This document shows positions 1 to 64,000 of a stretch of 64,000 nt of DNA, piece by piece. The notes under the pieces are model-generated. The model saw nothing but the letters and a program-made list of their open reading frames with translations, made no database searches and was not told the origin of the DNA. Position numbers and translations under genes: made by a program. Source of the DNA: Eukaryota sp. TZLM1-RC (lineage: Eukaryota > Protista > Metamonada: BaSk clade). The stretch spans positions 1,736,001 to 1,800,000 of the forward strand of contig JAUPSS010000001.1 in the NCBI GenBank assembly GCA_040285825.1. The letters are read 5' to 3'. Numbering within the stretch: position 1 is the first letter of the stretch; every line of letters starts with the position of its first letter.

Positions 1-989
1 GGAGTTTGATTTCCTTGAAATTTGCATATGCAAAATTGCAGAAAAAGATATTAAAAGTTTTTGAAAACTTGGATTTCACTGTTCGTCTTAGCTTGGCTTA
101 AGAAAAGAATCCCGTTTTTGCAAACTTTTTAATTGACCTCAAGGATAGTAGCTCAAGTTGTCTTATTTCCCAGATTCCAAATGTATATGGTCTATTATTA
201 AATGATCATCAATGGACAACTGCCTTCAGGATGAGGTGTTTCCTGTGGCCATGTAGTGTGCCAAATGATTTGATTTGTCGTTGTGGTCAGCTCATTAATC
301 TGAATCATTTATTTAATTGCAAATTTAATATTACATATCGCTCAGTTGTTCACGATGCTGTTAGAGACCAACTATACGCTATGTGCAAAAAGCCATCACA
401 TTGAAGCTTTTGTTGAACCACTTGTGCGAAGGTTGTCATCTGAAAATGAAAATGAAAATACTTTTTGGGAAACGCCGTGCTGATTTAATTACCCCTGCGT
501 CTGATGGTGTTATTAAAGTTGTTGATGTTGTCACTGTTGATGTTTGTAAAGACTCAGCAATTGACTTTGCTAAAAGAGATGAAACTCCACTTCGCTTTGC
601 TGAAAGAGCAAAATCAAAAAGTACAACGAACCCTTATCTCAGCTAGGACGTGTTGAGCATGTTAAGTATCAGTTGGTTCCATTTGCTGTTTCTCTTTTTG
701 GTAACATTGGAATATCTGGCATTAAATTTCTTGAAGGTTTCAGAAGTTTAATAAAAGAAAGAGCAGGAAAAGAATTGAACTTCAATTTCTGGCACAATAG
801 AATTGTTTTCGGTATTCTTAAAGCAATTCCAGAAATGTTGACCAAAGCACTGTTACAATTGGGAATAGAGTATGAAAATCGCGCGCTTAAAAGATTTGAT
901 GATGTTGATGCGTGTATTGAGGATATTGAGTTCTAGTTGTTTGTTTGATGTTTTGTTAGCGTTGAAAATAAATTTATTGGAAAAAAAAA
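1..989 (+). mobile_element. Family C RLE non-LTR retrotransposon, 3' part (runs off window start)
   Basis: Encodes CRC..HLFNC zinc motif, RSVVHD, RRAD..DV..K..KY RLE motifs; ends DACIEDIEF-TAG (936), AATAAA, poly(A) 981-989; in-frame TAA at 99-101; near-identical to 16730-17717. Confidence 0.93.
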
Positions 990-1120
990 GAAGATTTTCG
1001 GCAAAAGGATATCTTCTAGAGAATTCAAATACAAAATTTTTTCCACCACCAACAAATGCAGCTTTGGCCAAATATTTTGATGAATTGAATCCAACACCGC
1101 CAAGTTGAACATCAGAAAAA
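988..1120 (-). mobile_element. Family B internal fragment (FSDVQLGGVG..FSRRYPFAENL), cut by the family C copy
   Basis: Matches family B sequence at 42902-43035; begins at the recurrent truncation point TTTTCTGATGTTCAAC. Confidence 0.88.
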
Positions 1121-1265
1121 TGTTTTTTGTAAAATTTTAATTTATTTTCAAAACCACAGTCTAAAAGTCAATTTCTTCAAAACAAGCTTCCACACCATCA
1201 AACCTTACAGCAGCAATGTTTTCATAATGTGCACTGACAGACATTAAAGCTTTCGAAATCATTTT

Positions 1266-4200
1266 TTTTTTTTTAAAATTTAATTTTATTCTAAACCTAT
1301 AAATCAACATCTAAAAAATCCATCTCTCCCAAAACAAAAACACTAGATGCAACTCTCTCATAGTGAGATCCAAGAGAAAGCAAAGCATCAGAAACCATCT
1401 TCAACATCCCCTTAAAAATAGAAAACACAATTCTATTTTGCCAAAACAATCTGTTGAAATTTCTGCCAGTTCTTCTCTTTACAATCATTTCAAAATCATC
1501 CAAAAAACGTAAAGCAGTTGGTGCAAGTGAACCAAAAGGGAAAATACAAATGGATACAAATTGTATTTTGCATGCTGTAGACTGGCCAATTTGGACAAAG
1601 GTTCATTGTATTTTTGAATTTAAAATTTTCAGCATTTGAAAGGGGATTATGAATTTCAGAATTAACAAGCCTTTCATTTGAGGCATTACAAGGATCAACA
1701 GACATTACATCCAATAAAATGAAGCTTCCATCTAATCCAGGTAATATGACATCACCTCTATTATTCTTATGAAAATCATTTTCAGCATCAAACAGATTTG
1801 ACAACAAAGGTTCCAAGAAGGATTCAATTCTATGAGATTTACACATACAATATAACTGGTCTCTTACAGCATCATGAACCTTGCTTCTAAAAGTAATAAA
1901 ATGTTTACAATTTAACAAATGAGTAGTTGTAATTTCTCGAGAACATTTACAAATTAAATTATGAGGTAAATTATCAGGCCAGATAAAGGAACGAAATCTC
2001 ATATTCAGAGTCCAAGCAGAATCGGATAAGAGAGTACCATATACTTGTGGAATTGTTGTTACTAAGGCAGAAGAAGTACTGTCACACATATCTTGTAAAA
2101 GATTTGCAAAAGCGGGATTCTTTTTCTTGGCCAAGCCAAGTCTAACATCAAAATCCAAGCTTTCAAAAATCTTTGACAATTTTTGTTGAAGCTTTTTACA
2201 GCAAAACTGTAAATTAAATAGAGATCGGTTTGGAATTTCTTGAATTGATTGAGGAAAGCATTTGGTCCAAATTTGTGGCGGTAATTTTCAAGTTCACAAG
2301 ATAACTCATACAAATAGGGACTACAATTGGGGACTAACAGATGAGAATCATCAGGAAATCTACGAGAAAATTCATAAATAAAATTTTTGCCACCACCCAA
2401 GAATGCTGATTGACACAAAATTGAAGATTTAGTAAATCCAATACCCCCAAATTTGCTGAAGAAAATAAATGGCTTTTCAACATTCCTGGTTCTACATCCA
2501 ATAAATCAGCAAAAAATTCTGTTCTCAATGAATTAAAAGAACGACAAAAATCTAATGCTATGGAAGGAGCACAAGATCTCAAAATGTGGGTTATTCTCCC
2601 AGTGTAGCAAATTTTAAGCATAAAAAATTTAATATGCTTTTCTATATCTAAAGAAGAAATTGAATCAAGTTCAATTTTCATTTTTTCCAAAATAACTTGC
2701 AATTCATTCTGAATTTGAGGCACATTTCCTAACCAACAACCAAGGAACTTAAAAAGCATCACTACTATAATTAGTAAAAGGGACAATAGAATCGTTTATC
2801 ACGAGGTCTTGAGCAGAAGAGCCAATCAGAAGGCATTTGCTGGCATTAAGATGAAGCCCAATATTTTCATATGAATCGGCAATTTCTTGAGCAACCAATT
2901 CTAGTAAATCAAATGAACCAATCAAGGATATATCATCCATATAAGCAACTATTTTTATGGAAGGGTATTTTTGCTTAATGATATTTAAAGTTTTGTGAAT
3001 AGCTAAACAAAACAATAATGGACCTAAAGGATCACCTTGCTTCACACCAGAAGATGATTTAAGACCAAATGAATTAAAAATTAAATCTGATTCTTTACCA
3101 TAAAAATGGTAGAAAAAAACTCGATAGCTCAGGAAAATCAGATTTAATAACTTCAAAAATTGCTTCTCGCTTTACAGAATTAAAAGCATTTTTAAAGTCG
3201 AGATTAAAAATAAAATTATTTTCCTCTGCATTAAAAAAGGTATCAGAGGCAATAGCAGCAACAGAAGCACCATCAATTGTTTTTGATTCCAAATTGATGA
3301 GGATTTAAAAATGTAGAAGCTTTGTCTTTGACACGATCGAAGACAATTGATGCCAGCAAACGAGAAAGAGATTCACCAACAGCAATTGGGCGTATTCCAT
3401 CAGGTTTGATTCCGTTTCCAGGCTTTACTAAAGCAATCAGACGTGCTGCGAGCAATTCAAAAGGAGGATTTATTTTCAAAACAATTAATTGTTGGAAATA
3501 GTGGGCTAGATCATCAGCAATTTCGGGAGCACTGGAACACGCTATTTTTAAGAGATCAAAAGAAATTCCAGATGGGCCTGCTGCTTTCCCCTTAGGTAAT
3601 TTTTGAATAGCTTTAAGAACCTCAATTGCAGTAATAGGATTTTCAATCCAAAAAGGACACACTTCAGGCTTGCTGCACTTGAAATTTTCTTGAGGATGCA
3701 ACTTTTGGAGTTTTTCAAGGGTATCAGAGTTTACATCAGCCAAAGAAGAGGAAAACAAAGACTGCTTTGCGGCACCATAACGACCACGTAAGCACAATTT
3801 TCGGCAAATTTTTGATTTTACAATTTTTCTATTTCCAAATTTTTTCTTAAAACAATTTTTGTTTTTTCTAGCAAAATATTTCCAGAAGGATGAAATATTC
3901 CACTTATTATTTTTCAATTCAGAAGTAAAATTTCTCATTTCCATTGAGAAGGGGATTGTGCTGGCGGGACTTATTTCTACTGGGATCCGGATCGGGGGTC
4001 TTACGGTATCAACGGCTTTACAATTCGTACAAAACAGAAGTTTTCGACCATTTCGTGAATCTGCAACATCTTTTTTTGCAAAATGGACAACAAAAATTAC
4101 TGTTTTCAGAAGGGGAAGAAGAGGGAACACTAGAAGCATTTAACTGTTGATCGTCAGAAACATTATTTTCAGCACCATTCACAACGGCAACAGCTGGAAC

Positions 4201-4753
4201 AGAACATTTGAGAATTTGTTGAGCAGATTTTAATTCAAATTCTCTTTTTTGTTTCTCAGGGCACGTTCTCGAATTATGACCACTGATACCACAAATCGAA
4301 CATTTTTTAGAACCTTTTAATGGCACTGGTTTCGTTTTTTTCAGTTCTTTCAATTTTGTCAATTTTTGAGTTAAAAGTAGAAATAGACTTTTGACTTTTT
4401 GCAGTTTCAGCTGGAGAAAACAAATTTCGAGAAACGGAGTTGTTAATAGAACGCGCAACAGAACGCAAGGAACGTAATGGTGGTTTTTCTGTGTTTTTTC
4501 TGGTACAATGATCAGTTTTTGAATGAAAATTTTTTTGAGATGAATTTCGAGCATAGCTTGTATTGTGGGGAGAGTGGGGAAGTGGAGTGGATGAGCTTGA
4601 TCTGACTGGTAGAATCTTTGCTTGGGCGTTCCAATCAGTATCAGAGTCACTATCAGCCAAAGGCATCGTTTTGACAGAGAAACAGTACGACTTTGACGCT
4701 TTGACAGAAAGTGAAATATGAAAGGGTTGACTAAGGGAGGGAGAAAAAAAAAA
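1266..4753 (-). mobile_element. Family A full-length non-LTR retrotransposon (copy A1)
   Basis: 5' T10-CTCCCTCCCTTAG start, poly(A) tail, TSD TTTCGAAATCATTTT at 1251-1265 and 4759-4773. Confidence 0.96.
1297..4666 (-). CDS. Family A RT-RLE polyprotein (~1122 aa reconstructed; broken only by homopolymer indels)
   Basis: CSICGISGHNSRTC knuckle, GPSG, RPIAV, DFKNAF, QGDPLGPLLF, YMDD, KFLG, CKC..HLLNC, RSKVHD, RGD..LDV..E..K.KKY. Confidence 0.88.
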
Positions 4754-5784
4754 TCATTTTTCGAAATCATTTTAGCAATTGATTTGAAAATAGTAAAAAC
4801 AATACGATTTAGCCACAAGCGACGATCAAAACGCTTATTCATTCTTTTTTTCACAAGATTTTCAAAATCATCAATAAAATTCAAAGCAGTTTTTCCAAGA
4901 CGACCATACAACGATATAGCAAATGGGCAAATTTGGTAATCTACATGGCGAACATGTTTCAATTCTTTTAAAGGATTTGCATACTTTTTCCGTTTGTACA
5001 ATTCGGAGTCATCAAGGGGGGATACTTCGGATTGAGCATTTTTCAAGGCATTTTTCTTGCAAACATCCACTGTTACGACATCAACAACATTCATGACATC
5101 ATCAAACGAGGGCACAACAACATCAGCACGTCGTTTTCCATATTCTGAATCTCTTACGCTTTCATTTATATCAAGAGACCTCAACAAAGGTTCTACAAAA
5201 GATTCAATATGATAGGAATTACACATTGCATGGATTTGATCTCTGACTGCATCATGCAACGTAGAACGATAGGAAATATATCTATTACAATTAAATAAAT
5301 GTGATAATGTCAAACCAGCTCCACATTTACAAAACAAATCATTGGGCAAATTACAAGGCCATAAATAACAACGCATTCTCATAGCAGTGGTCCATTGGTC
5401 GTCATTCAAAAATAGACCATAAATCTGGGGAATTTGATTTATCAAAACTGCAGATGATCTGTCTTTCAAATCAATCAAAAAAATTGGCAAAAGCAGGATT
5501 TTTCTTTCATAGCCGTGCTAAGTCGAACAATAAAATCCTTGTTTTCAAAATTTTTCAAAAGATGTCGTTGGAGCTTTTTCAACGCAAATTTTAATGAATA
5601 TAAACTTCTGTCTGGAATTTCTTGAATGGAAATGGGGAAACATGATTGCCATAAGTCGGGAGATAAACTGGATATTTCTTCTCTTAAGTTATCCAGGAAT
5701 ATGCTATTTGTATTTTCAAGAAGATTTTCGGCAAAAGGATATCTTCTAGAGAATTCAAATACAAAATTTTTTCCACCACCAACA

Positions 5785-6025
5785 GTTGTTGCTGGTTCTA
5801 ACTATCGTATGTGTGATGAAAAGCTTGCTGTCGCCTTTAAAACGCTCTTGGAGAATCTCAGACGGCCGCTTAGTAATGTCAATCATGTACTTTTTGGTTT
5901 TGTGCTGGATGTTCAGTGTCTTTTTGGAGTATTAACTACTAGTAGTGGAGTAGTTGGATGAGGAATTTCTGAATTGTCGTAGTATTTAGCTCATTTAATA
6001 AAAAAAAGCCAATAATTAAAAAAAA
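5785..6025 (+). pseudogene. Insert F: retroposed poly(A)+ sequence unrelated to families A-E (processed mRNA 3' end, SINE, or 3' end of another element)
   Basis: ~240 bp, two A-tracts (AATAAAAAAAAAGCCAATAATT-A9), flanked by ACCAACA direct repeat (5778-5784, 6026-6032) inside family B. Confidence 0.8.
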
Positions 6026-7053
6026 ACCAACAAATGCAGCTTTGGCCAAATATTTTGATGAATTTTTTTAATTTAATTTTAATTTATTTTCAAAACCACA
6101 GTCTAAAAGTCAATTTCTTCAAAACAAGCTTCCACACCATCAAACCTTACAGCAGCAATGTTTTCATAATGTGCACTGACAGACATTAAAGCTTTCAAAA
6201 TCATTTTAGGAATTGATTTGAAAATAGTAAAAACAATACGATTTAGCCACAAGCGACGATCAAAACGCTTATTCATTCTTTTTTTCACAAGATTTTCAAA
6301 ATCATCAATAAAATTCAAAGCAGTTTTTCCAAGACGACCATACAACGATATAGCAAATGGGCAAATTTGGTAATCTACATGGCGAACATGTTTCAATTCT
6401 TTTAAAGGATTTGCATACTTTTTCCGTTTGTACAATTCGGAGTCATCAAGGGGGATACTTCGGATTGAGCATTTTTCAAGGCATTTTTCTTGCAAACATC
6501 CACTGTTACGACATCAACAACATTCATGACATCATCAAACGAGGGCACAACAACATCAGCACGTCGTTTTCCATATTCTGAATCTCTTACGCTTTCATTT
6601 ATATCAAGAGACCTCAACAAAGGTTCTACAAAAGATTCAATATGATAGGAATTACACATTGCATGGATTTGATCTCTGACTGCATCATGCAACGTAGAAC
6701 GATAGGAAATATATCTATTACAATTAAATAAATGTGATAATGTCAAACCAGCTCCACATTTACAAAACAAATCATTGGGCAAATTACAAGGCCATAAATA
6801 ACAACGCATTCTCATAGCAGTGGTCCATTGGTCGTCATTCAAAAATAGACCATAAATCTGGGGAATTTGATTTATCAAAACTGCAGATGATCTGTCTTTC
6901 AAATCAATCAAAAAATTGGCAAAAGCAGGATTTTCTTTCATAGCCGTGCTAAGTTTTTTTTTTTTTTTTTTTTTTTCTCCCTCCCTTAGTCAACCCTTTC
7001 ATATTTCACTTTCTGTCAAGGCGTCAAAGTCGTACTGTTTCTCTGTCAAAACG

Positions 7054-10000
7054 ATGCCTTTGGCTGATAGTGACTCTGATACTGATTGGAACGCCCAAGC
7101 AAAGATTCTACCAGTCAGATCAAGCTCATCCACTCCACTTCCCCACTCTCCCCACAATACAGGCTATGCTCGAAATTCATCTCAAAAAAATTCTCATTCA
7201 AAAACTGATCATTGTACCAGAAAAAACACAGAAAAACCACCATTACGTTCCTTGCGTTCTGTTGCGCGTTCTATTAACAACTCCGTTTCTCGAAATTTGT
7301 TTTCTCCAGCTGAAACTGCAAAAAGTCAAAAGTCTATTTCTACTTTTAACTCAAAAATTGACAAAATTGAAAGAACTGAAAAAATGAAACCACTGCCATT
7401 AAAAGGTTCTAAAAAATGTTCGATTTGTGGTATCAGTGGTCATAATTCGAGAACGTGCCCTGAGAAACAAAAAAGAGAATTTGAATTAAAATCTGCTCAA
7501 CAAATTCTCAAATGTTCTGTTCCAGCTGTTGCCGTTGTGAAAGGTGCTGAAAATAATGTTTCTGACGATCAACAGTTAAATGCTTCTAGTGTTCCCTCTT
7601 CTTCCCCTTCTGAAAACAGTAATTTTTGTTGTCCATTTTGCAAAAAAGATGTTGCAAATTCACGAAATGGTCGAAAACTTCTGTTTTGTACGAATTGTAA
7701 AGCCGTTGATACCGTAAGACCCCCGATCCGGATCCCAGTAGAAATAAGTCCCGCCAGCACAATCCCCTTCTCAATGGAAATGAGAAATTTTACTTCTGAA
7801 TTGAAAAATAATAAGTGGAATATTTCATCCTTCTGGAAATATTTTGCTAGAAAAAACAAAAATTGTTTTAAGAAAAAATTTGGAAATAGAAAAATTGTAA
7901 AATCAAAAATTTGCCGTAAATTGTGCTTACGTGGTCGTTATGGTGCCGCAAAGCAGTCTTTGTTTTCCTCTTCTTTGGCTGATGCAAACTCTGATACCCT
8001 TGAAAAACTTCAAAAGTTGCATCCTCAAGAAAATTTCAAGTGCAGCAAGCCTGAAGTGTGTCCATTTTGGATTGAAAATCCTATTACTGCAATTGAAGTT
8101 CTTAAAGCTATTCAAAAATTGCCAAAGGGGAAAGCAGCAGGCCCATCTGGAATTTCTTTTGATCTGTTAAAAATAGCGTGTTCCAGTGCTCCCGAAATTG
8201 CTGATGATCTAGCCCACTATTTTCAACAATTGATTGTTTTGAAAATTAATCCTCCATTTGAATTACTCGCAGCACGTCTGATTGCTTTAGTAAAGCCTGG
8301 AAACGGAATCAAACCTGATGGAATACGCCCAATTGCTGTTGGTGAATCTCTTTCTCGTTTGCTAGCATCAATTGTCTTCGATCGTGTCAAAGACAAAGCT
8401 TCTACATTTTTGAATCCTCATCAATTTGGAATCAAAACAATTGATGGTGCTTCTGTTGCTGCTATTGCCTCTGATACCTTTTTTAATGCAGAGGAAAATA
8501 ATTTTATTTTTAATCTCGACTTTAAAAATGCTTTTTAATTCTGTAAAGCGAGAAGTAATTTTTGAAGTTATTAAATCTGATTTTCCTGAGCTATCGAGTT
8601 TTTTCTACCATTTTTATGGGAAAGAATCAGATTTAATTTTTAATTCATTTGGTCTTAAATCATCTTCTGGAGTGAAGCAGGGAGATCCTTTAGGCCCATT
8701 ATTGTTTTGTTTAGCTATTCACAAAACTTTAAATATCATTAAGCAAAAATACCCTTCTATAAAAATAGTTGCTTATATGGATGATATATCCTTGATTGGT
8801 TCATTTGATTTACTAGAATTGGTTGCTCAAGAAATTGCCGATTCATATGAAAATATTGGGCTTCATCTTAATGCCAGCAAATGCCTTCTGATTGGCTCTT
8901 CTGCTCAAGACCTCGTGATAAACGATTCTATTGTCCCTTTTACTAATTATAGTAGTGATGCTTTTTAAGTTCCTTGGTTGTTGGTTAGGAAATGTGCCTC
9001 AAATTCAGAATGAATTGCAAGTTATTTTGGAAAAAATGAAAATTGAACTTGATTCAATTTCTTCTTTAGATATAGAAAAGCATATTAAATTTTTCATGCT
9101 TAAAATTTGCTACACTGGGAGAATAACCCACATTTTGAGATCTTGTGCTCCTTCCATAGCATTAGATTTTTGTCGTTCTTTTAATTCATTGAGAACAGAA
9201 TTTTTTGCTGATTTATTGGATGTAGAACCAGGAATGTTGAAAAGCCATTTATTTTCTTCAGCAAATTTGGGTGGTATTGGTTTTACTAAATCTTCAATTT
9301 TGTGTCAATCAGCATTCTTGGGTGGTGGCAAAAATTTTATTTATGAATTTTCTCGTAGATTTCCTGATGATTCTCATCTGTTAGTCCCCAATTGTAGTCC
9401 CTATTTGTATGAGTTATCTTGTGAACTTGAAAAATTACCGCCACAAATTTGGACCAAATGTTTTCCTCAATCAATTCAAGAAATTCCAAACCGATCTCTA
9501 TTTAATTTACAGTTTTGCTGTAAAAGCTTCAACAAAAATTGTCAAAGATTTTTGAAAGCTTGGATTTTGATGTTAGACTTGGCCTGGCCAAGAAAAAGAA
9601 TCCCGCTTTTGCAAATCTTTTTACAAGATATGTGTGACAGTACTTCTTCTGCCTTAGTAACAACAATTCCACAAGTTTATGGTACTCTCTTATCCGATTC
9701 TGCTTGGACTCTGAATATGAGATTTCGTTCCTTTATCTGGCCTGATAATTTACCTCATAATTTAATTTGTAAATGTTCTCGAGAAATTACAACTACTCAT
9801 TTGTTAAATTGTAAACATTTTATTACTTTTAGAAGCAAGGTTCATGATGCTGTAAGAGACCAGTTATATTGTATGTGTAAATCTCATAGAATTGAATCCT
9901 TCTTGGAACCTTTGTTGTCAAATCTGTTTGATGCTGAAAATGATTTTCATAAGAATAATAGAGGTGATGTCATATTACCTGGATTAGATGGAAGCTTCAT

Positions 10001-10424
10001 TTTATTGGATGTAATGTCTGTTGATCCTTGTAATGCCTCAAATGAAAGGCTTGTTAATTCTGAAATTCATAATCCCCTTTCAAATGCTGAAAATTTTAAA
10101 TTCAAAAAATACAATGAACCTTTGTCCAAATTGGCCAGTCTACAGCATGCAAAATACAATTTGTATCCATTTGTATTTTCCCTTTTTGGTTCACTTGCAC
10201 CAACTGCTTTACGTTTTTTGGATGATTTTGAAATGATTGTAAAGAGAAGAACTGGCAGAAATTTCAACAGATTGTTTTGGCAAAATAGAATTGTGTTCTC
10301 TATTTTTAAGGGGATGTTGAAGATGGTTTCTGATGCTTTGCTTTCTCTTGGATCTCACTATGAGAGAGTTGCATCTAGTGTTTTTGTTTTGGGAGAGATG
10401 GATTTTTTAGATGTTGATTTATAG
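7054..10424 (+). CDS. Family A RT-RLE polyprotein (~1122 aa)
   Basis: ATG 7054 (MPLADSDSD) to TAG 10424 (MDFLDVDL); ORF-track pieces 6916-8538, 8426-8968, 8931-10424 join at homopolymer runs; full RT and RLE motif set. Confidence 0.92.
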
Positions 10425-10458
10425 GTTTAGAATAAAATTAAATTTTAAAAAAAAAAAA
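10425..10458 (+). promoter_or_regulatory. Minimal family A 3' UTR with AATAAA polyadenylation signal and poly(A) tail
   Basis: TAG-GTTTAG-AATAAA-ATTAAATTTT-An; all five families have AATAAA shortly before the tail. Confidence 0.75.
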
Positions 10459-10790
10459 AGCCGTGCTAAGTCGAACAATAAAATCCTTATTTTCAAAATT
10501 TTTCAAAAGATGTCGTTGGAGCTTTTTCAACGCAAATTTTAATGAATATAAACTTCTGTCTGGAATTTCTTGAATGGAAATGGGGAAACATGATTGCCAT
10601 AAGTCGGGAGATAAACTGGATATTTCTTCTCTTAAGTTATCCAGGAATATGCTATTTGTATTTTCAAGAAGATTTTCGGCAAAGGATATCTTCTAGAGAA
10701 TTCAAATACAAAATTTTTTCCACCACCAACAAATGCAGCTTTGGCCAAATATTTTGATGAATTTTTTTTAATTTAATTTTAATTTATTTT

Positions 10791-12500
10791 AAGAGCTTTA
10801 AGTCCCGGAGTCAAAGCACCGAACAATGAAAATACAGTAGATAAACTGAAAATACTTCATCCTTATGAAGACCCTATTATGGATCAAAATTTTTACGGCA
10901 CATACTGGGAAAATTATCCATTGATGCCATCAGAAGTTTTTTCGGTTATCAAAAAGAGACCTCGTGGTAAGTCTGCCGGACTTTCTGGTATTACTATTGA
11001 TCATGTAAAAGCCGCGATTATTTCTTCAGAAGATTGCCTTGGTTTATTTTTTTTTTTAAAATTAATTTTATTCTAAACCTATAAATCAACATCTAAAAAA
11101 TCCATCTCTCCCAAAACAAAAACACTAGATGCAACTCTCTCATAGTGAGATCCAAGAGAAAGCAAAGCATCAGAAACCATCTTCAACATCCCCTTAAAAA
11201 TAGAAAACACAATTCTATTTTGCCAAAACAATCTGTTGAAATTTCTGCCAGTTCTTCTCTTTACAATCATTTCAAAATCATCCAAAAAACGTAAAGCAGT
11301 TGGTGCAAGTGAACCAAAAAGGGAAAATACAAATGGATACAAATTGTATTTTGCATGCTGTAGACTGGCCAATTTGGACAAAGGTTCATTGTATTTTTTG
11401 AATTTAAAATTTTCAGCATTTGAAAGGGGATTATGAATTTCAGAATTAACAAGCCTTTCATTTGAGGCATTACAAGGATCAACAGACATTACATCCAATA
11501 AAATAAAGCTTCCATCTAATCCAGGTAATATGACATCACCTCTATTATTCTTGTGAAAATCATTTTCAGCATCAAACAGATTTGACAACAGAGGTTCCAA
11601 GAAGGATTCAATTCTATGAGATTTACACATACAAACATACAATATTTCATACCTTGGTTTATTGACCAAATTTTTCAACCAAATATTATCTGGTCAACGC
11701 AAGTACCAGAAGAATTAAGAAGTTCTCGTTTGACTGCACTTGTCAAAAATTCAAAAATGGATGTTCGTCCTATTGCAGTCTCTGAGAGCTTACATAATAT
11801 TTTTTCTGCGTGTTGCTTAAGCAGGTTCAATGAAAAAGCTAAAAAGATTTTATTACCCTTTCAATATGGTATAAATACTACAGATGGAGTCTCTTCAGCG
11901 ATTTTTGCTACTGATGTCTTATTTCGTCAAAATGAATCCAATGTTTGCATGTCATTGGATTTTAGTAATGCTTTCAATTCGCTAAGTCGTCGCAGTATCC
12001 ATGGTGCTCTATTGCAATATATGCCAGAATTAATACCATATTTTCAATCAACATATTGCACATATTCTAATTTACATTTTGGTAACAACATTTTGATTTC
12101 ATCAAGTGGCGTAAAGCAAGGAGATCCGTTAGGACCTCTTTTGTTTTGTTTGGCCATTCATCCTATTCTACTGCAAATTCAAGAGATGTTTCCTTCACTA
12201 AAAATGATTGCATATATGGATGATGTTGTGCTTATTGGTGAATTAAATATTGTGAAAAAAGCAACTGTATGTTTTAAAGAATTATTTACCAAAATTGGTC
12301 TCCGACTTAATTTACTTAAATGTGTTTTGTTATCGAATTCTCCAGTTTCCACAATAATTGATGATATTGAAATTCAAGCCAAATTATATTCAATTGATGC
12401 TATTCGTCATTTGGGTTCGTTTTTAGGAAATAATGATGAAATTACCAAAAATTGTTTGAAAAGTTGAACTCAATTTCTGACAAAATTGACCGAATGATGA
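10791..12500 (+). mobile_element. Family D fragment (RT domain), duplicate of 23993-25704, split by truncated A
   Basis: GKSAGLSG, RPIAVSE, DFSNAF, QGDPLGPLLF, YMDD, HLG; preceded by orphan family B tail 10764-10790. Confidence 0.92.
11049..11651 (-). mobile_element. Family A 5'-truncated copy (~0.59 kb) in D
   Basis: Poly(A), RLE coding, TSD CCTTGGTTTATT 11037-11048 / 11652-11663. Confidence 0.93.
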
Positions 12501-15500
12501 TTTTTTTTTTTTAAAATTTAATTTTATTCTAAACCTATAAATCAACATCTAAAAAATCCATCTCTCCCAAAACAAAAACACTAGATGCAACTCTCTCATA
12601 GTGAGATCCAAGAGAAAGCAAAGCATCAGAAACCATCTTCAACATCCCCTTAAAAATAGAAAACACAATTCTATTTTGCCAAAACAATCTGTTGAAATTT
12701 CTGCCAGTTCTTCTCTTTACAATCATTTCAAAATCATCCAAAAAACGTAAAGCAGTTGGTGCAAGTGAACCAAAAAGGGAAAATACAAATGGATACAAAT
12801 TGTATTTTTGCATGCTGTAGACTGGCCAATTTGGACAAAGGTTCATTGTATTTTTTTGAATTTAAAATTTTCAGCATTTGAAAGGGGATTATGAATTTCA
12901 GAATTAACAAGCCTTTCATTTGAGGCATTACAAGGATCAACAGACATTACATCCAATAAAATGAAGCTTCCATCTAATCCAGGTAATATGACATCACCTC
13001 TATTATTCTTATGAAAATCATTTTCAGCATCAAACAGATTTGACAACAAAGGTTCCAAGAAGGATTCAATTCTATGAGATTTACACATACAATATAACTG
13101 GTCTCTTACAGCATCATGAACCTTGCTTCTAAAAAGTAATAAAATGTTTACAATTTAACAAATGAGTAGTTGTAATTTCTCGAGAACATTTACAAATTAA
13201 ATTATGAGGTAAATTATCAGGCCAGATAAAGGAACGAAATCTCATATTCAGAGTCCAAGCAGAATCGGATAAGAGAGTACCATATACTTGTGGAATTGTT
13301 GTTACTAAGGCAGAAGAAGTACTGTCACACATATCTTGTAAAAGATTTGCAAAAGCGGGATTCTTTTTCTTGGCCAAGCCAAGTCTAACATCAAAATCCA
13401 AGCTTTCAAAAATCTTTGACAATTTTTGTTGAAGCTTTTTACAGCAAAACTGTAAATTAAATAGAGATCGGTTTGGAATTTCTTGAATTGATTGAGGAAA
13501 GCATTTGGTCCAAATTTGTGGCGGTAATTTTTCAAGTTCACAAGATAACTCATACAAATAGGGACTACAATTGGGGACTAACAGATGAGAATCATCAGGA
13601 AATCTACGAGAAAATTCATAAATAAAATTTTGCCACCACCCAAGAATGCTGATTGACACAAAATTGAAGATTTAGTAAATCCAATACCCCCAAATTTGCT
13701 GAAGAAAAATAAATGGCTTTTCAACATTCCTGGTTCTACATCCAATAAATCAGCAAAAAATTCTGTTCTCAATGAATTAAAAGAACGACAAAAATCTAAT
13801 GCTATGGAAGGAGCACAAGATCTCAAAATGTGGGTTATTCTCCCAGTGTAGCAAATTTTAAGCATAAAAAAATTTAATATGCTTTTCTATATCTAAAGAA
13901 GAAATTGAATCAAGTTCAATTTTCATTTTTTCCAAAATAACTTGCAATTCATTCTGAATTTGAGGCACATTTCCTAACCAACAACCAAGGAACTTAAAAG
14001 CATCACTACTATAATTAGTAAAAGGGACAATAGAATCGTTTATCACGAGGTCTTGAGCAGAAGAGCCAATCAGAAGGCATTTGCTGGCATTAAGATGAAG
14101 CCCAATATTTTCATATGAATCGGCAATTTCTTGAGCAACCAATTCTAGTAAATCAAATGAACCAATCAAGGATATATCATCCATATAAGCAACTATTTTT
14201 ATAGAAGGGTATTTTTGCTTAATGATATTTAAAGTTTTGTGAATAGCTAAACAAAACAATAATGGGCCTAAAGGATCTCCCTGCTTCACTCCAGAAGATG
14301 ATTTAAGACCAAATGAATTAAAAATTAAATCTGATTCTTTCCCATAAAAATGGTAGAAAAAACTCGATAGCTCAGGAAAATCAGATTTAATAACTTCAAA
14401 AATTGCTTCTCGCTTTACAGAATTAAAAGCATTTTTAAAGTCGAGATTAAAAATAAAATTATTTTCCTCTGCATTAAAAAAGGTATCAGAAGAAGAAATT
14501 GAATCAAGTTCAATTTTCATTTTTTCCAAAATAACTTGCAATTCATTCTGAATTTGAGGCACATTTCCTAACCAACAACCAAGGAACTTAAAAGCATCAC
14601 TACTATAATTAGTAAAAGGGACAATAGAATCGTTTATCACGAGGTCTTGAGCAGAAGAGCCAATCAGAAGGCATTTGCTGGCATTAAGATGAAGCCCAAT
14701 ATTTTCATATGAATCGGCAATTTCTTGAGCAACCAATTCTAGTAAATCAAATGAACCAATCAAGGATATATCATCCATATAAGCAACTATTTTTATAGAA
14801 GGGTATTTTTGCTTAATGATATTTAAAGTTTTGTGAATAGCTAAACAAAACAATAATGGGCCTAAAGGATCTCCCTGCTTCACTCCAGAAGATGATTTAA
14901 GACCAAATGAATTAAAAATTAAATCTGATTCTTTACCATAAAAATGGTAGAAAAAACTCGATAGATTTTTGGGAGAGATGGATTTTTTTAGATGTTGATT
15001 TATAGGTTTAGAATAAAATTAAATTTTTAAAAAAAAAAAAAAGCCGTGCTAAGTCGAACAATAAAAACTCGATAGCTCAGGAAAATCAGATTTAATAACT
15101 TCAAAAATTGCTTCTCGCTTTACAGAATTAAAAGCATTTTTAAAGTCGAGATTAAAAATAAAATTATTTTCCTCTGCATTAAAAAAGGTATCAGAGGCAA
15201 TAGCAGCAACAGAAGCACCATCAATTGTTTTGATTCCAAATTGATGAGGATTCAAAAATGTAGAAGCTTTGTCTTTGACACGATCGAAGACAATTGATGC
15301 TAGCAAACGAGAAAGAGATTCACCAACAGCAATTGGGCGTATTCCATCAGGTTTGATTCCGTTTCCAGGCTTTACTAAAGCAATCAGACGTGCTGCGAGT
15401 AATTCAAATGGAGGATTAATTTTCAAAACAATCAATTGTTGAAAATAGTGGGCTAGATCATCAGCAATTTCGGGAGCACTGGAACACGCTATTTTTAACA

Positions 15501-16034
15501 GATCAAAAGAAATTCCAGATGGGCCTGCTGCTTTCCCCTTTGGCAATTTTTGAATAGCTTTAAGAACTTCAATTGCAGTAATAGGATTTTCAATCCAAAA
15601 AGGACACACTTCAGGCTTGCTGCACTTGAAATTTTCTTGAGGATGCAACTTTTGAAGTTTTTCAAGGGTATCAGAGTTTGCATCAGCCAAAGAAGAGGAA
15701 AACAAAGACTGCTTTTGCGGCACCATAACGACCACGTAAGCACAATTTACGGCAAATTTTTGATTTTACAATTTTTCTATTTCCAAATTTTTTCTTAAAA
15801 CAATTTTTGTTTTTTCTAGCAAAATATTTCCAGAAGGATGAAATATTCCACTTATTATTTTTCAATTCAGAAGTAAAATTTCTCATTTCCATTGAGAAGG
15901 GGATTGTGCTGGCGGGACTTATTTCTACTGGGATCCGGATCGGGGGTCTTACGGTATCAACGGCTTTACAATTCGTACAAAACAGAAGTTTTCGACCATT
16001 TCGTGAATCTGCAACATCTTTTTTGCAAAATGGA
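12501..16034 (-). mobile_element. Family A rearranged copy with 594 bp internal in-frame duplication and a small insertion
   Basis: Poly(A) at 12501; 13897-14490 repeated from 14491; ends at ..CPFCKK where family C begins; no matching TSD. Confidence 0.9.
14965..15062 (+). mobile_element. Short retroposed copy of the A2 3' end plus its downstream flank (3' transduction)
   Basis: A 3' terminus + poly(A) + GCCGTGCTAAGTCGAACAAT as at 10387-10479; TSD AAAAACTCGATAG 14952-14964 / 15063-15075. Confidence 0.9.
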
Positions 16035-17717
16035 AAATCCAATTGATTCATTGAGAACAATTGCTGAAATTGTTCAACAGCGCTGTTATCAAATTGGTCT
16101 TTCTCTAAATATTTCCAAATGTTTATTGATTGGTAGAGAGCCTGCTGATCTCATTATTGATGATCAAAGTGTTCCTTTTATCAATTATTTTGAATCAGGA
16201 TTTCGTTTTTTAGGTTGTTATTTGGGCAACTTTGATGAAATTCGAAATCAGCTTTCCTCTCTTTTGGATAATTTTGAAGAAGAATTGATGGTTCTTTCAG
16301 ATTTAAATATTGAAAAACATCTTAAATTTTTCTTCCTCAGAATTTGTTATTCAGGGAAATTTACTCATATTTTACGATCAACATCACCATCTATTTCTCT
16401 CGAATTTTGCAGAATTTTTAATGAATTAAGAACAAAATTTTTGGCTAATTTGCTCGATATTGATTCTTCTTTTTTACGTAGTCATATTTTTTGTAGCACA
16501 GAATTGGGAGGCCTGGATTTTCACAAATCAAAATATTTGTGTAAAGCCGCATTCATCGGTGGAGGAAAAAATTTCGTTTTTGAATTTTTGAAACGTTTTC
16601 CTGAAAACCAGCATTTGATAGAATGTTGTGTTAGTGACTATTTAGTGTCCTTGCAGAGTGAAATTGAATGCATCTCTCCTCACATATGGTCCAAATGCTT
16701 TCCTGCTGATATTCAAGAAATTCCACCCAGGAGTTTGATTTCCTTGAAATTTGCATATGCAAAATTGCAGAAAAAGATATTAAAAGTTTTTGAAAACTTG
16801 GATTTCACTGTTCGTCTTAGCTTGGCTTAAGAAAAGAATCCCGTTTTTGCAAACTTTTTAATTGACCTCAAGGATAGTAGCTCAAGTTGTCTTATTTCCC
16901 AGATTCCAAATGTATATGGTCTATTATTAAATGATCATCAATGGACAACTGCCTTCAGGATGAGGTGTTTCCTGTGGCCATGTAGTGTGCCAAATGATTT
17001 GATTTGTCGTTGTGGTCAGCTCATTAATCTGAATCATTTATTTAATTGCAAATTTAATATTACATATCGCTCAGTTGTTCACGATGCTGTTAGAGACCAA
17101 CTATACGCTATGTGCAAAAGCCATCACATTGAAGCTTTTGTTGAACCACTTGTGCGAAGGTTGTCATCTGAAAATGAAAATGAAAATACTTTTGGGAAAC
17201 GCCGTGCTGATTTAATTACCCCTGCGTCTGATGGTGTTATTAAAGTTGTTGATGTTGTCACTGTTGATGTTTGTAAAGACTCAGCAATTGACTTTGCTAA
17301 AAGAGATGAAACTCCACTTCGCTTTGCTGAAAAGAGCAAAATCAAAAAGTACAACGAACCCTTATCTCAGCTAGGACGTGTTGAGCATGTTAAGTATCAG
17401 TTGGTTCCATTTGCTGTTTCTCTTTTTGGTAACATTGGAATATCTGGCATTAAATTTCTTGAAGGTTTCAGAAGTTTAATAAAAGAAAGAGCAGGAAAAG
17501 AATTGAACTTCAATTTCTGGCACAATAGAATTGTTTTCGGTATTCTTAAAGCAATTCCAGAAATGTTGACCAAAGCACTGTTACAATTGGGAATAGAGTA
17601 TGAAAATCGCGCGCTTAAAAGATTTGATGATGTTGATGCGTGTATTGAGGATATTGAGTTCTAGTTGTTTGTTTGATGTTTTGTTAGCGTTGAAAATAAA
17701 TTTATTGGAAAAAAAAA
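16035..17717 (+). mobile_element. Family C 5'-truncated copy (~1.68 kb; RT thumb to RLE)
   Basis: RFLG, LGGL, CRC..HLFNC, RRAD, KIKKY; premature TAA 16828-16830; TAG 17664; poly(A) 17709-17717. Confidence 0.93.
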
Positions 17718-17994
17718 GAAGATTTTCGGCAAAAGGATATCTTCTAGAGAATTCAAATACAAAATTTTTTCCACCACCAACAAATGCAGCTTTGGCCAAA
17801 TATTTTGATGAATTGAATCCAACACCGCCAAGTTGAACATCAGAAAAATGTTTTTTGTAAAATTTTAATTTATTTTCAAAACCACAGTCTAAAAAGTCAA
17901 TTTCTTCAAAACAAGCTTCCACACCATCAAACCTTACAGCAGCAATGTTTTCATAATGTGCACTGACAGACATTAAAGCTTTCGAAATCATTTT

Positions 17995-20900
17995 TTTTTT
18001 TTAAAATTTAATTTTATTCTAAACCTATAAATCAACATCTAAAAAATCCATCTCTCCCAAAACAAAAACACTAGATGCAACTCTCTCATAGTGAGATCCA
18101 AGAGAAAGCAAAGCATCAGAAACCATCTTCAACATCCCCTTAAAAATAGAAAACACAATTCTATTTTGCCAAAACAATCTGTTGAAATTTCTGCCAGTTC
18201 TTCTCTTTACAATCATTTCAAAATCATCCAAAAAACGTAAAGCAGTTGGTGCAAGTGAACCAAAAGGGAAAATACAAATGGATACAAATTGTATTTTTGC
18301 ATGCTGTAGACTGGCCAATTTGGACAAAGGTTCATTGTATTTTTGAATTTAAAATTTTCAGCATTTGAAAGGGGATTATGAATTTCAGAATTAACAAGCC
18401 TTTCATTTGAGGCATTACAAGGATCAACAGACATTACATCCAATAAAATGAAGCTTCCATCTAATCCAGGTAATATGACATCACCTCTATTATTCTTATG
18501 AAAATCATTTTCAGCATCAAACAGATTTGACAACAAAGGTTCCAAGAAGGATTCAATTCTATGAGATTTACACATACAATATAACTGGTCTCTTACAGCA
18601 TCATGAACCTTGCTTCTAAAAGTAATAAAATGTTTACAATTTAACAAATGAGTAGTTGTAATTTCTCGAGAACATTTACAAATTAAATTATGAGGTAAAT
18701 TATCAGGCCAGATAAAGGAACGAAATCTCATATTCAGAGTCCAAGCAGAATCGGATAAGAGAGTACCATATACTTGTGGAATTGTTGTTACTAAGGCAGA
18801 AGAAGTACTGTCACACATATCTTGTAAAAAGATTTGCAAAAGCGGGATTCTTTTTCTTGGCCAAGCCAAGTCTAACATCAAAATCCAAGCTTTCAAAAAT
18901 CTTTGACAATTTTTGTTGAAGCTTTTTACAGCAAAACTGTAAATTAAATAGAGATCGGTTTGGAATTTCTTGAATTGATTGAGGAAAGCATTTGGTCCAA
19001 ATTTGTGGCGGTAATTTTTCAAGTTCACAAGATAACTCATACAAATAGGGACTACAATTGGGGACTAACAGATGAGAATCATCAGGAAATCTACGAGAAA
19101 ATTCATAAATAAAATTTTTGCCACCACCCAAGAATGCTGATTGACACAAAATTGAAGATTTAGTAAATCCAATACCCCCAAATTTGCTGAAGAAAATAAA
19201 TGGCTTTTCAACATTCCTGGTTCTACATCCAATAAATCAGCAAAAAATTCTGTTCTCAATGAATTAAAAGAACGACAAAAATCTAATGCTATGGAAGGAG
19301 CACAAGATCTCAAAATGTGGGTTATTCTCCCAGTGTAGCAAATTTTAAGCATAAAAAATTTAATATGCTTTTCTATATCTAAAGAAGAAATTGAATCAAG
19401 TTCAATTTTCATTTTTTCCAAAATAACTTGCAATTCATTCTGAATTTGAGGCACATTTCCTAACCAACAACCAAGGAACTTAAAAGCATCACTACTATAA
19501 TTAGTAAAAGGGACAATAGAATCGTTTATCACGAGGTCTTGAGCAGAAGGCATTTGCTGGCATTAAGATGAAGCCCAATATTTTCATATGAATCGGCAAT
19601 TTCTTGAGCAACCAATTCTAGTAAATCAAATGAACCAATCAAGGATATATCATCCATATAAGCAACTATTTTTATGGAAGGGTATTTTTGCTTAATGATA
19701 TTTAAAGTTTTGTGAATAGCTAAACAAAACAATAATGGACCTAAAGGATCACCTTGCTTCACACCAGAAGATGATTTAAGACCAAATGAATTAAAAATTA
19801 AATCTGATTCTTTACCATAAAAATGGTAGAAAAAACTCGATAGCTCAGGAAAATCAGATTTAATAACTTCAAAAATTGCTTCTCGCTTTACAGAATTAAA
19901 AGCATTTTTAAAGTCGAGATTAAAAATAAAATTATTTTCCTCTGCATTAAAAAAGGTATCAGAGGCAATAGCAGCAACAGAAGCACCATCAATTGTTTTG
20001 ATTCCAAATTGATGAGGATTTAAAAATGTAGAAGCTTTGTCTTTGACACGATCGAAGACAATTGATGCCAGCAAACGAGAAAGAGATTCACCAACAGCAA
20101 TTGGGCGTATTCCATCAGGTTTGATTCCGTTTCCAGGCTTTACTAAAGCAATCAGACGTGCTGCGAGCAATTCAAAAGGAGGATTTATTTTCAAAACAAT
20201 TAATTGTTGGAAATAGTGGGCTAGATCATCAGCAATTTCGGGAGCACTGGAACACGCTATTTTTAAGAGATCAAAAGAAATTCCAGATGGGCCTGCTGCT
20301 TTCCCCTTAGGTAATTTTTGAATAGCTTTAAGAACCTCAATTGCAGTAATAGGATTTTCAATCCAAAAAGGACACACTTCAGGCTTGCTGCACTTGAAAT
20401 TTTCTTGAGGATGCAACTTTTGGAGTTTTTCAAGGGTATCAGAGTTTACATCAGCCAAAGAAGAGGAAAACAAAGACTGCTTTGCGGCACCATAACGACC
20501 ACGTAAGCACAATTTTCGGCAAATTTTTGATTTTACAATTTTTCTATTTCCAAATTTTTTCTTAAAACAATTTTTGTTTTTTCTAGCAAAATATTTCCAG
20601 AAGGATGAAATATTCCACTTATTATTTTTCAATTCAGAAGTAAAATTTCTCATTTCCATTGAGAAGGGGATTGTGCTGGCGGGACTTATTTCTACTGGGA
20701 TCCGGATCGGGGGTCTTACGGTATCAACGGCTTTACAATTCGTACAAAACAGAAGTTTTCGACCATTTCGTGAATCTGCAACATCTTTTTTGCAAAATGG
20801 ACAACAAAAATTACTGTTTTCAGAAGGGGAAGAAGAGGGAACACTAGAAGCATTTAACTGTTGATCGTCAGAAACATTATTTTCAGCACCATTCACAACG

Positions 20901-21466
20901 GCAACAGCTGGAACAGAACATTTGAGAATTTGTTGAGCAGATTTTAATTCAAATTCTCTTTTTTGTTTCTCAGGGCACGTTCTCGAATTATGACCACTGA
21001 TACCACAAATCGAACATTTTTTAGAACCTTTTAATGGCACTGGTTTCGTTTTTTCAGTTCTTTCAATTTTGTCAATTTTTGAGTTAAAAGTAGAAATAGA
21101 CTTTTGACTTTTTGCAGTTTCAGCTGGAGAAAACAAATTTCGAGAAACGGAGTTGTTAATAGAACGCGCAACAGAACGCAAGGAACGTAATGGTGGTTTT
21201 TCTGTGTTTTTTCTGGTACAATGATCAGTTTTTGAATGAAAATTTTTTTGAGATGAATTTCGAGCATAGCTTGTATTGTGGGGAGAGTGGGGAAGTGGAG
21301 TGGATGAGCTTGATCTGACTGGTAGAATCTTTGCTTGGGCGTTCCAATCAGTATCAGAGTCACTATCAGCCAAAGGCATCGTTTTGACAGAGAAACAGTA
21401 CGACTTTGACGCTTTGACAGAAAGTGAAATATGAAAGGGTTGACTAAGGGAGGGAGAAAAAAAAAA
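17995..21466 (-). mobile_element. Family A full-length copy A3 (segmental duplicate of A1; ORF 21379-18025, 13 bp deletion near 19549)
   Basis: Same TSD TTTCGAAATCATTTT (17980-17994 / 21472-21486) and same filler as A1; 616 aa uninterrupted ORF 19529-21379. Confidence 0.95.
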
Positions 21467-22497
21467 TCATTTTTCGAAATCATTTTAGCAATTGATTTGA
21501 AAATAGTAAAAACAATACGATTTAGCCACAAGCGACGATCAAAACGCTTATTCATTCTTTTTTTCACAAGATTTTCAAAATCATCAATAAAATTCAAAGC
21601 AGTTTTTCCAAGACGACCATACAACGATATAGCAAATGGGCAAATTTGGTAATCTACATGGCGAACATGTTTCAATTCTTTTAAAGGATTTGCATACTTT
21701 TTCCGTTTGTACAATTCGGAGTCATCAAGGGGGGATACTTCGGATTGAGCATTTTTCAAGGCATTTTTCTTGCAAACATCCACTGTTACGACATCAACAA
21801 CATTCATGACATCATCAAACGAGGGCACAACAACATCAGCACGTCGTTTTCCATATTCTGAATCTCTTACGCTTTCATTTATATCAAGAGACCTCAACAA
21901 AGGTTCTACAAAAGATTCAATATGATAGGAATTACACATTGCATGGATTTGATCTCTGACTGCATCATGCAACGTAGAACGATAGGAAATATATCTATTA
22001 CAATTAAATAAATGTGATAATGTCAAACCAGCTCCACATTTACAAAAACAAATCATTGGGCAAATTACAAGGCCATAAATAACAACGCATTCTCATAGCA
22101 GTGGTCCATTGGTCGTCATTCAAAAATAGACCATAAATCTGGGGAATTTGATTTATCAAAACTGCAGATGATCTGTCTTTCAAATCAATCAAAAAATTGG
22201 CAAAAGCAGGATTTTCTTTCATAGCCGTGCTAAGTCGAACAATAAAATCCTTGTTTTCAAAATTTTTCAAAAAGATGTCGTTGGAGCTTTTTCAACGCAA
22301 ATTTTAATGAATATAAACTTCTGTCTGGAATTTCTTGAATGGAAATGGGGAAACATGATTGCCATAAGTCGGGAGATAAACTGGATATTTCTTCTCTTAA
22401 GTTATCCAGGAATATGCTATTTGTATTTTCAAGAAGATTTTCGGCAAAAGGATATCTTCTAGAGAATTCAAATACAAAATTTTTTCCACCACCAACA

Positions 22498-22740
22498 GTT
22501 GTTGCTGGTTCTAACTATCGTATGTGTGATGAAAAGCTTGCTGTCGCCTTTAAAACGCTCTTGGAGAATCTCAGACGGCCGCTTAGTAATGTCAATCATG
22601 TACTTTTTGGTTTTGTGCTGGATGTTCAGTGTCTTTTTGGAGTATTAACTACTAGTAGTGGAGTAGTTGGATGAGGAATTTCTGAATTGTCGTAGTATTT
22701 AGCTCATTTAATAAAAAAAAGCCAATAATTAAAAAAAAAA
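22498..22740 (+). pseudogene. Insert F, duplicate copy
   Basis: Identical to 5785-6025 except A-run lengths; ACCAACA repeats 22491-22497 / 22741-22747. Confidence 0.8.
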
Positions 22741-24250
22741 ACCAACAAATGCAGCTTTGGCCAAATATTTTGATGAATTTTTTTTTAATTTAATTTTAAT
22801 TTATTTTCAAAACCACAGTCTAAAAGTCAATTTCTTCAAAACAAGCTTCCACACCATCAAACCTTACAGCAGCAATGTTTTCATAATGTGCACTGACAGA
22901 CATTAAAGCTTTCGAAATCATTTTAGGAATTGATTTGAAAATAGTAAAAACAATACGATTTAGCCACAAGCGACGATCAAAACGCTTATTCATTCTTTTT
23001 TTCACAAGATTTTCAAAATCATCAATAAAATTCAAAGCAGTTTTTCCAAGACGACCATACAACGATATAGCAAATGGGCAAATTTGGTAATCTACATGGC
23101 GAACATGTTTCAATTCTTTTAAAGGATTTGCATACTTTTTCCGTTTGTACAATTCGGAGTCATCAAGGGGGATACTTCGGATTGAGCATTTTTCAAGGCA
23201 TTTTTCTTGCAAACATCCACTGTTACGACATCAACAACATTCATGACATCATCAAACGAGGGCACAACAACATCAGCACGTCGTTTTCCATATTCTGAAT
23301 CTCTTACGCTTTCATTTATATCAAGAGACCTCAACAAAGGTTCTACAAAAGATTCAATATGATAGGAATTACACATTGCATGGATTTGATCTCTGACTGC
23401 ATCATGCAACGTAGAACGATAGGAAATATATCTATTACAATTAAATAAATGTGATAATGTCAAACCAGCTCCACATTTACAAAAACAAATCATTGGGCAA
23501 ATTACAAGGCCATAAATAACAACGCATTCTCATAGCAGTGGTCCATTGGTCGTCATTCAAAAATAGACCATAAATCTGGGGAATTTGATTTATCAAAACT
23601 GCAGATGATCTGTCTTTCAAATCAATCAAAAAATTGGCAAAAGCAGGATTTTCTTTCATAGCCGTGCTAAGTCGAACAATAAAATCCTTGTTTTCAAAAT
23701 TTTTCAAAAGATGTCGTTGGAGCTTTTTCAACGCAAATTTTAATGAATATAAACTTCTGTCTGGAATTTCTTGAATGGAAATGGGGAAACATGATTGCCA
23801 TAAGTCGGGAGATAAACTGGATATTTCTTCTCTTAAGTTATCCAGGAATATGCTATTTGTATTTTCAAGAAGATTTTCGGCAAAAGGATATCTTCTAGAG
23901 AATTCAAATACAAAATTTTTTCCACCACCAACAAATGCAGCTTTGGCCAAATATTTTGATGAATTTTTTTTAATTTAATTTTAATTTATTTTAAGAGCTT
24001 TAAGTCCCGGAGTCAAAGCACCGAACAATGAAAATACAGTAGATAAACTGAAAATACTTCATCCTTATGAAGACCCTATTATGGATCAAAATTTTTACGG
24101 CACATACTGGGAAAATTATCCATTGATGCCATCAGAAGTTTTTTCGGTTATCAAAAAGAGACCTCGTGGTAAGTCTGCCGGACTTTCTGGTATTACTATT
24201 GATCATGTAAAAGCCGCGATTATTTCTTCAGAAGATTGCCTTGGTTTATT

Positions 24251-24852
24251 TTTTTTTTAAAATTAATTTTATTCTAAACCTATAAATCAACATCTAAAAA
24301 ATCCATCTCTCCCAAAACAAAAACACTAGATGCAACTCTCTCATAGTGAGATCCAAGAGAAAGCAAAGCATCAGAAACCATCTTCAACATCCCCTTAAAA
24401 ATAGAAAACACAATTCTATTTTTGCCAAAACAATCTGTTGAAATTTCTGCCAGTTCTTCTCTTTACAATCATTTCAAAATCATCCAAAAACGTAAAGCAG
24501 TTGGTGCAAGTGAACCAAAAAGGGAAAATACAAATGGATACAAATTGTATTTTGCATGCTGTAGACTGGCCAATTTGGACAAAGGTTCATTGTATTTTTT
24601 GAATTTAAAATTTTCAGCATTTGAAAGGGGATTATGAATTTCAGAATTAACAAGCCTTTCATTTGAGGCATTACAAGGATCAACAGACATTACATCCAAT
24701 AAAATAAAGCTTCCATCTAATCCAGGTAATATGACATCACCTCTATTATTCTTGTGAAAATCATTTTCAGCATCAAACAGATTTGACAACAGAGGTTCCA
24801 AGAAGGATTCAATTCTATGAGATTTACACATACAAACATACAATATTTCATA
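24251..24852 (-). mobile_element. Family A 5'-truncated copy in D (duplicate of 11049-11651)
   Basis: TSD CCTTGGTTTATT 24239-24250 / 24853-24864. Confidence 0.93.
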
Positions 24853-25704
24853 CCTTGGTTTATTGACCAGATTTTTCAACCAAATATTATCTGGTCAACG
24901 CAAGTACCCAGAAGAATTAAGAAGTTCTCGTTTGACTGCACTTGTCAAAAATTCAAAAATGGATGTTCGTCCTATTGCAGTCTCTGAGAGCTTACATAAT
25001 ATTTTTTCTGCGTGTTGCTTAAGCAGGTTCAATGAAAAAGCTAAAAAGATTTTATTACCCTTTCAATATGGTATAAATACTACAGATGGAGTCTCTTCAG
25101 CGATTTTTGCTACTGATGTCTTATTTCGTCAAAATGAATCCAATGTTTGCATGTCATTGGATTTTAGTAATGCTTTCAATTCGCTAAGTCGTCGCAGTAT
25201 CCATGGTGCTCTATTGCAATATATGCCAGAATTAATACCATATTTTCAATCAACATATTGCACATATTCTAATTTACATTTTGGTAACAACATTTTGATT
25301 TCATCAAGTGGCGTAAAAGCAAGGAGATCCGTTAGGACCTCTTTTGTTTTGTTTGGCCATTCATCCTATTCTACTGCAAATTCAAGAGATGTTTCCTTCA
25401 CTAAAAATGATTGCATATATGGATGATGTTGTGCTTATTGGTGAATTAAATATTGTGAAAAAAGCAACTGTATGTTTTAAAGAATTATTTACCAAAATTG
25501 GTCTCCGACTTAATTTACTTAAATGTGTTTTGTTATCGAATTCTCCAGTTTCCACAATAATTGATGATATTGAAATTCAAGCCAAATTATATTCAATTGA
25601 TGCTATTCGTCATTTGGGTTCGTTTTTAGGAAATAATGATGAAATTACCAAAAAATTGTTTGAAAAGTTGAACTCAATTTCTGACAAAATTGACCGAATG
25701 ATGA

Positions 25705-27286
25705 TTTTTTTTTTTTAAAATTTAATTTTATTCTAAACCTATAAATCAACATCTAAAAAAATCCATCTCTCCCAAAACAAAAACACTAGATGCAACTCTC
25801 TCATAGTGAGATCCAAGAGAAAGCAAAGCATCAGAAACCATCTTCAACATCCCCTTAAAAATAGAGGACACAATTCTATTTTGCCAAAACAATCTGTTGA
25901 AATTTCTGCCAGTTCTTCTCTTTACAATCATTTCAAAATCATCCAAAAACGTAAAGCAGTTGGTGCAAGTGAACCAAAAAGGGAAAATACAAATGGATAC
26001 AAATTGTATTTTGCATGCTGTAGACTGGCCAATTTGGACAAAGGTTCATTGTATTTTTTGAATTTAAAATTTTCAGCATTTGAAAGGGGATTATGAATTT
26101 CAGAATTAACAAGCCTTTCATTTGAGGCATTACAAGGATCAACAGACATTACATCCAATAAAATGAAGCTTCCATCTAATCCAGGTAATATGACATCACC
26201 TCTATTATTCTTATGAAAATCATTTTCAGCATCAAACAGATTTGACAACAAAGGTTCCAAGAAGGATTCAATTCTATGAGATTTACACATACAATATAAC
26301 TGGTCTCTTACAGCATCATGAACCTTGCTTCTAAAAGTAATAAAATGTTTACAATTTAACAAATGAGTAGTTGTAATTTCTCGAGAACATTTACAAATTA
26401 AATTATGAGGTAAATTGTCAGGCCAGATAAAGGAACGAAATCTCATATTCAGAGTCCAAGCAGAATCGGATAAGAGAGTACCATAAACTTGTGGAATTGT
26501 TGTTACTAAGGCAGAAGAAGTACTGTCACACATATCTTGTAAAAAGATTTGCAAAAGCGGGATTCTTTTTCTTGGCCAAGCCAAGTCTAACATCAAAATC
26601 CAAGCTTTCAAAAATCTTTGACAATTTTTGTTGAAGCTTTTTACAGCAAAACTGTAAATTAAATAGAGATCGGTTTGGAATTTCTTGAATTGATTGAGGA
26701 AAACATTTGGTCCAAATTTGTGGCGGTAATTTTTCAAGTTCACAAGATAACTCATACAAATAGGGACTACAATTGGGGACTAACAGATGAGAATCATCAG
26801 GAAATCTACGAGAAAATTCATAAATAAAATTTTTGCCACCACCCAAGAATGCTGATTGACACAAAATTGAAGATTTAGTAAAACCAATACCACCCAAATT
26901 TGCTGAAGAAAATAAATGGCTTTTCAACATTCCTGGTTCTACATCCAATAAATCAGCAAAAATTCTGTTCTCAATGAATTAAAAGAACGACAAAAGTCTA
27001 ATGCTATGGAAGGAGCACAAGATCTCAAAATGTGGGTTATTCTCCCAGTGTAGCAAATTTTAAGCATGAAAAATTTAATATGCTTTTCTATATCTAAAGA
27101 AGAAATTGAATCAAGTTCAATTTTCATTTTTTCCAAAATAACTTGCAATTCATTCTGAATTTGAGGCACATTTCCTAACCAACAACCAAGGAACTTAAAA
27201 GCATCACTACTATAATTAGTAAAAGGGACAATAGAATCGTTTATCACGAGGTCTTGAGCAGAAGAGCCAATCAGAAGGCATTTGCT
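25705..27286 (-). mobile_element. Family A 5'-truncated copy (~1.58 kb) in D
   Basis: Poly(A); TSD GAATGATGA 25696-25704 / 27287-27295. Confidence 0.93.
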
Positions 27287-28873
27287 GAATGATGAATTTA
27301 GATATAAAAAAACACATCAAATTTACCATTATAAGACTGTGTTTTAGTTCCAATTTTAATCATATATTTCGATCTACAAATCCTCTCGTCACTAGACCTT
27401 TGGCTCAAAAGTTTAATGAGTTACGTGCAAAAGTTCTGTCTCAATTACTGGGATGTAAAATGTTTCAAATTCCAGATCATGCTTACCTTAGTCCACAATA
27501 TGGTGGTTTAGGGTGGACGAAGGCTTCTATTCTTACCTCGTGTGCTTTTGTTGGTGGATGCAGAAATGCAATCTTTGAGTTCTCCGAAAGATTTGCAGAT
27601 TGGGAAGATTTATTGATGACAACGCAAAGTTCCACTGTTTTTGCATTAAATGAAGAAATTTCAAGAATTGATGTAGGAAAATGGGGTCGATGTTTTCCCC
27701 AATCATTCAATGGCAATATTCCAGAAAAAAATGTTTTAAATTTGAAGTATACTCTTCAAACATTACAGAAAAGATTGACTGGAATGTATGAAAAAGATCT
27801 TTATAATAATATTTGCAGCTCGGCTGTTTTAAATCAAGATCTTCACTCATTGTTATTGGAAAAGGGTGTTTGTGAAAACAAGGTGTCAGATTCTTCACTT
27901 TTTGTAACCATTGTACCACGAAGATTTGGATTGTGTGCTACTAATGAAGCATTTGTAACAAAAATGAGATTATATTTGAACATCCCCATTAACCAATTAT
28001 TATCAAAAGAAAAATGTATTTGTTCGAATTCACCTCAACTCACTTTGCGCCATGCTCTAAATTGCTCTAAATTGATAACTTATCGTTCTTCATTACATGA
28101 TGCTGTTAGAGACACTGTTTTCAATATGGCACAAACTGCAAGGATATCGTGTATCAAAGAGCCTCTGCTGAAAGAAACACTTTCTCTGAATAATTTTGGT
28201 TCTGATGATAGAGGTGATGTATACTGTGATTGGATTGATAATTCTGAAGCTATTGTTGACTTTGTCTCATGTAATGTTGCAAACGATACTTTGGTTCACA
28301 GAAGAAAACTTAATCCTGTGGCTGCTCTGGATTTTAAAGCAAAAGAAAAACATAGAAAATATGATAAAGAAATTGAAGATGCAAATATCGATAGAAATAC
28401 ACAGCTGGTTTTTATTGCTTTCCCATTTTCGATAAATGGAAGATTATCAGTTGAAGCAGAAACTTTTTTGGATGACTTCCAAAAAATGGTGAAAGAAAAA
28501 ACAATGAAAAGATTTTTTTTTATTTAAATTTAATTTTATTCTAAACCTATAAATCAACATCTAAAAAATCCATCTCTCCCAAAACGAAAACACTAGATGC
28601 AACTCTCTCATAGTGAGATCCAAGAGAAAGCAAAGCATCAGAAACCATCTTCAACATCCCCTTAAAAATAGAAAACACAATTCTATTTTGCCAAAACAAT
28701 CTGTTGAAATTTCTGCCAGTTCTTCTCTTTACAATCATTTCAAAATCATCCAAAAAACGTAAAGCAGTTGGTGCAAGTGAACCAAAAAGGGAAAATACAA
28801 ATGGATACAAATTGTATTTTGCATGCTGTAGACTGGCCAATTTGGACAAAGGTTCATTGTATTTTTTGAATTT

Positions 28874-29881
28874 CTGATTCACTATCTTCTTTTGGGAAAT
28901 TTTCTGAATCTTTAGCGATTAATTGTTTTGATGTAGGGGAGGCATTTTTTTTTTTTTTTTTTTTAAAATTTAATTTTATTCTAAACCTATAAATCAACAT
29001 CTAAAAAATCCATCTCTCCCAAAACAAAAACACTAGATGCAACTCTCTCATAGTGAGATCCAAGAGAAAGCAAAGCATCAGAAACCATCTTCAACATCCC
29101 CTTAAAAATAGAAAACACAATTCTATTTTGCCAAAACAATCTGTTGAAATTTCTGCCAGTTCTTCTCTTTACAATCATTTCAAAATCATCCAAAAAACGT
29201 AAAGCAGTTGGTGCAAGTGAACCAAAAAGGGAAAATACAAATGGATACAAATTGTATTTTGCATGCTGTAGACTGGCCAATTTGGACAAAGGTTCATTGT
29301 ATTTTTTGAATTTAAAATTTTCAGCATTTGAAAGGGGATTATGAATTTCAGAATTAACAAGCCTTTCATTTGAGGCATTACAAGGATCAACAGACATTAC
29401 ATCCAATAAAATGAAGCTTCCATCTAATCCAGGTAATATGACATCACCTCTATTATTCTTATGAAAATCATTTTCAGCATCAAACAGATTTGACAACAAA
29501 GGTTCCAAGAAGGATTCAATTCTATGAGATTTACACATACAATATAACTGGTCTCTTACAGCATCATGAACCTTGCTTCTAAAAGTAATAAAATGTTTAC
29601 AATTTAACAAATGAGTAGTTGTAATTTCTCGAGAACATTTACAAATTAAATTATGAGGTAAATTATCAGGCCAGATAAAGGAACGAAATCTCATATTCAG
29701 AGTCCAAGCAGAATCGGATAAGAGAGTACCATATACTTGTGGAATTGTTGTTACTAAGGCAGAAGAAGTACTGTCACACATATCTTGTAAAAGATTTGTA
29801 GGGGAGGCAGGTTTTGAGGATGTGGAGTTTTAATTGTGTATTTCATATTTGTTGTTGAATAAAAAGTTTTAGAAAAAAAAA
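28874..29881 (+). mobile_element. Family E 3' terminal fragment (~0.15 kb) split by a truncated A
   Basis: Matches 59755-59880; ends AGFEDVEF-TAA, AATAAA, poly(A); TSD ATTTTTTGAATTT 28861-28873 / 29882-29894. Confidence 0.88.
28945..29796 (-). mobile_element. Family A 5'-truncated copy (~0.85 kb) in E
   Basis: Long poly(A); TSD TGTAGGGGAGGCA 28932-28944 / 29797-29809; open 264 aa RLE ORF. Confidence 0.95.
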
Positions 29882-30886
29882 ATTTTTTGAATTTAAAATT
29901 TTCAGCATTTGAAAGGGGATTATGAATTTCAGAATTAACAAGCCTTTCATTTGAGGCATTACAAGGATCAACAGACATTACATCCAATAAAATGAAGCTT
30001 CCATCTAATCCAGGTAATATGACATCACCTCTATTATTCTTATGAAAAACATTTTCAGCATCAAACAGATTTGACAACAAAGGTTCCAAGAAGGATTCAA
30101 TTCTATGAGATTTACACATACAATATAACTGGTCTCTTACAGCATCATGAACCTTGCTTCTAAAAGTAATAAAATGTTTACAATTTAACAAATGAGTAGT
30201 TGTAATTTCTCGAGAACATTTACAAATTAAATTATGAGGTAAATTATCAGGCCAGATAAAGGAACGAAATCTCATATTCAGAGTCCAAGCTTTTTTTTTT
30301 AAAATTTAATTTTATTCTAAACCTATAAATCAACATCTAAAAAATCCATCTCTCCCAAAACAAAAACACTAGATGCAACTCTCTCATAGTGAGATCCAAG
30401 AGAAAGCAAAGCATCAGAAACCATCTTCAACATCCCCTTAAAAATAGAGAACACAATTCTATTTTGCCAAAACAATCTGTTGAAATTTCTGCCAGTTCTT
30501 CTCTTTACAATCATTTCAAAATCATCCAAAAAACGTAAAGCAGTTGGTGCAAGTGAACCAAAAAGGGAAAATACAAATGGATACAAATTGTATTTTTGCA
30601 TGCTGTAGACTGGCCAATTTGGACAAAGGTTCATTGTATTTTTTGAATTTAAAATTTTCAGCATTTGAAAGGGGATTATGAATTTCAGAATTAACAAGCC
30701 TTTCATTTGAGGCATTACAAGGATCAACAGACATTACATCCAATAAAATGAAGCTTCCATCTAATCCAGGTAATATGACATCACCTCTATTATTCTTATG
30801 AAAATCATTTTCAGCATCAAACAGATTTGACAACAAAGGTTCCAAGAAGGATTCAATTCTATGAGATTTACACATACAATATAACT

Positions 30887-31471
30887 TTTTTTTTTTTTCA
30901 ACTTTTAATTTATTTTCAGAACCACAGTCTAAAAGTCAATATCTTCAAAACAAGCTTCCACACCATCAAACCTTACAGCAGCAATGTTTTCATAATGTGC
31001 ACTGACAGACATTAAAGCTTTCGAAATCATTTTAGGAATTGATTTGAAAATAGTAAAAACAATACGATTTAGCCACAAGCGACGATCAAAACGCTTATTC
31101 ATTCTTTTTTTCACAAGATTTTCAAAATCATCAATAAAATTCAAAGCAGTTTTTCCAAGACGACCATACAACGATATAGCAAATGGGCAAATTAGGTAAT
31201 CTACATGGCGAACATGTTTCAATTCTTTTAAAGGATTTGCATACTTTTTTCGTTTGTACAATTCGGAGTCATCAAGGGGGGATACTTCGGATTGAGCATT
31301 TTTCAAGGCATTTTTCTTGCAAACATCCACTGTTACGACATCAACAACATTCATGACATCATCAAACGAGGGCACAACAACATCAGCACGTCGTTTTCCA
31401 TATTCTGAATCTCTTACGCTTTCATTTATATCAAGAGACCTCAACAAAGGTTCTACAAAAGATTCAATATG
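30887..31471 (-). mobile_element. Family B 5'-truncated copy (~0.58 kb) in A
   Basis: Poly(A); TSD ATACAATATAACT 30874-30886 / 31472-31484. Confidence 0.94.
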
Positions 31472-33037
31472 ATACAATATAACTGGTCTCTTACAGCATC
31501 ATGAACCTTGCTTCTAAAAGTAATAAAATGTTTACAATTTAACAAATGAGTAGTTGTAATTTCTCGAGAACATTTACAAATTAAATTATGAGGTAAATTA
31601 TCAGGCCAGATAAAGGAACGAAATCTCATATTCAGAGTCCAGGCAGAATCGGATAAGAGAGTACCATAAACTTGTGGAATTGTTGTTACTAAGGCAGAAG
31701 AAGTACTGTCACACATATCTTGTAAAAGATTTGCAAAAGCGGGATTCTTTTTCTTGGCCAAGCCAAGTCTAACATCAAAATCCAAGCTTTCAAAAATCTT
31801 TGACAATTTTTGTTGAAGCTTTTTACAGCAAAACTGTAAATTAAATAGAGATCGGTTTGGAATTTCTTGAATTGATTGAGGAAAACATTTGGTCCAAATT
31901 TGTGGCGGTAATTTTTCAAGTTCACAAGATAACTCATACAAATAGGGACTACAATTGGGGACTAACAGATGAGAATCATCAGGAAATCTACGAGAAAATT
32001 CATAAATAAAATTTTTGCCACCACCCAAGAATGCTGATTGACACAAAATTGAAGATTTAGTAAAACCAATACCACCCAAATTTGCTGAAGAAAATAAATG
32101 GCTTTTCAACATTCCTGGTTCTACATCCAATAAATCAGCAAAAAATTCTGTTCTCAATGAATTAAAAGAACGACAAAAATCTAATGCTATGGAAGGAGCA
32201 CAAGATCTCAAAATGTGGGTTATTCTCCCAGTGTAGCAAATTTTAAGCATGAAAAATTTAATATGCTTTTTCTATATCTAAAGAAGAAATTGAATCAAGT
32301 TCAATTTTCATTTTTTCCAAAATAACTTGCAATTCATTCTGAATTTGAGGCACATTTCCTAACCAACAACCAAGGAACTTAAAAGCATCACTACTATAAT
32401 TAGTAAAAGGGACAATAGAATCGTTTATCACGAGGTCTTGAGCAGAAGAGCCAATCAGAAGGCATTTGCTGGCATTAAGATGAAGCCCAATATTTTCATA
32501 TGAATCGGCAATTTCTTGAGCAACCAATTCTAGTAAATCAAATGAACCAATCAAGGATATATCATCCATATAAGCAACTATTTTTATAGAAGGGTATTTT
32601 TGCTTAATGATATTTAAAGTTTTGTGAATAGCTAAACAAAACAATAATGGGCCTAAAGGATCTCCCTGCTTCACTCCAGAAGATGATTTAAGACCAAATG
32701 AATTAAAAATTAAATCTGATTCTTTCCCATAAAAATGGTAGAAAAAAACTCGATAGCTCAGGAAAATCAGATTTAATAACTTCAAAAATTACTTCTCGCT
32801 TTACAGAATTAAAAGCATTTTTAAAGTCGAGATTAAAAATAAAATTATTTTCCTCTGCATTAAAAAAAAGGTATCAGAGGCAATAGCAGCAACAGAAGCA
32901 CCATCAATTGTTTTGATTCCAAATTGATGAGGATTCAAAAATGTAGAAGCTTTGTCTTTGACACGATCGAAGACAATTGATGCTAGCAAACGAGAAAGAG
33001 ATTCACCAACAGCAATTGGGCGTATTCCATCAGGTTT

Positions 33038-36000
33038 TTTTTTTTTTAAAATTTAATTTTATTCTAAACCTATAAATCAACATCTAAAAAATCCATCTCT
33101 CCCAAAACAAAAACACTAGATGCAACTCTCTCATAGTGAGATCCAAGAGAAAGCAAAGCATCAGAAACCATCTTCAACATCCCCTTAAAAATAGAAAACA
33201 CAATTCTATTTTGCCAAAACAATCTGTTGAAATTTCTGCCAGTTCTTCTCTTTACAATCATTTCAAAATCATCCAAAAAACGTAAAGCAGTTGGTGCAAG
33301 TGAACCAAAAGGGAAAATACAAATGGATACAAATTGTATTTTTGCATGCTGTAGACTGGCCAATTTGGACAAAGGTTCATTGTATTTTTTGAATTTAAAA
33401 TTTTCAGCATTTGAAAGGGGATTATGAATTTCAGAATTAACAAGCCTTTCATTTGAGGCATTACAAGGATCAACAGACATTACATCCAATAAAATGAAGC
33501 TTCCATCTAATCCAGGTAATATGACATCACCTCTATTATTCTTATGAAAATCATTTTCAGCATCAAACAGATTTGACAACAAAGGTTCCAAGAAGGATTC
33601 AATTCTATGAGATTTACACATACAATATAACTGGTCTCTTACAGCATCATGAACCTTGCTTCTAAAAGTAATAAAATGTTTACAATTTAACAAATGAGTA
33701 GTTGTAATTTCTCGAGAACATTTACAAATTAAATTATGAGGTAAATTATCAGGCCAGATAAAGGAACGAAATCTCATATTCAGAGTCCAAGCAGAATCGG
33801 ATAAGAGAGTACCATAAACTTGTGGAATTGTTGTTACTAAGGCAGAAGAAGTACTGTCACACATATCTTGTAAAAGATTTGCAAAAGCGGGATTCTTTTT
33901 CTTGGCCAAGCCAAGTCTAACATCAAAATCCAAGCTTTCAAAAATCTTTGACAATTTTTGTTGAAGCTTTTTACAGCAAAACTGTAAATTAAATAGAGAT
34001 CGGTTTGGAATTTCTTGAATTGATTGAGGAAAACATTTGGTCCAAATTTGTGGCGGTAATTTTTCAAGTTCACAAGATAACTCATACAAATAGGGACTAC
34101 AATTGGGGACTAACAGATGAGAATCATCAGGAAATCTACGAGAAAATTCATAAATAAAATTTTGCCACCACCCAAGAATGCTGATTGACACAAAATTGAA
34201 GATTTAGTAAATCCAATACCCCCAAATTTGCTGAAGAAAATAAATGGCTTTTCAACATTCCTGGTTCTACATCCAATAAATCAGCAAAAAATTCTGTTCT
34301 CAATGAATTAAAAGAACGACAAAAATCTAATGCTATGGAAGGAGCACAAGATCTCAAAATGTGGGTTATTCTCCCAGTGTAGCAAATTTTAAGCATAAAA
34401 AATTTAATATGCTTTTCTATATCTAAAGAAGAAATTGAATCAAGTTCAATTTTCATTTTTTCCAAAATAACTTGCAATTCATTCTGAATTTGAGGCACAT
34501 TTCCTAACCAACAACCAAGGAACTTAAAAGCATCACTACTATAATTAGTAAAAGGGACAATAGAATCGTTTATCACGAGGTCTTGAGCAGAAGAGCCAAT
34601 CAGAAGGCATTTGCTGGCATTAAGATGAAGCCCAATATTTTCATATGAATCGGCAATTTCTTGAGCAACCAATTCTAGTAAATCAAATGAACCAATCAAG
34701 GATATATCATCCATATAAGCAACTATTTTTATAGAAGGGTATTTTTGCTTAATGATATTTAAAGTTTTGTGAATAGCCAAACAAAACAATAATGGACCTA
34801 AAGGGTCACCTTGCTTCACACCAGAAGATGATTTAAGAGCAAATGAATTAAAAATTAAATCTGATTCTTTACCATAAAAATGGTAGAAAAAACTCGATAG
34901 CTCAGGAAAATCAGATTTAATAACTTCAAAAATTGCTTCTCGCTTTACAGAATTAAAAGCATTTTTAAAGTCGAGATTAAAAATAAAATTATTTTCCTCT
35001 GCATTAAAAAAGGTATCAGAGGCAATAGCAGCAACAGAAGCACCATCAATTGTTTTGATTCCAAATTGATGAGGATTCAAAAATGTAGAGGCTTTGTCTT
35101 TGACACGATCGAAGACAATTGATGCCAGCAAACGAGAAAGAGATTCACCAACAGCAATTGGGCGTATTCCATCAGGTTTGATTCCGTTTCCAGGCTTTAC
35201 TAAAGCAATCAGACGTGCTGCGAGCAATTCAAATGGAGGATTTATTTTCAAAACAATTAATTGTTGAAAATAGTGGGCTAGATCATCAGCAATTTCGGGA
35301 GCACTGGAACACGCTATTTTTAAGAGATCAAAAGAAATTCCAGATGGGCCTGCTGCTTTCCCCTTTGGCAATTTTTGAATAGCTTTAAGAACTTCAATTG
35401 CAGTAATAGGATTTTCAATCCAAAAAGGACACACTTCAGGCTTGCTGCACTTGAAATTTTCTTGAGGATGCAACTTTTGGAGTTTTTCAAGGGTATCAGA
35501 GTTTACATCAGCCAAAGAAGTGGAAAACAAAGACTGCTTTGCGGCACCATAACGACCACGTAAGCACAATTTTCGGCAAATTTTTGATTTTACAATTTTT
35601 CTATTTCCCAATTTTTTCTTAAAACAATTTTTGTTTTTTCTAGCAAAATATTTCCAGAAGGATGAAATATTCCACTTATTATTTTTCAATTCAGAAGTAA
35701 AATTTCTCATTTCCATTGAGAAGGGGATTGTGCTGGCGGGACTTATTTCTACTGGGATCCGGATCGGGGGTCTTACGGTATCAACGGCTTTACAATTCGT
35801 ACAAAACAGAAGTTTTCGACCATTTCGTGAATCTGCAACATCTTTTTGCAAAATGGACAACAAAAATTACTGTTTTCAGAAGGGGAAGAAGAGGGAACAC
35901 TAGAAGCATTTAACTGTTGATCGTCAGAAACATTATTTTCAGCACCTTTCACAACGGCAACAGCTGGAACAGAACATTTGAGAATTTGTTGAGCAGATTT

Positions 36001-36530
36001 TAATTCAAATTCTCTTTTTTTGTTTCTCAGGGCACGTTCTCGAATTATGACCACTGATACCACAAATCGAACATTTTTAGAACCTTTTAATGGCAGTGGT
36101 TTCATTTTTTCAGTTCTTTCAATTTTGTCAATTTTTGAGTTAAAAGTAGAAATAGACTTTTGACTTTTTGCAGTTTCAGCTGGAGAAAACAAATTTCGAG
36201 AAACGGAGTTGTTAATAGAACGCGCAACAGAACGCAAGGAACGTAATGGTGGTTTTTCTGTGTTTTTTCTGGTACAATGATCAGTTTTTGAATGAAATTT
36301 TTTTTGAGATGAATTTCGAGCATAGCTTGTATTGTGGGGAGAGTGGGGAAGTGGAATGGATGAGCTTGATCTGACTGGTAGAATCTTTGCTTGGGCGTTC
36401 CAATCAGTATCAGAGTCACTATCAGCCAAAGGCATCGTTTTGACAGAGAAACAGTACGACTTTGACGCCTTGACAGAAAGTGAAATATGAAAGGGTTGAC
36501 TAAGGGAGGGAGAAAAAAAAAAAAAAAAGG
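33038..36530 (-). mobile_element. Family A full-length copy A4 (ORF 36435-33070) inserted in family A, same orientation
   Basis: 5' T16 tract, poly(A), TSD TTCCATCAGGTTT 33025-33037 / 36531-36543; 571 aa and 373 aa ORF pieces. Confidence 0.96.
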
Positions 36531-38357
36531 TTCCATCAGGTTTGATTCCGTTTCCAGGCTTTACTAAAGCAATCAGACGTGCTGCGAGTAATTCAAATGG
36601 AGGATTAATTTTCAAAACAATCAATTGTTGAAAATAGTGGGCTAGATCATCAGCAATTTCGGGAGCACTGGAACACGCTATTTTTAACAGATCAAAAGAA
36701 ATTCCAGATGGGCCTGCTGCTTTCCCCTTTGGCAATTTTTGAATAGCTTTAAGAACTTCAATTGCAGTAATAGGATTTTCAATCCAAAATGGACACACTT
36801 CAGGCTTGCTGCACTTGAAATTTTCTTGAGGATGCAACTTTTGAAGTTTTTCAAGGGTATCAGAGTTTGCATCAGCCAAAGAAGAGGAAAACAAAGACTG
36901 CTTTGCGGCACCATAACGACCACGTAAGCACAATTTACGGCAAATTTTTGATTTTACAATTTTTCTATTTCCAAATTTTTTCTTAAAACAATTTTTGTTT
37001 TTTCTAGCAAAATATTTCCAGAAGGATGAAATATTCCACTTATTATTTTTCAATTCAGAAGTAAAATTTCTCATTTCCATTGAGAAGGGGATTGTGCTGG
37101 CGGGACTTATTTCTACTGGGATCCGGATCGGGGGTCTTACGGTATCAACGGCTTTACAATTCGTACAAAACAGAAGTTTTCGACCATTTCGTGAATTTGC
37201 AACATCTTTTTTGCAAAATGGACAACAAAAATTACTGTTTTCAGAAGGGGAAGAAGAGGGAACACTAGAAGCATTTAACTGTTGATCGTCAGAAACATTA
37301 TTTTCAGCACCTTTCACAACGGCAACAGCTGGAACAGAACATTTGAGAATTTGTTGAGCAGATTTTAATTCAAATTCATTGAGAACAGAATTTTTTGCTG
37401 ATTTATTGGATGTAGAACCAGGAATGTTGAAAAGCCATTTATTTTCTTCAGCAAATTTGGGGGGTATTGGATTTACTAAATCTTCAATTTTGTGTCAATC
37501 AGCATTCTTGGGTGGTGGCAAAAATTTTATTTATGAATTTTCTCGTAGATTTCCTGATGATTCCCATCTGTTAGTCCCCAATTGTAGTCCCTATTTGTAT
37601 AAGTTATCTTGTGAACTTGAAAAATTACCGCCACAAATTTGGACCAAATGCTTTCCTCAATCAATTCAAGAAATTCCAAACCGATCTCTATTTAATTTAC
37701 AGTTTTGCTGTAAAAAGCTTCAACAAAAATTGTCAAAGATTTTTGAAAGCTTGGATTTTGATGTTAGACTTGGCTTGGCCAAGAAAAAGAATCCCGCTTT
37801 TGCAAATCTTTTACAAGATATGTGTGACAGTACTTCTTCTGCCTTAGTAACAACAATTCCGCAAGTATATGGTACTCTCTTATCCGATTCTGCTTGGACT
37901 CTGAATATGAGATTTCGTTCCTTTATCTGGCCTGATAATTTACCTCATAATTTAATTTGTAAATGTTCTCGAGAAATTACATCTACTCATTTGTTAAATT
38001 GTAAACATTTTATTACTTTTAGAAGCAAGGTTCATGATGCTGTAAGAGACCAGTTATATTGTATGTGTAAATCTCATAGAATTGAATCCTTCTTGGAACC
38101 TCTGTTGTCAAATCTGTTTGATGCTGAAAATGATTTTCATAAGAATAATAGAGGTGATGTCATATTACCTGGATTAGATGGAAGCTTTATTTTATTGGAT
38201 GTAATGTCTGTTGATCCTTGTAATGCCTCAAATGAAAGGCTTGTTAATTCTGAAATTCATAATCCCCTTTCAAATGCTGAAAATTTTAAATTCAAAAAAT
38301 ACAATGAACCTTTGTTTTTTTTTTGGTTTAATTTTAATTTATTTTCAAAACCACAGT

Positions 38358-41300
38358 CTAAAAGTCAATATCTTCAAAACAAGCTTCCACACCATCAAAC
38401 CTTACAGCAGCAATGTTTTCATAATGTGCACTGACAGACATTAAAGCTTTCGAAATCATTTTAGGAATTGATTTGAAAATAGTAAAAACAATACGATTTA
38501 GCCACAAGCGACGATCAAAACGCTTATTCATTCTTTTTTTCACAAGATTTTCAAAATCATCAATAAAATTCAAAGCAGTTTTTCCAAGACGACCATACAA
38601 CGATACAATGGGCAAATTTGGTAATCTACATGGCGAACATGCTTCAATTCTTTTAAAGGATTTGCATACTTTTTCCGTTTGTACAATTCGGAGTCATCAA
38701 GGGGGGATACTTCGGATTGAGCATTTTTCAAGGCATTTTTCTTGCATACATCCACTGTTACGACATCAACAACATTCATGACATCATCAAACGAGGGCAC
38801 AACAACATCAGCACGTCGTTTTCCATATTCTGAATCTCTTACGCTTTCATTTATATCAAGAGACCTCAACAAAGGTTCTACAAAAGATTCAATATGATAG
38901 GAATTACACATTGCATGGATTTGATCTCTGACTGCATCATGCAACGTAGAACGATAGGAAATATATCTATTACAATTAAATAAATGTGATAATGTCAAAC
39001 CAGCTCCACATTTACAAAACAAATCATTGGGCAAATTACAAGGCCATAAATAACAACGCATTCTCATAGCAGTGGTCCATTGGTCGTCATTCAAAAATAG
39101 ACCATAAATCTGGGGAATTTGATTTATCAAAACTGCAGATGAACTGTCCTTCAAATCAATCAAAAAATTGGCAAAAGCAGGATTGTTTTTTTTTCTCCCT
39201 CCCTTAGTCAACCCTTTCATTTTTCACTTTCTGTCAAGGCGTCAAAGTCGTACTGTTTCTCTGTCAAAACGATGCCTTTGGCTGATAGTGACTCTGATAC
39301 TGATTGGAACGCCCAAGCAAAGATTCTACCAGTCAGATCAAGCTCATCCACTCCACTTCCCCACTCTCCCCACAATACAAGCTATGCTCGAAATTCATCT
39401 CAAAAAAATTTTCTTTCAAAAACTGATCATTGTACCAGAAAAAACACAGAAAAACCACCATTACGTTCCTTGCGTTCTGTTGCGCGTTCTATTAACAACC
39501 CCGTTTCTCGAAATTTGTTTTCTCCAGCTGAAACTGCAAAAAGTCAAAAGTCTATTTCTACTTTTAACTCAAAAATTGATAAAATTGAAAGAACTGAAAA
39601 TATGAAACCACTGCCATTAAAAGGTTCTAAAAAGTGTTCGATTTGTGGTATCAGTGGTCATAATTCGAGAACGTGCCCTGAGAAGCAAAAAAGAGAATTT
39701 GAATTAAAATCTGCTCAACAAATTCTCAAATGTTCTGTTCCAGCTGTTGCCGTTGTGAAAGGTGCTGAAAATGATGTTTCTGACGATCAACAGTTAAATG
39801 CTTCTAGTGTTTCCTCTTCTTCCTCTTCTGAAAACAGTAATTTTTGTTGTCCATTTTGCAAAAAAGATGTTGCAGATTCACGAAATGGTCGAAAACTTCT
39901 GTTTTGTACGCATTGTGAAGCCGTTGATACCGTAAGACCCCCGATCCGGATCCCAGTAGAAATAAGTCCCGCCAGCACAATCCCCTTCTCAATGGAAATG
40001 AGAAATTTTACTTCTGAATTGAAGAATAATAAGTGGAATATTTCATCCTTCTGGAAATATTTTGCTAGAAAAAACAAAAATTGTTTTAAGAAAAAATTTG
40101 GAAATAGAAAAATTGTAAAATCAAAAATTTGCCGAAAATTGTGCTTACGTGGTCGTTATGGTGCCGCAAAGCAGTCTTTGTTTTCCTCTTCTTTGGCTGA
40201 TGTAAACTCTGATACCCTTGAAAAACTCCAAAAGTTGCATCCTCAAGAAAATTTCAAGTGCAGCAAGCCTGAAGTGTGTCCTTTTTGGATTGAAAATCCT
40301 ATTACTGCAATTGAGGTTCTTAAAGCTATTCAAAAATTACCTAAGGGGAAAGCAGCAGGCCCATCTGGAATTTCTTTTGATCTCTTAAAAATAGCGTGTT
40401 CCAGTGCTCCCGAAATTGCTGATGATCTAGCCCACTATTTTCAACAATTAATTGTTTTGAAAATAAATCCTCCATTTGAATTGCTCGCAGCACGTCTGAT
40501 TGCTTTAGTAAAGCCTGGAAACGGAATCAAACCTGATGGAATACGCCCAATTGCTGTTGGTGAATCGCTTTCTCGTTTGCTGGCATCAATTGTCTTCGAT
40601 CGTGTCAAAGACAAAGCTTCTACTTTTTTAAATCCTCATCAATTTGGAATCAAAACAATTGATGGTGCTTCTGTTGCTGCTATTGCCTCTGATACCTTTT
40701 TTAATGCAGAGGAAAATAATTTTATTTTTAATCTCGACTTTAAAAATGCTTTTAATTCTGTAAAGCGAGAAGCAATTTTTGAAGTTATTAAATCTGATTT
40801 TCCTGAGCTATCGAGTTTTTTCTACCATTTTTATGGTAAAGAATCAGATTTAATTTTTAATTCATTTGCTCTTAAATCATCTTCTGGTGTGAAGCAAGGT
40901 GACCCTTTAGGTCCATTATTGTTTTGTTTAGCTATTCACAAAACTTTAAATATCATTAAGCAAAAATACCCTTCTATAAAAATAGTTGCTTATATGGATG
41001 ATATATCCTTGATTGGTTCATTTGATTTACTAGAATTGGTCGCTCAAGAAATTGCCGATTCATATGAAAATATTGGGCTTCATCTTAATGCCAGCAAATG
41101 CCTTCTGATTGGCTCTTCTGCTCAAGACCTCGTGATAAACGATTCTATTGTCCCTTTTACTAATTATAGTAGTGATGCTTTTAAGTTCCTTGGTTGTTGG
41201 TTAGGAAATGTGCCTCAAATTCAGAATGAATTGCAAGTTATTTTGGAAAAATGAAAATTGAACTTGATTCAATTTCTTCTTTAGATATAGAAAAGCATAT

Positions 41301-44300
41301 TAAATTTTTTATGCTTAAAATTTGCTACACTGGGAGAATAACCCACATTTTGAGATCTTGTGCTCCTTCCATAGCATTAGATTTTTGTCGTTCTTTTAAT
41401 TCATTGAGAACAGAATTTTTTGCTGATTTATTGGATGTAGAACCAGGAATGTTGAAAAGCCATTTATTTTCTTCAGCAAATTTGGGGGTATTGGATTTAC
41501 TAAATCTTCAATTTTGTGTCAATCAGCATTCTTGGGTGGTGGCAAAAATTTTATTTATGAATTTTCTCGTAGATTTCCTGATGATTCCCATCTGTTAGTC
41601 CCCAATTGTAGTCCCTATTTGTATGAGTTATCTTGTGAACTTGAAAAATTACCGCCACAAATTTGGACCAAATGCTTTCCTCAATCAATTCAAGAAATTC
41701 CAAACCGATCTCTATTTAATTTACAGTTTTGCTGTAAAAAGCTTCAACAAAAATTGTCAAAGATTTTTGAAAGCTTGGATTTTGATGTTAGACTTGGCTT
41801 GGCCAAGAAAAAGAATCCCGCTTTTGCAAATCTTTTACAAGATATGTGTGACAGTACTTCTTCTGCCTTAGTAACAACAATTCCACAAGTTTATGGTACT
41901 CTCTTATCCGATTCTGCTTGGACTCTGAATATGAGATTTCGTTCCTTTATCTGGCCTGATAATTTACCTCATAATTTAATTTGTAAATGTTCTCGAGAAA
42001 TTACAACTACTCATTTGTTAAATTGTAAACATTTTATTACTTTTAGAAGCAAGGTTCATGATGCTGTAAGAGACCAGTTATATTGTATGTGTAAATCTCA
42101 TAGAATTGAATCCTTCTTGGAACCTCTGTTGTCAAATCTGTTTGATGCTGAAAATGATTTTCATAAGAATAATAGAGGTGATGTCATATTACCTGGATTA
42201 GATGGAAGCTTTATTTTATTGGATGTAATGTCTGTTGATCCTTGTAATGCCTCAAATGAAAGGCTTGTTAATTCTGAAATTCATAATCCCCTTTCAAATG
42301 CTGAAAATTTTAAATTCAAAAAATACAATGAACCTTTGTCCAAATTGGCCAGTCTACAGCATGCAAAAATACAATTTGTATCCATTTGTATTTTCCCTTT
42401 TGGTTCACTTGCACCAACTGCTTTACGTTTTTTGGATGATTTTGAAATGATTGTAAAGAGAAGAACTGGCAGAAATTTCAACAGATTGTTTTGGCAAAAT
42501 AGAATTGTGTTTTCTATTTTTAAGGGGATGTTGAAGATGGTTTCTGATGCTTTGCTTTCTCTTGGATCTCACTATGAGAGAGTTGCATCTAGTGTTTTTG
42601 TTTTGGGAGAGATGGATTTTTTTAGATGTTGATTTATAGGTTTAGAATAAAATTAATTTTTTTTAAAAAAAAAAAAAGCAGGATTTTCTTTCTTAGCCGT
42701 GCTAAGTCGAACAATAAAATCCTTGTTTTCAAAATTTTTCAAAAGATGTCGTTGGAGCTTTTTCAACGCAAATTTTAATGAATATAAACTTCTGTCTGGA
42801 ATTTCTTGAATGGATATGGGGAAACATGATTGCCATAAGTCGGGAGATAAACTGGATATTTCTTCTCTTAAGTTATCCAGGAATATGCTATTTGTATTTT
42901 CAAGAAGATTTTCGGCAAAAGGATATCTTCTAGAGAATTCAAATACAAAATTTTTTCCACCACCAATAAATGCAGCTTTGGTCAAATATTTTGATGAATT
43001 GAATCCAACACCACCAAGTTGAACATCAGAAAAAATATGATTTTTCAAAATTGATGGATCAACAGACATTAAATAAGCCAAAAATTGGGTACGTATTTTG
43101 TTAAATTGTCTACAAAAATTGTAAGTTAGGGATGGAGGTAATGATCGCAGTAAATGAGTAATTTTTCCAGCATAACAAATTTTCAAAAGAAAAAACTTAA
43201 GATGTTTTTCCAATTCAAGAGTCTTTATGACTTCTAGCTCTTTTTTAATTGAATTTAAATAATTTTCAAGGCTGTCAAGTGTCTTTTCGGCAGAACCTAA
43301 ATAGCAACCCAGAAAGCAGAAACTAGTTGAAGTATAATCAATATATGGAACTTCGAGGGAATTAATTATTAACTTAACATTTTTTCTAGAAATACAAAAA
43401 CATTTTTGAACATTCAAGTGAAGACCTATGGATTGGTATAATGTAGCAGCTTCATTAGCAACCCTATTAATTGTACTTTCTGGACCAATACAAGAAATGT
43501 CATCCATGTAAGCTACCACTTGAAGGTCAGAATTTTCTTCTTTTAATTTTTTTCAAAATTGGGTGAATTGCAAGACAAAAAAAGAAAAGGACCTAAAGGG
43601 TCTCCTTGTTTAACTCCTGATAAAGAATCCAGATTAAAAGAATTAAAAATTAAATCAGATGAATTACCATAAAACCTATAAAAAAAAGGTTTCGAGTTCA
43701 GGAAAATTTGATTTGATTTCTTTCCAAATTGAATCTCTTTTCACTGAATTGAAAGCATTTTTGAAATCAAGATTAAAAATGCAACTATTTTCGTGACAAT
43801 TGAAAAACAGATCAGATGTCAAAGCTGCAACTGAAGCTCCATCAATGGTTTTGATTCCATATTGGAATGGAGAAAAGTATTCTTTAGCTTTTGTTGAAAC
43901 TCGATTAAAAATTACTGAAGACATCAGGCGATAAATGGCTTCACCTATGGCAATTGGGCGAACTTTTCCATTAGGTTTAGTTAAAGCCACTAACCTTGAT
44001 GCACTTAATTCTTTGGGTGGAACAATTTTCATTGTCAAAACATCTTGAAAAAAGGAACATAAATCTTTAATAATAAAGGAATTTTGGCGGCACACAGATT
44101 TCAGCATATCAAAAGTAATTCCAGATGGACCTGGAGCTTTTCCAGATGGAAGACGGAAAATGGCAGTTTCAACTTCTTTTTCAGAAAGTGGATTTTGTTT
44201 CCAAAATTGTGAAGCAGATGGTTTATCCAAATTAAGAAATTCAGCTGGATGCAGATCTACTAATTGATTTACAGTTTCATCAGTCACAGGAGCAAGATCA

Positions 44301-45051
44301 GATGAGAACAGAGCGTTTTTCCCTGAACCATATCTCCCACGTAGCAAAAGTTTTCGTACAGTCTTAATCTTGGGTTGTTTCTTTGGAGTGAAAACCTTTT
44401 GGGGACGAGAACCTGATTTTTGTTCAAGGAAGAATTTCCAAATAGAAAATATATCCCATTCTCCTTTTTTCAAAGCAAGACTGAATGTTCTAAACGCAAC
44501 AGAAAAGGGAATGGAAGCCTTGGGACTGAGAACATTCGGAATCTTACATGGAGGCCGTAATGTATCAAGCGAGGAGCAAACATGGCATACATATAAATTA
44601 TTTTTTAAAATATATCTTTCAGCTTTTCATTACAAATAGCACAATTATCAATTTGACTTGCTTCAAGGGGAATATCTAACATCACTGCATCATTGTCTTC
44701 TGCAGTGCACTCATCTTTGGGAGGTAAATTAAATTCTAAATTATGTAATTCAGCGGCAGCGGCGGTTACAGAATAAGAAATAGATGGATTTTGATAATTT
44801 TCACATTTTTTAGAATTCTTTTTATGACCAACTTTATGACAGGATGAGCAACGGGGAACATTTTTTGAGAGTTTAGTGTTTTTTGCGGCACGCTGATCAT
44901 TTTTTGAATTGAAAATTTTTTGAGAAGAATTTCGAGCATAGCTTGGAGGGTGGGGAGAGTGGAGGAGTGAAGGGGATGAGCTTGATCTGTCAGGTAGAAC
45001 CTTTACTTGGGCATTCCAATCAGTATCGGAGTCACTATCAGTCTCTGGCAT
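38358..45051 (-). CDS. Family B RT-RLE polyprotein (~1060 aa reconstructed; interrupted by A5)
   Basis: MPETDSDSD start; CSSCHKVGHKKNSKKC; CAIC..CHVC; GPSG, RPIAIGE, DFKNAF, QGDPLGP, YMDD, FLG, LGGVG, CKC..HLFNC, RSTLHD, RRAD..DV..KRKKY; ends ACFEDIDF. Confidence 0.87.
39185..42673 (+). mobile_element. Family A full-length copy A5 (innermost element of the nest)
   Basis: 5' G-T9 tract, poly(A), TSD AAAAGCAGGATT 39173-39184 / 42674-42685. Confidence 0.96.
39272..42639 (+). CDS. Family A RT-RLE polyprotein (~1122 aa)
   Basis: 660 aa continuous ORF 39272-41254; remaining breaks are single-base homopolymer indels. Confidence 0.92.
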
Positions 45052-48000
45052 CGTTTTGGGAGAGACACAGTACAACTTTGACGCCAACACAGAAAGTGAA
45101 AAATGAGAGGCTTGACCAAAAGAGGGAGAAAAAAAAATGAATGAACCTTTGTCCAAATTGGCCAGTCTACAGCATGCAAAATACAATTTGTATCCATTTG
45201 TATTTTCCCTTTTTGGTTCACTTGCACCAACTGCTTTACGTTTTTTGGATGATTTTGAAATGATTGTAAAGAGAAGTACTGGCAGAAATTTCAACAGATT
45301 GTTTTGGCAAAATAGAATTGTGTTTTCTATTTTTAAGGGGATGTTGATGATGGTTTCTGATGCTTTGCTTTCTCTTGGATCTCACTATGAGAGAGTTGCA
45401 TCTAGTGTTTTTGTTTTGGGAGAGATGGATTTTTTAGATGTTGATTTATAGGTTTAGAATAAAATTAATTTTTTTTAAAAAAAAAAAGATTTTAATTCAA
45501 ATTCTCTTTTTTGTTTCTCAGGGCACGTTCTCGAATTATGACCACTGATACCACAAATCGAACATTTTTTAGAACCTTTTAATGGCAGTGGTTTCATTTT
45601 TTCAGTTCTTTCAATTTTGTCAATTTTTGAGTTAAAAGTAGAAATAGACTTTTGACTTTTTGCAGTTTCAGCTGGAGAAAACAAATTTCGAGAAACGGAG
45701 TTGTTAATAGAACGCGCAACAGAACGCAAGGAACGTAATGGTGGTTTTTCTGTGTTTTTTCTGGTACAATGATCAGTTTTTGAATGAGAATTTTTTTGAG
45801 ATGAATTTCGAGCATAGCCTGTATTGTGGGGAGAGTGGGGAAGTGGAGTGGATGAGCTTGATCTGACTGGTAGAATCTTTGCTTGGGCGTTCCAATCAGT
45901 ATCAGAGTCACTATCAGCCAAAGGCATCGTTTTGACAGAGAAACAGTACGACTTTAGAAACAGTAGTCCAAGCAGAATCGGATAAGAGAGTACCATAAAC
46001 TTGTGGAATTGTTGTTACTAAGGCAGAAGAAGTACTGTCACACATATCTTGTAAAAGATTTGCAAAAGCGGGATTCTTTTTCTTGGCCAAGCCAAGTCTA
46101 ACATCAAAATCCAAGCTTTCAAAAATCTTTGACAATTTTTGTTGAAGCTTTTTACAGCAAAACTGTAAATTAAATAGAGATCGGTTTGGAATTTCTTGAA
46201 TTGATTGAGGAAAACATTTGGTCCAAATTTGTGGCGGTAATTTTTCAAGTTCACAAGATAACTCATACAAATAGGGACTACAATTGGGGACTAACAGATG
46301 AGAATCATTAGGAAATCTACGAGAAAATTCATAAATAAAATTTTTGCCACCACCCAAGAATGCTGATTGACACAAAATTGAAGATTTAGTAAAACCAATA
46401 CCACCCAAATTTGCTGAAGAAAATAAATGGCTTTTCAACATTCCTGGTTCTACATCCAATAAATCAGCAAAAATTCTGTTCTCAATGAATTAAAAGAACG
46501 ACAAAAATCTAATGCTATGGAAGGAGCACAAGATCTCAAAATGTGGGTTATTCTCCCAGTGTAGCAAATTTTAAGCATGAAAAATTTAATATGCTTTTCT
46601 ATATCTAAAGAAGAAATTGAATCAAGTTCAATTTTCATTTTTTCCAAAATAACTTGCAATTCATTCTGAATTTGAGGCACATTTCCTAACCAACAACCAA
46701 GGAACTTAAAAGCATCACTACTATAATTAGTAAAAGGGACAATAGAATCGTTTATCACGAGGTCTTGAGCAGAAGAGCCAATCAGAAGGCATTTGCTGGC
46801 ATTAAGATGAAGCCCAATATTTTCATATGAATCGGCAATTTCTTGAGCAACCAATTCTAGTAAATCAAATGAACCAATCAAGGATATATCATCCATATAA
46901 GCAACTATTTTTATAGAAGGGTATTTTTGCTTAATGATATTTAAAGTTTTGTGAATAGCTAAACAAAACAATAATGGGCCTAAAGGATCTCCCTGCTTCA
47001 CTCCAGAAGATGATTTAAGACCAAATGAATTAAAAATTAAATCTGATTCTTTCCCATAAAAATGGTAGAAAAAACTCGATAGCTCAGGAAAATCAGATTT
47101 AATAACTTCAAAAATTGCTTCTCGCTTTACAGAATTAAAAGCATTCTTAAAGTCGAGATTAAAAATAAAATTATTTTCCTCTGCATTGAAAAAGGTATCA
47201 GAGGCAATAGCAGCAACAGAAGCACCATCAATTGTTTTGATTCCAAATTGATGAGGATTCAAAAATGTAGAAGCTTTGTCTTTGACACGATCGAAGACAA
47301 TTGATGCTAGCAAACGAGAAAGAGATTCACCAACAGCAATTGGGCGTATTCCATCAGGTTTGATTCCGTTTCCAGGCTTTACTAAAGCAATCAGACGTGC
47401 TGCGAGTAATTCAAATGGAGGATTAATTTTCAAAACAATTAATTGTTGAAAATAGTGGGCTAGATCATCAGCAATTTCGGGAGCACTGGAACATGCTATT
47501 TTTAAGAGATCAAAAGAAATTCCAGATGGGCCTGCTGCTTTCCCCTTTGGCAATTTTTGAATAGCTTAGAACTTCAAATCAAAATGAAAAGATTTGATAT
47601 TTTTTTATGGCGTTCACGGATTCAATTTGCCATTATTAATAGATTACCGCGGTTTTTCAATCGAATTAGAGAAGCTTTAGCTAGACAGCAAGCAAATCAA
47701 GATTTTGTAGAGGAAATCTTGGTTTAATGATAGTCATCCCATTAGTTATGATTTAATTTAATCAAGTGTGCAAATTCAATAAATTAATATATTTATTTTC
47801 AAAACCACAGTCTAAAAGTCAATTTCTTCAAAACAAGCTTCCACACCATCAAACCTTACAGCAGCAATGTTTTCATAATGTGCACTGACAGACATTAAAG
47901 CTTTCGAAATCATTTTAGGAATTGATTTGAAAATAGTAAAAACAATACGATTTAGCCACAAGCGACGATCAAAACGCTTATTCATTCTTTTTTTCACAAG

Positions 48001-48380
48001 ATTTTCAAAATCATCAATAAAATTCAAAGCAGTTTTTCCAAGACGACCATACAACGATATAGCAAATGGGCAAATTTGGTAATCTACATGGCGAACATGT
48101 TTCAATTCTTTTAAAGGATTTGCATACTTTTTCCGTTTGTACAATTCGGAGTCATCAAGGGGGGATACTTCGGATTGAGCATTTTTCAAGGCATTTTTCT
48201 TGCAAACATCCACTGTTACGACATCAACAACATTCATGACATCATCAAACGAGGGCACAACAACATCAGCACGTCGTTTTCCATATTCTGAATCTCTTAC
48301 GCTTTCATTTATATCAAGAGACCTCAACAAAGGTTCTACAAAAGATTCAATAGAAGTCATAAAGACTCTTGAATTGGAAA

Positions 48381-48737
48381 AACAAAAGCTTCAATGTGAT
48401 GGCTTTTGCACATAGCGTATAGTTGGTCTCTAACAGCATCGTGAACAACTGAGCGATATGTAATATTAAATTTGCAATTAAATAAATGATTCAGATTAAT
48501 GAGCTGACCACAACGACAAATCAAATCATTTGGCACACTGCATGGCCACAGGAAACACCTCATCCTGAAGGCAGTTGTCCATTGATGATCATTTAATAAT
48601 AGACCATATACATTTGGAATCTGGGAAATAAGACAACTTGAGCTACTATCCTTGAGGTCAATCAAAAAGTTTGCAAAAACGGGATTCTTTTCTTTAGCCA
48701 AGCTAAGACGAACAGTGAAATCCAAGTTTTCAAAAAC
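48381..48737 (-). mobile_element. Family C internal fragment
   Basis: Reverse complement of ~16786-17143; has AAA (Lys) where the other C copies have TAA. Confidence 0.9.
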
Positions 48738-49020
48738 TAAACGTATTCTTGCTTCAGCTGTGTTTGGCAGGATTGGTAAAAAGGCTAAAGATTTTTTTAG
48801 TCCTTTCCAATTTGGAATTAAAACAGTTGATGGTGCATCTTCTGCAGCACTCTCTTCTGATGTCTTTTTTAATTCCAATACTTCGAATTATATTTTTAAT
48901 TTAGATTTTAAAAACGCATTCAATGCAGTGAAGAGGTCGTCCATCTTGCCCTTGCTTCAAACTCATTTTCCAGAAGCTGAGTCGTTCTTTTACAATTTTT
49001 ATGGCTCACAGTCAACTCTC
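48738..49020 (+). mobile_element. RT-domain fragment of a related family (not A, B or D; possibly the inverted 5' part of C, or E)
   Basis: KRILASAVF..PFQFGIKTVDGASSAALSSD..LDFKNAFNAVKR, distinct from the A/B/D versions. Confidence 0.8.
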
Positions 49021-52000
49021 TTCAATTCAGTGAAAAGAGATTCAATTTGGAAAGAAATCAAATCAAATTTTCCTGAACTCGAAACCTTTTTTTATAGGTT
49101 TTATGGTAATTCATCTGATTTAATTTTTAATTCTTTTAATCTGGATTCTTTATCAGGAGTTAAACAAGGAGACCCTTTAGGTCCTTTCTTTTTTTGTCTT
49201 GCAATTCACCCAATTTTGAAAAAATTAAAAGAAGAAAATTCTGACCTTCAAGTGGTAGCTTACATGGATGACATTTCTTGTATTGGTCCAGAAAGTACAA
49301 TTAATAGGGTTGCTAATGAAGCTGCTACATTATACCAATCCATAGGTCTTGATTTGAATGTTCAAAAATGTTTTTGTATTTCTAGAAAAAATGTTAAGTT
49401 AATAATTAATTCCCTCGAAGTTCCATATATTGATTATACTTCAACTAGTTTCTGCTTTCTGGGTTGCTATTTAGGTTCCGCCGAAAAGACACTTGACAGC
49501 CTTGAAAATTATTTAAATTCAATTAAAAAAGAGCTAGAAGTCATAAAGACTCTTGAATTGGAAAAACATCTTAAGTTTTTTCTTTTGAAAATTTGTTATG
49601 CTGGAAAAATTACTCATTTACTGCGATCATTACCTCCATCCCTAACTTACAATTTTTGTAGACAATTTAACAAAATTTTTTTTTCTCCCTCCCTTAGTCA
49701 ACCCTTTCATATTTCACTTTCTGTCAAAGCGTCAAAGTCGTACTGTTTCTCTGTCAAAACGATGCCTTTGGCTGATAGTGACTCTGATACTGATTGGAAC
49801 GCCCAAGCAAAGATTCTACCAGTCAGATCAAGCTCATCCACTCCACTTCCCCACTCTCCCCACAATACAAGCTATGCTCGAAATTCATCTCAAAAAAATT
49901 TTCATTCAAAAACTGATCATTGTACCAGAAAAAACACAGAAAAACCACCATTACGTTCCTTGCGTTCTGTTGCGCGTTCTATTAACAACTCCGTTTCTCG
50001 AAATTTGTTTTCTCCAGCTGAAACTGCAAAAAGTCAAAAGTCTATTTCTACTTTTAACTCAAAAATTGACAAAATTGAAAGAACTGAAAAAAACGAAACC
50101 AGTGCCATTAAAAGGTTCTAAAAAATGTTCGATTTGTGGTATCAGTGGTCATAATTCGAGAACGTGCCCTGAGAAACAAAAAAGAGAATTTGAATTAAAA
50201 TCTGCTCAACAAATTCTCAAATGTTCTGTTCCAGCTGTTGCCGTTGTGAATGGTGCTGAAAATAATGTTTCTGACGATCAACAGTTAAATGCTTCTAGTG
50301 TTCCTCTTCTTCCCCTTCTGAAAACAGTAATTTTTGTTGTCCATTTTGCAAAAAAGATGTTGCAGATTCACGAAATGGTCGAAAACTTCTGTTTTGTACG
50401 AATTGTAAAGCCGTTGATACCGTAAGACCCCCGATCCGGATCCCAGTAGAAATAAGTCCCGCCAGCACAATCCCCTTCTCAATGGAAATGAGAAATTTTA
50501 CTTCTGAATTGAAAAATAATAAGTGGAATATTTCATCCTTCTGGAAATATTTTGCTAGAAAAAACAAAAATTGTTTTAAGAAAAAATTTGGAAATAGAAA
50601 AATTGTAAAATCAAAAATTTGCCGAAAATTGTGCTTACGTGGTCGTTATGGTGCCGCAAAGCAGTCTTTGTTTTCCTCTTCTTTGGCTGATGTAAACTCT
50701 GATACCCTTGAAAAACTCCAAAAGTTGCATCCTCAAGAAAATTTCAAGTGCAGCAAGCCTGAAGTGTGTCCTTTTGGATTGAAAATCCTATTACTGCAAT
50801 TGAGGTTCTTAAAGCTATTCAAAAATTACCTAAGGGGAAAGCAGCAGGCCCATCTGGAATTTCTTTTGATCTCTTAAAAATAGCGTGTTCCAGTGCTCCC
50901 GAAATTGCTGATGATCTAGCCCACTATTTCCAACAATTAATTGTTTTGAAAATAAATCCTCCTTTTGAATTGCTCGCAGCACGTCTGATTGCTTTAGTAA
51001 AGCCTGGAAACGGAATCAAACCTGATGGAATACGCCCAATTGCTGTTGGTGAATCTCTTTCTCGTTTGCTGGCATCAATTGTCTTCGATCGTGTCAAAGA
51101 CAAAGCTTCTACATTTTTAAATCCTCATCAATTTGGAATCAAAACAATTGATGGTGCTTCTGTTGCTGCTATTGCCTCTGATACCTTTTTTAATGCAGAG
51201 GAAAATAATTTTATTTTTAATCTCGACTTTAAAAATGCTTTTAATTCTGTAAAGCGAGAAGCAATTTTTGAAGTTATTAAATCTGATTTTCCTGAGCTAT
51301 CGAGTTTTTTCTACCATTTTTATGGTAAAGAATCAGATTTAATTTTAATTCATTTGGTCTTAAATCATCTTCTGGTGTGAAGCAAGGTGATCCTTTAGGT
51401 CCATTATTGTTTTGTTTAGCTATTCACAAAACTTTAAATATCATTAAGCAAAAATACCCTTCCATAAAAATAGTTGCTTATATGGATGATATATCCTTGA
51501 TTGGTTCATTTGATTTACTAGAATTGGTTGCTCAAGAAATTGCCGATTCATATGAAAATATTGGGCTTCATCTTAATGCCAGCAAATGCCTTCTGATTGG
51601 CTCTTCTGCTCAAGACCTCGTGATAAACGATTCTATTGTCCCTTTTACTAATTATAGTAGTGATGCTTTTAAGTTCCTTGGTTGTTGGTTAGGAAATGTG
51701 CCTCAAATTCAGAATGAATTGCAAGTTATTTTGGAAAAAATGAAAATTGAACTTGATTCAATTTCTTCTTTAGATATAGAAAAGCATATTAAATTTTTTT
51801 ATGCTTAAAATTTGCTACACTGGGAGAATAACCCACATTTTGAGATCTTGTGCTCCTTCCATAGCATTAGATTTTTGTCGTTCTTTTAATTCATTGAGAA
51901 CAGAATTTTTGCTGATTTATTGGATGTAGAACCAGGAATGTTGAAAAGCCATTTATTTTCTTCAGCAAATTTGGGGGTATTGGATTTACTAAATCTTCAA

Positions 52001-54453
52001 TTTTGTGTCAATCAGCATTCTTGGGTGGTGGCAAAAATTTTATTTATGAATTTTCTCGTAGATTTCCTGATGATTCTCATCTGTTAGTCCCCAATTGTAG
52101 TCCCTATTTGTATGAGTTATCTTGTGAACTTGAAAAATTACCGCCACAAATTTGGACCAAATGCTTTCCTCAATCAATTCAAGAAATTCCAAACCGATCT
52201 CTATTTAATTTACAGTTTTGCTGTAAAAAGCTTCAACAAAAATTGTCAAAGATTGTTGAAAGCTTATATTTTGATGTTAGACTTGGCTTGGCCAAGAAAA
52301 AGAATCCCGCTTTTGCAAATCTTTTACAAGATATGTGTGACAGTACTTCTTCTGCCTTAGTAACAACAATTCCACAAGTATATGGTACTCTCTTATCCGA
52401 TTCTGCTTGGACTCTGAATATGAGATTTCGTTCCTTTATCTGGCCTGATAATTTACCTCATAATTTAATTTGTAAATGTTCTCGAGAAATTACAACTACT
52501 CATTTGTTAAATTGTAAACATTTTATTACTTTTAGAAGCAAGGTTCATGATGCTGTAAGAGACCAGTTATATTGTATGTGTAAATCTCATAGAATTGAAT
52601 CCTTCTTGGAACCTTTGTTGTCAAATCTGTTTGATGCTGAAAATGATTTTCATAAGAATAATAGAGGTGATGTCATATTACCTGGATTAGATGGAAGCTT
52701 CATTTTATTGGATGTAATGTCTGTTGATCCTTGTAATGCCTCAAATGAAAGGCTTGTTAATTCTGAAATTCATAATCCCCTTTCAAATGCTGAAAATTTT
52801 AAATTCAAAAAATACAATGAACCTTTGTCCAAATTGGCCAGTCTACAGCATGCAAAATACAATTTGTATCCATTTGTATTTTCCCTTTTGGTTCACTTGC
52901 ACCAACTGCTTTACGTTTTTTGGATGATTTTGAAATGATTGTAAAGAGAAGAACTGGCAGAAATTTCAACAGATTGTTTTGGCAAAATAGAATTGTGTTT
53001 TCTATTTTTAAGGGGATGTTGAAGATGGTTTCTGATGCTTTGCTTTCTCTTGGATCTCACTATGAGAGAGTTGCATCTAGTGTTTTTGTTTTGGGAGAGA
53101 TGGATTTTTTAGATGTTGATTTATAGGTTTAGAATAAAATTAAATTTTAAAAAAAAAAATTAACAAAATACGTACCCAATTTTTGGCTTATTTAATGTCT
53201 GTTGATCCATCAATTTTGAAAAATCATATTTTTTCTGATGTTCAACTTGGCGGTGTTGGATTCAATTCATCAAAATATTTGACCAAAGCTGCATTTATTG
53301 GTGGTGGAAAAATTTTGTATTTGAATTCTCTAGAAGATATCCTTTGCCGAAAATCTTCTTGAAAATACAAATAGCATATTCCTGGATAACTTAAGAGAAG
53401 AAATATCCAGTTTATCTCCCGACTTATGGCAATCATGTTTCCCCATATCCATTCAAGAAATTCCAGACAGAAGTTTATATTCATTAAAATTTGCGTTGAA
53501 AAAGCTCCAACGACATCTTTTGAAAAATTTTGAAAACAAGGATTTTATTGTTCGACTTAGCACGGCTAAGAAAGAAAATCCTGCTTTTGCCAATTTTTTG
53601 ATTGATTTGAAGGACAGTTCATCTGCAGTTTTGATAAATCAAATTCCCCAGATTTATGGTCTATTTTTGAATGACGACCAATGGACCACTGCTATGAGAA
53701 TGCGTTGTTATTTATGGCCTTGTAATTTGCCCAATGATTTGTTTTGTAAATGTGGAGCTGGTTTGACATTATCACATTTATTTAATTGTAATAGATATAT
53801 TTCCTATCGTTCTACGTTGCATGATGCAGTCAGAGATCAAATCCATGCAATGTGTAATTCCTATCATATTGAATCTTTTGTAGAACCTTTGTTGAGGTCT
53901 CTTGATATAAATGAAAGCGTAAGAGATTCAGAATATGGAAAACGACGTGCTGATGTTGTTGTGCCCTCGTTTGATGATGTCATGAATGTTGTTGATGCCG
54001 TAACAGTGGATGTTTGCAAGAAAAATGCCTTGAAAAATGCTCAATCCGAAGTATCCCCCCTTGATGACTCCGAATTGTACAAACGGAAAAAGTATGCAAA
54101 TCCTTTAAAAGAATTGAAACATGTTCGCCATGTAGATTACCAAATTTGCCCATTTGCTATATCGTTGTATGGTCGTCTTGGAAAAACTGCTTTGAATTTT
54201 ATTGATGATTTTGAAAATCTTGTGAAAAAAAGAATGAATAAGCGTTTTGTTTCGTTTCGTCGCTTGTGGCTAAATCGTATTGTTTTTACTATTTTCAAAT
54301 CAATTCCTAAAATGATTTCGAAAGCTTTAATGTCTGTCAGTGCACATTATGAAAACATTGCTGCTGTAAGGTTTGATGGTGTGGAAGCTTGTTTTGAAGA
54401 TATTGACTTTTAGACTGTGGTTTTGTAAATAAATTAAAATTTTACAAAAAAAA
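49021..54453 (+). mobile_element. Family B 5'-truncated copy split by A6
   Basis: 49021-49676 plus 53160-54453; QGDPLGP, YMDD through ACFEDIDF-TAG 54413. Confidence 0.93.
49677..53159 (+). mobile_element. Family A full-length copy A6 (ORF 49762-53126)
   Basis: 5' T8 tract, poly(A), TSD TTAACAAAAT 49667-49676 / 53160-53169. Confidence 0.96.
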
Positions 54454-57400
54454 TTTTTTCTGATGTTCAACTTGGCGGTGTTGGATTCAATTCATCAAAA
54501 TATTTGGCCAAAGCTGCATTTGTTGGTGGTGGAAAAAATTTTGTATTTGAATTCTCTAGAAGATATCCTTTTGCCGAAAATCTTCTTGAAAATACAAATA
54601 GCATATTCCTGGATAACTTAAGAGAAGAAATATCCAGTTTATCTCCCGACTTATGGCAATCATGTTTCCCCATTTCCATTCAAGAAATTCCAGACAGAAG
54701 TTTATATTCATTAAAATTTGCGTTGAAAAAGCTCCAACGACATCTTTTGAAAAATTTTGAAAACAAGGATTTTATTGTTCGACTTAGCACGGCTATGAAA
54801 GAAAATCCTGCTTTTGCCAATTTTTTGATTGATTTGAAGGACAGTTCATCTGCAGTTTTGATAAATCAAATTCCCCAGATTTATGGTCTATTTTTGAATG
54901 ACGACCAATGGACCACTGCTATGAGAATGCGTTGTTATTTATGGCCTTGTAATTTGCCCAATGATTTGTTTTGTAAATGTGGAGCTGGTTTGACATTATC
55001 ACATTTATTTAATTGTAATAGATATATTTCCTATCGTTCTACGTTGCATGATGCAGTCAGAGATCAAATCCATGCAATGTGTAATTCCTATCATATTGAA
55101 TCTTTTGTAGAACCTTTGTTGAGGTCTCTTGATATAAATGAAAGTGTAAGAGATTCAGAATATGGAAAACGACGTGCTGATGTTGTTGTGCCCTCGTTTG
55201 ATGATGTCATGAATGTTGTTGATGTCGTAACAGTGGATGTTTGCAAGAAAAATGCCTTGAAAAATGCTCAATCCGAAGTATCCCCCTTGATGACTCCGAA
55301 TTGTACAAACGGAAAAAGTATGCAAATCCTTTAAAAGAATTGAAACATGTTCGCCATGTAGATTACCAAATTTGCCCATTTGCTATATCGTTGTATGGTC
55401 GTCTTGGAAAAACTGCTTTGAATTTTATTGATGATTTTGAAAATCTTGTGAAAAAAAGAATGAATAAGCGTTTTGATCGTCGCTTGTGGCTAAATCGTAT
55501 TGTTTTTACTATTTTCAAATCAATTCCTAAAATGATTTCGAAAGCTTTAATGTCTGTCAGTGCACATTATGAAAACATTGCTGCTGTAAGGTTTGATGGT
55601 GTGGAAGCTTGTTTTGAAGATATTGACTTTTAGACTGTGGTTTTGAAAATAAATTAAAAGTATGTTAAAAAAATTCTGAAATTCATAATCCCCTTTCAAA
55701 TGCTGAAAATTTTAAATTCAAAAATACAATGAACCTTTGTCCAAATTGGCCAGTCTACAGCATGCAAAATACAATTTGTATCCATTTGTATTTTCCCTTT
55801 TGGTTCACTTGCACCAACTGCTTTACGTTTTTTGGATGATTTTGAAATGATTGTAAAGAGAAGAACTGGCAGAAATTTCAACAGATTGTTTTGGCAAAAT
55901 AGAATTGTGTTTTCTATTTTTAAGGGGATGTTGAAGATGGTTTCTGATGCATTGCTTTCTCTTGGATCTCACTATGAGAGAGTTGCATCTAGTGTTTTTG
56001 TTTTGGGAGAGATGGATTTTTAGATATTGATTTATAGGTTTAGAATAAAATTAAATTTTAAAAAAAATCCTTTAAAAGAATTGAAACATGTTCGCCGTGT
56101 AGATTACCAAATTTGCCCATTTGCTATATCGTTGTATGGTCGTCTTGGAAAAACTGCTTTGAATTTTATTGATGATTTTGAAAATCTTGTGAAAAAAAGA
56201 ATGAGTAAGCGTTTTGATCGTCGCTTGTGGCTAAATCGTATTGTTTTTACTATTTTCAAATCAATTCCTAAAATGATTTCGAAAGCTTTAATGTCTGTCA
56301 GTGCACATTATGAAAACATTGCTGCTGTAAGGTTTGATGGTGTGGAAGCTTGTTTTGAAGATATTGACTTTTAGACTGTGGTTTTGTAAATAAATTAAAA
56401 TTTTACAAAAAACATTTTTTCTGATGTTCAACTTGGCGGTGTTGGATTCAATTCATCAAAATTTTTTGATTGATTTGAAGGACAGTTCATCTGCAGTTTT
56501 GATAAATCAAATTCCCCAGATTTATGGTCTATTTTTGAATGACGACCAATGGACCACTGCTATGAGAATGCGTTGTTATTTATGGCCTTGTAATTTGCCC
56601 AATGATTTGTTTTGTAAATGTGGAGCTGGTTTGACATTATCACATTTATTTAATTGTAATAGATATATTTCCTATCGTTCTACGTTGCATGATGCAGTCA
56701 GAGATCAAATCCATGCAATGTGTAATTCCTATCATATTGAATCTTTTGTAGAACCTTTGTTGAGGTCTCTTGATATAAATGAAAGTGTAAGAGATTCAGA
56801 ATATGGAAAACGACGTGCTGATGTTGTTGTGCCCTCGTTTGATGATGTCATGAATGTTGTTGATGTCGTAACAGTGGATGTTTGCAAGAAAAATGCCTTG
56901 AAAAATGCTCAATCCGAAGTATCCCCCTTGATGACTCCGAATTGTACAAACGGAAAAAGTATGCAAATCCTTTAAAAGAATTGAAACATGTTCGCCATGT
57001 AGATTACCAAATTTGCCCATTTGCTATATCGTTGTATGGTCGTCTTGGAAAAACTGCTTTGAATTTTATTGATGATTTTGAAAATCTTGTGAAAAAAAGA
57101 ATGAATAAGCGTTTTGATCGTCGCTTGTGGCTAAATCGTATTGTTTTTACTATTTTCAAATCAATTCCTAAAATGATTTCGAAAGCTTTAATGTCTGTCA
57201 GTGCACATTATGAAAACATTGCTGCTGTAAGGTTTGATGGTGTGGAAGCTTGTTTTGAAGATATTGACTTTTAGACTGTGGTTTTGAAAATAAATTAAAA
57301 GTATGTTAAAAAAAATTCTGAAATTCATAATCCCCTTTCAAATGCTGAAAATTTTAAATTCAAAAAATACAATGAACCTTTGTCCAAATTGGCCAGTCTA

Positions 57401-60222
57401 CAGCATGCAAAATACAATTTGTATCCATTTGTATTTTCCCTTTTTGGTTCACTTGCACCAACTGCTTTACGTTTTTTGGATGATTTTGAAATGATTGTAA
57501 AGAGAAGAACTGGCAGAAATTTCAACAGATTGTTTTGGCAAAATAGAATTGTGTTTTCTATTTTTAAGGGGATGTTGAAGATGGTTTCTGATGCATTGCT
57601 TTCTCTTGGATCTCACTATGAGAGAGTTGCATCTAGTGTTTTTGTTTTGGGAGAGATGGATTTTTTAGATATTGATTTATAGGTTTAGAATAAAATTAAA
57701 TTTTAAAAAAAATCCTTTAAAAGAATTGAAACATGTTCGCCGTGTAGATTACCAAATTTGCCCATTTGCTATATCGTTGTATGGTCGTCTTGGAAAAACT
57801 GCTTTGAATTTTATTGATGATTTTGAAAATCTTGTGAAAAAAAGAATGAGTAAGCGTTTTGATCGTCGCTTGTGGCTAAATCGTATTGTTTTTACTATTT
57901 TCAAATCAATTCCTAAAATGATTTCGAAAGCTTTAATGTCTGTCAGTGCACATTATGAAAACATTGCTGCTGTAAGGTTTGATGGTGTGGAAGCTTGTTT
58001 TGAAGATATTGACTTTTAGACTGTGGTTTTGTAAATAAATTAAAATTTTACAAAAAACATTTTTTCTGATGTTCAACTTGGCGGTGTTGGATTCAATTCA
58101 TCAAAATATTTGGCCAAAGCTGCATTTGTTGGTGGTGGAAAAAATTCTGTATTTGAATTCTCTAGAAGATATCCTTTTGCCGAAAATCTTCTTGAAAATA
58201 CAAATAGCATATTCCTGGATAACTTAAGAGAAGAAATATCCAGTTTATCTCCCGACTTATGGCAATCATGTTTCCCCATTTCCATTCAAGAAATTCCAGA
58301 CAGAAGTTTATATTCATTAAAATTTGCGTTGAAAAAGCTCCAACGACATCTTTTGAAAAATTTTGAAAACAAGGATTTTATTGTTCGACTTAGCACGGCT
58401 ATGAAAGAAAATCCTGCTTTTGCCAATTTTTTGATTGATTTGAAAGACAGATCATCTGCAGTTTTGATAAATCAAATTCCCCAGATTTATGGTCTATTTT
58501 TGAATGACGGCCAATGGACCACTGCTATGAGAATGCGTTGTTATTTATGGCCTTGTAATTTGCCCAATGATTTGTTTTGTAAATGTGGAGCTGGTTTGAC
58601 ATTATCACATTTATTTAATTGTAATAGATATATTTCCTATCGTTCTACGTTGCATGATGCAGTCAGAGATCAAATCCATGCAATGTGTAATTCCTATCAT
58701 ATTGAATCTTTTGTAGAACCTTTGTTGAGGTCTCTTGATATAAATGAAAGTGTAAGAGATTCAGAATATGGAAAACGACGTGCTGATGTTGTTGTGCCCT
58801 CGTTTGATGATGTCATGAATGTTGTTGATGTCGTAACAGTGGATGTTTGCAAGAAAAATGCCTTGAAAAATGCTCAATCCGAAGTATCCCCCCTTGATGA
58901 CTCCGAATTGTACAAACGGAAAAAGTATGCAAATCCTTTAAAAGAATTGAAACATGTTCGCCATGAGGCTTGGATTATGAAGTAAGACTTGGCTTGGCCA
59001 AAACTAAAAATCCCGCTTTCGGTAATTTTTTAAAGGATATTCGTGATAGTTCTGCTGCTGCTTTAGTAACTCAAGTTCCCTCTGTTTATGGACTTTTGTT
59101 AAAAGACAATGAATGGCTTCTAAACATGCGTTTTCGTTGTTTTTTGTGGCCAAACAATTTGCCCAATCATTTAACTTGTAAATGTGGTAAACCTCTTTTG
59201 TTTACTCATCTTTTGAACTGTAAACATTTCATTACGTTTAGAAGCAAAGTGCATAATAACGTCAGGGACCAAATTTATGTAATGTGCAAATCATATCGTG
59301 TAGATTCCTTTTTAGAACCGCTGTTATCAAAATTAATTCTTGATGATCCCAATATTGATAGTACGCGTTACAACAGAGCTTCTATGGGTCTGACTAGAGG
59401 TGATCTAGTTGTTCCTGGTTTAAATGGTAGTTTTACTATTTTGGACGCCATGTCTATTGACCCTTGTAATTCCTCTAACGAACATTTCATTAACTCGGAT
59501 GTAAATAATCCTCTTCTTGCAGGCGAAAAATATAAAATTGCTAAATATGCGAAACCCATTTCCTCGGTTAATGAAAATTCTCATGCCCAATATAATTTAT
59601 GTCCATTTGTTTTTTCTTTGCTTGGATCTCTAGGTAAGGCTGCTATGGCTTTCCTTGAGGATTTTGTTGTAGTTGTAAAGGAAAGAACTGGAAGAATTTT
59701 CAATCGTGTTTACTGGCAAAACAGGATTGTATTTTCTAATTGTAACACTAATTTCTGATTCACTATCTTCTTTTGGGAAATTTTCTGAATCTTTAGCGAT
59801 TAATTGTTTTGATGTAGGGGAGGCAGGTTTTGAGGATGTGGAGTTTTAATTGTGTATTTCATATTTGTTGTTGAATAAAAATAAACAATTATTTTTTTTG
59901 TTCGCCATGTAGATTACCAAATTTGCCCATTTGCTATATCGTTGTATGGTCGTCTTGGAAAAACTGCTTTGAATTGTATTGATGATTTTGAAAATCTTGT
60001 GAAAAAAAGAATGAATAAGCGTTTTGATCGTCGCTTGTGGCTAAATCGTATTGTTTTTACTATTTTCAAATCAATTCCTAAAATGATTTCGAAAGCTTTA
60101 ATGTCTGTCAGTGCACATTATGAAAACATTGCTGCTGTAAGGTTTGATGGTGTGGAAGCTTGTTTTGAAGAAATTGACTTTTAGACTGTGGTTTTGAAAA
60201 TAAATTAAAATTAAATTAAAAA
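54454..60222 (+). repeat. Head-to-tail higher-order repeat of element 3' ends: unit = B(1.2 kb)+A(0.39 kb)+B(0.35 kb); two full units plus a third B
   Basis: Unit starts (CTGATGTTCAAC) at 54460, 56421, 58066; identical internal junctions; unit 2 has a ~320 bp deletion at 56461. Confidence 0.92.
58966..59898 (+). mobile_element. Family E 5'-truncated copy (~0.93 kb) in B
   Basis: CKC..HLLNC, RSKVHN, RGD..LDAMS..EKYKIAKY; closest to A; TSD TGTTCGCCATG 58955-58965 / 59899-59909. Confidence 0.92.
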
Positions 60223-61790
60223 TAAATGTGATAATGTCAAACCAGCTCCACATTTACAAAACAAATCATTGGGCAAATTACAAGGCCATAAATATCAACG
60301 CATTCTCATAGCAGTGGTCCATTGGTCGTCATTCAAAAATAGACCATAAATCTGGGGAATTTGATTTATCAAAACTGCAGATGAACTGTCCTTCAAATCA
60401 ATCAAAAAATTGGCAAAAGCAGGATTTTCTTTCTTAGCCGTGCTAAGTCGAACAAAAATTAATTTATTGAATTTGCACACTTGATTAAATTAAATCATAA
60501 CTAATGGGACGACTATCATTAAACCAAGATTTCCTCTACAAAATCTTGATTTGCTTGCTGTCTAGCTAAAGCTTCTCTAATTCGATTGAAAAACCGCGGT
60601 AATCTATTAATAATGGCAAATTGAATCCGTGAACGCCATAAAAAAATATCAAATCTTTTCATTGTTTTTTCTTTCACCATTTTTTGGAAGTCATCCAAAA
60701 AAGTTTCTGCTTCAACTGATAATCTTCCATTTATCGAAAATGGAAAAGCAATAAAAACCAGCTGTGTATTTCTATCGATATTTGCATCTTCAATTTCTTT
60801 ATCATATTTTCTATGTTTTTCTTTTGCTTTAAAATCCAGAGCAGCCACAGGATTAAGTTTTCTTCTGTGAACCAAAGTATCGTTTGCAACATTACATGAG
60901 ACAAAGTCAACAATAGCTTCAGAATTATCAATCCAATCACAGTATACATCACCTCTATCATCAGAACCAAAATTATTCAGAGAAAGTGTTTCTTTCAGCA
61001 GGGGCTCTTTGATACACGATATCCTTGCAGTTTGTGCCATATTGAAAACAGTGTCTCTAACAGCATCATGTAATGAAGAACGATAAGTTATCAATTTAGA
61101 GCAATTTAGAGCATGGCAATAAGTCGAACAATAAAATCCTTGTTTTCAAAATTTTTCAAAAGAAATCTCGTTGGAGCTTTTTCAACGCAAATTTTAATGA
61201 ATATAAACTTCTATCTGGAATTTCATGAATGGATATGGGGAAACATGATTGCCATAAGTCGGGAGATAAACTGGATATTTCTTCTCTTAAGTTATCCAGG
61301 AATATGCTATTTGTATTTTCAAGAAGATTTTCGGCAAAAGGATATCTTCTAGAGAATTCAAATACAAAATTTTTTCCACCACCAATAAATGCAGCTTTGG
61401 TCAAATATTTTGATGAATTGAATCCAACACCGCCAAGTTGAACATCAGAAAAAATATGATTTTTCAAAATTGATGGATCAACAGACATTAAATAAGCCAA
61501 AAATTGGGTACGTATTTTGTTAAATTGTCTACAAAAATTGTAAGTTAGGGATGGAGGTAATGATCGCAGTAAATGAGTAATTTTTCCAGCATAACAAATT
61601 TTCAAAAGAAAAAACTTAAGATGTTTTTCCAATTCAAGAGTCTTTATGACTTCTAGCTCTTTTTTAATTGAATTTAAATAATTTTCAAGGCTGTCAAGTG
61701 TCTTTTCGGCGGAACCTAAATAGCAACCCAGAAAGCAGAAACTAGTTGAAGTATAATCAATATATGGAACTTCGAGGGAATTAATTATTA
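60220..61790 (-). mobile_element. Family B internal fragment split by D
   Basis: Matches the full-length B copy; rejoined across TAAGTCGAACAA. Confidence 0.9.
60456..61119 (-). mobile_element. Family D 5'-truncated copy (~0.66 kb) in B
   Basis: 191 aa RLE ORF 60519-61094; TSD TAAGTCGAACAA 60444-60455 / 61120-61131. Confidence 0.93.
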
Positions 61791-61796
61791 AATCAG

Positions 61797-64000
61797 AAAA
61801 CTGATCATTGTACCAGAAAAAACACAGAAAAACCACCATTACGTTCCTTGCGTTCTGTTGCGCGTTCTATTAACAACTCCGTTTCTCGAAATTTGTTTTC
61901 TCCAGCTGAAACTGCAAAAAGTCAAAAGTCTATTTCCACTTTTAACTCAAAAATTGACAAAATTGAAAGAACTGAAAAAATGAAACCACTGCCATTAAAA
62001 GGTTCTAAAAAATGTTCGATTTGTGGTATCAGTGGTCATAATTCGAGAACGTGCCCTGAGAAACAAAAAAGAGAATTTGAATTAAAATCTGCTCAACAAA
62101 TTCTCAAATGTTCTGTTCCAGCTGTTGCCGTTGTGAAAGGTGCTGAAAATAATGTTTCTGACGATCAACAGTTAAATGCTTCTAGTGTTCCCTCTTCTTC
62201 CCCTTCTGAAAACAGTAATTTTTGTTGTCCATTTTGCAAAAAAAGATGTTGCAAATTCACGAAATGGTCGAAAACTTCTGTTTTGTACGAATTGTAAAGC
62301 CGTTGATACCGTAAGACCCCCGATCCGGATCCCAGTAGAAATAAGTCCCGCCAGCACAATCCCCTTCTCAATGGAAATGAGAAATTTTACTTCTGAATTG
62401 AAAAATAATAAGTGGAATATTTCATCCTTCTGGAAATATTTTGCTAGAAAAAACAAAAATTGTTTTAAGAAAAAATTTGGAAATAGAAAAATTGTAAAAT
62501 CAAAAATTTGCCGTAAATTGTGCTTACGTGGTCGTTATGGTGCCGCAAAGCAGTCTTTGTTTTCCTCTTCTTTGGCTGATGCAAACTCTGATACCCTTGA
62601 AAAACTTCAAAAGTTGCATCCCCAAGAAAATTTCAAGTGCAGCAAGCCTGAAGTGTGTCCATTTTGGATTGAAAATCCTATTACTGCAATTGAAGTTCTT
62701 AAAGCTATTCAAAAATTGCCAAAGGGGAAAGCAGCAGGCCCATCTGGAATTTCTTTTGATCTGTTAAAAATAGCGTGTTCCAGTGCTCCCGAAATTGCTG
62801 ATGATCTAGCCCACTATTTTCAACAATTGATTGTTTTGAAAATTAATCCTCCATTTGAATTACTCGCAGCACGTCTGATTGCTTTAGTAAAGCCTGGAAA
62901 CGGAATCAAACCTGATGGAATACGCCCAATTGCTGTTGGTGAATCTCTTTCTCGTTTGCTAGCATCAATTGTCTTCGATCGTGTCAAAGACAAAGCTTCT
63001 ACATTTTTGAATCCTCATCAATTTGGAATCAAAACAATTGATGGTGCTTCTGTTGCTGCTATTGCCTCTGATACCTTTTTTAATGCAGAGGAAAATAATT
63101 TTATTTTTAATCTCGACTTTAAAAATGCTTTTAATTCTGTAAAGCGAGAAGTAATTTTTGAAGTTATTAAATCTGATTTTCCTGAGCTATCGAGTTTTTT
63201 CTACCATTTTTATGGGAAAGAATCAGATTTAATTTTTAATTCATTTGGTCTTAAATCATCTTCTGGAGTGAAGCAGGGAGATCCTTTAGGCCCATTATTG
63301 TTTTGTTTAGCTATTCACAAAACTTTAAATATCATTAAGCAAAAATACCCTTCTATAAAAATAGTTGCTTATATGGATGATATATCCTTGATTGGTTCAT
63401 TTGATTTACTAGAATTGGTTGCTCAAGAAATTGCCGATTCATATGAAAATATTGGGCTTCATCTTAATGCCAGCAAATGCCTTCTGATTGGCTCTTCTGC
63501 TCAAGACCTCGTGATAAACGATTCTATTGTCCCTTTTACTAATTATAGTAGTGATGCTTTTAAGTTCCTTGGTTGTTGGTTAGGAAATGTGCCTCAAATT
63601 CAGAATGAATTGCAAGTTATTTTGGAAAAAATGAAAATTGAACTTGATTCAATTTCTTCTTTAGATATAGAAAAGCATATTAAATTTTTCATGCTTAAAA
63701 TTTGCTACACTGGGAGAATAACCCACATTTTGAGATCTTGTGCTCCTTCCATAGCATTAGATTTTTGTCGTTCTTTTAATTCATTGAGAACAGAATTTTT
63801 TGCTGATTTATTGGATGTAGAACCAGGAATGTTGAAAAGCCATTTATTTTCTTCCAGCAAATTTGGGTGGTATTGGTTTTACTAAATCTTCAATTTTGTG
63901 TCAATCAGCATTCTTGGGTGGTGGCAAAAATTTTATTTATGAATTTTCTCGTAGATTTCCTGATGATTCTCATCTGTTAGTCCCCAATTGTAGTCCCTAT
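61797..64000 (+). mobile_element. Family A copy lacking ~220 nt at 5' end, runs off window end
   Basis: 569 aa ORF 62176-63885 with complete RT motifs; SNP pattern like A2. Confidence 0.94.

What the first reader, a model, noticed from the sequence alone, without database searches (positions are those of the whole stretch)
1..64000. A chromosomal domain built entirely from five co-active RLE (CRE-like) LINE families inserting into each other: candidate retrotransposon centromere or subtelomere
Seen: apart from two copies of a 240 bp insert and short fillers, every base I traced belongs to families A-E. Copies within a family are near-identical, both orientations occur, and all 19 independent TSD-flanked insertions I could resolve lie inside another element (A in A, B, D, E; B in A; D in B; E in A, B). 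Known: RLE elements are classically sequence-specific (R2 in 28S rDNA, CRE/SLACS/CZAR in spliced-leader genes, MoTeR/Cnl1 at telomere repeats), while nested centromeric clusters are known from other element types (Zepp-like L1-clade elements in green algae, DIRS-1 in Dictyostelium, G2/Jockey-3 in Drosophila). Inference: these families target a chromatin region rather than a sequence and build or maintain a centromere-like or heterochromatic domain.
Basis: partly seen in the sequence, partly recalled or inferred. Interest (0 to 1): 0.9.

Follow-up and report, generated by a model that had tools for sequence, protein, structure and literature searches.

The report
Ordinary nest of endonuclease-type LINE retrotransposons
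This 64 kb of the protist Skoliomonas litria really is made only of five young families of jumping genes inserted into one another, but the same contig holds a second domain just like it and the same families also sit beside ordinary genes, so it looks like a transposon pile-up rather than a demonstrated centromere, and it is not a chromosome end.

Summary
99.3% of the window belongs to five LINE families (A 60%, B 26%, C, D/E, F) plus two copies of a 243-bp retrocopy. I resolved 17 independent insertions with target-site duplications (TSDs, mode 13 bp), all inside other elements, nested up to five deep. The elements carry an R2-type restriction-like endonuclease (RLE); this rests on conserved motifs and on a fold search whose top seven PDB hits are all R2. 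"CRE-like" could not be tested.

The centromere or subtelomere reading is not supported:
- The window is JAUPSS010000001.1:1,736,001-1,800,000, in the middle of a 4.04-Mb contig, with no telomere or satellite repeats.
- Its nest is at most about 219 kb, bounded by host genes at 1.620 and 1.839 Mb.
- A second gene-free nest lies at 3.447-3.568 Mb on the same contig, and two more lie on the 6.9-Mb contig.
- The same families also occur singly among host genes.
- The published genome is 55% repetitive.

About 19% of the window comes from a very recent segmental and tandem duplication rather than from separate insertions. The short-read contigs could not test the assembly.

The scan found this before on other DNA: follow-ups s1-643768 and s1-637310 reached the same verdict.

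The parts
1..64000 (.). Gene-free nest of five RLE-LINE families; equals JAUPSS010000001.1:1,736,001-1,800,000 of Skoliomonas litria TZLM1-RC
   Evidence: composition; placement in the contig
39186..42675 (+). Full-length family A element (3.49 kb), with 5' oligo(T), 3' poly(A) and TSD AAAAGCAGGATT, inserted in B. The other full-length A copies are 1264-4752(-), 6968-10457(+), 17992-21465(-), 33037-36521(-) and 49676-53159(+)
41514..42632 (+). Coding region of the C-terminal CCHC plus PD-(D/E)xK restriction-like endonuclease domain of this A copy
   Evidence: invariant C-C-H-C, H, E, R-D, D, K-Y; fold search: top seven PDB hits are all R2 proteins
38317..45138 (-). Full-length family B element (3.33 kb once the nested A is removed), TSD ACAAAGGTTCATT, inserted in a 5'-truncated A(+)
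28513..47577 (-). Five-level nest: A(-)1125-3484 contains A(-)59-3483 (30291-45955), which contains A(+)2213-3484 (37373-45487), which contains B(-) full-length, which contains A(+) full-length. Side insertions of F, A, B and A are also present
1..14086 (.). Copy 1 of a segmental duplication; copy 2 is 16730-27287. Differences: 1 substitution in 6.95 kb and 10 in 3.6 kb. Copy 1 also carries a later A insertion at 6968-10457. The right boundary lies inside an A element, which suggests unequal recombination between A copies
54819..58111 (+). Tandem duplication of a 1.64-kb composite unit made of B and A 3' fragments; 1 substitution between the units
14965..15062 (+). 98-bp daughter of A: the last ~73 nt of A, a poly(A), and 20 nt identical to the B flank downstream of the A copy at 6968-10457 (3' transduction). 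TSD AAAAACTCGATAG
5783..6025 (+). 243-bp polyadenylated retrocopy of unknown RNA, TSD ACCAACA, inserted in B. The second copy at 22496-22738 arose by the segmental duplication
23966..28512 (+). Family D/E element split by two A(-) insertions: 24249-24835 (TSD AATAAACCAAGG) and 25706-27287 (TSD AATGATGA)
16035..17715 (+). Family C element, 5'-truncated, with poly(A)
58966..59898 (+). Family F element, 5'-truncated, TSD TGTTCGCCATG, inserted in B(+)

Best explanation
The window is the core of a transposon island of at most about 219 kb in the repeat-rich (55%) genome of Skoliomonas litria. Five related, recently active non-LTR retrotransposon families built it. Each encodes one long protein with a zinc knuckle, a reverse transcriptase and a C-terminal R2-type restriction-like endonuclease. 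Shown here: the elements insert by target-primed reverse transcription, as indicated by poly(A) tails, frequent 5' truncation and staggered cuts that leave TSDs of about 13 bp. They share no target sequence. The families overlapped in activity, because they are nested in each other reciprocally. At least one copy inside the nest was transcribed and re-inserted 4.5 kb away. Recombination between copies added segmental and tandem duplications. Inferred: insertions pile up here mainly because DNA already made of dead elements tolerates them, while insertions in the gene-dense remainder are removed by selection. Some preference for such chromatin may add to this. Nothing marks this island as a centromere: comparable islands recur on the same contig and on others.
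For: Organism and position. Element hallmarks and 17 TSD-flanked events (7-18 bp, mode 13). RLE domain: invariant motif residues in a 16-sequence alignment; AlphaFold model with pLDDT 80 whose top seven PDB hits are all R2 proteins, E 5e-8 to 7e-5; no APE domain in Pfam. Youth: A copies 98.6-100% identical by substitutions, with nearly all indels being +/-1 in homopolymers, the usual pattern of Nanopore consensus errors. 3' transduction. Duplications. Nest limits: host genes (GAPDH, WD40) at or below 1,619,884 and host genes (Alba, ICAT) from about 1,838,600; 1.700-1.723 Mb is 95% repeats. Other nests: contig 1 at 3.447-3.469 and 3.5465-3.568 Mb, 99% repeats; contig 4 at 3.00-3.02 and 5.674-5.696 Mb. 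Dispersed copies among host genes. Genome 31.9 Mb, 16 contigs, 55.4% repetitive: PMC11316075. Non-specific RLE elements are already known in the HERO clade: PMC4640811.
Against: I sampled only 11 places outside the window, about 22 kb each, all chosen through RLE-LINE gene models, so island number and size genome-wide are not measured. In that small sample the copies in gene-rich DNA tend to be older (90-96% identity) than those in nests (98-100%), which would also fit active targeting of nests. The long-range order of the assembly in this repeat-only region could not be checked with reads. No chromatin or kinetochore data exist. One of the islands on this contig could still be the centromere.
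Confidence: 0.72

Rival explanations
1. The nest of about 200 kb at 1.62-1.84 Mb is the regional centromere of this chromosome, built and renewed by RLE LINEs that home to centromeric chromatin.
For: It is a large gene-free domain at 40-45% of a 4.04-Mb contig. Its elements are very young and it shows local duplication and composite tandem arrays.
Against: A second domain on the same contig, sampled at 3.447-3.469 and 3.5465-3.568 Mb, has no unique stretch of 300 bp or more and no host-gene Pfam hit. Two nests lie on contig 4. The families are not confined to nests. The window has no satellite with a period up to 500 bp. With 55% of the genome repetitive, most repeat DNA must lie outside any set of one domain per chromosome.
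Confidence: 0.12
2. The families actively target TE-rich or heterochromatic DNA in general, for example by tethering to a chromatin mark, which creates many landing zones unrelated to centromeres.
For: There is no target consensus beyond a weak pyrimidine/A step at the first nick. The youngest copies in my small sample are mostly in nests or mini-nests. A daughter copy re-inserted 4.5 kb from its source. Three insertions fall within 41 bp of B.
Against: A TSD-flanked full-length A copy lies in DNA that is unique within my sample. Fragments of A, C, D/E and F lie between host genes. Finding every insertion inside a TE is inevitable in TE-only DNA. My rough, uncomputed estimate puts the three-in-41-bp cluster at p about 0.1 once the excess of B 3' ends is allowed for.
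Confidence: 0.2
3. The domain is subtelomeric.
For: RLE elements of relatives (Giardia GilM and GilT) are telomere-associated, according to the literature listed.
Against: The window is 1.74 Mb from one contig end and 2.24 Mb from the other. It has no TTAGGG arrays. Host genes flank the nest on both sides.
Confidence: 0.02
4. The arrangement is an assembly artefact of a Nanopore assembly in repeat-only DNA.
For: The segmental and tandem duplications differ by only 1 substitution in 6.95 kb and 1 in 1.65 kb. Homopolymer indels show that polishing was imperfect here. Short-read contigs break at every junction.
Against: Every junction I examined has the poly(A), 5' end and matching TSD expected of a real insertion. 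One duplicate carries an extra TSD-flanked insertion. The published Nanopore coverage is 41x.
Confidence: 0.05

Closest known systems
HERO-clade RLE non-LTR retrotransposons (Kojima & Jurka 2015, PMC4640811)
   Same: One protein with RT followed by a CCHC and PD-(D/E)xK endonuclease; many members insert without sequence specificity.
   Different: Membership was not tested, because no named reference sequences could be retrieved. In a quick FastTree without bootstrap, the Skoliomonas families form their own strongly supported group apart from every relative retrieved.
R2 elements (solved structures 9dou, 8gh6, 8ibw, 9nl3)
   Same: The C-terminal endonuclease domain has the same fold and catalytic motifs. 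The RT domain is recognisably related.
   Different: R2 inserts at one site in 28S rDNA and has N-terminal zinc-finger and Myb DNA-binding domains. Here the targets are diverse and the N-terminus has only a weak zinc-knuckle match.
CRE/SLACS/CZAR elements of trypanosomatids
   Same: RLE-type architecture.
   Different: Those elements insert in spliced-leader genes. These do not: there are no RNA-gene targets in the window and the TSDs are diverse.
Giardia GilM/GilT
   Same: RLE-type LINEs in the metamonad lineage closest to Skoliomonas (literature listed).
   Different: They form head-to-tail arrays at telomeres. The elements here are internal, occur in both orientations and are nested.
Retrotransposon-built centromeres (Zepp-like in green algae, DIRS-1 in Dictyostelium, G2/Jockey-3 in Drosophila; general knowledge)
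   Same: Gene-free clusters of nested, young elements.
   Different: Those are one cluster per chromosome with centromeric-histone evidence. Here several clusters share a contig and no such evidence exists.
Nested retrotransposon islands between genes (for example maize intergenic LTR nests; general knowledge)
   Same: Layered insertions into older elements that can be ordered through their TSDs; passive accumulation in tolerated DNA.
   Different: These are LINEs with an RLE endonuclease rather than LTR elements, in a 32-Mb protist genome.

Membership tests
Non-LTR (LINE) retrotransposon inserting by target-primed reverse transcription | 3' poly(A), frequent 5' truncation, variable TSDs, no terminal repeats | tested here: met
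RLE-bearing (early-branching) non-LTR retrotransposons | CCHC motif and PD-(D/E)xK endonuclease C-terminal to the RT | tested here: met
   Invariant C43, C45, H53, C57, H68, E89, K153 and near-invariant R107, D109, D123, Y157 in alignment A2. The fold search returns only R2 proteins as its top seven hits.
RLE-bearing (early-branching) non-LTR retrotransposons | No N-terminal apurinic/apyrimidinic-type endonuclease | tested here: met
   Pfam finds only RVT_1 and a weak zinc knuckle.
RLE-bearing (early-branching) non-LTR retrotransposons | Single long ORF | tested here: inconclusive
   All six full-length A copies in the window have split frames, but the breaks are +/-1 homopolymer indels typical of Nanopore consensus errors. 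An A copy in L007 aligns to the 1099-aa model P0004 in a single tblastn HSP.
CRE clade | RT groups with CRE1, CRE2, SLACS and CZAR in a phylogeny | not testable with these tools
   No named reference sequences were returned by three homology searches and the atlas.
CRE clade | Site-specific insertion in spliced-leader genes | tested here: not met
   17 different TSD sequences, all inside other elements; no Rfam or tRNA hit in the window.
HERO clade | RT groups with HERO references | not testable with these tools
   Same limitation. Only the behaviour (non-specific insertion) matches.
Retrotransposon-built regional centromere | One such domain per chromosome | tested here: not met
   At least two on contig 1 (1.62-1.84 Mb and 3.447-3.568 Mb) and at least two on contig 4. 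Caveat: the contigs are not proven to be single chromosomes.
Retrotransposon-built regional centromere | Centromeric histone or kinetochore occupancy | not testable with these tools
   No ChIP, CUT&Tag or Hi-C data are available. The genome paper does not mention centromeres.
Retrotransposon-built regional centromere | Element families enriched in or confined to the domain | tested here: not met
   A, C, D/E and F copies lie among host genes in L003, L007, L010 and L011.
Subtelomeric retrotransposon array | Adjacent to a chromosome end or telomere repeats | tested here: not met
   Position 1.736-1.800 Mb of 4.04 Mb; no TTAGGG repeats.

The most novel reading that the evidence does not exclude
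The gene-free nest of about 200 kb at 1.62-1.84 Mb is this chromosome's regional centromere, built by non-specific RLE LINEs that home to centromeric chromatin. The second nest on the contig would then be a neocentromere-like or pericentric island, or the sign of a false join. I know of no described centromere made of RLE-type LINEs, and none for the barthelonid/Skoliomonas branch of metamonads.
Probability: 0.1. Interest if true: 0.7.

Novelty: new member of a known kind. Interest (0 to 1): 0.3.

Why it matters
The five families are undescribed members of the endonuclease-type (RLE) LINEs, from a protist lineage whose genome paper reports only "55% repetitive". They add a clear case of RLE elements that insert without a fixed target, outside the HERO clade's known hosts. 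They also show how such elements, together with recombination between copies, build gene-free islands in a 32-Mb genome. For the scan, the practical point is that these nests recur many times in this genome, so one of them should not be scored as a centromere candidate on sequence alone.

Tried and rejected
1. Read check of the assembly. Only short-read contigs of 2023 runs were available. They end at every junction and continue into the uninterrupted family sequence, so they neither confirm nor refute the junctions.

2. Clade naming. Three homology searches, a PDB sequence search (R2 and LINE-1 score alike on the RT alone) and the protein atlas returned no named CRE, NeSL, R4 or HERO reference. 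The FastTree (SH-like support, no bootstrap, midpoint root, several long branches) shows only that the Skoliomonas families form their own group. An IQ-TREE run did not finish in time.

3. Insertion hotspot in B (three events within 41 bp). I judged it not significant once the excess of B 3' ends is considered. This is a rough estimate, not a computed test.

4. RNA-gene targets. There are no Rfam families and no tRNAs in the window.

5. Satellite or telomere repeats: none.

Full report
**Where the window is.** A homology search with the longest family A reading frame returned almost only proteins of "Eukaryota sp. TZLM1-RC", which is Skoliomonas litria. One gene model, P0041 (P9112_013673), maps at 100% identity to window 46453-48360 on the minus strand. 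It lies at 1,782,450-1,784,360 of JAUPSS010000001.1, a contig of 4,041,680 bp. The fetched locus matches the window exactly, so the window is 1,736,001-1,800,000 of that contig in the same orientation. The genome paper reports 31.9 Mb in 16 contigs, 55.4% repetitive, assembled from 41x Nanopore reads and polished with Illumina. It does not mention centromeres and reports no telomeres for this strain (PMC11316075).

**Checking the observation.**
- 94% of the window is repeated within the window.
- Using one representative copy per family, 63,115 of 64,000 bases tile at 90% identity or better.
- Family shares are A 59.7%, B 25.6%, C 4.7%, D/E 6.9%, F 1.7% and the 243-bp insert 0.8%.
- My provisional families D and E are two halves of one element split by an A insertion with TSD AATGATGA.
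- There are six full-length A copies of 3.49 kb. Each starts with an oligo(T) of variable length, ends in poly(A) and is flanked by a TSD.
- I resolved 17 independent TSD-flanked insertions, counting events copied by the segmental duplication once. TSDs are 7-18 bp, and 7 of the 16 tabulated are 13 bp.
- Nesting is reciprocal (A in B and B in A; A in F and F in A), so the families overlapped in activity.
- The deepest stack has five levels, at 28513-47577.
- The TSD sequences share no motif beyond a weak pyrimidine-then-A step at the presumed first nick.

**What else shaped the region.**
- Window 1-6954 plus 10459-14086 duplicates 16730-27287, with 1 substitution in 6.95 kb and 10 in 3.6 kb. 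The first copy gained a further A element afterwards. The right boundary lies inside an A element, which points to unequal recombination between A copies.
- A 1.64-kb composite of B and A 3' ends is tandemly duplicated at 54819-58111.
- A 98-bp insertion at 14965-15062 is the last ~73 nt of A, a poly(A) and 20 nt identical to the flank of the A copy at 6968-10457. This is a 3' transduction, and it shows that a nest copy was transcribed and re-inserted nearby.
- Nearly all indels between A copies are +/-1 in A or T runs, the usual pattern of Nanopore consensus errors. The broken reading frames in the window are therefore weak evidence that the copies are dead. By substitutions alone the copies are 98.6-100% identical.

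**What the elements are.**
- The A protein has a weak N-terminal zinc knuckle, a central RVT_1 domain and no AP-type endonuclease.
- Downstream of the RT lies C-x-C-x7-H-x3-C, then R..H-D, R-x-D...D and E..K..K-Y. In an alignment with 15 relatives from Skoliomonas, insects, a tardigrade and metagenomes, these residues are invariant or nearly so.
- An AlphaFold model of this domain (pLDDT 80) finds R2 retrotransposon proteins as its seven best PDB matches (E 5e-8 to 7e-5), followed by viral PD-(D/E)xK cap-snatching nucleases.
- The RLE assignment is therefore tested and met. "CRE-like" is not: no named references could be retrieved.
- A quick FastTree places all Skoliomonas families, including three from strain RCL, on one strongly supported branch apart from every other relative found. 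This suggests a radiation within the genus. The tree has no bootstrap and no named outgroups.
- Kojima and Jurka state that four of the five RLE clades are mostly target-specific, while HERO holds many non-specific elements (PMC4640811). Non-specific RLE LINEs are therefore already known.

**Is it a centromere or a subtelomere?**
- It is not subtelomeric. It lies 1.74 Mb and 2.24 Mb from the contig ends, has no TTAGGG arrays, and host genes flank the nest on both sides.
- The nest is bounded by GAPDH and a WD40 gene at or below 1,619,884 and by Alba and ICAT genes from about 1,838,600. That makes it at most about 219 kb. The sampled stretch 1.700-1.723 Mb is 95% repeats, but 1.639-1.700 Mb was not sampled.
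- On the same contig, 3,447,063-3,469,027 and 3,546,504-3,568,250 are 99% repeats, with no host-gene Pfam hit. Unchecked first-reader notes describe 3.472-3.598 Mb as element-only too.
- On the 6.9-Mb contig, 3.00-3.02 Mb and 5.674-5.696 Mb are nests as well.
- The same families also occur outside nests. L003 holds a 6-kb mini-nest between a SAPS/phosphatase pair and other genes. L007 holds a full-length A with a TSD in DNA unique within my sample. L010 and L011 hold F, C, A and D/E fragments between kinase, DCP2, RICTOR, glutamate dehydrogenase and TGT genes.
It is not excluded either, because one of the islands could be the centromere and no chromatin data exist.
- The window has no satellite with a period up to 500 bp.

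**Most likely mechanism.** Shown: non-specific target-primed reverse transcription with cuts about 13 bp apart, several families active at overlapping times, and recombination between copies. Inferred: islands grow because insertions into dead elements cost nothing, while those in the gene-dense remainder are purged. An added preference for such chromatin is possible, because in my small sample the gene-proximal copies tend to be older. I could not separate the two.

**Limits.**
- All eleven places outside the window were chosen through RLE-LINE gene models and are only about 22 kb each.
- The read tool offered only short-read contigs, which collapse at every junction, so the long-range assembly is unverified. 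The TSD logic does argue that the individual junctions are real.
- The earlier follow-ups s1-643768 and s1-637310 reached the same verdict on other pieces of this genome. I re-tested their two key claims, several nests per contig and the same families beside genes, on my own loci.

Noticed in passing
window 39186-39194, 6968-6989, 36506-36521, 49676-49684; L007:11866-11873: Every full-length A and B copy starts with an oligo(T) of very different length (about 8 to 22 T), sometimes after 1-5 extra bases, directly before a conserved CTCCCTCCC start. Homopolymer lengths are unreliable in this assembly, but 9 versus 22 is a real difference. The origin is unexplained; it could be untemplated addition or a slipping start.
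   Followed up: partly
window 39186-39447 vs 44876-45137: Families A and B share a gap-free 5' module of about 262 nt at 85% identity, while the adjacent coding regions are only about 45% identical at the protein level. This suggests exchange of 5' ends between families.
   Followed up: partly
window 48739-49676: A mosaic copy: 49021-49676 is 99% identical to family B, but the adjoining 282 bp (48739-49020) encodes RT sequence only about 73% identical to any family in the sample. It is either a recombinant or a sixth lineage that shares B's downstream part.
   Followed up: partly
window 54438-60226; L009:15371-20332: Composite tandem arrays built from 3' fragments of A and B recur: a 1.64-kb unit about 2.5 times in the window, and a different unit of about 1.1 kb three times in L009. 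These look like incipient satellites made of LINE ends.
   Followed up: partly
window 5783-6025 and 22496-22738: A 243-bp polyadenylated retrocopy with a 7-bp TSD and no Rfam match. It is presumably a cellular or SINE-like RNA mobilised in trans by the LINE machinery. Its source gene was not identified.
   Followed up: partly
window 42678-42730, 6930-6967, 60444-60458 (B positions about 2421-2461): Three independent insertions (two of A, one of D/E) fall within 41 bp of family B. By my rough estimate this is suggestive but not significant.
   Followed up: partly
window-wide; alignment of six A copies: Almost all indels between near-identical copies are +/-1 in A or T runs of 4-7, so gene models in the repeat-only parts of this assembly are probably broken by consensus errors rather than by decay.
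   Followed up: yes
L007:1126-5351 (JAUPSS010000004.1, about 0.973-0.977 Mb): A Ty3-type LTR retroelement (RT, RNase H, integrase) lies beside the full-length A copy. The repeat content of this genome is therefore not only RLE LINEs.
   Followed up: no
run X2: A run filed under a different organism label in the same study holds 66% of the sampled words of window 36400-39400, and one of its contigs joins the A pieces differently. It may be a related strain sharing these families.
   Followed up: no

What the first reader, a model, noticed from the sequence alone, without database searches (positions are those of the whole stretch)
23966..48352. Seven-level Russian-doll nest with every TSD still readable
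Seen: B(-) 23966-48352 contains D(+) 23993-47790 (TSD ATTTATTTT), then A(-) 28516-47582 (AATGAAAAGATTT), A(-) 30291-45964 (AGTCCAAGC), A(+) 37373-45486 (AGATTTTAATTCA), full-length B(-) 38316-45139 (AATGAACCTTTGT) and full-length A5(+) 39185-42673 (AAAAGCAGGATT). Side branches add six more insertions (24251, 25705, E 28874 containing A 28945, 30887, 33038). A 0.6 kb element grew to 24 kb through 12 insertions with little divergence between outer and inner A copies. Inference: a very high local insertion rate, families active at the same time, and growth from the inside out as in centromeric retrotransposon arrays. The outermost 9 bp AT-rich TSD is the weakest link.
Basis: seen in the sequence. 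Interest (0 to 1): 0.82.

Follow-up and report, generated by a model that had tools for sequence, protein, structure and literature searches.

The report
Seven-deep nest of young LINE retrotransposons
This 24-kb stretch of the protist Skoliomonas litria really is thirteen jumping-gene copies inserted one inside another, seven levels deep, but it is an ordinary part of a larger jumping-gene-only island, and nothing here marks it as a centromere.

Summary
Observation confirmed almost to the base. Window 23966-48352 (24,387 bp) parses into 13 copies of four related LINE families (A x8, B x3, D, E) plus 12 perfect target-site duplications (TSDs) of 8-13 bp, with no base left over. Removing each insert and one TSD restores every host. 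Ten sites are checked against independent copies and two by an unbroken reading frame. Only the outermost 580-bp B fragment has no TSD.

The elements are R2-type non-LTR retrotransposons with a reverse transcriptase and a C-terminal restriction-like endonuclease, and they show no strict target site. The genome is S. litria TZLM1-RC, inside a 4.04-Mb contig.

- A, B, D and E were active over the same period, as the nesting order shows.
- All insertions are very young.
- Depth seven needs no special inside-out process: random hits on a growing patch reach it 12% of the time.
- 98.8% of the whole 64-kb window is LINE sequence.
- Earlier follow-ups in this scan found several such islands, so the centromere analogy has no support.
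- Divergence shows no trend with depth.

The nest's left 3.3 kb also lies in a near-identical 10.6-kb duplication. Public short-read contigs could not test the long-range order.

The parts
23966..48352 (-). Level 1: outer family-B 3' fragment, 580 bp after de-nesting (23966-23992 plus 47800-48352). No TSD of its own.
   Evidence: The restored sequence aligns end to end with uninterrupted B copies, for example 22781-23359 at 99.8%. No flank repeat was found.
23993..47790 (+). Level 2: family D, a 5'-truncated LINE of 2,513 bp after de-nesting (23993-24250, 24865-25704, 27296-28515, 47596-47790). TSD ATTTATTTT. Its 3' end has no poly(A).
   Evidence: The restored D has a continuous RT/RLE reading frame across the 24251, 25705 and 28516 sites. 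D 1852-2511 is contiguous with the separate D copy at 60458-61117.
24251..24852 (-). Side insertion in D: family A 3' fragment of about 0.6 kb, with 17 extra bases at the 5' junction. TSD CCTTGGTTTATT.
   Evidence: It is also present in the duplicated copy at 11049-11651.
25705..27287 (-). Side insertion in D: family A, 1,583 bp (A 1908-3489). TSD AATGATGA, the shortest of the twelve.
   Evidence: The D reading frame runs unbroken across the site.
28516..47582 (-). Level 3: family A, 2,363 bp after de-nesting (A about 1127-3489). TSD AATGAAAAGATTT.
   Evidence: Single HSP of 99.15% to the independent A at 6968-10458. An empty site is seen in the D copy at 60458-61117.
28874..29881 (+). Side insertion in the level-3 A: family E 3' fragment, 143 bp after de-nesting, poly(A)-ended. 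TSD ATTTTTTGAATTT.
   Evidence: E 1-127 is 100% identical to 59755-59881 and contiguous across the inner insertion site.
28945..29798 (-). Family A, 854 bp, inside E. TSD TAGGGGAGGCA.
30291..45964 (-). Level 4: family A, nearly full length, 3,443 bp after de-nesting. TSD AGTCCAAGC.
   Evidence: Single HSP of 99.68% to the A at 6968-10458 across three excised sites.
30887..31471 (-). Side insertion in the level-4 A: family B 3' fragment of 585 bp. TSD ATACAATATAACT.
   Evidence: It is 97.6% identical to B 2743-3322.
33038..36530 (-). Side insertion in the level-4 A: full-length family A, 3,493 bp. TSD TTCCATCAGGTTT.
37373..45486 (+). Level 5: family A, 1,277 bp after de-nesting (A 2214-3489). 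TSD AGATTTTAATTCA.
   Evidence: Single HSP of 98.4% to an independent A.
38316..45139 (-). Level 6: full-length family B, 3,323 bp after de-nesting. TSD AATGAACCTTTGT.
   Evidence: The restored B is contiguous with B copies at 53157-54453 and 54438-55673 across the excised site.
39185..42673 (+). Level 7: full-length family A, 3,489 bp. TSD AAAAGCAGGATT. The RT ORF is broken by one or two frameshifts.
16730..27287 (.). Copy 2 of a 10.6-kb near-identical duplication. Copy 1 is 1-6954 plus 10472-14086. It includes the nest's left 3.3 kb.
   Evidence: One HSP of 10,569 bp with 11 mismatches. Only 3 mismatches fall before 25705 and 8 fall inside the A at 25705, so the breakpoint lies within that A's first roughly 160 bp.

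Best explanation
The interval is a real nest made by 12 successive target-primed reverse-transcription insertions of four related non-LTR retrotransposon families into a 0.58-kb fragment of family B.

Each element encodes one protein with a zinc knuckle, a reverse transcriptase and a C-terminal restriction-like endonuclease (R2 type). Inferred mechanism: the endonuclease nicks one strand, the freed 3' end primes copying of the element RNA from its poly(A) end, and the second strand is cut usually 13 bp away. That gives the 8-13-bp duplications. Frequent early stops give the 5'-truncated copies.

There is no strict target sequence. The nest sits in a gene-free island of at least 64 kb made only of such elements, so almost every new hit lands in an older element. 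Depth seven follows from random hits on a growing patch.

Shown here: the parse, the TSDs, the restoration of hosts, the domain content and the order of events. Inferred: the TPRT steps, and that clustering reflects tolerated insertions in a safe island plus some local hot spots rather than a centromere-specific process.
For: - 12 of 12 inner insertions have exact TSDs, against a 0.4% chance rate per pair.
- The interval is fully accounted for by 13 elements plus 139 bp of TSD.
- Every host is restored to one contiguous alignment or an unbroken ORF.
- Inserts end in poly(A) and are variably 5'-truncated.
- RVT_1 domain at E 1.7e-23. A profile of the C-terminal domain hits the R2Bm RLE region 933-1043 at E 4.7e-6, with the CCHC, R-x-D, D and K-x-x-K-Y motifs conserved. 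No other endonuclease family appears in the Pfam scans at E up to 1.
- 98.8% of the window is LINE by blastx.
- The random-insertion simulation gives P(depth >= 7) = 0.12.
- TSD pairs up to 23.8 kb apart match and restore their hosts. A misassembly that switched between repeat copies would not give that.
Against: - Long-range order rests on one Nanopore R9.4 assembly (PMC11316075). Public short-read contigs collapse the repeats and break at the element boundaries, so they neither support nor refute it.
- The nest's left edge lies in a near-identical 10.6-kb duplication, which could be a very recent event or an assembly problem.
- The outermost B has no TSD.
- Two inner pairs (A in B at 38316-45139, A in E at 28874-29881) could have arrived as ready-made composites.
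Confidence: 0.85

Rival explanations
1. Targeted growth: the elements home to this domain, a centromere-like or chromatin-marked landing zone, or to each other's sequence. The nest would then reflect a raised local insertion rate.
For: Independent insertions recur at the same short stretches of host elements.
- Three fall within about 40 bp of family B: A at 39185, A at 6955 and D at 60459, each with a different TSD.
- Two fall within about 30 bp of family A: E at 28874 and B at 38316.
- Seven of 13 pre-insertion sites have C before the TSD, and 10 of 13 TSDs start with A.
- The island is internal to a 4.04-Mb contig, near 1.74-1.80 Mb.
Against: - No common target sequence is seen.
- Depth is within random expectation.
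- Orientation of insert relative to host is 9 antisense to 3 sense, two-sided binomial p = 0.15 (my count).
- Earlier follow-ups in this scan report several such islands on one contig and copies next to ordinary genes (not re-tested here).
- There are no centromere markers that could be tested.
Confidence: 0.12
2. Fewer local events than 12: some inner pairs were retrotransposed as composites from a source element that already carried the inner insert. Candidates are B 38316-45139 with A 39185-42673 inside, and E with A 28945 inside.
For: A composite transcript would give the same structure, with the inner TSD copied along. Nothing in the window excludes this.
Against: - The similar A-in-B arrangement at 6063-10763 has a different TSD, AGCCGTGCTAAGT against AAAAGCAGGATT, so it is an independent hit and not a sister composite.
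- The other E copy at 59755-59881 is empty at the site.
- It would need a 6.8-kb full-length cDNA.
Confidence: 0.08
3. Assembly artefact: the nest, or its order, comes from misjoining 98-99% identical repeats in a Nanopore assembly.
For: - Repeats of up to 3.5 kb are 98-99.7% identical.
- The two copies of the 10.6-kb duplication differ by 53 gap positions in 39 gap openings, most of them single-base, against 11 substitutions. That suggests residual long-read error.
- The duplication itself could be a false duplication.
Against: A misjoin inside a repeat would unpair the TSDs and break host continuity. All 12 pairs match, and all hosts restore without gain or loss of a base.
Confidence: 0.04

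Closest known systems
Nested retrotransposon clusters, such as the maize intergenic LTR-retrotransposon nests and Drosophila heterochromatic or centromeric TE islands (from general knowledge)
   Same: Younger elements sit inside older ones. Each insert is flanked by its own TSD, and the order can be read by de-nesting. The region is gene-free and built only of retroelements.
   Different: Here the elements are non-LTR, so age cannot be read from LTR pairs. All copies are very young (0-2% apart). The host is a small 32-Mb protist genome. There is no evidence of centromere function.
R2-type restriction-like-endonuclease (RLE) LINEs: the R2, R4, NeSL, CRE and HERO group
   Same: A single ORF with N-terminal zinc-binding motifs, an RT, and a C-terminal CCHC plus PD-(D/E)XK endonuclease. 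The RLE profile matches R2Bm residues 933-1043, and the RT matches R2 and L1 ORF2 structures.
   Different: Most RLE LINEs are site-specific (rDNA, spliced-leader genes, microsatellites). These insert at many different sequences with 8-13-bp TSDs. The clade within the group was not resolved here.
Giardia GilM/GilT (Genie) elements, the LINEs of the nearest well-studied metamonad relatives (from general knowledge)
   Same: Poly(A)-ended RLE-type LINEs in a metamonad. They are known for head-to-tail arrays, and B 3' fragments here also lie head to tail (17851-23992 and 53157-58965).
   Different: No Giardia protein appeared among the 101 hits at E <= 0.001. The nearest relatives outside Skoliomonas are unnamed metagenomic proteins at 35% identity or less. 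The nest is internal to a 4-Mb contig, not at a contig end.

Membership tests
Non-LTR retrotransposon (LINE) inserted by target-primed reverse transcription | Reverse transcriptase of the non-LTR class | tested here: met
   Pfam RVT_1 at E 1.7e-23. The best solved relatives are R2 and LINE-1 ORF2 RTs, at E 7.5e-9 to 9e-8.
Non-LTR retrotransposon (LINE) inserted by target-primed reverse transcription | 3' poly(A) or A-rich tail, variable 5' truncation, no terminal repeats, flanking TSDs | tested here: met
   A, B and E copies end in A runs of 6-20 bases (most 8 or more), while family D has no poly(A) tail (3' end AATAAATTAATAT). The 5' ends fall at A 1, 2, 51, 1124, 1908, 2214, 2643 and 2882 and at B 1 and 2743. 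TSDs are 8-13 bp.
RLE-bearing (R2-type) LINE | C-terminal CCHC motif followed by a PD-(D/E)XK restriction-like endonuclease | tested here: met
   In the alignment of 10 relatives, H133, C137, H148, E169 and D189 are invariant, and R187, D203, K233 and Y237 nearly so. The profile hits the R2Bm RLE region 933-1043 at E 4.7e-6. A single-sequence fold of this domain was too poor to use (pLDDT 35).
RLE-bearing (R2-type) LINE | No N-terminal AP-type endonuclease | tested here: met
   No Exo_endo_phos or other endonuclease family appears in Pfam scans of the 1,099-aa ORF at E up to 1.
Site-specific RLE clades (R2, CRE/SLACS, NeSL, R4, Utopia) | Insertion at one conserved target sequence | tested here: not met
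   Thirteen pre-insertion sites share no sequence beyond a weak C|A at the first nick.
Site-specific RLE clades (R2, CRE/SLACS, NeSL, R4, Utopia) | Placement inside the clade in an RT phylogeny | not tested
Earlier notes call the elements 'CRE-like', and that was not checked here.
Nested transposon cluster | Each insert has its own TSD, and excision of the insert plus one TSD restores a contiguous host | tested here: met
   Twelve of 12.
Centromeric retrotransposon array | One such domain per chromosome, bound by centromeric histone | not testable with these tools
   No chromatin data were available. Earlier follow-ups report more than one island per contig, which argues against it. That was not re-tested here.

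The most novel reading that the evidence does not exclude
The RLE LINEs of Skoliomonas preferentially hit short hot spots inside each other's sequence. They would then build and maintain their own gene-free chromosomal domains, and one domain per chromosome could serve as the centromere.
Probability: 0.1. Interest if true: 0.6.

Novelty: new member of a known kind. Interest (0 to 1): 0.3.

Why it matters
This is a clean example of a nest of transposable elements (TEs). All 24,387 bases are explained by 13 elements and 12 duplications, so it gives an exact relative chronology for four retrotransposon families in a little-studied free-living metamonad.

The S. litria genome paper does not mention retrotransposons: the word stem 'retrotranspos' does not occur in its text (PMC11316075).

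The nest shows that non-site-specific R2-type LINEs were active very recently and at overlapping times in this lineage. It also gives a small set of reconstructed empty sites for studying how such endonucleases choose targets.

It does not bear on any long-standing open question. The scan has already found and followed up equivalent nests elsewhere in this genome.

Tried and rejected
- Public reads: four runs from one study, kept only as short-read contigs. Laid on 42400-48399 (6,000 letters), the contigs collapse onto uninterrupted A or B copies and end at the element boundaries (42684, 45140, 45457/45498, 45965, 47567/47583, 48352). They could not test the order of the nest.
- Divergence against depth: private substitutions are 0.25%, 0.17%, 0.47% and 0.46% for A copies at depths 3, 4, 5 and 7. 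There is no decline inward. Differences follow three A sublineages, so they cannot be used as a clock.
- Single-sequence structure prediction of the C-terminal domain: pLDDT 35, unusable. It was replaced by a profile search against solved structures.
- Protein atlas look-up: only unnamed RVT_1 clusters, no help with the clade.
- TSD for the outermost B: none at any nearby offset. Its 5' end is followed by 32-34 bp of B 1904-1937 in the opposite orientation and then a fragment of a more distant family. Its 3' end abuts another B fragment.
- Microhomology at 5' junctions: 0-3 bp, with extra bases at some junctions and no consistent pattern.
- The idea that the A-in-B pair at 38316-45139 is a copy of the A-in-B pair at 6063-10763 was rejected because the TSDs differ.
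- One script timed out and one returned no answer. The test was rerun at a smaller size.
Full report
**What the window is.** The window has about 33% G+C throughout and is highly repetitive: a self-comparison gives 1,187 local matches, most at 97-100% identity. Translated pieces of the main repeat match annotated proteins of 'Eukaryota sp. TZLM1-RC' at up to 100% identity. That strain is Skoliomonas litria, a free-living anaerobic metamonad. Its 31.9-Mb genome was assembled from Nanopore R9.4 reads (41x) and polished with Illumina reads (PMC11316075). One protein with a 360-residue stretch identical to window 46453-47532 places the window on contig JAUPSS010000001.1 (4,041,680 bp) at about 1,736,001-1,800,000, well inside the contig. 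A blastx search against the LINE proteins found covers 98.8% of the 64 kb. The only two gaps over 150 bp are about 200 bp each.

**The elements.**
- Family A is 3.49 kb and family B is 3.32 kb.
- A carries a Pfam RVT_1 domain at E 1.7e-23. An intact relative elsewhere in the genome (P0004, 1,099 aa) has a CCHC zinc knuckle, a second Cys-rich motif, the RT and a long C-terminal region.
- The RT is closest to the RTs of solved R2 and LINE-1 ORF2 proteins.
- An alignment of the C-terminal region from ten relatives conserves a C..C..H..C motif, RH..VRD, E, R-x-D, D and K..KY. Its profile hits Bombyx R2 residues 933-1043, the restriction-like endonuclease, at E 4.7e-6.
- No AP-type endonuclease is detected.
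- These are RLE-type (R2-type) non-LTR retrotransposons.
- Family D, read after de-nesting, has the same layout. Family E is seen here only as a 143-bp 3' end.
- Copies end in poly(A), except family D, which ends AATAAATTAAT(A/T)T in both of its copies. Copies are 5'-truncated at many different points.

**Check of the observation.** All twelve inner insertions have a perfect TSD. The lengths are 9, 12, 8, 13, 13, 11, 9, 13, 13, 13, 13 and 12 bp, 139 bp in all, and 13 is the commonest. In a control with random position pairs from the same window, allowing 3 bp of slack at either end, a repeat of 8 bp or more turns up in 0.4% of pairs.

I then excised each insert with one TSD, innermost first. 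The restored lengths are:
- B 580
- D 2,513
- A 602, 1,583, 2,363, 854, 3,443, 3,493, 1,277 and 3,489
- E 143
- B 585 and 3,323

Together with the 139 bp of TSD they add up to 24,387 bp, exactly 23966-48352. No base is unexplained.

**Restoration of each host.**
- The level-3, level-4 and level-5 A hosts each align as a single HSP to the independent A at 6968-10458, at 99.15%, 99.68% and 98.4%.
- The level-6 B is contiguous with B copies at 53157-55673 across the excised site.
- The outer B is contiguous with 22781-23359 at 99.8%.
- E is identical to 59755-59881 across its site.
- D is contiguous with the separate D copy at 60458-61117 across the level-3 insertion site.
- D keeps one unbroken reading frame, aligned to LINE proteins, across the two other sites.

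Two small corrections apply. The A at 24251 ends at 24852 because it has 17 extra bases at its 5' junction. The outermost B has no TSD. Its poly(T) end abuts the 5' end of another B(-) fragment (22778-23965). Its 5' end is followed by a 32-34-bp inverted piece of B and then a fragment of a more distant family.

**Is it an assembly artefact?** I could not test this with reads. The only public runs are kept as short-read contigs, which collapse onto uninterrupted copies and stop at the element boundaries.

The sequence itself argues against a misjoin. A false switch between near-identical copies would unpair TSDs and leave hosts with missing or extra bases. Instead, junction partners up to 23.8 kb apart match and restore their hosts exactly.

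The assembly does carry long-read noise. The two copies of a 10.6-kb duplication differ by 53 gap positions (39 gap openings, most of them single-base) but only 11 substitutions. The frameshifts that break every A copy at different places therefore cannot be taken as proof that the copies are dead.

**Order and age.**
- Nesting gives the order directly. B was active before D and before the first A, and again after three A insertions. A was active before and after that B. E falls between two A events. Overlapping activity of the families is a sound inference.
- All copies are young. A copies differ by 0-2% in substitutions, and no TSD pair has a mismatch.
- Divergence does not fall with depth. 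Private substitutions are 0.25%, 0.17%, 0.47% and 0.46% at depths 3, 4, 5 and 7.
- The pairwise table shows three A sublineages. Levels 3 and 4 group with the copies at 6968 and 61797. Levels 5 and 7 group with each other. The side copies at 33038 and 28945 group with the copies at 1263, 17991 and 49676. Differences therefore record the source lineage, not time since insertion.

**Does depth seven need a special process?** I simulated 12 elements of the observed lengths landing, in random order, at uniformly random positions on the growing composite. The deepest level is 5 or 6 in 74% of runs and 7 or more in 12%. The observed depth is within what random hits give. Orientation of insert relative to host is 9 antisense to 3 sense, two-sided binomial p = 0.15, so there is no clear bias.

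Clustering itself is real. Twelve hits in 24 kb could not be a genome-wide uniform rate in a 32-Mb genome. But a raised insertion rate cannot be told apart from survival of insertions in a gene-free island.

**Hints of local target preference.**
- Three independent insertions, with different TSDs, fall within about 40 bp of family B: the A at 39185, the A at 6955 and the D at 60459.
- Two fall within about 30 bp of family A: E at 28874 and B at 38316.
- A weak C|A is seen at the first nick.

**Surroundings.** The nest's left 3.3 kb belongs to a 10.6-kb segment (16730-27287) that recurs at 1-14086, once the A at 6955-10458 is removed. That A has its own TSD and an empty site in the other copy, so it inserted after the duplication. 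Only three substitutions separate the first 9 kb of the two copies. Eight lie inside the A at 25705, and the upstream copy's A runs on past the truncation point of the nest's copy. The duplication breakpoint therefore lies in the first roughly 160 bp of that A. This fits unequal recombination between two A copies, or a false duplication in the assembly. It does not change the count of 12 insertion events, because the nest's copy keeps both junctions of each.

**Comparison with what is known.** Nested retrotransposon clusters are a long-known feature of repeat-rich regions. RLE LINEs without strict site specificity are also known, though most clades of that group are site-specific. What is new is the organism: the genome paper does not mention retrotransposons. 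Earlier follow-ups in this scan examined other 64-kb windows of the same genome. They reached the same reading, gene-free nests of RLE LINEs with several per contig and no sign of a centromere. Notes on neighbouring windows indicate that this island extends past both edges of my window. I did not re-test those statements.

**Verdict.** The mechanism is ordinary TPRT of young, co-active RLE LINEs inside a LINE-only island. The 'inside-out' and centromere readings are not needed to explain it. Interest is modest.

Noticed in passing
1-14086 and 16730-27287: A 10.6-kb near-identical duplication. There are 3 substitutions in the first 9 kb and many 1-bp indels. Its right breakpoint lies inside the 3' 160 bp of an A element. 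One copy has since received a full-length A (6955-10458, TSD AGCCGTGCTAAGT). It is either very recent unequal recombination between A copies or a false duplication in the assembly.
   Followed up: partly
B coordinates 2423-2457: window 39173-39184, 6942-6954, 60445-60456: Three independent insertions (two A, one D) with different TSDs fall within about 40 bp of family B. Likewise E (28874) and B (38316) hit two different A copies only 2 bp apart in A coordinates. These are possible target hot spots inside the elements themselves.
   Followed up: partly
24836-24852, 31465-31471, 48345-48352: Three independent copies (A at 24251, B at 30887, the outer B) are 5'-truncated within about 25 nt of the same homologous position, roughly 0.58-0.60 kb from the 3' end, in the codons for ..QLYCMCKSH(R)IESF... 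The B at 30887 is also inserted at that very place in its host A. This could be a pause site, an RNA end or chance. It was seen post hoc on few events.
   Followed up: no
48351-48738: The 5' end of the outer B is followed by 32-34 bp identical to B 1904-1937 in the opposite orientation. After that comes a 358-bp fragment of a more distant family (about 69% identical to B) that lies colinear with B. It looks like a twin-priming or template-switch junction.
   Followed up: partly
17851-23992 and 53157-58965: B 3' fragments lie head to tail. Two neighbours share the same 5' end at B 2140, and a 39-bp piece of that end recurs at 22741-22779 and 6026-6064. This suggests tandem duplication of LINE 3' ends rather than separate insertions.
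   Followed up: no
All six full-length A copies: 1263, 6968, 17991, 33036, 39185, 49676: Every copy has its ORF broken by frameshifts at different places, although the copies differ by about 1.5% or less in substitutions. Given the indel-rich noise between the two duplicate segments, many of these frameshifts may be uncorrected Nanopore errors in repeats rather than real decay.
   Followed up: partly
47778-47790 and 60459-60471: Family D has no poly(A) tail. Both copies end ...AATAAATTAAT(A/T)T directly before the TSD, unlike families A, B and E.
   Followed up: no
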